A stretch of DNA of 30,900 nt from Cyanophora paradoxa CCMP329. Its lineage: Eukaryota > Plantae > Glaucophyta. The DNA is taken from the NCBI GenBank assembly GCA_004431415.1, contig QPMI01000070.1, forward strand, positions 1 through 30,900, in the 5' to 3' direction. A program made the translations under genes and the position numbers. Below, one piece after another: positions 1-30,900 of this stretch (the stretch's first letter is position 1; every line of letters starts with the position of its first letter). The notes under the pieces were generated by a model. It ran no database searches. It was not told the DNA's origin and saw only the letters and a program-made list of their open reading frames with translations.

Positions 1-1384
1 CTTGTCGCCGCCCGCCGCAGACAAACGCTCATCGAAGGCGATCCTGCGGCGCGCGTCTTCCGTCAACGCTCTCCCCGTGCTTAAGATGCATGTAACAAGC
101 TCTAGACGTGCCGGTGCGCCAGGCCTGCCGCTGGATCGGTCCCGGTTGTTCGAATCGCGGTTTTCGCCCATCCGGCGCGGTTTCGCCGCCCCGGTGCCGC
201 CCGTGTCCCCGGGTGTGTTTCCCCATCCTTGTGCATGCTTTAGAACACCGCTGCATGCCCAGAAAGAGTGCCGCACTCGTGAAAGAAAGTTCGAGGTGCC
301 TTGGACACGGGCCACACGGGCGAGCGCTACATCGAAGGGGGGGCCGGGCGAGCGGTGCCAGAAGCTAGTAAACATGCCTACGTACGCCTCGGAATGGCGC
401 TGCGTGCGATTCCGGCCCGGGGCCGCCGCCAAGGTGAAGGACTGCGCCTGGGTGGCGGTGGTGGTCCATCAGCCGGCGGCGAACTGGTCGAAGAAGAGAA
501 CGGAAAGGAAGTATAGCACCTATACATCATGAAACGACGATGCGCGACCGGCGGGCGAGCCCCCCGTCGTCGGGCGGTCAAGGACTCCGCGGTGCTGCGC
601 ACGCGGAGGCAGTCAGGTTGGCTGCCCTACGTGCAGGCAGCGCGCTGGCTTACGAGTCGTTTCTATATCCTTAGATGCATCGTTTGTGTGTCTCGGAGCC
701 GAATGGCGCGCGGCATTGTCTCGGTCTGCACATGGCGGGAGGCGACATGTCTCAGGGTTCGGAGGCGACGCAGGCGATCTGCTCACGCACCGACATGATG
801 TAGAGCATCTAGAGATGCCTGGGAAGTGTCGCTGCCAGCGCCCGCGATGGGCGCAGCGGACTCCGACGTCCCTCCCGCGGCATTTCCTTCTGCGCCTTGG
901 TTAGCCTACGTGCGGTAGGGGCGTGACTGCGAGCAATAGGCATGAAAGCATACCATAAGTGGATGTAGCTGGGTGCGGCTGGGCTGGCACGTGGGCAGAA
1001 GAAGATGACTTTCGAACTGCGGCCACCGCCATGCCTAGCCTCCTCTTGGCCATTGCTAGAGCTGCCTAGCGTGCGTAGGAGGCGGATCGCTGTCGCTTAT
1101 GCAGCTAGGCTGCTCAGGCCGCTCGCTGCCACGCACGAGGTCGCGGGGTACGAGCGCGAAGGAAAGTTTGCCGTACCCACAAAGTTGAGTTGGAATTTGC
1201 ATACTACTGCGAGTCGAGTCAAAAAGTCCGAGTCAAAAACTCGGGCGTTTTGCCTGATTGGTCAAAATAAACTCAATCCACCGGCGCAGGTACCGGTCCT
1301 GTTGGACCGGCGTGCTGTGAAAATCGCGCCAAAGACTTAAGTCTACCGGACTGTCGGTTGGGACTGTTGGTTCGTGTTATCGAG

Positions 1385-1700
1385 CTTCATAGCTAGCGAG
1401 ATCTAGAGGGGTACCGGTAGGTATACACAGACTACAGCGCTAGCGCTAGCACTAGCCATATGCATAGTGCACTGCCGCCTAGTCCCTAGGCCCTATAGCT
1501 ACGTATACTAGCCTACGTATACTAGCCCTATAGCTAGGCCCTACGTATACTAGCTATAGCTAGTCCAAGTCCTAGGCCCTAGCTAGCTATATAGCGTAGT
1601 TGTATGCCGGCAGCTGGGCCGGCGCCATGTACATAAGACATAGCTAGCGGTAACATGCATATATATGTACATACTACATAGCTAGCGGTGGCTAGCGCTA
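1385..1700. repeat. Low-complexity tract of short palindromic words (CTAG, AGCT, TATA, GTAC, CATG)
   Basis: Seen directly, e.g. 'ctacgtatactagcctacgtatactagccctatagctaggccctacgtatactagctatagctag'. No ORF in the track covers it. Confidence 0.8.
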
Positions 1701-2234
1701 CCGTGGCACCGCGGTACCCCCCAGGGCGCCAGGCCAGTCTTCAGGCAAACACTGCGGCAAACGGGCTGTTCCGGTTGAGCCTCCTAGGCAAGACTTGACC
1801 GGCGTCCTAGGACCCGAACAAATAGCCACCACCGGCGAAGCGACAGCCCCGGTAAAGTCCAAGTCCGCCGCCTGTGTTCAGCATCCGGAAAACAGCCTGA
1901 GTCATCATCGCGAATCGCCGAGTCGATGGCCAGGTCCCGGGTCGACGTCGGTGACGGTCGGTCCGACGGTCACGAAAAAAATGCCCGCGCACGAGGGGTG
2001 GTTGGAGCCTACTTAGAGGCTTGGAGCCTTGTTGGAGCGTTGGAGCCTAGTTGGAGGGCAATGGAGGCTGGCCTCTTCGAATTCCAACTTACAAGTTCAT
2101 GCAGAAAAAACGCGAAGTACCGCCGAAACTTGCAAGTTGCATGAAAAAAAACGCGAAGTACTGCAAAAAAAACAATTGCATGCGCAAACTCCAATGTTAC
2201 GGTGTTACCCCAATGTAACCCCATGCGCATGCAT

Positions 2235-2436
2235 GGCGCGGGCGCCGGGCCGGCGCCGCCCGGCGGGGCCGCCGCCGGCCCGCCGCCGGGCGCGGGCGCC
2301 GCCGGCGGGCGGCCTACTAGTACTAGGCTAGCCTACAGCTGCCTATAGCTATTAGCTTACTAGTAGCCTACTACCGCGGGCCCGGCCCGCGGCGCGCCGG
2401 CGGCCCGGCGGCGCCCGGCGCCGGCGCGGCGGCGCC
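2235..2436. repeat. Two pure G/C tracts (2235-2314, 2374-2436) flanking a 59 bp CTAG/TACTAG-rich core
   Basis: 80 nt and 63 nt containing no A or T, read directly from the sequence. Confidence 0.85.
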
Positions 2437-4113
2437 AGGCGGGCCTGTGAGCGGCAGTCACTGAGTGAGCCTGGCCCTGACTCCTGAGAGTCCATGATGC
2501 TGAGACAACCCAGGTCGACGTCACTGTCACCGTGGCACCGCCGAGTCGGCGCCGACTCACCGGTACCCATGGCCAGCCTCCCAGGCCGAGCCACTGATCC
2601 CGGCCGGGCCGCCGAGCGCGCGAGCCGAGCGCGCGGCCGAACGCGTCGCTGCGCGCTCGCCTTTCAAGCTTGAATCTCTGCGCGCTCTCACTTCCGAAGC
2701 TCAGCGGCTAGTTTCTGTGCGCTTCTATCCGACGCAGCCGGGCCGCGCGCCCGCCTCGAGCTCACAGTCCACGCCGCGGCGCACGTATATACTCCACCGA
2801 CGATATATATACTCGAGCTCCACCGACGAGATGGGCCGCCGTGGTCCTCCCCCGGCTATATATGTTCCGTGCGCGGGCCCCGCCTGGTTCCCTGTCTGTT
2901 GCTTGCATGAATTGTTAACGTTGCTTCAAGGCTTGCTGACTGCCTGGGATCCGGAAGATGTCTACTGCTACACGCTAGTTTAACACATCTGGAAATCGCA
3001 ATAACTAGCGATCGTGAGCGTTGAGTAGGCCGAGGCGGAGCTCGCCATGGACGGATTCGGGTTCCTGGCCCCATCGCATCTAATTGCGGATTGATTGCAG
3101 GTTTAACTTTACATCGTTACTCGGATTCCGACCGCAGAGCTCAAGATCGCATATCCTGCATGCTGGCCTCGCTGCAGCGGGTATGGTCGAGCTGTCTTTC
3201 AAGTTTCGACAACTTCGTGAAGAAAGTTTTCCGGTGCGCATTGAAATAGCAATGAAAGCCTCGTGTTGCGCACATCCTCGAGCAGCTGCAGGCAGCTGGG
3301 GGTGTTCTCGTCATTCCTTCCCGGGTTCCACCTGAGCTCAAGAATGCCGCACCGGAAGGGGCAGCCTAGTGGCAGGTTGGACGACAGCTCGCAGCTCTTG
3401 ATGCTCCTGCTGCGGACGACAGCTCGCAGCTCTTGTCAAAAATTGCGTCTTTGGACCGGATTGCCCTCATTTAAATTTCCATTTGCAACGAACTTCGGAA
3501 CGAGCTCCCTAACTAACCTAAGGAATATTCAATGCGGTATGGCTAGCTATTGGCCAAGACGCTGTGGTTGCCGCGACTTGATGTTTATGATTGGCTATGG
3601 GGGCGAGTGAATCCAGATCTGGTGCCCCACCGGTATCTCTTATTGCTTGCAATTGCGTATGCACGGTCTCCGCTTTCTCTCCCTCTCGAGGCCAGACGTG
3701 CTCTCTCATGCATATGATCGTGGCTTCCACTGGGAGCCAGGAATTAAGTTTACCACATGGTAAACTTGCAACTTCACTCACTTAGGGCTGACTTTACCAC
3801 ACCTGTCTTTACCCCACCTAGGAAAGCCGCGCGGGGGAGCACTGCTGCCGTGCTAAATGTGCTTAGCTAGGCATAAGTGCATGGGATCCATTGAGCGCCG
3901 ATGGCCCGGTAGCTTCTGTGGTCCGTCGTGGATGCGAGCACAACTCGTCAAGAGAGCGACGCATGCGGGCTGCCTTGACTGGTTCAAGTGTTCTAAAAGG
4001 TCGTTTAGAGACGATTTGCAGCTTTTAAGGGGAGGTTGTTGGGCGGCCCGACCTCGGCCAACTTCACCCAGGCCCGACCATTATGAGCTGGGGCGCAGCG
4101 CACAGCGCTTTGA

Positions 4114-4612
4114 ATGCGGTAAGCATTGATTTCAGCTACGTTACAACCGAAGTACGGCTGCCACATCGGTGCTCTTGAGACCGATGGCTGCCAATGGTTG
4201 CGTACCGAACGCTCAGACCGAGCGCCGCCGAGGTAGCCGGCGGTGCTAACGCCTCTAGCTAGCTAGATCGCGTGCTCTAGCTAGTTCTCCGACCGCCGGG
4301 TGCCGCCGTTGGAGCCTTGCTGGTGCGGTGGTCGGACGGGTACCCCCTGCGAGTAGTTCCCCCGGGCAAAGTCGCCGGGGCAAAGTCGCCGGGGCAAACT
4401 TGCCGGGGCGAAGTCGCGGTTTCCGGAGCGCAGGATCTGGAGCTGTGTTCTGCTAGCGTCCAAGTGCTGTCGGCGTGGCAAGCGGTCAAAGTGCTGTCGG
4501 CGTGGAAGCGTGGCACGTGGCGCTCGAAAAGGTGCGCCGGAGGCCTTCTTTCCGCACCCATAGCGGCCTTGCGCGTGCGTCCGTGCGGCCTCCCTTGACA
4601 GGAGCGTCTCTC
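4114..4612 (+). repeat. Host dispersed repeat A, copy 1 (contains tandem 14-mer GGGGCAAAGTCGCC)
   Basis: Near-identical to 6792-7298 and, in its 3' part, to 10444-10769. Shared blocks include 'ggatctggagctgtgttctgctagcgtcc' and 'gtggcacgtggcgctcgaaaaggtgcgccgga'. Confidence 0.93.
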
Positions 4613-4787
4613 GCGCGGGGCAGCTCCGACAGCGGAGTAGGCAGTCGGCTGCTTCTTCAGGCGCGGCGGTCTCGGCGATCGCTACTGCGATGTCGGCGGA
4701 GCCAAACCGCTCCGTCGAGGTGAGCGTTTTCGCGGACTTGCGGTACTACCCGTGGGGCATCCAGGACCCTGAAGAGACGCAAGGTAC

Positions 4788-5130
4788 TTGTCGCTTTTGC
4801 GACCAGGATGCCATACCATAGAAAACCCCTGTGCAGTTCCTGTGCGAGGCATGGCTGTGCGATTCACGATCAATGTTTCGGAGTCGTGGCCGGAAGCGTT
4901 AGTGGCCGATGTGTGCCGTGAGTATTTCGTGCCCAAATCCAATGTAGCGCTGTATTGGTACAACCCAGAAACCAATGGATTCGAGCGGCCGGTGCGAAAG
5001 TTCCTTGCGTCTGACGATGATTTCTGATGCGGCTTCCGCGAATTCACGCGTGCGCGTGCATGCGCACAGACATCGAAACCACAGGGACCATCTCCAGGCG
5101 ATCTCTTCTACCTCACGGGCGACCAATTTC
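4788..5130 (+). pseudogene. Host repeated coding-like domain B, copy 1 (unknown family)
   Basis: Translation 'VRFTINVSESWPEALVADVCREYFVPKSNVALYWYNPETNGFERPVRKFLASDDDF' aligns with three other copies with conservative substitutions. Confidence 0.5.
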
Positions 5131-5413
5131 CGCCGGGAGCGGAGCCCGCACGATACCTGGCAAGATTGGCCGCCCGTTTCTCAAAGGCACCAGCGACGGC
5201 AGCGACGCAGAACAGCGATGCTCTAGATATAACTTCGCTCGTGCCGCCACCGCTCGACACGCGCGGACTCCTTTGTCTGCGCGCGACGCCACCAGTCGAG
5301 AATATTAATGAAGGAAACAGCTCCGTAGCGGTGCATGTTGTAGCGGACGATTGGAGAATTATGTCAGGTGCCCATTTATCCCGTTTCAGAGACATTTCTT
5401 ACAGAATTAATGG

Positions 5414-5710
5414 GCCTGTGCAGATCTTGTGCAAGTCAATGATCCGGATTCGGGGTCGTGGCCGGACGCGCTGCTGGCGCGGGCGTGCAGCGAGTTTCTC
5501 GTACCGAAAAACAATGTAGCGCTGTATTGGTTCAACCCAGAAACCAGTGGATTCGAGCGGCCGGTGCAAGCTTTCTTTGCGTCTGACGATGATTTCTGAT
5601 GCGGCTTCCGGATCCGCGAATTCACGCGTGCGCGTGCATGTGCACAGACATCGAAACCTCAGGGACCATCACCGGGTGATTTCTTCTACCTCGCGGGCGA
5701 CCAGTTCCCG
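5414..5710 (+). pseudogene. Host repeated coding-like domain B, copy 2
   Basis: 'SWPDALLARACSEFLVPKNNVALYWFNPETSGFERPVQAFFASDDDF'; DNA closely similar to ~4855-5130. Confidence 0.5.
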
Positions 5711-6159
5711 CGGGGATCCGGAGAACGAGCGCAGGCCTCGAACTACCTGTCGCGAATGCGAGCCATGATTGCTCTGGAAAACATCCGCTCAATGGCGACG
5801 TATAGTGCTAGCTAGCTTCATTATTCCTGATGCACTACGCGTACGGCGCCGGCTTCGTCTCGAATACGAATTCGACCAGCATGTATATTCTCTAGTGGTT
5901 TTCGCATACATGGCTCTCTAGAGAATTCGAACTCTTCGATTTATGCGACCGCTAGCGCTCCGCGGCAGCGTTGTCCCAAGGCCGATACGCTCATTTGCGG
6001 CAAAGGATTCGAATTAAGAAAAATACAGCAATCTCTGCGCAGACGAATTCGAATCTCTGTTCCGCTCAGCGGCTAGCTATAGCGTGCATGGCGCCGGCGG
6101 CCACGACTTCGAATAAGATGCAGCTGTCGGGCCGCTAGGGGCCTTGAAACGGGCAATAG

Positions 6160-6740
6160 CTAGGATCCGAAAACGGTGCGCCAGGAAGGGCGCGTGCTCG
6201 ACTTCTGGATCACCGAATCCCTCGCGACGTAGTACAGATCATCCGGGGATGGCCCTGGACTCGACCTCTTGCACGCGCAAGCGTGAATTCGCGAATGCCG
6301 CATCATGATCAGAAATCGAGGAAGACGGAAAGATATCTTGCACCGGCTCGAAGTACTCGGCAAAAGAACTCGAGGTAAATGAAGCACCGACTTGCTGGGT
6401 CGTATCGATACATCATCAGCGCATCAGGGTGCGCGTGGTATGTGCTGCGGACGAGTTCACGGTACGCAGCCTCCAGAAGATCTGTCTGCCACGTCTCTGA
6501 AACATAGATCTTCAATCTAACAGGCCCTGCGCTGTTTAGATTAGGCACAAGCTTAAGGCATCGATGCAACCGTTGTCGCACCTGTCATATCAGTGATGCC
6601 ACCGGAAGGGGCCGGCAGTCCCGAGAACGCGCACCTCGACAGAGCTGCCGCGTTCTCGAGCCGCGATCGCGGCGCGTACAGAGCAATCAGCGCTTCCGAC
6701 TCGGCGACCTGCTCTTCTGTTGGCTCTGGTACTGGTGGCG
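6160..6740 (-). pseudogene. Host repeated coding-like domain B, copy 3 (inverted), with upstream 'PTEEQVAESEALIALYAPR' segment
   Basis: ORF fragments 6553..6804, 6309..6581 and 6160..6387 match the fragments at 9786-10336 in the same order. Confidence 0.45.
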
Positions 6741-6791
6741 CCGACCGCGGCTTCCGTGAAGTAACGAGCTGTTTTCGAATACGTTTTCCCC

Positions 6792-7298
6792 ATGCGGTAA
6801 GCATCGATCTCAGCTACTTTACAAACGAACTACGAGCGCCAAGTTGGTGGTCTCGAGCTCGAGACCGATGGCCGCGTACCGAACGCTCAGACCGAGCGCC
6901 GCCGAGGTAGCCGGCGGTGCTAAAGCCTCTAGCTAGCTAGATCGCGTGCTCTAGCTAGTTCTCCGACCGCCGGGTGCCGCCGTTGGAGCCTTGCTAGTGT
7001 GGTGGTCGGACGGGTACCCCCCTGCGCGTAGTTCCCCCCGGCAAAGTCGCCGGGGCAAAGTCGCCGGGGCAAACTTGCCGGGGCGAAGTCGCGGTTTCCG
7101 GAGCGCCGGATCTGGAGCTGTGTTCTGCTAGCGTCCGAAGTGCTGTCGGCGTGGCAAGCGGTCAAAGTGCTGTCGGCGTGGAAGCGTGGCACGTGGCGCT
7201 CGAAAAGGTGCGCCGGATGCCTTCTTTCCGCATCCATGGCCATGGCGGGTTAAGCTGCGCGTGCGTCCGTGCGGCCTCCCTTGACAGATGCGTCTCTC
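6792..7298 (+). repeat. Host dispersed repeat A, copy 2
   Basis: Near-identical to 4114-4612. Confidence 0.93.
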
Positions 7299-7584
7299 AG
7301 GGATGGATGCACACGAGGAGACGAAACGCGAGTTCGAAGAGAGCGGCCAGGAGCGTGCGGAGAAACGCCAGCTGGAGACTTTCCAAGACGCCGGGGCGAA
7401 CTTTCCGGAGCGAAGTCGCATGAGCGCTATTAAGCGCCCGCGTGCCGGAGATGCGTATGATGCGAAGGACGCAAAGGATGAAGTACGCGCGGTCACACTT
7501 CATATCGCTACATCCAGCGTGCGTCTGCTCGCTCGCGCTTCGAATTCTTTGCTCGCTCGGCCACAAATTTAAACCACGCGCGCA

Positions 7585-8048
7585 GGAGATGCCGTGGTCA
7601 CTCTCGAAATCTCCAGCCCCGCCTGCATCGTCGTGCGCCCGCCCGCCGGCGCCCTCTTGCTCGTTTTCTCAGACCAGCCGGCTTGCCATTGGCACAGGAC
7701 CCGGAGCAGAGCACCTTCAAGCCCAAGCAGCGGCTGCCGGCAGAGGGGCTGGCCATCATCGAGGCCACCCTGCGTGCCACCAGCCCCGCACGGTCGCATT
7801 GCGGCTTGAGAAGTGCGCGCGGCTCCCGAGCGCCGCCTCGTGCACTAAGTGCAGCCCGCAGCGCCCGCCTCGAGGACATTCCGGCATCGCTGCAGGATAT
7901 CCTCGTCGAGAAGGTTGCGCACATCCACCTCGTCGGCGAGACCACGCTGCACCCGTTCCCAGAGGAGAACGCAGAGTCGGCCCTCGTCTATGCTACTATG
8001 TCGGACCTTCGCAAGCGTGGGCTGCTCACGATGACCATGTCGCCCGAG
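7585..8048 (+). CDS. Possible host exon(s), unknown protein
   Basis: Protein-like translation in ORF 7683..8189 ('LEDIPASLQDILVEKVAHIHLVGETTLHPFPEENAESALVYATMSDLRKRGLL') with G/C-ending codons, a CAG acceptor-like site near 7585 and a GAG|GTGCG donor-like site near 8048. No family recognised. Confidence 0.3.
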
Positions 8049-8657
8049 GTGCGGCACGGCCATGGCCAGCTAGCGCCCTCCCTTTCCTCGACCCCGCCCA
8101 TCTGCAACCCAGGTACCCTGGCTCGTGGACCCCCTCAAGTTCGTTTGCGGCGAGTTGCCACCCTACAACAAGATTTTCCAACGGTTTAACACCTTCATGG
8201 AGCACATCTACGGCCCCTTCCTGTGAAATCAATCAGGCAGGCACTCGTTATGCACTACGGCGCCGACATGTAATGCGCTACCTCAGTAGCTCTGAAACCC
8301 TGACTTCAATTAAATAGTGCACGCCTCCGCCTCGCCTATCGCCGGAGTCGACATTAGCAGTTGACGACGCTCAAATGGCAGCGCGCGCTTTAGGCGAGAA
8401 AGCGCCATCGCTGAGCTACATGAAGCTCTCCACGCGTACATTCATGGGTTGCCGCTGCCCACAAGGGAGCCGACAAGTCGACAACCGGCATCTTCGATGA
8501 CAGGTGCATGCACATGCAGTTTTGCGTCAAACCAGAATTGAGGAGAAACAGATCAAAAACCAAACCAGAACCAAGCTCGCCAAGATGTTCGAACCAGGGT
8601 GAAAGTGTCCAAATGGATTCCTGGTGCGAGGGTATCCGGATTAGCTATGTGTCACTT

Positions 8658-8895
8658 GCAGTGATGTGTTCGGCATCGATACCGGTATATTCGGATCCAG
8701 GGTATTGATTGAGTTTCCAGCTCAATCGCGAGCGTCTGCAGCTGGCATGGCTTATGTGAAGGCAGCACAGAAAACCCATCGTGACATTCTTGTGCATGGT
8801 ACACTCAAGATCTAAATATCGCGCGCAGTGATGTGTTCGGCATCGATACCGGTATATTCGGATCCAGGGTATTGATTGAGTTTCCAGCTAAATCG
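8658..8895 (+). repeat. 71 bp direct repeat (8658-8728, 8825-8895)
   Basis: 'gcagtgatgtgttcggcatcgataccggtatattcggatccagggtattgattgagtttccagct(c/a)aatcg', 70/71 identical. Confidence 0.95.
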
Positions 8896-9785
8896 TGCGC
8901 ACACATACATATGTTATTGAGTCCGTTCTGCTAATCCTTATAATCTCTGCGAAATGCACTTGCAGTTTGCGAAATGCGAGAGCGCAATCCCAAGTTCTTC
9001 GAGAGCCTTGAAACAAAGTAGTTTGAATTACACAGCTCTCTCGTCAAGAACTGCTCCACGTGCACCAGCACAAGACGAGAAGCACATGTTGGTGTCGCAT
9101 GCAGGTAAAACCATTGCACGTTAATCAACACATGAATTAATTGAATGTATACGCAGGTTTCTATTCGCTGTTCCCTCTTATGCAGTCGTACACTACCAGG
9201 AATCTCGATAAATATAGCCAGCGAACAGATCTAGAGCGAAGCTTACAGACGTATATCTTTCCAATAGACTATTACCATCCGGACTTAAGCATTTCCTTGC
9301 CTCCCAAACTCTATTGCTAGAATAGTTATAGCAATCAGAAGGTCAGGTACATATGCACGCAGACATGCAGCTTGTTAAAGATCCGGCCGCGGAGGTAAGG
9401 CTCCTAGGAAACGGTACAGGTAGAATTTGTAATGTAGAACTTAGGTAAGGCTGGTAGCCCGAGTGTATACGTAGTGGTATCCTTTCGTGTCGTAGATTTG
9501 TTGTGTAATATGATGTGTTAAATATATTTGAATCGTTGTGTAAAGTTTCGGATTTCCAAAATTCGTGCTGCACTACGGCGCCGGCTTCGACTTGGATCCG
9601 AGACGAATGCGACCAGCATGACTACTATATAGTTCACGTCTCCTGCTACTCAGAATTCGAATTCGAGAAAACAATACAGCAATCTCTGTGCAGAAGAATC
9701 TGTGTTTGGCTAGTGCGCATGGCGTCGGCGACCACGAATAAGATGCAGCTGCGGACCCGTACTAGGTCCTAGGGATTTGCACTGG

Positions 9786-10336
9786 CTAGGATCCGGAAAC
9801 GGTCGCCAGGAAGGGCACGTGCTCGATTTTCGGGACCACCTCATGCCTCGCGACGTAGAACAAATCATCCGGGAATGCCCTGTACTCGACGCCTGTGCAC
9901 ATGCACGCGTGAATTCGGAATGCCGCATCAGAAATCAAGGTAAGAAGCAAAGATCGCTTGCACCGGCGGCTCGAAGCAACGGCTTTCTGGATCGTACCAA
10001 TAGAGCGCAAGCCCGCTAACATTGCCTACAGAGTTGCATTCGCAGTCCAGGTCGAAGTAAGCCTGGATCAGAAGGTCTGTCTGCCACGACATAGAAACAT
10101 CTATCCTGACGCGCACTGGCCCTGCCTGTTGAGATCAGGGCACACAATCAGGGGCAACGATGCCGGGTTGCAATTGCACGTGTGCACCCGTCTTTTCAGT
10201 GACGCGTAGCGGGGAAGGCCGCAGTCACCGAGAACCCGCACCTCGACTGAGCTGCCCCGTGCACGAGCCGCGGTCGTGGCGCGTATAGAGCAATCAGCAC
10301 TTCCGACTCTGCGATCTGCTCTGCTGTCGGCGGCAT
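9786..10336 (-). pseudogene. Host repeated coding-like domain B, copy 4 (inverted)
   Basis: 'MPPTAEQIAESEVLIALYAPRPRL', 'VRIDVSMSWQTDLL...LALYWYDPESRCFEPPVQAIFASYLDF' and 'RIHAC...PDDLFYVAR' in successive frames. Confidence 0.45.
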
Positions 10337-10443
10337 GCGCAGCTGTCCGCTGTCACTCCTGACTTCCTTGCAGCTTTGGTAGCGAGCTGTTTTCGAGGTA
10401 CTTTCTGCATTCTGGAACGCAGTCCGACAGCGAGCGAACCGAG

Positions 10444-10769
10444 CGCCGCCGTCTTTGGAGCCTTGCTGGTGCGTGGTCGAACGAGTACCCCCGGCAGGAA
10501 GTTCCCCCCGGGCAAAGCCGCCGGGGCAAAGTCGCCGGGGCAAAGTCGCCGGAGCACTGTCGCGGTTTCCGGAGCGCCGGATCTGGAGCTGTGTTCTGCT
10601 AGCGTCCGAAGTGCTGTCGGCGGGGCAAGCGGTCAAAGTGCTGTCGGCGTGGAAGCGTGGCACGTGGCGCTCGAAAAGGTGCGCCGGATGCCTTCTTTCC
10701 GCATGCGCACCCATATATAGCGGCCTTGCGCGTGCGTCCGTGCGGCCTCCCTTGACAGTAGCGTCTCTC
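10444..10769 (+). repeat. Host dispersed repeat A, copy 3 (5'-shortened); its downstream extension is interrupted by the viral insertion
   Basis: Matches the 3' part of copies 1 and 2. The extension 'atgcacacgaggagacgaaacgc..gcgtgcggagaaacg' matches 7307-7367 up to the AT-rich junction. Confidence 0.9.
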
Positions 10770-10884
10770 AGGATGAATGCACACGAGGAGACGAAACGCA
10801 AACTCGAAGAGAGCGAACAGGAGGTTGATTATGAGCTTGAGACGGAGGAAAGCGGCCCGGCGCGTGCGGAGAAACGTGCGCGAG

Positions 10885-11167
10885 ACACATAGTAAAATGC
10901 GGAGTTTTAACCCTCGGCTTAATCTTAATTGATTTTGTTGATATATCTCGTATATTCTATTTCAATCAATCGATAATCTGTGTATATCTTATCGAATATT
11001 CAATTATTTCGATTATTTGTATTCTTTTCGATATTTTATCGTAAATTTCTCTTATTTTCCGATTAGTCTTACTGAGTTAATCGATAATCTGTATATATTT
11101 CCGAATAATATAACTGAATCTCAATTAGATCTTGCCTCTGGTTAAAACTCCGCATTTTACTATGTGT
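10885..11167. repeat. Perfect 28 bp inverted repeat (10885-10912 / 11140-11167)
   Basis: ACACATAGTAAAATGCGGAGTTTTAACC and its exact reverse complement GGTTAAAACTCCGCATTTTACTATGTGT. Confidence 0.96.
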
Positions 11168-11420
11168 GATTGGTCTAAAAGTTAATTGATTTAATCGATA
11201 TTATATTCATGTACTTTCTCGATTAAATTTAATTAAATTTAAATTCATTTAATCGGAAATATATCGCTTAACTCGATTAAGATCCATATTAGATTCATTT
11301 GTTTAATAAAACAAATAGATCTCTTATTGAATCCAATCGTAATTATACATGAAACTTATATGATTTATCATTGTTTTATTGAGTCTAAGGGGGACCCTTA
11401 GGAATTTAATGAATAATTGG

Positions 11421-11511
11421 GTGTCACAGGTGTCACAGGTCCATCCCATCGAAAGGGAAAATCACTCTTTATAGGGCTTGAGCTGGGATAAACCTGTGAC
11501 ACCTGTGACAC
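11421..11511. repeat. Iteron-like site 1: 20 bp perfect inverted repeat built of tandem 9-mers, 51 bp spacer
   Basis: GTGTCACAGGTGTCACAGGT (11421-11440) and ACCTGTGACACCTGTGACAC (11492-11511). Confidence 0.92.
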
Positions 11512-12234
11512 ATACCATATTCAGTAAGGACCTCTTATATTGTGAAAATCTCAGTGTTAGTTGGTGTAGTTGATTCAAAAAATGCATTTTATACTCTGAT
11601 TCATTGTTATTTCCTGTGAAATTTGAGTCAACTCAACCCACTTAGTCAACCCTTGCATTGAATTCGTAACAAAATCCATATACTATTACTACTTTTACGA
11701 TTAATATGAGTCAACCTTGAGTCCACTTTAATATAAATATTATATAATAGGGGGAATCAAGGGGAGATGCTTACTAAATGCAGTGTTAGATTGATGGGAT
11801 CATAGATGGGATCACAGTTATCGAAGCAATATAATATAGTTGAATATTCGATATCATAAGTTGATCGAAACGATAAGTATATGGTTATAAATCGCGATTT
11901 TTGAGTTATAATCGAATTTAATCGAATTAATTTTGAATTTCAAAACTCGCTTTAATCGTAATAGCGATCTATACACATTGAGATTCGTATATGTGATTGC
12001 AAGTTATTGTTATGTATGATATATGTGATTATATTCGACCGTCAGTGCATCGATTTGATAACTTGCTAGTGATCTATATTAAAAACTCACGTTTAATGGA
12101 TTTTAATCGAATTTATAATCAAAATTCAAAATCGGTTTCATCGCGATTTGGAGTTACAGTTAGTGAAATTCCGATATGGCTCATAAGCGCTGTGACCGCC
12201 TTGAAATGCTCGATTTTATGACGTTTAAGCGCAT

Positions 12235-12539
12235 CGATTTGATAAGTTGGTGTTGAGATATCGTAGCAAACGTTAATATTGATTTTCTAGACGGGTACAG
12301 CATTAATCTAGAAAAAACCGCGTTTTTTTTTACTTTTCAAGTTTCACGGCGAACGAAGTAAAGGTTCCCGAGCGGATTTGAACCGCGTAGTTTTGAGTCA
12401 GAAATCAAGCTCTCTATTCTCTGAGCCAAAAACGGCTTACCACCAAGTCGACTCCTGGCTAGTGTTTCACCAAGTCTACTATGGCAAGTGACTTTTGCAT
12501 CTTCAAACTGTTATATCTCATCACCAGATCATCAAAACG
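12235..12539. repeat. Imperfect 27 bp inverted repeat enclosing the tRNA-like sequence
   Basis: 12235-12261 versus the reverse complement of 12513-12539, 22/27 identical. Confidence 0.65.
12363..12436 (-). ncRNA. Degenerate tRNA-like sequence (tRNA-Gln(CTG)-like), possible Pol III unit
   Basis: Minus strand GCCGTTTTTGGCTCAGAGAATAGAGAGCTTGATTTCTGACTCAAAACTACGCGGTTCAAATCCGCTCGGGAACC. It has box A-like TGGCTCAG, a CTC/GAG D stem, a TTGA/TCAA stem around CTG, and a T arm GCGG-TTCAAAT-CCGC (box B). The acceptor stem is poor. A T6 run lies ~45 nt downstream. Confidence 0.45.
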
Positions 12540-12660
12540 CAACGTTCTGCATATCGCTGTGAAGCGCTTGATAAGATCTACAAGACTATGTGTATATCAT
12601 GTGCATATATGTATATCAGTCATACATATATTTGGAAAAAACGAGTTTTTGCCTAGCAAA

Positions 12661-14043
12661 CTAGCTAGTTTTGGTCCTTTCTCTTAGTGTTCTCTGAGGT
12701 TTAGGGCTGTATATGACTCCTTAGTAGTCTGAAAGTCATTATACCATCTCTGGCTATTAACCTCAGAAAGTTTCTGTGTCCCTGCTATAGTGAGCTTTTT
12801 GAGTTCCCTGTTAACTTTCCCAGCCTTCTCCTTTCTAGCCTCTATCAAAGGCTTATCTGGGACTTCATTAGCAGCTTCTATGCTTCTCTCCTTATAGCAG
12901 CATCAGCCCTGGCTTCCTCTTTAGCTTGCTCCAAGGCATCCACTGTAGGGGTTTCTAGATATTCAACTGCATTCACAGGCAACAGCTCATGGAAAGCAAA
13001 CCTGTTTTCTATGATCTCACCAGTGGACTCCTTAGCTTAAACTTAAAGCCTTCCCTACTATCAACAGTGTAAACCATCCTAGACCAATTGTTACCCTGTT
13101 TAGCAAAGGGGTTCTTCTCAACTTTCACTCTAACAAACATGCCAGGCTGCATGGTATCAAGGTAAGCTATTGATTTCTTGAATCTTTCATCTTCTAATCC
13201 CACTATATACCTATAATGCTCCTCTGTAGTTTCGCCTGGCTTCATCTTAGTAGCTGAGTGAACTGTATTATTGTAATTATACTCAATATCACCTAACACA
13301 TCAAAGAATCTAGCTGTGTTATTAGCTATGCAATAGTTTGTGATCAGTCTCTTAATCTGCTTGTTAAAGGCTTCAATTCGACCTTGGCTTCTATGGTCAG
13401 CAGTTCCACTCACTTGGTGTTCTATGAATTTACTAGATAAATACTCCTGGAATATTCGATTTTGGAATTCACTCCCAGCATCTGATTGAACTTTTACTAT
13501 GGGTCTTGCCACTCTCATTTCAAGCTGTTTAAATGCAGCTAATGTAGTGAGAGCTGATTTATCCCTTATAGGTATGATATACCCAGTTCTCAGTGTAGAT
13601 TCCATTGCAGTCATAAAGGTATCATAGCCATTGTTTTGTTTCTTATAAGCTGGGAAAAAGAGCAAATCAATCACATAGGTATCAAGGGGTTGCCTAATTG
13701 GGACCATGGGATCTCTCTTCCTAGATATAGCAGGTGCATTGATCTGAACAACTTCTTGTTTTTTATAGAACTCTTGCAACTGCTTATAGGATTCATCAGG
13801 TAACTCAGCCCTCATAGCTTGAAGCCCTTTGTAACCAGTTCTCACATCATAGAATCTCTTGGCAATCTTGCTGGTTTCTTTCACTGCAATAGCAACTGGG
13901 ATCTCTACTGGGACAAGCTCTTTCATCTCTGACTTTTTTACAATTCGAGATTCTCCCTTTTCCTCCTTGGGAACTGTGATAGGCAGTAGGTTACCTTGTA
14001 GTTGCTCAGTGGTTCTCCTAACTATTCTTCCAGTTGCTGGCAT
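12661..14043 (-). CDS. Retroviral-like (rve) DDE integrase, polinton type; C-terminus frameshifted
   Basis: ORF 13009..14043 has YVIDL / VQSDAGSEF / SQGRIEAFN (D-D-E) and YNNTVHSATKMKP. Translation resumes in another frame (KESTGEIIENRFAFHELLPV) and continues across further shifts to ~12661. The exact end is uncertain. Confidence 0.93.
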
Positions 14044-14046
14044 CTC

Positions 14047-17000
14047 TTAATTAAAAGGAACAGAATTAATACCATCTGGTAAGATGTATCTCTTTGCATC
14101 AAAGCAGTTTAGGGCAACCCTTCTACTCACAGTGTCTATTATTGTGTGATCTGCCCTTCTTTTCTGCTTTGCAGTCACAGTCTTGCTGATACCTGCAAAT
14201 AAACACTGTTTAAAATCATTAAATTGGAGTTCCTCAGTTGAAGTCCAGAGAGCTTACTCCTCTCAATCTCAGCAGTTCTGAAACTGTAAACTTTAGCTCT
14301 CAGACCCACATACTCCAATATAGCAGAGCCAGGCATTTCATTTTTGTATTTACCTGGGGTCATTCTGGAATCACCTCCAAGGTCTAATGCATAGGATATA
14401 TTCTCTATATCTTTTTGTAGGGTCTTAGATTCGATATATAGACAAAAGGAGTCAGTATCATGGAATAGTAACTTTGCTTTTGTCCATTGGGACCTTACAG
14501 TATCATAGAAGAACTTGTAGTTATGCAGTTTGGCTGCATCCAGAACATAAGCCCCAATAGCAACTGGCTTATCTAGCTTCACATGCTTTGTGTAAAACTC
14601 AAAGGCAACTGCTTTTTCGTTTATGGGACTTGTTGATTTCACCAATGGGGAGGCTGCATATTTCATAAACAGTTTCTCACTGTTTGCAATCTTAACCACA
14701 GATCTACCTCTGCAAGATTCAATGCATTTCCCATAGATTGAGTTATTCATGAGTTTATAGAAATCAGCCTCGAATTTATTCACTGCTTTCCTTCTCATCT
14801 CAGTATTCAGCTCAATGTAGGGTTTCATTACAGGAGCCACAGTAAATGATAGGACCCTGTGAACCTTCTTTAGTTTCACCCCTTTGTCCAACAGATACTG
14901 TAGAAGAGGCTCAGAAATCACATAGTTGGTCACAGAACCAAAGGTTGCAGTTAGCTTAGGGGTCTTATCAAGCTCTTCTCCTGAGAGATCTAATAGGCTC
15001 TTTTGATATTGTGATAATTCTGCATATTCTACTATTTTCTTGTTAATAATTAGGGGAAATCACTGTGGTCTAGATATAGCCTAATTGGGTAATCCAGATC
15101 AACTTCCAGGAAACTGGATCTGTTATCTTGTGGGTTGAATTCGGTCTCCCATCTAAAATCACCAACTGGGATTGGCTGACTCAAACAGTAGCCATACAAG
15201 TTGTTAGCATCAAACAGCATTATATGGGAGTTCTCACCATCAGCCTCAGCATACCTACAAGGCATTGTTGCAAAGCCACCCCTGATTCCCCTCTCAACAA
15301 ATTCGTATTGCTCTACATCACTTATAAGCTCTATTTTTGCCTTGGTGGTCCTAAGCATAGCATCCCAAGATAACCCAGGTGCAGATACATAATGAACTGG
15401 GTCCAATCCATATACTGAGTGTGAAAGCCTTCTGAAAGCCTGGAATTTGCTCATTAACTCATCTACATCAGCAGCCCCAAAGTCCATAAAATTACTTGCA
15501 TCAATGAACTTGTAAAGACCCCATTGCAATGAAAGGTATTGATCAAAGTTTTTCGAAAGGATTTCGATTCGCTTTTTATCACCCATGCCTGCTATTTTTC
15601 TGAAAATGAATGTCCCACAGTCATCCATTTGGTCAACAACCACTGCTACTTTTGTTTGCTTTGAGATTCTCCTATGGAGATTGCAGTTTCTGCATGCAGG
15701 TGCAATGTAATTACCTGTGTGGTGATCATGATCCCTGCATTTGAAGTTTTCCTTGGTGAACCTCTCACTGCAAAGGTAACAGTGTTTGGTAGCTCTGTAA
15801 ATAGCCTTTTGCTCATCTGTGAGTTCATTCATGGGAATATTGGTGAACAGGAAATCGATTAGCTCTCTTGCTTTGGACTCCAAGCATTCAAACAGACCTC
15901 CCATTGGATCCTGACCCTCAAATCGAAACTCCTGAACATCTGCCCCAGTGACTATTCTAATGTTGACTGCTGAGACTTCCCTCTTGGATTTCGATGCATC
16001 AATGGGATGCTTCTATGTTCAATCTTGCAGTAAACCACAACAGGAAGCCAGACAGTTTTCCTGAGGTTTTTCAGTCCAAACTCTATTGTGGTGTCAGGCT
16101 TAGGGGTGATTCCCTTTGAGAGTCTCCAATCAATGCATCTGTTTGAGTCCACATGAGCAGTGAGTTTAGCCTCAGACCTGAATCGAGATAAGCATGTATC
16201 ACAGTAGTGTAACTTTTGATCCTTGGTTTTATCAAGGGCAACTCTGAGAAGTCTTGAAAGGGACATGATAGTAATATAGTGACCATTCCCTTCATCATCA
16301 TGAATGAGCATTAGATTAATCTTTTGCTTTCTGCCTGGGTTGCTGGATTGATGTAGGGGATATATAACATCTCCATCCATTCCAAATATGTTTATGCTGA
16401 TGCCTGCATTTTGAGATTCGAATTTATCAATGATTTCAGCATCACAAGGAACAGGGAATGGGATATTGTCGAAATTGAGAGCCAAAGGATTGTATGTGGT
16501 TGGTGAGTATTTCCATTTGCGATATTGTGTAAGCTCACTTCTCTTGTGGGAATTTACATCTTTCCTATGGATCCATGCCAAAATGGCATTTTCAAAGCAA
16601 GAATCATCAATATTTCGAATATTCACTGTGGCTCTCTTGGCTGCAATTGATTCTGGTGTTTTAACATAGCAGCCACCAGTTGGGGCATAACTCATAATAG
16701 CAACTCTTAGCATTTCGATTCTCTCCAATCGATAGCTATCAACAACATTCATCTGTTCCTGACACATTTGGGCTGCTTTATTCAGCTCAGTTCGAATATT
16801 TCTCGATTTGGTTAATACAAAATAATCGCTGTAAATGTATTTCGATATCCAAACCTGTGGATTGCTGACTTTTACGAACTTGCAGATAAACGACAAGCGA
16901 ACTTTGATTGCCCTGAATTGATCCAGACTATCTCTTAAACGTTTTGGTAGAGAGGTTGCAATTCTATCTAAATATTCAATCACATCTACCACAACTTCCC

Positions 17001-17289
17001 TTCTGGCTCTGTATGTGAGCCAGCGATATAATTCATTCATGGCTGTTCCATCTTCTGCCTCTGGTTCTATTTGCCTCAGGCGATCGAGTTCATCAAGAGT
17101 CTCAACTTTGTCATAGAGGTTATTGGCTTTTCTGGTTAATTTTGCTAAAGTGGGTCTGCCCCTTGAAATAAATCCGATTTCCCGGTCATATTCAGCCTCT
17201 GTGATTTCATGGGCTGCATACAGTGTTCCCAGTAATCCCATAAGTTCCCATTTCTTCTCTCTAATGAGTCTGTTGCTAATTCGGGGCAT
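14047..17289 (-). CDS. polB: Protein-primed family B DNA polymerase (pPolB) with vOTU-like, C2H2-like and endonuclease VII-like domains; several frameshifts
   Basis: Three consecutive ORFs plus linkers. Motifs: YGLDPVHYVSAPGLSWDAML, GIRGG, FDANNLYG (A), KLMNNSIYGK (B), FHDTDS (C), LRAKVY, and the C-terminal ALNCFDAKRYILPDGINSVPF* ending at 14047. It carries a CYLC..RDHDHHTG..ACRNCN insertion and DDSCF...GHY. Confidence 0.94.
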
Positions 17290-17345
17290 AGTTCCTAACT
17301 TGTTCCTACTAAAAGGGGAGGTTTTAAATGGGGAATTCTGAACAC

Positions 17346-17395
17346 AAAATTTGATGAAAACTACTTAAAGAAATATCTTCTATATATATAAAAGG
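17346..17395 (+). promoter_or_regulatory. Conserved upstream motif copy 1 (AAAATTTGA..ACTTAAAG..TATATATA)
   Basis: 17357-17395 is 38/39 identical to 18682-18720 and ends 3 nt before the ATG at 17399. Confidence 0.8.
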
Positions 17396-17398
17396 ACA

Positions 17399-18214
17399 AT
17401 GGCAGAGAAGAAATCGTATTGCCTGGAAAAGCTCAAAGCGGCTTTAATGTTGCTTTGTGGATCTGATAACTTCAATGATTATGTTGCTCTTGGAAGTAAC
17501 AGGAAACCGCTCCCTCTTTGGGCAAAGCTTGCAAAATATGGATTAAGTGACTATGACCTGCCTCCAGAGTCTGAGCATTGCGCCTGTGATCATCCAATTA
17601 AAGAGCAATGCTATATTCTGCATGTTAATAAAAAGATTGTGGTCATTGTTGGGAATTGCTGCATTTTACGATTTATTCCGAAGGGTGCCAGAGGTCAAGA
17701 TATATGTGAAAGATGTGGAGATCGGCATAAAAACCGAAAGGATAATTTCTGTAATAAGTGCAGAATCGCTTTAAAGCAAGAAGAACTGGAAAGAAAAAGA
17801 GAACTTGAAAAACAAGAGGAAGCTCGAAAGAGGCAGCTTGAATTAGAAGAAAGAGAGCGAAGAGAGAGAGAATTAGAACAAGAAAGAGCAAGGAATAAAC
17901 ATGCAGTTAATCTTTTCCTGATTTGGTGCAACCAATTTATTCCGAAAATGGATAATCTTCGCAGAGATGATATAGAGAGGTTCAGAGAGGGCAGATCTGC
18001 ATTGATTGAAATGTATGCAGAACTCAGTACAACAAATACATTGGTTGCTGGGTTTCAGGTGCCTTATCTTAAAAAAGATATCGCAAAAGGATTAGATTGC
18101 AGATGGAATAAGGACAAGAAAACATGGGAGACCTTGGAAATCGAACCATTTGTAGCATTGCTAGGTAAGCATTTCAAACTTATGTATATTGAGCGATTTG
18201 GACAAAGAGGTTAG
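17399..18214 (+). CDS. Zinc-finger / coiled-coil protein with C-terminal DUF5710-like motif
   Basis: CACDHPIKEQCYI..VGNCCILRF and CERC..CNKC Cys clusters, an E/R/K coiled coil, and FQVPYLKKDIAKGLDCRWNKDKKTW, which resembles DUF5710. Preceded by the promoter motif. Confidence 0.75.
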   Translation: MAEKKSYCLEKLKAALMLLCGSDNFNDYVALGSNRKPLPLWAKLAKYGLSDYDLPPESEHCACDHPIKEQCYILHVNKKIVVIVGNCCILRFIPKGARGQDICERCGDRHKNRKDNFCNKCRIALKQEELERKRELEKQEEARKRQLELEERERRERELEQERARNKHAVNLFLIWCNQFIPKMDNLRRDDIERFREGRSALIEMYAELSTTNTLVAGFQVPYLKKDIAKGLDCRWNKDKKTWETLEIEPFVALLGKHFKLMYIERFGQRG

Positions 18215-18219
18215 AGAAC

Positions 18220-18252
18220 AAAAAATGATTTAAAGAATTCTCTATATATATT
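18220..18252 (+). promoter_or_regulatory. Conserved upstream motif copy 2
   Basis: AAAAAATGATTTAAAGAATTCTCTATATATATT upstream of the ATG at 18271. Confidence 0.7.
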
Positions 18253-18270
18253 AAGAGAGACAGAGGAAAA

Positions 18271-18525
18271 ATGCCACTCAGTGAAGCCCAGAAGAGAGCT
18301 ATGAAGAGATACCAGCAAACTGAAAAAGGTAAGGCTCAAATCAAAAAGTTTAACGAAAAAATAGCCACACAGCTTAGAGATCTATATCAAACCGATGATA
18401 CCTATAGAGCAATGAAAATAGCAAGTTCATGTCAGCGAAAGTATGCAGCCAATGCAGTCTGCTTTGTCAAGTATTTGTATGATGTCCCTTACTCAAATAG
18501 AGGGAGAAAATTGAAACATGTCTAA
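18271..18525 (+). CDS. Small basic hypothetical protein, possibly DNA-binding
   Basis: 84 aa K/R-rich ORF (SEAQKRAMKRYQQ..., RGRK near C-terminus) that fills the intergenic gap and has the promoter motif. Confidence 0.7.
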   Translation: MPLSEAQKRAMKRYQQTEKGKAQIKKFNEKIATQLRDLYQTDDTYRAMKIASSCQRKYAANAVCFVKYLYDVPYSNRGRKLKHV

Positions 18526-18661
18526 ATTATTTTTCCCAGCATATTACTAGGCTGGGGATATGCTGTTTATTCGCTGAAATACCCATTCATCCTTTTTGTA
18601 TCTAAACCACTCGATATATCATGTGGATAAATTTCGTAGGGATACTTTCTCGATTTCCAAC

Positions 18662-18720
18662 AAAAAATGATTGGGGGACCCAAAACTACTTAAAGAAAAA
18701 TCTTCTATATATATAAAAGG
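18662..18720 (+). promoter_or_regulatory. Conserved upstream motif copy 3
   Basis: AAAAAATGA..AAAACTACTTAAAGAAAAATCTTCTATATATATAAAAGG upstream of the ATG at 18738. Confidence 0.8.
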
Positions 18721-18737
18721 GACCCCGATCGCTGAAA

Positions 18738-21065
18738 ATGAACGCCAAACAGACTAAATCGCTCAAATCGCTCGCTAACTGGCTCAGATCTGATGAGGAA
18801 CTGTCCAAAAACATGATTATCCCAGTGAAACCTGACAGCAAAGACCCTGTTTTCAAGCATAAGGGAGGTGCTTGGTCCTGGGAAAAGTATGAGGAAGCGC
18901 TGGCAACTAATCAGTATGTATCTTGGGGCATTCTGCTCTCAGACAACATGATGGTTATTGAATTTGATGATGAGGAGGACTTTGAGAAATTCCGAGATAT
19001 GTTTCCTGATGACTTTGATGCCAATCAGCCCATGGCAAAAACTAAAAAAGGCTATCATGTCTACTTCAAACGACCTGAGGAGTTCACTAAACTCAAAATT
19101 ACCGATAAGGCTCCAGGCTTTAAAGGCTTTGAAAAGGTTGACCTGAAAACAATCACTGGAACTGGAACTTCTGGATTAATTAATGTTTGTCCCAGTGTCA
19201 ACAAGACCTGGGTAATTGCTCCATGGGATGATACCTGTGATTTCAATGAGCCTACTGATGAGTTTAAAAAGTGGATTGCAGAGAACTATATCTATAAGAG
19301 TGAGTATACTGCTAGTGCTAGCTCAAATGATGAACTGGAAAAGAGTATTCTTAAAGAGCTGGTGGATATGGGCTTTATGCATCCCAATATAATCTCTAAA
19401 ACTGAACTTGGCTTTAGCTTTGATGCTGCTAATAAGGGACTCAATTGCCCATGCTGCAATGGTTCCCATGAATCGAATAACTGGTATGTTATGAAAGCCA
19501 AAGGAGAAGATAAAAAGTATATTGTGTCCAGCTACAGTGGCAATTGCAAAAAACGATTTATCTTCATTGGAATGCAATCTGATATCTTCAATCTCATTGA
19601 TAAATCCGCTGGCTCTGGAGGCGCTCATTATGATGTCAGTCTTGTGTGCAAAGAGGTCCTACAACACACTTGGAGATACTCCAAAAAGTCATGGTTCAAA
19701 CTCAATACTGATACTGGGATTTGGGAGCATGATGACACAAACCAAAAGATTTACCTAGACATTAGTTGCCTTGTTGTCCCTCAATACCTTGGCAGGGCTG
19801 TGCATTATAGTCAAAGAGCTTTGAAGGATGAAGAGAATAGAACAGCTTTCGAAGAGAAATCGAAAACATTAATTTCTATTGCCAAAAATCTTAAACAATC
19901 AGGATATCGCAAATCCCTTCTGACTGATCTGCTCCCTCTGCTAAATGATGATGAGTTTTACGAGAAGATTGATACAGTTCCATATGTAATTGGATTCGAT
20001 AATGGTGTATTTGATCTGACAACTATGACTTTCAGAAAGGGTAAACTGGAAGACATGGTGAGCAAGAGTGTGGGTTATGATTATACTGAGAATGTAGACC
20101 CCAAGAAAGTGGAGCATCTCAATCAGATTTATAGAGAGATTGTAGATGATCCAGCAGAGCGAAACTATCTTCTGGCATCTATTGCAATTGCTTTGAGTGG
20201 ATCAACAAAATCACAGAAGTTCTACATGTGGACTGGTGCTGGTGCTAATGGTAAATCACTTGTTCAGGAATACTGCAAACAGATATCTGGGGCTTATTAC
20301 AGCCCTCTCGAAATATCCTATTGGACCAAACCTAAGAAGAACTCATCAGATGCTACCCCTGAACTTGCCAAACTCCTGGGAAAGCGACTTGTATTCAGTA
20401 ATGAGGCTGAAGATGGTGATAAACTGCAAATCTCCAAAATTAAGGAGGTCACAGGTGGAAATGAAATGACTGTGAGAGCCTTGTTCAAAGATCCAGTTAT
20501 CCTTACTCCAATGTTTCAAGTCTACATTACAACCAATGACAATTTGACTATAAACAAACCAGACTTTGCAATTCAAAGAAGGCTTTCATACCAGAGATTT
20601 AACAATATTTTCAGAGAGAAGCCAGAAGCTGGTCAAAAGAAAGCTGACCCAACTCTGTTCACACTTCTACACAATGATGATGAGTATAAGATGGCTCACA
20701 TGAAGATATTACTGGATATGTGGAAGAACAAAGAGGTTGAAGAGATCTTAAGAAATCCCCCTCAATCGATTATTGAACAAGGGATAAACTTTATAGCTGA
20801 AAATGATAAGATTGGTGAATGGCTTAGGGATAATTTCGAAGTAACCCACAATGCAAACGACTTTGTTTCGAGTGATACCATTTACAAATCATACAGAAGT
20901 GTCGATGATAAAGTTGAATGTGTTTCTGTGATGAAGAGAGTAAGGGAAATCTTCAATGTGAAATCAGAGGTTAAAAGAATTCAGGGAACCAGAGCAAGGG
21001 GCTACATTGGACTTCGAAAGATAACAAGGGTTCAAGAAGACAATGGAGAGGATGTCGAATATTAA
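18738..21065 (+). CDS. Prim-Pol (AEP) + D5-like superfamily 3 primase-helicase
   Basis: Intact 775 aa ORF. N-terminal GILL..MVIEFDD..KTKKGYHVYF, then CPCC..H..C, D5_N-like IGFDNGVFDL, Walker A GAGANGKS, Walker B LVFSNE, motif C YITTN, AIQRRL, and a C-terminal winged-helix-like region. Confidence 0.95.
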   Translation: MNAKQTKSLKSLANWLRSDEELSKNMIIPVKPDSKDPVFKHKGGAWSWEKYEEALATNQYVSWGILLSDNMMVIEFDDEEDFEKFRDMFPDDFDANQPMAKTKKGYHVYFKRPEEFTKLKITDKAPGFKGFEKVDLKTITGTGTSGLINVCPSVNKTWVIAPWDDTCDFNEPTDEFKKWIAENYIYKSEYTASASSNDELEKSILKELVDMGFMHPNIISKTELGFSFDAANKGLNCPCCNGSHESNNWYVMKAKGEDKKYIVSSYSGNCKKRFIFIGMQSDIFNLIDKSAGSGGAHYDVSLVCKEVLQHTWRYSKKSWFKLNTDTGIWEHDDTNQKIYLDISCLVVPQYLGRAVHYSQRALKDEENRTAFEEKSKTLISIAKNLKQSGYRKSLLTDLLPLLNDDEFYEKIDTVPYVIGFDNGVFDLTTMTFRKGKLEDMVSKSVGYDYTENVDPKKVEHLNQIYREIVDDPAERNYLLASIAIALSGSTKSQKFYMWTGAGANGKSLVQEYCKQISGAYYSPLEISYWTKPKKNSSDATPELAKLLGKRLVFSNEAEDGDKLQISKIKEVTGGNEMTVRALFKDPVILTPMFQVYITTNDNLTINKPDFAIQRRLSYQRFNNIFREKPEAGQKKADPTLFTLLHNDDEYKMAHMKILLDMWKNKEVEEILRNPPQSIIEQGINFIAENDKIGEWLRDNFEVTHNANDFVSSDTIYKSYRSVDDKVECVSVMKRVREIFNVKSEVKRIQGTRARGYIGLRKITRVQEDNGEDVEY

Positions 21066-21124
21066 ACAAAACGATTTATGATTGAAATGTATATGTAATT
21101 TTATAGCCTTACTGGAAATGGTGT

Positions 21125-21216
21125 TGTTCACAGGTGTCACAGGTCCATCCCATCTAGGGGGCTATAAAAAGAAAAATGACCAGGGGACGATAAAAACCTG
21201 TGAACACCTGTGACAC
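21125..21216. repeat. Iteron-like site 2, same architecture and 51 bp spacer as site 1
   Basis: TGTTCACAGGTGTCACAGGT-CCATCCCATC...ACCTGTGAACACCTGTGACAC, ~60 bp after the primase-helicase stop. Confidence 0.9.
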
Positions 21217-21231
21217 CTATCGAAAAAGACC

Positions 21232-21284
21232 AAAATTTGACAAGAATACTTAAAGCTTACTTGATTGTGTATAGTGAAGACAAA
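21232..21284 (+). promoter_or_regulatory. Conserved upstream motif copy 4 (diverged)
   Basis: AAAATTTGACAAGAATACTTAAAG...GTATAG upstream of the ATG at 21285. Confidence 0.55.
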
Positions 21285-21506
21285 ATGGCAAAGGCTCTTG
21301 AAGAAATGACCATGATTGAGTTAGATAAATGCATTAAACATGGAGATATAGGGGCATATATCGAAATGTCACAGAGATTGATAGGTTACAATGTGTATGC
21401 AGCAAAATCAAAGAGAAATAGATCAGTAAACATTCACATAACTGTTTCAGTGTCTGAGAATGCAAACAAAAAACAACAAAAGCATATTTACAAAAGTTAT
21501 CTGTGA
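21285..21506 (+). CDS. Small hypothetical protein (73 aa)
   Basis: In-frame ATG (MAKALEEM...) of ORF 21210..21506, just after the promoter motif. Confidence 0.55.
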   Translation: MAKALEEMTMIELDKCIKHGDIGAYIEMSQRLIGYNVYAAKSKRNRSVNIHITVSVSENANKKQQKHIYKSYL

Positions 21507-21556
21507 CTTGATTGCAAGTATAAAGCCAATTCCTTTGTATATATTTTTATAGCTGC

Positions 21557-21573
21557 CTCAGTAGCATACTGAG
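21557..21573. terminator. Short hairpin between convergent genes
   Basis: CTCAGTA-GCA-TACTGAG, a 7 bp stem. Function inferred from position only. Confidence 0.3.
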
Positions 21574-21593
21574 ACCGCTTTTTCTCAATTATC

Positions 21594-21839
21594 TTATAGA
21601 CCTGGGGGTCCATTGCTACTTTCAGTTGGCAAATAATATTTAATCGGTCTTCCTCTGGGTCTCTGCTCTTCTTTTTGGGCTTTTCTGCGATAATAGGATG
21701 CCAGGGCTTGCTGCTTTTTATACTCTCTATATTCTGGGTCCTCTCTATATCGTTTCTGCTTTGCTAGAATGTGTCTAATAGCACCCTCAGTTAAAGGCTC
21801 ATCACTGGTAAACTCGATCAAACTAATTGTATCCTCCAT
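21594..21839 (-). CDS. Small basic protein with AT-hook-like motif (81 aa)
   Basis: MEDTISL...QKRYREDPEYREYKKQQALASYYRRK...RPRGRPIKY; uses an internal ATG of ORF 21594..22034. Confidence 0.65.
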   Translation of the reverse strand: MEDTISLIEFTSDEPLTEGAIRHILAKQKRYREDPEYREYKKQQALASYYRRKAQKEEQRPRGRPIKYYLPTESSNGPPGL

Positions 21840-22095
21840 TAATATTTGCTGAGAAAACGTTTTCGCCTGGCAAAGAACTTCTCCTTGGATACTCCTGTTG
21901 CTCATATGTATACTCTGTGGGGTCTGCTGGCATTGACTCCACAGAAACTGTTGATCTCCTTCTCTCTCTTGCTTCTGAGGCATTATCCTCATTATCTGAC
22001 ATCTCAAACTCCACTTTTGTCTCACAACATCCACTGTGGCAATTGCTCACCACATGCAGACTGAACATCTCGAAGAACTTTCGTATTATGTCCAT
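21823..22095 (-). CDS. Small hypothetical protein with SNCHSGCC motif (90 aa)
   Basis: Internal ATG of ORF 21823..22155 tiles between neighbouring genes; amphipathic N-terminus followed by a Cys cluster. Confidence 0.55.
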   Translation of the reverse strand: MDIIRKFFEMFSLHVVSNCHSGCCETKVEFEMSDNEDNASEARERRRSTVSVESMPADPTEYTYEQQEYPRRSSLPGENVFSANINGGYN

Positions 22096-22117
22096 ATCTC
22101 TAATAAAACAGAGATAA

Positions 22118-22852
22118 TTAAAGCCAAACTCGTCTTTTATATACTGTTGGGGCAACTCCCTTTTCTACTTCAGCTTTGGTGGCACCAGGTTCAATGGTTC
22201 CCTTTTGGGTTTTTGTTTTCATTTCATCTACTGCCTGCTCATCGATTTGGTTCTCTTTCTTAGCAATAAACTGTTTATCTGGGACACCAGTAATGCCCAT
22301 TTTATAAACTTCCTTTCGAAGCATCTCCTTTAACTTGGCTCTCTCTTTCTTCTCAGTAACATACTGCTCCAAGGCACTTGATTTGGCTTCCAGATCTTTG
22401 AGTTTAGCAGTCATCTCATCCCATTGAGCCTTGGGAATTCGATGAATATTTTGAGTGGGAGCAGTCTTGTATGTGACTTCACCAGCCATAGACTGAATTA
22501 CCTTGTCTGATTCCTTACTAAGACCCTCACCTTTGCGAGCCAGTGAAAGATCTTGCAAGCCTAAACCTTTGTCATCAGCAGCCCCAATAATTCGCCTGGC
22601 ACCCTCAGCAACAGACTTCATCTTTGCTGTCTCAGGGGAAATGTTCAGTTGGTCAGCAGTTGAACTTTGTGGGGCTTTGTCATCGACTGATTCCTCATAG
22701 GCAGCATTTAGGGGGTCTTCTTGGGGTTGTGAGGGTTTGATTTCGTTCATACCATTGAATTTCATTGGTTCAGTGTTAATAGATCCACTGTTTCCACCAC
22801 CTGAATAGCCAACAGCCCCAGCTGGGATCCCTATTTTTCGTTTGGGAGGCAT
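22118..22852 (-). CDS. Hypothetical charged protein, 244 aa (possible core protein)
   Basis: Long ORF in the structural gene block with an MPPKRK N-terminus and a coiled-coil-like segment. No family recognised. Confidence 0.75.
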   Translation of the reverse strand: MPPKRKIGIPAGAVGYSGGGNSGSINTEPMKFNGMNEIKPSQPQEDPLNAAYEESVDDKAPQSSTADQLNISPETAKMKSVAEGARRIIGAADDKGLGLQDLSLARKGEGLSKESDKVIQSMAGEVTYKTAPTQNIHRIPKAQWDEMTAKLKDLEAKSSALEQYVTEKKERAKLKEMLRKEVYKMGITGVPDKQFIAKKENQIDEQAVDEMKTKTQKGTIEPGATKAEVEKGVAPTVYKRRVWL

Positions 22853-22966
22853 TGTATCTTTATTAGAATGAGAGATAATTTTATAAACCGCGTTTATATC
22901 GCATCAATTTATTGCTATGGACTTGGCTTTTCACTTCTTTGGGGGCTTCCTCTTTCTCTGGTGGTT

Positions 22967-23662
22967 TCAGTTCATCTTCTTTCTTTTTGGCTTTCTGTGG
23001 AAGCGAGGAAATGGGAAGTCTTTGACAAGCTCAGCTTTATCTACAAAGTATTTAACTGAGTAGCCAGCAGAGGACCAAACGATATACTGATAGGAGTGGA
23101 CATATTCTTCAAACATTTTGTAAAAGTCCTCCTTGTTTCGCATTATATTGTATTCTTCCTCTATGGCTTCAAGTTCTTTGCGATTAGCAGCACTCAGGAA
23201 AACAGCATAATCAGAATTAACTCGAATAGTGGAAGAGACTTTTCTGAGTTTCTGTGTAATGCAGATAATGGATATTTTCGAGTGTCTGCCCCTACTGTAC
23301 AGAGATGACACCACCTTGTCTCTGGTTAAATCAATTATCTCATTATCAATTAAATCATCTAAAACAACACACATGTGGTTCACAGGTTCACCTTTTTCGA
23401 TTTTCTCCTGCCTTTCATCCAAAAGCTTTGAAATGTAACCGGCATCCCATTTACCAAGTTCTACTGTTGCAACCTCTCTCCAGAAATGATTGAAGCTGGT
23501 CCCACTCACAACTAGGACAACATCAATAACTTTGGCATCATGTAATTGCTTTAACCAATACTTTACACATTCGCTTTTTCCCGTACAACTTTTGCCTATA
23601 AAAATGGCTCTGAAAACACCTTTAATCATTTCAGAGACATTAAACTCTTCTAAATCTTGCAT
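22967..23662 (-). CDS. A32/FtsK-HerA family genome packaging ATPase
   Basis: Walker A GKSCTGKS, Walker B CVVLDD, SRGRHSKISIICITQ and IRVNSDY. The C-terminus may extend to ~22915 through a frameshift. Confidence 0.94.
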   Translation of the reverse strand: MQDLEEFNVSEMIKGVFRAIFIGKSCTGKSECVKYWLKQLHDAKVIDVVLVVSGTSFNHFWREVATVELGKWDAGYISKLLDERQEKIEKGEPVNHMCVVLDDLIDNEIIDLTRDKVVSSLYSRGRHSKISIICITQKLRKVSSTIRVNSDYAVFLSAANRKELEAIEEEYNIMRNKEDFYKMFEEYVHSYQYIVWSSAGYSVKYFVDKAELVKDFPFPRFHRKPKRKKMN

Positions 23663-23721
23663 TGTTGTAGATCTTCCTAAATAAAGACAGATAAAAATAA
23701 TGCAGGGAGACTGAATATGGT

Positions 23722-25089
23722 CTATAAATTGATTCTACGAACACCTGAACCGTCTATAATGAGGAAACTATGCATTAAAGCGCGAACTTGAACATTGATT
23801 GTCTTATCTGTGGGCATGTAGAGTGTGAGGAATGAAGATGAGGAATTTGTCAGGTCGACAAAGCCACTTTGAGCAATATTTCGAATTGCCTTTTCTCCAT
23901 CAAGGCAGAATGGGAGTCCTGAAAGGACATATTTATCTGCAACCTTATCCATGTTAGAGCATTTGAAGGCATCAGCAATTAGCTCAGCTCCTTTGAGTAG
24001 AGAAATTGGCTCAGTGGCAAAAAGTCGCTGTCCATTTATTTCAGTTGTGAATGTTATCTCTTTGGAGTTGGCATAGGTCTTAAGAACACTATGGGAGCCA
24101 TTGGATTTGTCAACAGTCTCATAATCACGAACTGAAACAAGCAGAGCATAGACAAGACCTGAGATTTGAGAGAGGTTAATTCGATTGGGCTGGGCATTGC
24201 CCTTGGCAGGGAAAGCAATGGCATCTACAAATCCAATATCAAGGGAGGGAATAGCCATGCCAGTAGTCTTTACTTTTTCAATTACAGTAGCGAAAAGCTC
24301 ATCAGAAACATTAATAGCATGCATGTAAAGGCGAGGAGAAGTAATTGAAATAGCAGGGGTTGTTGCACCAAGACTGAAAGTGGTGATGTTTTGACCAACA
24401 TGGGCAAGTGTAGCATTAGCAGTATCACCAAGACCATCATCTTCTGTCTTATCAGCAGCTGTCCCACCAACAACAGGGAGAGAGCGACCACCATAGGAAG
24501 TTTCAACATAACCCTTTCCAGCATCCTTAAACCAAACAGTAACAACCATTTCACCAGATAAAGCACCAAGGGGAAGGTAGTGATTTAGCCAAGGCACTGG
24601 GATTTCAACGAAAAATGAGCCACCAAGTCGGTTGGTTCCATGAGCAGGGATTCCATGAACCATGCCCATTGAGCGTTTCTTTTTAGCTAGTTGATCCTCC
24701 GAATAATAGACCAGGGGGAAATGAGCAAGGAAATCAGAAGGAATGTGGTAGGTGTAAGATCCATAGGTAATTTCAAGTCGCTGAACTAAAGCACCAACTG
24801 GGCGAGTGTATCCATTGCGAACTAGATCTTCACCAGCAAAAGTGATTTCTGGTAGGTCGAAAGCAAGTTCGAGTTTTCCACAGAAATTGTAGCGAGGTAG
24901 CTTGAAGGAAATGCGATTTCCTACATTATTCTCAAAAGTATTGCTGGGATTCACAACAACTAGAACTGGCTTAGACTTGGATTCGAGACCAAGCATAAGG
25001 GAGTTATCCAAGAAAAAGGCTTTCGCCTCCTCTGGGGTTGTTAGGGCTTCTTTCAGCGAAAGTCTTTGAAGAGTGGAAGTGATATCCAT
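23722..25089 (-). CDS. Double jelly-roll major capsid protein (455 aa from ATG 25089)
   Basis: Size, position between ATPase and penton, and the motifs ISFKLPR..KLELAFDLPEI, LVQRLEITYG, VEIPVPW..YLPLGAL..VTVWF, and LPFCLD..QSGFVDL..VQVRALMHSFLIIDG. Confidence 0.85.
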   Translation of the reverse strand: MDITSTLQRLSLKEALTTPEEAKAFFLDNSLMLGLESKSKPVLVVVNPSNTFENNVGNRISFKLPRYNFCGKLELAFDLPEITFAGEDLVRNGYTRPVGALVQRLEITYGSYTYHIPSDFLAHFPLVYYSEDQLAKKKRSMGMVHGIPAHGTNRLGGSFFVEIPVPWLNHYLPLGALSGEMVVTVWFKDAGKGYVETSYGGRSLPVVGGTAADKTEDDGLGDTANATLAHVGQNITTFSLGATTPAISITSPRLYMHAINVSDELFATVIEKVKTTGMAIPSLDIGFVDAIAFPAKGNAQPNRINLSQISGLVYALLVSVRDYETVDKSNGSHSVLKTYANSKEITFTTEINGQRLFATEPISLLKGAELIADAFKCSNMDKVADKYVLSGLPFCLDGEKAIRNIAQSGFVDLTNSSSSFLTLYMPTDKTINVQVRALMHSFLIIDGSGVRRINL

Positions 25090-25142
25090 TATATTCTCTT
25101 TTATTATACTGCAACATAAAAAATCTACCAATGATCCTTAAT

Positions 25143-26152
25143 TTATGCGAAGTTTGTAATAACTGGATAGGAAGGGTGAAGCTGTGACATTCGCATCTTA
25201 AAGTATTCATAAACTGGGTCCCCAGCTGGCTCATCACCATAGCGAATTTCAAAGGTAAGATGAACAGGTTGACCCTCAAAATCAATTGGTTCATTAATAG
25301 CATTTACAATATCAACCGAGAAAGTGGATAATCCAACCTTTTTGTTATAGTATTTATAAAGTGGATGAGCCTCTGTTGAATTGTAAACAACATGCTCACC
25401 ATAGTCTTTATCAGGGACCACTATTTTGTGAAAGTAACCAGTCAGAAGACCATCCCCACATTGCACCAGATCACCCAGCTCCTTTACTCTCACAAACAAA
25501 ACACTGTCCCTGGTCTTCTCAGGCTCAAAAGAAGATATAATGCCATTCACTCGACCACCAGTAAAGATTCCATCAGTGAGAGCATCATAGACCTGTGATT
25601 GGATTGGGGAGTTACCATATCTTCCAGGATCAAGACCCAGCAGTCTAGCTGAACTCAACAGCTTTTGGATTGTTTGTTGGCTTGGGTTCACAGCTACTGA
25701 GAAAGCCAAGTAAAATGGTACTGCTGAGTGGAATATAATTCGTTTCAGTGATTCATCCATTTGCAGCGAATGGATGGTTGGGGATTTCTGCCTTCGAATT
25801 TAGAGTTAATTACATTCACCAGTTGCTGGTGGCTTTGGATGGGGGTGTTTCGACTTATAATGAATTGTTTCCATTGTTCATAGTCAGCAGCTGGGCGAAC
25901 TGTTGGAATTCCTGAGCTTCCAGCTCCAGGAGTTTGTTCAGAATAATAAATGCTAAATGCATTGTCAACTGTCACATCTCCTGCTTTGGTTTCACCACTC
26001 ACCATAGGGATACTGTTATAAAATTCGGCTGAGACCAGTCTCACAGCCCTCACATTCTCATAACTACTGGGGAGTCTAGCCACAAAGCTTGATGTGGGAC
26101 CATCACCAGAGATTGTATTAAATGAGCTAACCTCGATGTAATCCACAGGCAT
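25143..26152 (-). CDS. Minor capsid (penton)-like protein 1; one frameshift near 25750-25780
   Basis: N-terminal SSFVARLPSSYENVRAVRLVSAEFYNS and C-terminal LSTFSVDIVNAINEPIDFEGQPVHLTFEI follow the single jelly-roll penton pattern. Two overlapping ORFs. Confidence 0.8.
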
Positions 26153-26181
26153 TCTTCTTTTATCTATATTTATATATTAAA

Positions 26182-27111
26182 ATGAATCGACTTGTTAATA
26201 TTGATAGCAGGGATAGAAGCCAAGGACAAAATGAAAACTCTTACAGGGTCACTCTCACAACTCCAGTAGAGAGACAAGGGAATGTAGGTTCTCTATGCAG
26301 AGATTCCAAACAGTATCTATAACAGTGTGGGAACTGATCATCTAACAGTTCAGTTTAATTACCAAGATGGTTCATACAATGAAATCATCACACAGAAAGT
26401 GTATCCCCTTCCCAGTGGCTACATTAACCAGGGTCATTTTGGGGTAACACACCCTTATAATTATGGGCTGAACTATTCAAGCTTCCAAACCATTGCAGGC
26501 AAAACAGTAGCTTTTGAGTTCAAGATATTCTATAACCCAACTACCTATAAAGTGGAGTTTTACAGTAACCATGAGTTTCGTTTTATTGCAAGCAACCAGA
26601 GAATAGGGAAGCTTTTGGGTGTGAGTTCTACTGAATACACCAATGGGTATTATAGCACTCCTCCTGTTGGTGGATCACCCTATCGACCTGAGAACCTGTT
26701 AAAGTATGATGGCAAACCTATTACACCTGATCACCCAGCATGGGGAACCACCTTTTCGGGACCCAGACTCTCATCTAAGCCCTTGCAATATTATTTTGAC
26801 AGCAGGAAGATGTCTGATATGAATGCTGAGCAGTATCTGTACATGCATATTAAAGAGCTGTCCCCCTTTGCCAGCAGACACAATATAATCCGAAATCGCA
26901 ACCACATAACCAGGGGGCAATCCTTAGACTGCAATTGAGTAAAGATATAGGCGGCTATGTTTACCATAGTGGTGAGCATGCCGAATTCATTCAGATAAAT
27001 GACAGAAACCTGGTGATAAGGGAACTCACTGTGGAGTTTAAAGATTACTTTGGTGAACTGATTGATATGAATGGAATCGACAATTCTTTTCAGTTGGAGT
27101 TTATCGAATAA
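26182..27111 (+). CDS. Minor capsid (penton)-like protein 2; frameshifts and one in-frame TAG
   Basis: MNRLVNIDSRDRS..SYRVTLTTPV, then VLYAEIPNSIYN, GKLLG, QYLYMHIKEL, then LTVEFKDYFGELIDMNGIDNSFQLEFIE* in shifted frames. Confidence 0.82.
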
Positions 27112-28656
27112 AGGCACCTGTAAAGTCCACTCTCATTGTGGGAGCATTCACATACACAAGGGGATAAATGCGAATATACTTGATTCTGAGAGAAAAACCT
27201 ATGTAAAAAGCATCCTTGATGCTGAGAGGAAATCCACTCAATAAAGCAACATCACCTGAGTTGTGAGCATTGTTAATGTTCTCACAGACATATATTTTGT
27301 TCTGCCCATCTGATCGAATAAAAGACCAGTTGATCCCATCAGTGGATGTTGCCACATTGAAAGTCTTAATAAAAGCATTGGTGTCCCCTGAACCATAGGC
27401 AATAACAGAGGAGAGTTCGAAAGTATATGGGAAAGCAACTTGAAGGTATTCAGTGGGAGTTTCCCATATCTGTTCAGGAGCATAGGCTCCAGCTTCCCAG
27501 CCAAATGCTGAAGGTCTAGCCATGAAAGGCTCTTTACCTGTCACAGAGGATGAGGCAGTAAAGGCATCATCTGCAAGCTGATACCAATTAGCATCCAAAG
27601 GAGGTGATGTAGTGAGAGTGGATGATATGTAAGCCTTTGAAGGGTTCTTTAATTCATAGTTTGCTACTAGAATGCTGCAAAGCTTATTAATCATATCATT
27701 GTTTGCTGCAATGTATGTTTCAGTGAATGCAAGCATGTCTGGGATTTTAGAAGTGTCATCCAGGGAGCTTACTATATGATTTGGAAGTGGGACTGATAGC
27801 CTATAGTATCTCCATAATCCTGATCATAGTTGTAGGGTAACAACTCCTCCATCTTATCAAGGGCAGAAAGCTCACTTGCAGCCATGAGCATGTTAATCAA
27901 TGGGCTTCCATCTGTTGAGGCAATCCATGAGAGAATGCCCCAGCTGTTGACAGTCTCATAAGCATAACCCACATAATCAGACTCTAAATGTGGGTCCACC
28001 TCTCCACAAGATATACTTATTACTATAATATCATCATCATCACTGTAAATTTTCTTTGCATGGCTGTAACCACACACACTGGGATTATTGTTTCCAGAAA
28101 TGGCACCATCAATGAGACAGACAAATACCCCCTGATTGAAATCAACAATGCTTACAGGAGAGAAATATGTAGGAGCAGCAGAAGTAGCCCTAGCAGCAAT
28201 CTTACAAGGCATAAAGTTGTAGTTGTTGTCATTTGTGATAAATATTGGTTTCATATTCTGAGTATCAAAGGATGTAATCACAATGTCCTTTAGGGAATCC
28301 TGTATTAGTGATTCACCAGTAACTGAATTGATTGCAGTTTCCAAGGGTCCCACATCATACTTTGTGTTAAATAGGGCATTTTCGATGATATTTCGAGGAT
28401 TTGCGAAAATCAAGGGCAGTTGAGTTAGGTAAATATTGTGTAAATCGTTTGCTGTCAGTTTAGGTTCACCTGGTTTATCAGGATGCCTGATATTCAAACC
28501 TATTGCAATGATCCCACCAGTGGAAGTTCCACTCACAAGATCCACAAGATCGATTATTCTCCTTCCAGTTCGATTTTCGATTTCTTTGAGCAGCCTGGTT
28601 ATGATAATGCCCCTTGCACCCCCGCCAGAAAGACTTAAAACGATCTTCTGAGGCAT
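27101..28656 (-). CDS. Patatin-like phospholipase fused to an F5/8 type C (discoidin) domain; one frameshift near 27810
   Basis: LSGGGARG, GTSTG, ARATSAAPTYF and IDGA. The second frame reads RYYRLSVPL..LDDTS..TYIAANNDMINKLCSIL (patatin C-terminus), then FTASSS..W..EYLQV..FIKTFNVATSTDGINW..KYIRIYP..TMRVDFTG. Confidence 0.88.
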
Positions 28657-28699
28657 CTTTTACTTATCAGGAATTTTATAAATCCATATAGTAAAAGCC

Positions 28700-30900
28700 A
28701 TGAGCTTCAATTACCCACCCAATCTAGAAACCATTCAAGATGATAATGCAAGCAGCACCAAGCATGTGAACTTTGATAATATTAAAGTAAAGGGTTCAGT
28801 TTCGATTGACCACAGTTCCGATAATTCATCCAAGACTCAATCAAGGGAGCATGCTTTATCTGTGAATCAACCGATCCAGATAAGGAGGAAGTCAGTGTAG
28901 CTTTTAGCTTGGGTAATGTGAAAGCAAACCAAGTGGCAGAGATCAAAGCAACAAGAAGGAGACCTAGGAAACTCAAAACCAGTGGCACTCATCCAGATAT
29001 ACCTTCAGGTTTGATAGTGGTCGATTGATTTTCAATGTTCAAGATGAGCAGGGCAAACAGAACACAGGTTTGCGAATTTACAATGAGGGCAGCACTGCAA
29101 AAAGCTGAGGTCCCCCAAGTATTGCAAGTGGGTCCATTGCCAACACAAATCAGGTCTCCTACACAAATGATGTCTATCCCAAGGATATAACATATGACTT
29201 TGCGAGGAATGAGCCTTTTGGGTTCTTTACTCCAAAAGATGTCCATCAAAAAAAGCCATCAATTACAATCAACAGTAGCCCAGTCAGCCAGTAGCAATCC
29301 ATTTACATCCTGATCTTGTTGAAATGGATAGGCACCTTTTGCCTTTGTATAGCAATGTGAAAGACCTTGGAATTCGAACCAGGCAATGGCGAAATATCCA
29401 TGGCAGCAATGTGTATGCAAATGGTGAGAAGCTTGTAAGTGAGAAGACCATAAGAGAGATCTTTGAGTATTATGGACCTGTCCCAGTTCCTTCCTCTTCC
29501 ATGGGATCCACCGGATTTAACACCGAAAAAGCAACCAGGCAGAGAGTACACAGCAGATGAGACAGTTCCTTTTGGGCAACACATTGTTAGTTGGGAGCAA
29601 GTTCGCAATAAACCTATAATTGAACCAAGAAAGCAAATAGATGAGCAGTATTTACCTCCTGAAGTCGATATATTAGAGCTTGATGAATATCAATTCGTTC
29701 CAGATGAGGAAGAGTATTTACCAGATGGTTTTGACCCACAAGAATATGAATATGATCAGTTTGACCCCAATGAGGAGGAGATACTACCAGATGGCTTAGA
29801 TCCACAAGAGTTTGAGTATGAGCAGAACTATGAACCTGATGAGGAGTATTTGCCAGATGGGCATGATCCACCAGCTGTTGATTATGAGCAACCTTATGAA
29901 CCCCATGAGGAATTATTACCAGATGGATTTCGACCTGAGATCTGGGAGTTCTTTCCTGATTATGAACAAATTAATAATAAACCTGCAAAGTATCCCCCAG
30001 AGGATCACAATCATGATTGGGATGAGATCTTAGGCAAACCTCAAAAGTATCCACCAGAGGATCACAGGCATGATTGGGGAGAAATTGATGGAATACCAGA
30101 AGAATTTCCACCAATCAAACATGAACACACTTGGGATGAGATTAATGACCAACCAGAATTCGCAAAAGTGGAGCCTCTTGAACTGGGGGTTTCTCTTTAT
30201 CAGACTTGTAATGTCCCTGAAAGAATCTTTTTGAATGAACACTATGTACATGTGAATGGGACACTTGCAAATTCAGCTATGAGAGGACCACTTCATATTA
30301 GGACATTACCAGGCTCTTATAATCCACCACCTGAACCAGGAGCAACCATACCAAATATCTTTGTGTCAAGCTACATGGAGGCTGACATTCCCACAGATAC
30401 ATTCAGAGTCCCAACAGACCCAGCAACCTACCAAAATTTCAACTCTGCTATACAGGTTCATGTGCAGATGTAAGCAGTTTAGATGGCTCAAGACCAATGA
30501 TAGTTTTCAGTCGAGATAAATATTCCTACATTCCCATAGTGGGAACTGCAAATGATAACTATGGGAGGGCAGAGCTTGCATGGACAAAACGAATTATGGT
30601 GGGGTTCTTGAAGCCAATCAAGGAATGGCTGCAAAAAACATAACAATGAGAGCATTTCGAGAGTGGTCACAGAGGATTACCTTACTGCAGTAATCCTTGT
30701 TAATTTTGTAACCCTTGCTATGCTTGATCAATTTATTACAGAAGCTGAACTTGCAGCAGGAACTATCCAAATATCTCCCTCTTGTGGTGGGACAATCACA
30801 GGAAACCTCACAGTTAATAGTAATATTTACAGTAGTAGCAATATAGAGACCAGCAATTTGAAAGTAAATGGAATCCTCACAATTGGCTCTTGCAATTTCA
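28700..30900 (+). CDS. Long fibre/spike-like protein, multiply frameshifted, truncated by window end
   Basis: Consecutive fragments: HLLPLYSNVKDLGIRTRQWRNI, acidic PDEEEYLPDGFDPQEYEY repeats, KP.KYPPEDHxHDWxEIxGxP repeats, and GGTITGNLTVNSNI near the end. Joining them into one gene is inferred. Confidence 0.65.

What the first reader, a model, noticed from the sequence alone, without database searches (positions are those of the whole stretch)
10885..30900. Integrated Polinton-like virus with an unusual mosaic: rve integrase, pPolB and Prim-Pol/D5 helicase with an NCLDV-like capsid module
Seen: a compact AT-rich element in GC-rich host DNA carrying all of these genes. Established: classic polintons pair rve integrase with pPolB and a maturation protease, while many PLVs use a primase-helicase. 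Here both replication strategies coexist, together with two pentons, a lipase fusion and a fibre. No adenain/Ulp1-like protease is visible in the 20 kb seen. Inference: this may be a little-described lineage of virion-forming endogenous viruses.
Basis: partly seen in the sequence, partly recalled or inferred. Interest (0 to 1): 0.85.

Follow-up and report, generated by a model that had tools for sequence, protein, structure and literature searches.

The report
Algal polinton-like virus losing polymerase proofreading
This is one copy of a many-copy virus family integrated in what is likely a glaucophyte alga's genome; the family is already catalogued, but its DNA polymerase has lost the key residues of its proofreading part and likely works together with a separate primase-helicase, as a published rule for these viruses predicts.

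Summary
The element is real. From 10885 GC falls from 0.58 to 0.39 and the window carries an rve integrase, pPolB, PrimPol-D5, A32 ATPase, a double-jelly-roll MCP, a patatin-discoidin lipase and a fibre. Two pentons rest on recalled motifs only. It is not an undescribed family. Its MCP is 58% identical to a Cyanophora paradoxa MCP listed in Bellas 2023, and a 2025 table of 156 glaucophyte elements already counts rve 85, pPolB 49, D5 40, lipase 89, protease 0. pPolB beside a primase-helicase is known (mavirus-type EMALEs, multi-replicase polisuviruses). What I did not find in print: this group-1-Polinton-type pPolB keeps its protease, EndoVII insert and polymerase motifs but has selectively lost the exonuclease (12 of 63 invariant residues kept against 127 of 182; 96-residue deletion), while PrimPol-D5 shows purifying selection. 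That fits the published rule that exonuclease loss goes with helicase gain, so the two replicases likely form one machine. Most frameshifts are likely assembly errors. The MCP is unplaced, with a weak sequence link to NCLDV-type capsids. The right end, target duplication and junction-spanning reads remain unchecked.

The parts
10879..10884 (+). Last six host bases before the element; candidate 5-6 bp target-site duplication, unverified
   Evidence: Sequence; the flank is a GC-rich host repeat with paralogues near 4200-4700 and 6500-7400. The right end lies outside the window.
10885..11167 (.). Left terminus: 283-nt stem-loop with a near-perfect terminal stem of about 30 bp, starting with a short AC repeat; likely the end of a terminal inverted repeat
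   Evidence: Inverted repeat I5; DNA fold -46.3 kcal/mol, z -9.6, 0 of 200 shuffles; a contig of run X16 starts exactly at 10885 (table 8)
11419..11511 (.). Palindrome of two plus two TGTCACAGG repeats, copy 1; candidate helicase-bound origin (inferred)
   Evidence: I7, I3; 3 matches, 0 in 100 shuffles
12687..14043 (-). rve (DDE) integrase; ORF 13009-14043, a C-terminal tail seems to continue in other frames
   Evidence: Pfam rve, PHROG transposase, IS481-like; 27-31% identical to the integrases that follow pPolB in L002-L005; frames
14050..17289 (-). Protein-primed family B polymerase in four frames: N-terminal region, vOTU-like protease with Cys and His, zinc finger, eroded exonuclease with retained EndoVII insert, intact motifs A, B, C
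   Evidence: one-base length differences in short-read contigs at all three frame changes (table 4). Domain names follow PMC11161782 and my reading of the alignment.
17399..18214 (+). ORF271: Cys-rich N-terminus, coiled coil, weak DUF5710; preceded by a TCTATATATA promoter-like motif
   Evidence: a DUF5710 gene also lies next to pPolB in L005
18271..18525 (+). ORF84, small basic protein, same promoter-like motif
18738..21065 (+). PrimPol - zinc finger - D5/SF3 helicase, 775 aa, unbroken, same promoter-like motif
   Evidence: 22 of 30 codons with listed copy differences are synonymous, 11 of 12 in the helicase half
21126..21217 (.). Second copy of the TGTCACAGG palindrome, 60 nt after the helicase stop; with copy 1 it brackets the integration-replication arm
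21285..21506 (+). ORF73, unknown
21594..22852 (-). ORF244 and a frameshifted small basic gene (ORF90/ORF132); possible core or DNA-binding proteins (inferred)
   Evidence: no family hits
22967..23662 (-). A32-type packaging ATPase; the C-terminus shifts frame in an A-run compared with its 87% relative P0002
23722..25089 (-). Double-jelly-roll major capsid protein, 455 aa, unbroken
   Evidence: 58% to C. paradoxa P0001; model pLDDT 66, Foldseek E 3e-19 and VIA Z 30.3 (rmsd 3.6, 349 aligned) to PBCV-1 capsid
25143..26152 (-). Putative penton A, split in two frames
   Evidence: Penton-like end motifs by recall; tools gave no support
26182..27111 (+). Putative penton B, split in several frames, head to head with penton A
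   Evidence: Motifs by recall; length difference in contigs at 26286
27101..28656 (-). Patatin phospholipase likely fused to an F5/8 (discoidin) domain
   Evidence: Pfam 5e-21 and 3e-7; length difference in contigs at 27811, between the two frames; fusion described for glaucophyte PLVs
28700..30900 (+). Fibre-like gene with short repeats, in several frames, running off the window
   Evidence: PHROG tail and fibre hits E 5e-7 to 0.05; tandem repeats; length differences at 28868, 29099, 29278

Best explanation
This is one integrated copy of a many-copy polinton-like virus family, likely of a Cyanophora-type glaucophyte alga, whose protein-primed polymerase has lost its proofreading exonuclease motifs and likely copies the genome together with the neighbouring PrimPol-D5 helicase. 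Shown: gene content, the double-jelly-roll model, the domain-specific erosion of the exonuclease, many diverged copies in public runs, mostly synonymous differences in the helicase. Inferred from known families: the integrase inserts a linear genome by its ends; the vOTU domain frees a terminal protein that primes at the end; the SF3 helicase loads at the TGTCACAGG palindromes and unwinds ahead of the polymerase, with PrimPol repriming or starting internally; ATPase, MCP and pentons package the DNA, and fibre and lipase serve entry. Whether it needs a giant-virus helper was not tested.
For: Exonuclease: 12 of 63 residues invariant in four relatives are kept, against 127 of 182 in vOTU, EndoVII insert and polymerase (Fisher p 2e-12); the ExoI Asp, ExoII Asn and ExoIII Tyr are gone and 96 residues are deleted near 15481. 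This is not an error of the window alone: an X15 contig spans 15215-15551 with no difference, and X15 and X16 contigs cover ExoI with one other letter each (table 8). PMC11161782 states that exonuclease loss goes with helicase gain, SF3 in mavirus and SF1 in PLVs. The helicase gene is open and 22 of 30 varied codons are synonymous against 20% expected. The three plus-strand genes share a promoter-like motif found nowhere else in the window. Contig depth at D5 (two variants summed, 4935 in X7) is of the same order as at the pPolB N-terminus (5248-6791). 14 of 24 listed runs hold about 70% of the sampled words of 9500-19000. Family and host.
Against: Cooperation of the two enzymes is inferred only. 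The exonuclease loss was seen in this copy and in three low-depth contigs (depth 3-6); the tables for the deep runs are cut (920 differences and 70 indels not shown), so it may not be fixed in the family. No listed contig bridges pPolB and ORF271, and loose ends at 17326 and 22111 show copies with other neighbours. D5 depth is 0.34-0.54 of that at 22016, and in the published table only 40 of 156 elements carry D5_N, 34 an SF1 helicase and 49 pPolB, without saying which co-occur. One strongly supported length difference, at 24829, lies inside the MCP frame that is open here, so not every listed indel matches a break. The synonymous count uses only the best-supported listed sites (31), and the PrimPol-zinc part has 6 of 9 varied codons non-synonymous. 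None of the four full-length pPolB relatives showed a D5 gene in the stretch fetched. No genome is held, so the host is inferred.
Confidence: 0.62

Rival explanations
1. A composite of separately mobile modules: a transpoviron-like rve-pPolB unit and an AEP-SF3 unit, bracketed by the two palindromes, joined to a capsid arm. The two replicases are alternatives and the exonuclease loss has nothing to do with the helicase.
For: The palindromes at 11419 and 21126 bracket exactly the rve-pPolB-PrimPol arm. Barth et al. describe repeats bracketing replication genes, with a C. paradoxa contig made of two transpoviron-like units and an AEP unit. The plus-strand genes have their own promoter motif. Other copies have other neighbours at 17326 and 22111. 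pPolB followed by rve is a fixed pair in L002-L005.
Against: Base composition and GC3 are alike across modules. D5 depth scales to tens of copies in two variants, which suggests a stable subfamily. The rival does not explain why only the exonuclease eroded.
Confidence: 0.22
2. Replacement in progress: PrimPol-D5 is now the replicase and pPolB is kept only for terminal priming or is decaying.
For: pPolB is broken in this window while PrimPol-D5 is whole; the exonuclease is eroded; AEP-SF3 alone replicates many PLVs.
Against: Polymerase motifs A, B, C and the vOTU dyad are kept at 68-70% of invariant sites; contigs differ in length at all three frame changes; all four listed pPolB differences tested are synonymous.
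Confidence: 0.1
3. Chimeric assembly: reads from different copies of a repeat family were merged, so no single molecule has this gene set or this junction.
For: The family is many-copy, and such false consensus contigs are documented. No listed contig spans the 10884/10885 junction or the whole element. The flank is itself a repeat.
Against: Listed contigs overlap in a chain over 17380-18497 and 20796-21562, linking ORF271 to ORF84 and the helicase end, the palindrome and ORF73. Gene order and the terminal structure are coherent, and a contig ends exactly at 10885.
Confidence: 0.06

Closest known systems
Endogenous viruses of Cyanophora paradoxa (PMC10120064 Tables S2, S4; PMC12220804 Table S6)
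   Same: MCP 58% identical to P0001, which Table S2 lists with an HHpred iridovirus-MCP hit of 98.5%; a second listed 465-aa MCP looks closer still by eye. Family inventory of rve, pPolB, D5/Prim-Pol, lipase, no maturation protease, patatin-discoidin fusion.
   Different: In the passages and tables I saw, the family has no name or class, co-occurrence of pPolB and PrimPol-D5 per element is not given, and the exonuclease loss, end structure and palindromes are not mentioned.
Mavirus and low-GC EMALEs (Virophaviricetes)
   Same: rve, pPolB without a working exonuclease, separate SF3 primase/helicase gene.
   Different: MCP model is far closer to PBCV-1 (Z 30.3) than to mavirus (17.8) or Sputnik (18.7); no maturation protease seen; the pPolB is of the long group-1-Polinton type with an EndoVII insert and a partly retained exonuclease, so the loss is likely independent.
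Group 1 Maverick-Polintons and environmental relatives L002-L005
   Same: pPolB architecture and the pPolB-then-rve order; 24-40% identity by piece.
   Different: All four relatives keep the three exonuclease motifs and showed no D5 in the fetched DNA; their ORFs gave no match to this MCP.
Multi-replicase polisuviruses (bioRxiv 10.64898/2026.10.13.758929)
   Same: pPolB-DDE pair plus an AEP-SF3 gene, with repeats bracketing the replication genes; one example is from a C. paradoxa contig.
   Different: That paper reads them as replicase turnover or tandem elements; the text I read does not discuss exonuclease state. Figures were not visible.
Nucleocytoviricota-related PLVs (Zoravirus, Zephyrvirus, VC218; bioRxiv 10.64898/2026.06.19.733378) and Mriyaviruses
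   Same: Small genome, NCLDV-like MCP, rve and lipase in some groups; weak link of this MCP to P0009, which groups with Capsid_N/Capsid_NCLDV clusters.
   Different: No HUH or VLTF3 hit by Pfam in the 20 kb seen; no Mriya48 profile was on hand; the family's ATPases match PLV profiles (107) rather than NCLDV ones (1); the paper's text does not mention glaucophytes.

Membership tests
Polinton-like viruses (broad sense) | Double-jelly-roll MCP | tested here: met
Polinton-like viruses (broad sense) | A32-type packaging ATPase | tested here: met
   Pfam Pox_A32 2.3e-12
Polinton-like viruses (broad sense) | Single-jelly-roll minor capsid protein | tested here: inconclusive
   Recalled motifs in two broken genes; no profile hit, fold failed
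Polinton-like viruses (broad sense) | 15-45 kb element with terminal inverted repeats and target-site duplication | not testable with these tools
   20 kb and the left end are seen; no genome is held
Polintoviricetes (Maverick-Polintons) | pPolB plus rve integrase | tested here: met
Polintoviricetes (Maverick-Polintons) | Ulp1/adenain maturation protease | tested here: inconclusive
   No Pfam hit in the 20 kb seen; right arm unseen; 0 of 156 glaucophyte elements in nine protease columns
Polintoviricetes (Maverick-Polintons) | MCP in the Maverick-Polinton clades | tested here: inconclusive
   The profile search of 1.84 billion representatives gave 7 hits, none named as Polinton; the published tables place C. 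paradoxa MCPs outside the named groups. No tree was built.
Virophaviricetes (mavirus-like) | Virophage-type MCP | tested here: not met
   Mavirus Z 17.8 (rmsd 4.6, 347 aligned) and Sputnik Z 18.7 (4.5, 353) rank well below PBCV-1 Z 30.3 (3.6, 349); MCP-VIR 0 of 156
Virophaviricetes (mavirus-like) | Exonuclease-less pPolB with separate SF3 helicase and rve (working principle) | tested here: met
Virophaviricetes (mavirus-like) | Dependence on a giant virus | not testable with these tools
   Needs culture work
Aquintoviricetes (Gezel/TsV-type PLVs) | MCP in the PgVV, TsV, Dino or related clusters | tested here: inconclusive
   No such relative among 7 hits; Table S4 counts fall under unnamed iterative clusters; no reference profiles on hand
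Mriyaviricetes | HUH endonuclease, VLTF2/3, Mriya48 | tested here: inconclusive
   No Pfam hit in the 20 kb seen; no specific profiles
Mriyaviricetes | No integrase gene | tested here: not met
   rve present; absence in Mriyaviruses stated

The most novel reading that the evidence does not exclude
A glaucophyte-specific, unclassified lineage on the Nucleocytoviricota side of the capsid tree that took a group-1-Polinton pPolB-integrase pair and is caught midway through a third, independent swap of proofreading exonuclease for a helicase: an exonuclease-dead protein-primed polymerase with a retained EndoVII nuclease works with a PrimPol-SF3 helicase at palindromic origins, a hybrid of end-primed and origin-primed replication, in some fifty copies of a culturable alga.
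Probability: 0.3. Interest if true: 0.68.

Novelty: new variant of a known kind. Interest (0 to 1): 0.45.

Why it matters
The link between exonuclease loss and helicase gain in these viruses rests on two end states (mavirus, and the pPolB-SF1 fusions). A many-copy family with a half-eroded exonuclease and, by the published table, several alternative helicases would let one test that link inside a single genome, and with purified enzymes. The capsid is also one of the lineages that current PLV frameworks do not place, with a weak tie to NCLDV-type capsids. The element as such, and its gene list, are already in published catalogues, so the surprise is moderate.

Tried and rejected
No genome is held, so extension to the right end and copy counting failed. 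IMG/VR scans with the MCP, ATPase, ATPase alignment, helicase half, terminal 28-mer and palindrome 26-mer found nothing; the whole PrimPol-D5 found one 22% phage-like locus; the metagenome scan found one 26% ATPase. PDB sequence searches with MCP, ATPase and pPolB pieces gave no significant hit; phages gave none for pPolB; no full-length relative of the pPolB N-terminal piece among 3543 candidates. The penton fold failed and was not searched. No Rfam or tRNA hit. I first read the summed depth bins as 'the PrimPol-D5 cassette is in a quarter of copies'; per-place depths put it near the pPolB level and about half of the capsid arm, so I dropped that. No RNA holder is listed; X15 and X16 are only guessed to be RNA, so nothing is claimed on expression. 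P0006 (E 1.5e-6, repetitive, 1206 aa) was left out of the MCP alignment as a likely chance hit. No tree was built because no reference sets of PLV, virophage or NCLDV genes were on hand. No complex was predicted. The Atlas did not answer for the window's MCP, P0001 or P0005.
Full report
Observation. The window splits at 10885: GC 0.579 before and 0.394 after, with CpG falling from about 1.1 of expectation to 0.1-0.5 in the coding part. The flank is a GC-rich repeat with two paralogues in the window, without Rfam or tRNA hits. The element starts with a 283-nt stem-loop (z -9.6, 0 of 200 shuffles), and a contig of run X16 starts exactly at 10885. No listed contig spans the junction itself, and the right end is outside the window with no genome held.

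Genes. Profiles identify rve, pPolB, an EndoVII insert, Prim-Pol and D5, Pox_A32, patatin and F5/8, and tail-fibre repeats. The 455-aa ORF has no Pfam hit, but its model (pLDDT 66, 7 sequences) is a double jelly roll: Foldseek E 3e-19 at 12% identity, VIA Z 30.3 to PBCV-1, 27.2 faustovirus, 18.7 Sputnik, 17.8 mavirus. Two head-to-head genes look like pentons by end motifs that I recall; no tool confirmed them. No maturation protease was found in the 20 kb.

Breaks. pPolB, the ATPase tail, both penton candidates, the lipase and the fibre change frame in the window. Short-read contigs differ by one base at all three pPolB frame changes (X2 depth with the difference: 14587 of 19009, 12066 of 12066, 15878 of 27530), and at breaks in penton B, the lipase and the fibre (12 of 82 rows shown). 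One listed difference (24829) falls in the open MCP frame and is unexplained. PMC10120064 reports such false frameshifts in multi-copy elements. So most breaks are likely assembly errors or private to this copy.

Copies and host. 14 of 24 listed runs, all labelled organism A, hold 0.69-0.71 of the sampled words. Thousands of short contigs with varied identity lie on the element. If a rare joint (21620 to 22111) marks single-copy depth, D5 stands at 49-57 copies in four runs and position 22016 at 92-109 in three; the tool warns that depth is no copy number, so this is rough. The only hit for the MCP among 7991 scored candidates is P0001 of Cyanophora paradoxa, 58%. The host is therefore likely this alga or a relative; this is inference.

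What is already known. PMC10120064 (passages; supplement rows) counts 366 MCP hits in C. paradoxa, 272 and 94 in two unnamed clusters, and lists P0001 with an iridovirus-MCP match; it notes that most Polinton and PLV MCP models resemble NCLDV capsids. PMC12220804 (passages, sections 9 and 11, Table S6) gives for 156 glaucophyte elements: A32 139, rve 85, pPolB 49, D5_N 40, Prim-Pol 8, SF1 helicase 34, lipase 89, protease 0, MCP-POL 2, PLV-type ATPase 107 against NCLDV-type 1, and describes the patatin-discoidin fusion. PMC8547959 (passages) gives rve, pPolB and primase/helicase for low-GC EMALEs. bioRxiv 10.64898/2026.10.13.758929 (parts 1-4 of 5, no figures) describes multi-replicase genomes and repeats that bracket replication genes, one on a QPMI01 contig, which is C. 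paradoxa. bioRxiv 10.64898/2026.06.19.733378 (parts 1-3 of 5 and passages) defines NCLDV-related PLV groups, notes two pentons in some Trimcap B genomes and does not mention glaucophytes. PMC8502044, PMC12721341 and PMC13215967 were seen as passages.

Five IMG/VR loci carry related pPolBs; four are full length (1229-1316 aa), each followed by rve as here; the broken fifth (L006) was left out. Aligned to them, the window's pieces keep 17 of 25 invariant residues in the vOTU region with its Cys and His, 11 of 14 in the EndoVII insert, 39 of 57 and 60 of 86 in the polymerase, but only 2 of 10 and 10 of 53 in the two exonuclease halves (p 2e-12), with loss of the ExoI Asp, ExoII Asn and ExoIII Tyr and a 96-residue deletion (motif names are recalled). 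Contigs of X15 and X16 carry the same state. PMC11161782 (passages) states that exonuclease loss is accompanied by helicase gain, SF3 as a separate gene in mavirus and SF1 fused in PLVs. Six searches showed no description of such a polymerase in a glaucophyte element.

The helicase. PrimPol-D5 is open for 775 aa, related to phage P4-type primases and ASFV C962R. Of 30 codons with listed copy differences 22 are synonymous (expected 20%; 11 of 12 in the helicase half, 3 of 9 in residues 75-242). The first acidic residue of the primase motif differs from the usual one in this window, while contigs of X2 and X10 show the usual residue (place 18962). ORF271, ORF84 and PrimPol-D5 share a TCTATATATA motif found only there. 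A palindrome of two plus two TGTCACAGG repeats lies near the left end and again just after the helicase; paired inverted repeats of this kind are how SF3 helicases such as SV40 T antigen find origins (recalled), so an origin role is a hypothesis.

Capsid placement. The profile search of 1.84 billion representatives gave 7 hits. The weakest, P0009 (E 8e-4; hhalign 96%, 238 columns), groups in the Atlas with Capsid_N/Capsid_NCLDV clusters at 0.98 and TM 0.84. It was found with the same profile, so these are not independent. This leans towards the NCLDV-related side, while the published ATPase counts lean to PLV. The lineage stays unplaced.

Verdict. A real, many-copy endogenous polinton-like virus of a catalogued but unnamed glaucophyte family. 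It works like mavirus in replication (inferred) and is not a virophage by capsid. New variant of a known kind; interest 0.45.

Noticed in passing
window 12089 to 26930 and 12252 to 14228: Contigs of runs X15 and X16 join these places, skipping 14.8 kb (all replication and capsid genes) or the integrase: internally deleted, likely non-autonomous derivatives, at depth 44-69 against 2-6 for most of the element in those runs.
   Followed up: no
window 11000-12300 against 13000-30900: CpG is strongly depleted in the coding part (0.08-0.5 of expectation) but not in the terminal non-coding region (1.2) or the host flank (about 1.1). Methylation-driven loss or selection is possible.
   Followed up: no
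window about 15630-15800: The EndoVII (His-Me finger) insert is conserved (11 of 14 invariant residues) although the exonuclease around it has decayed, which suggests a function of its own, perhaps on the terminal stem-loop.
   Followed up: partly
window 4100-4700, 6470-7370, 10070-10880: Three copies of a GC-rich host repeat, 66-96% alike, with a 14-nt internal tandem repeat; the virus sits in one of them. No Rfam hit.
   Followed up: partly
window 19714-20051: PrimPol-D5 exists as two variants about 10% apart at similar depth in five runs (X2, X10, X1, X7, X13), pointing to two subfamilies.
   Followed up: partly
L003 3630-4505 (minus): A TET/JBP-type dioxygenase gene in a pPolB-rve element from IMG/VR (Pfam 2.6e-7).
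   Followed up: no
P0005, P0007, P0008, P0009: Distant MCP relatives on ENA and JGI contigs up to 11.9 kb and 42.8 kb show that the capsid lineage exists outside this host; their context could not be fetched.
   Followed up: partly

Follow-up and report, generated by a model that had tools for sequence, protein, structure and literature searches.

Two iteron-like blocks, near the end of a polinton-like element and behind its primase-helicase gene, as candidate replication origins

Where does the primase-helicase of a polinton-like element start to copy its DNA? For the start sites of polinton-like viruses (PLV) and D5-type helicases, PMC11296320 offers a hypothesis only. The question was raised by two blocks of short repeats in the DNA of Cyanophora paradoxa, in a stretch of 30,900 nucleotides (the window), which a sequence-only reading had taken for origins of a D5-like protein or, alternatively, for recombination sites. 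In our study, both blocks were found to share their build with start sites that have been tested in mobile elements of archaea and bacteria, and they are therefore likely to mark where the primase-helicase starts copying the element. We consider it probable that both are origins of the iteron type which the 775-aa protein of the element reads, one of them cognate and the other duplicated near the end.

The element and its two repeat blocks

The element was polinton-like, AT-rich and multicopy. Its left end was placed at 10885, where the depth jumped in three runs and a host contig diverged from the window, and it was formed by a palindrome of 283 bp (10885..11167), imperfect and with outer arms of 41 bp, recognised from the GC step, the arms and the depth jump. 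The element continues past the window, and its right end lies outside. The RVE integrase, protein-primed-type family B polymerase (pPolB) and A32 ATPase, which make up the polinton/polinton-like virus set, were all found, the first two below the curated cut-offs. The RVE-type integrase was present at 13009..14043 on the minus strand (PF00665, E 1.6e-4; PHROG transposase, E 4e-11), followed by the polymerase at 14175..17289 on the minus strand, which was divided into three frames in the window copy, with matches to PF03175 for two of these pieces; other copies differ from it here by indels of single bases. Terminal priming, to which internal initiation had been proposed as an addition, is suggested by these pPolB-type gene pieces only. 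The A32-type packaging ATPase was found at 22967..23662 (minus strand; PF04665, E 2.3e-12) and a putative major capsid protein of 469 aa at 23722..25131 (minus strand), named by its size and place only; the latter had one EukProt homologue (58%) and no match in Pfam, PHROG or the PDB. The turning points of the GC skew tracked the direction of the genes.

Site 1 (11421..11511, 91 bp) was located in the gene-free terminal region, 536 bp inside the left end, and the D5-like gene followed 7.2 kb after it. Site 2 (21125..21216, 92 bp) occupied the intergenic gap 3' of the helicase gene, 59 bp past the stop of the 775-aa gene; the distance between the two sites was 9704 bp. These places, one terminal and one just past the primase-helicase gene, agree with what had been read from the letters, and the coordinates were correct. 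Site 1 contained four exact units, GTGTCACAG twice followed by its complement twice, with a period of 9. In site 2, two of the units were exact, and the outer left and inner right ones were variants with an additional T; it is these variants that produce the TGTTCAC which had been noticed there. Over both sites, TGTCAC was the main unit (6/8) and TGTTCAC the variant (2/8). The layout of two tandem and two inverted 9-mers was confirmed by a 2+2 detector, which returned site 1 and site 2 over the whole window and nothing more, and none of 300 dinucleotide shuffles of the element yielded such a site.

The spacing was equal at both sites, as had been proposed, and the proposed 51 bp was obtained only when the adjoining GT/AC was counted as arm; the inner 9-mers alone were 55 bp apart and the inner hexamers 59 bp. 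The shared CCATCCCATC after the left arm was present in the window at 11441 and 21145 only. The direct block common to the two sites was 34 bp long with 91% identity, and the rest of the spacer had diverged as described, with matches at 15 of 41 positions, which is the chance level (p ~0.14). The right flank of site 1 (11512..11530, plus strand) resembled the flank to the left of site 2 (21107-21124) in its reverse complement, with a score equalled by none of 5000 random segments of the element. The direct shared block and the inverted flank match together indicate that the cores are related directly and the flanks in inverted orientation.

In other copies of the element, the spacer of site 1 differed by substitutions with no listed gaps, and the coverage of the right arm stayed good. 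A run of 8 consecutive substitutions, again with no listed gaps, was found in X4, and an X20 contig contained 23 differences and 0 gaps. A minor arm variant and a divergent 3' end of the helicase were also seen among the copies. The block holding site 1 was covered to about the same depth as the terminus. By contig depth, which is a rough guide and gives no copy number, the variable part of the family looked like 17.3-21.6 kb plus ~11.8-12.6 kb and not like the bracketed module, the lower cover at 17.3-21.6 kb being only a hint.

The primase-helicase and the replicons it resembles

The 775-aa primase-helicase (18738..21065, plus strand) was identified from Pfam, alignment, a structure model and fold matches. 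It contained Prim-Pol, D5_N and SF3 ATPase domains, the last with a Walker A at 500-507 (PF09250, E 7.8e-4, just under the cut-off; PF08706; PF19263). A C-terminal winged helix was predicted at ~691-761, with the wing motif RARGYIG at 752-758, and the order of helices and strands in the full model (pLDDT 83.6) agreed with it. The tail folded in isolation had a pLDDT of 37 and gave no usable model, and its sequence had no match in the PDB. The fold matches of the model were D5, ASFV PrimPol, the SaPI5 PriRep and the pRN1 Prim-Pol; residues 273-763 matched PriRep5 (7om0; Z 25.4, rmsd 5.0, 406 aligned) and residues 2-188 matched the pRN1 Prim-Pol (1rni; Z 12.9, rmsd 3.3, 167 aligned).

An essential 100-bp element of pRN1, with a 21-nt stem and a 58-nt loop, begins 54 bp past a gene for a Prim-Pol/SF3/winged-helix protein; the authors speak of a stem-loop and not of iterons (PMC4234260). 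In our own reading of NC_001771, each arm of this stem contained two hexamers with a period of 9, and the pairs were 64 bp apart as against 59 in the window. Like the 775-aa protein, ORF904 of pRN1 unites Prim-Pol, SF3 helicase and winged helix in one protein, and an inverted repeat of ~100 bp is found 54-59 bp past the stop in both systems, the counterpart in the window being site 2 (92 bp, 59 bp) and not site 1. The unit of pRN1 is TGTCCA, whereas that of the window is TGTCAC; moreover, its loop is AT-rich, and pRN1 is a circular Sulfolobus plasmid with a single copy of the site and without pPolB, integrase or a capsid module.

In SaPI origins, each side retains two or more iterons, which face those of the other side (PMC9371898), and the window sites have the same; the wing of PriRep reads iteron bases (bioRxiv 10.64898/2026.10.17.759575). 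A fused primase-SF3 helicase and short opposed iterons directly 3' of its gene are common to SaPI/PriRep5 and the window, binding through the winged helix being a SaPI feature. However, SaPI origins contain 6-12 iterons over ~300 bp around an AT-rich core, whereas the window sites contain four units in 91-92 bp and their spacers are not AT-rich (55-56% AT as against 61% for the element). SaPIs are also satellites of bacterial phages, with one origin.

Phage P4 alpha, which the sequence-only reading had chosen as the model, has a Toprim primase, and the winged helix of its SF3 helicase binds the origin; the P4 iteron was given in that reading as TGTTCACC. The likeness to P4 is weak. It comprises the SF3 helicase together with a winged helix, origin-binding in P4 and predicted in the window protein, whereas Pfam and fold both assign the primase of the window to the Prim-Pol type. 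The octamer TGTTCACC was not found in full at the window sites, the two TGTTCAC units being followed by A in both cases. With a Prim-Pol primase and TGTCAC as the main unit, pRN1 and the SaPI PriRep, and not P4 alpha, are the right models; the earlier proposal of origins for the D5-like protein has the support of position, protein architecture and comparison with other replicons.

Similar sites at other loci

When viral loci were chosen with the DNA motif as the sole criterion, 11 of 24 contained an SF3 or VapE-type helicase gene at a distance of at most 250 bp; two more were remote second copies, where a sister copy on the contig abuts the D5 gene, and 11 contained no SF3 helicase gene within the stretch examined. 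Three of the four motif matches in bacterial genomes were likewise associated with a helicase. Among phages chosen by the protein only, 6/15 carried a 2+2 site, each made of the phage's own unit, at the gene stop or within 300 bp after it, and 9/15 were without a site by the strict detector. The expectation that related elements carry their own iterons after the D5 gene held for the polinton-like contig L163, with a 2+2 site of its own unit 18 bp past the D5 stop (control windows 0/448), and failed at the other eukaryotic-virus D5 loci (0/197, strict detector). The contig L154 had an ATPase match and no 2+2 site. Metagenome contigs gave no match to a site pattern of 27 nt. A search for DNA of close relatives of the window D5 found none (best 39%), and relatives sought with the D5, capsid and ATPase genes were distant loci only, mostly giant-virus, or nothing.

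Both 19-bp arms of site 1 recurred exactly in the bacterial loci L331 and L333, 4 bp behind D5-like genes. Candidate origins with TGTCAC units and a period of 9 were found beside D5-like genes of bacterial prophages in L331, L333, L105, L111 and L092; the spacing of the inner hexamers was 74 bp in L092 and 55-57 bp in the other four. These sites share the unit, the period and a similar wing motif with the window, and differ from it in their bacterial hosts. The idea that the tail had recently been acquired from a bacterial prophage was rejected; the helicase and tail of the window were closer to eukaryotic-type homologues than to those of bacterial prophages, so the prophage match would reflect retention or convergence.

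The wing motif R.[RH][GVI][YF].G, defined post hoc after the data had been seen, was common to the window protein and six D5 proteins of phages whose genes adjoin TGTCAC sites; none of 175 homologues and none of 157 D5 proteins from eukaryotic viruses contained it. A strict code from wing to unit was rejected, leaving a mere tendency: L337 contained the wing motif next to the unit GGGACG, and the TGTCAC arrays of L334 and L335 adjoined other protein types in which the motif was missing. It was likewise missing from five helicases, of the VapE type or other, that adjoin TGTCAC sites.

Competing explanations and a proposed mechanism

Site 2 is likely to be the cognate candidate origin, judging from our comparisons, and site 1 is likely to be a second candidate origin or a helicase-loading site. 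That only site 2 is an origin, and site 1 loads the helicase near the terminus for end replication or processing (with pPolB or the terminal palindrome), is an unlikely version, suggested by the position of site 1 beside the 283-bp palindrome and by its terminus-like coverage. It is also in line with the proposal, made from gene order in PMC11296320, that terminal repeats of PLVs are read by the primase-helicase or serve as its origin; the 'end module' described there has a tyrosine recombinase and no iteron is named in the passages on it, whereas the window contains an RVE/pPolB element with a defined motif both at the end and behind the gene. Against end-loading, the units of site 1 are more regular than those of site 2, and neither its two-arm layout nor its spacing is reduced; in addition, two phage contigs of actinobacterial type contain a second copy at a remote place. 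Recognition of the sites by shape over sequence, as extruded hairpins or cruciforms, is the model proposed for pRN1, where loop and stem integrity were required (PMC4234260), and folding of the single strand was strong in the window (z -7.6 at site 1; -3.2 and -4.0 at site 2). Such folding is expected of any inverted iteron pair, a stem needs no tandem units at a fixed 9-bp period, and the variant units of site 2 are not hairpin partners, which weakens the hairpin; we regard this explanation as improbable.

Excision or inversion of the 9.7-kb integrase-polymerase-helicase module by recombination between the sites was not supported, and we judge it highly improbable. The sites are homologous, and their similarity, a mosaic of direct and inverted parts, suggests that arms were exchanged in the past; the mixed orientation speaks against recombination sites around a module. 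The sites of tyrosine and serine recombinases have a crossover of 6-8 bp, which is far exceeded by the 55-bp spacer, and no such recombinase was found in the 20 ORFs scanned, in an element that extends beyond the window. Many replicons carry a single site behind the helicase gene, and the variable part of the family, by depth, is not the bracketed module. No site 1-site 2 junction was found among the joints listed, which says little either way, as contigs break off at 21145, within the shared block of 34 bp. Equally improbable is a role as operator, terminator or bidirectional promoter: site 2 lies in the intergenic gap and contains a TATAAAAAG stretch, but site 1 has no gene around it, the genes of the element are preceded by another repeated motif, distinct from the iteron units, and an Rfam scan of 10800-22500 gave no match.

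If both blocks are iteron origins, the winged-helix tail of the 775-aa protein is predicted to read them as double-stranded DNA. By analogy with the SaPI PriRep and pRN1, the winged helices of a hexamer would land on the two units of an arm, with one hexamer per arm, and the fixed spacer would set the distance between the hexamers; the intervening DNA would then be opened, the Prim-Pol domain would prime, and pPolB or host enzymes would carry out the extension. Site 2 would be the cognate origin travelling with its gene, and site 1 a duplicate maintained within the terminal block, which is conserved; replication would then have another start close to the end, and copies without this helicase might be served as well. 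Against the origin reading, the pPolB of the element would need no internal origin, the spacers lack AT-richness, and the units per site are fewer than in SaPIs. A broader scheme combines dual replication (protein-primed ends plus a pRN1-type iteron origin), an origin copied into the terminal repeat, three origins per complete element, replication of helicase-less copies in trans, and an R-x-R-G-Y-x-G/TGTCAC period-9 code shared with bacterial prophages across domains; taken together, we hold it to be doubtful.

The type of origin is itself already known. In the polinton/virophage/helicase literature, the word 'iterons' was absent among the matches listed, and a search for a defined PLV origin or a TGTCAC motif beside a primase gave none among the matches listed, judged mostly by listings. 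A 91-bp site, a domain of 100 residues and many natural copies make the question of the start site testable, and the terminal copy would lend sequence-level support to the reading of PLV ends by the primase-helicase.

Structure and copies of the two sites

Site 1 (11421–11511) and site 2 (21125–21216) were each found to contain two tandem 9-bp units facing two inverted ones (a 2+2 site), as the sequence-only reading had described; site 2 lies directly behind the gene of the 775-aa D5 primase-helicase (18738..21065, plus strand). The gap between the inner 9-mers was 55 bp in both, and site 2 contained two variant units, each with an extra T. A detector of a tandem hexamer, followed by a gap and an inverted tandem, found only these two sites over the whole window, and 300 shuffled versions of the element yielded none. 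The spacers had indeed diverged, as had also been claimed: outside a shared 34-bp block they matched at chance level. The right flank of site 1 matched the left flank of site 2 read in inverted orientation, at a score reached by 0 of 5000 random segments. All four half-sites are therefore homologous, each site being a mosaic of the other, a pattern consistent with arms having been exchanged among the copies of the family.

Contigs from the public sequencing runs X1, X2 and X4 were compared over 10860–11600, where contig depth does not equal copy number. The right arm of site 1 and its flank were covered about as well as the terminus, whereas spacer cover was four- to ninefold lower (1,713 vs. 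14,565, 3,953 vs. 36,976 and 2,353 vs. 9,752 in X1, X2 and X4, respectively); cover of the left arm was intermediate. The spacer variants were gap-free, one in X4 having 8 consecutive substitutions and a low-depth contig of run X20 (11433–11555) having 23 differences and no gaps; none of the 12 indels listed, of 15, fell inside site 1. Gap-free variants and arm cover thus suggest that selection acts on the arms and the spacer length, leaving the spacer sequence free. A minor contig (11510–11587) had an arm with the central base switched in both units, apparently in tandem arrangement, and in another the helicase 3′ end diverged, with 48 differences, and stopped matching where site 2 starts (21122); the two possibly belong to one covarying subfamily.

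The element carrying the sites

The window was GC-rich and repeat-rich (55–64% GC) up to ~10.9 kb and AT-rich (~39% GC) from there to its end. The AT-rich part contained genes for an RVE-type integrase, a pPolB-type polymerase (three frames), the 775-aa primase-helicase, an A32 ATPase, a putative capsid protein with a homologue in EukProt, and a patatin-like protein, which make it a polinton-like element. The element type and the EukProt homologue suggest that the host is a protist. At 10885 contig depth rose from 245 to 20,325 (X1), 872 to 50,950 (X2) and 135 to 7,149 (X4), and one host contig departed from the window sequence there; together these place the left end of a multicopy element at this position. 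Among public runs of one organism, 19 rows contained at least half of the element's words.

The left end (10885–11167) formed an imperfect palindrome of 283 bp whose outer arms were 41 bp long, and a subfamily with another terminal sequence was present among the contigs. A GC-rich host repeat was present in three degenerate copies at 4100–10880, the element being inserted directly after the third. The integrase and polymerase regions (13000–17300) contained single-base indels relative to other copies, and the broken frames may mean that this copy is decaying or was misassembled; in the middle polymerase piece (15050–15904) a zinc domain of the Endonuclease VII type (PF02945) was found. An AT-rich repeat of 39 bp, present at 17357–17395 and 18682–18720 with 97% identity and in part near 18226–18252, lies directly before the plus-strand genes of the helicase cassette and is probably a promoter motif. 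Reduced contig cover at 17300–21600, which holds the helicase and site 2, and at 11780–12570, with a long loose end at 17326, suggests variable cassettes within the family, depth being a rough guide only. After the capsid module, 27101–30473 contained discoidin-like (F5/8 type C), patatin-like and acidic-repeat tail-like ORFs.

The primase-helicase and sites beside related genes

Pfam matched the 775-aa protein to Prim-Pol (just below cut-off), D5_N and DUF5906, and Walker A and other SF3 columns did not vary across an alignment of 14 sequences. In the putative primase motif, the first acidic residue was E, vs. D in most relatives covering the position. The predicted model (pLDDT 83.6) matched the folds of ASFV PrimPol and poxvirus D5, SaPI5 PriRep over residues 273–763 (Z 25.4, rmsd 5.0, 406 aligned) and pRN1 Prim-Pol over residues 2–188 (Z 12.9); in the model, the helices and strands of the C-terminal tail follow one another as in a winged helix. 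As a whole, the tail was nearest to eukaryotic-type homologues. The wing sequence RARGYIG fits a pattern common to six phage D5 proteins, from three lineages, whose genes adjoin TGTCAC sites, and the pattern was found in 0 of 175 homologues, 0 of 157 eukaryotic-virus D5 tails and none of five other helicases adjoining TGTCAC sites. The pattern failed outside the original set: one phage has it next to a different unit, and two non-D5 proteins beside TGTCAC arrays are without it. It is no more than a hint that the protein reads sites 1 and 2.

Exact 2+2 sites, each of its own unit, lay at the stop codon or up to 300 bp past it in 4 of 12 phage homologues, taken from the best 40 of 775, and in two of three further phages chosen by tail similarity. 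Among eukaryotic-virus D5 loci with sufficient downstream DNA (151 of 164 distinct loci, 13 having been excluded for short flanks) a single site was found, with 0 of 47 in a further set and 0 of 448 control windows. This locus, L163, is a contig of 16 kb that carries D5, GIY-YIG and an ATPase matching that of the window (E 3.5e-13); L154, the sole other locus with an ATPase match, had no 2+2 site. The feature thus goes with small mobile replicons and not with the core D5 genes of giant viruses, within the reach of this strict detector and with a single polinton-like virus in the sample.

A search with only the motif gave 24 viral loci. At 11 of them (about five lineages) a helicase gene of SF3 or VapE type lay within 250 bp of the site (5 downstream, 6 upstream), two were second copies ~35 kb off on contigs whose other copy adjoins a D5 gene, and no such helicase gene was found at 11 in the stretch examined. 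Three of four bacterial-genome matches adjoined a helicase gene. The two 19-bp arms of site 1 recurred without a mismatch in the bacterial loci L331 and L333, where they stand 4 bp behind a D5 gene. All 13 left-arm matches in cultured phages fell inside the primase/helicase gene of one Microbacterium phage group, whose product in the one representative examined is a Toprim/AAA_25 protein. A group of related TGTCAC 2+2 sites, their spacers AT-rich and several of them close to PolA and UvrD genes, occurred at L093, L095, L097, L099, L101, L108 and L330, with no SF3 helicase in view in the stretch examined.

Function of the sites

In pRN1, PMC4234260 describes a required 100-bp inverted repeat starting 54 bp past the Prim-Pol/SF3/winged-helix gene; in the sequence record each of its arms comprises two hexamers at period 9, with 64 bp between the arms, compared with 59 bp in the element. 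Phage BIP-1 contained a period-9 2+2 site (L113:2608–2711) ~470 bp beyond its replication gene, separate from the stem-loop proposed in PMC4234260. SaPI origins are described in PMC9371898 as opposed iterons immediately behind rep, and by cryo-EM the wing reads the iteron bases (bioRxiv 10.64898/2026.10.17.759575).

We consider it probable that both blocks are duplex binding sites for the hexamer of the 775-aa protein, which would self-load there, open the DNA and then prime; site 2 would be the cognate origin and site 1 a duplicate retained in the terminal block. Against this reading count the absence of an AT-rich core, the presence of only four units per site and the pPolB, which could copy the element from its ends. 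That site 1 serves end replication instead is rather unlikely. Terminal repeats as origins of polinton-like viruses are put forward only as a hypothesis in PMC11296320, the passages of PMC11161782 and PMC10120064 on replicases of such elements name pPolB or AEP-S3H and mention no origins, and no defined origin of polinton-like viruses came up in the literature searched. Action of the sites as hairpins seems quite improbable. Recombination sites and transcription signals both fit poorly, and each is very improbable. The contigs break inside the block shared by sites 1 and 2, so that site 1–site 2 junctions would escape notice in them.

The kind of origin proposed here is already known. What is new is its place: a polinton-like element of eukaryotes, equipped with pPolB and an integrase as well, in which a second copy lies near the end and the arms are the same as at bacterial prophage sites.
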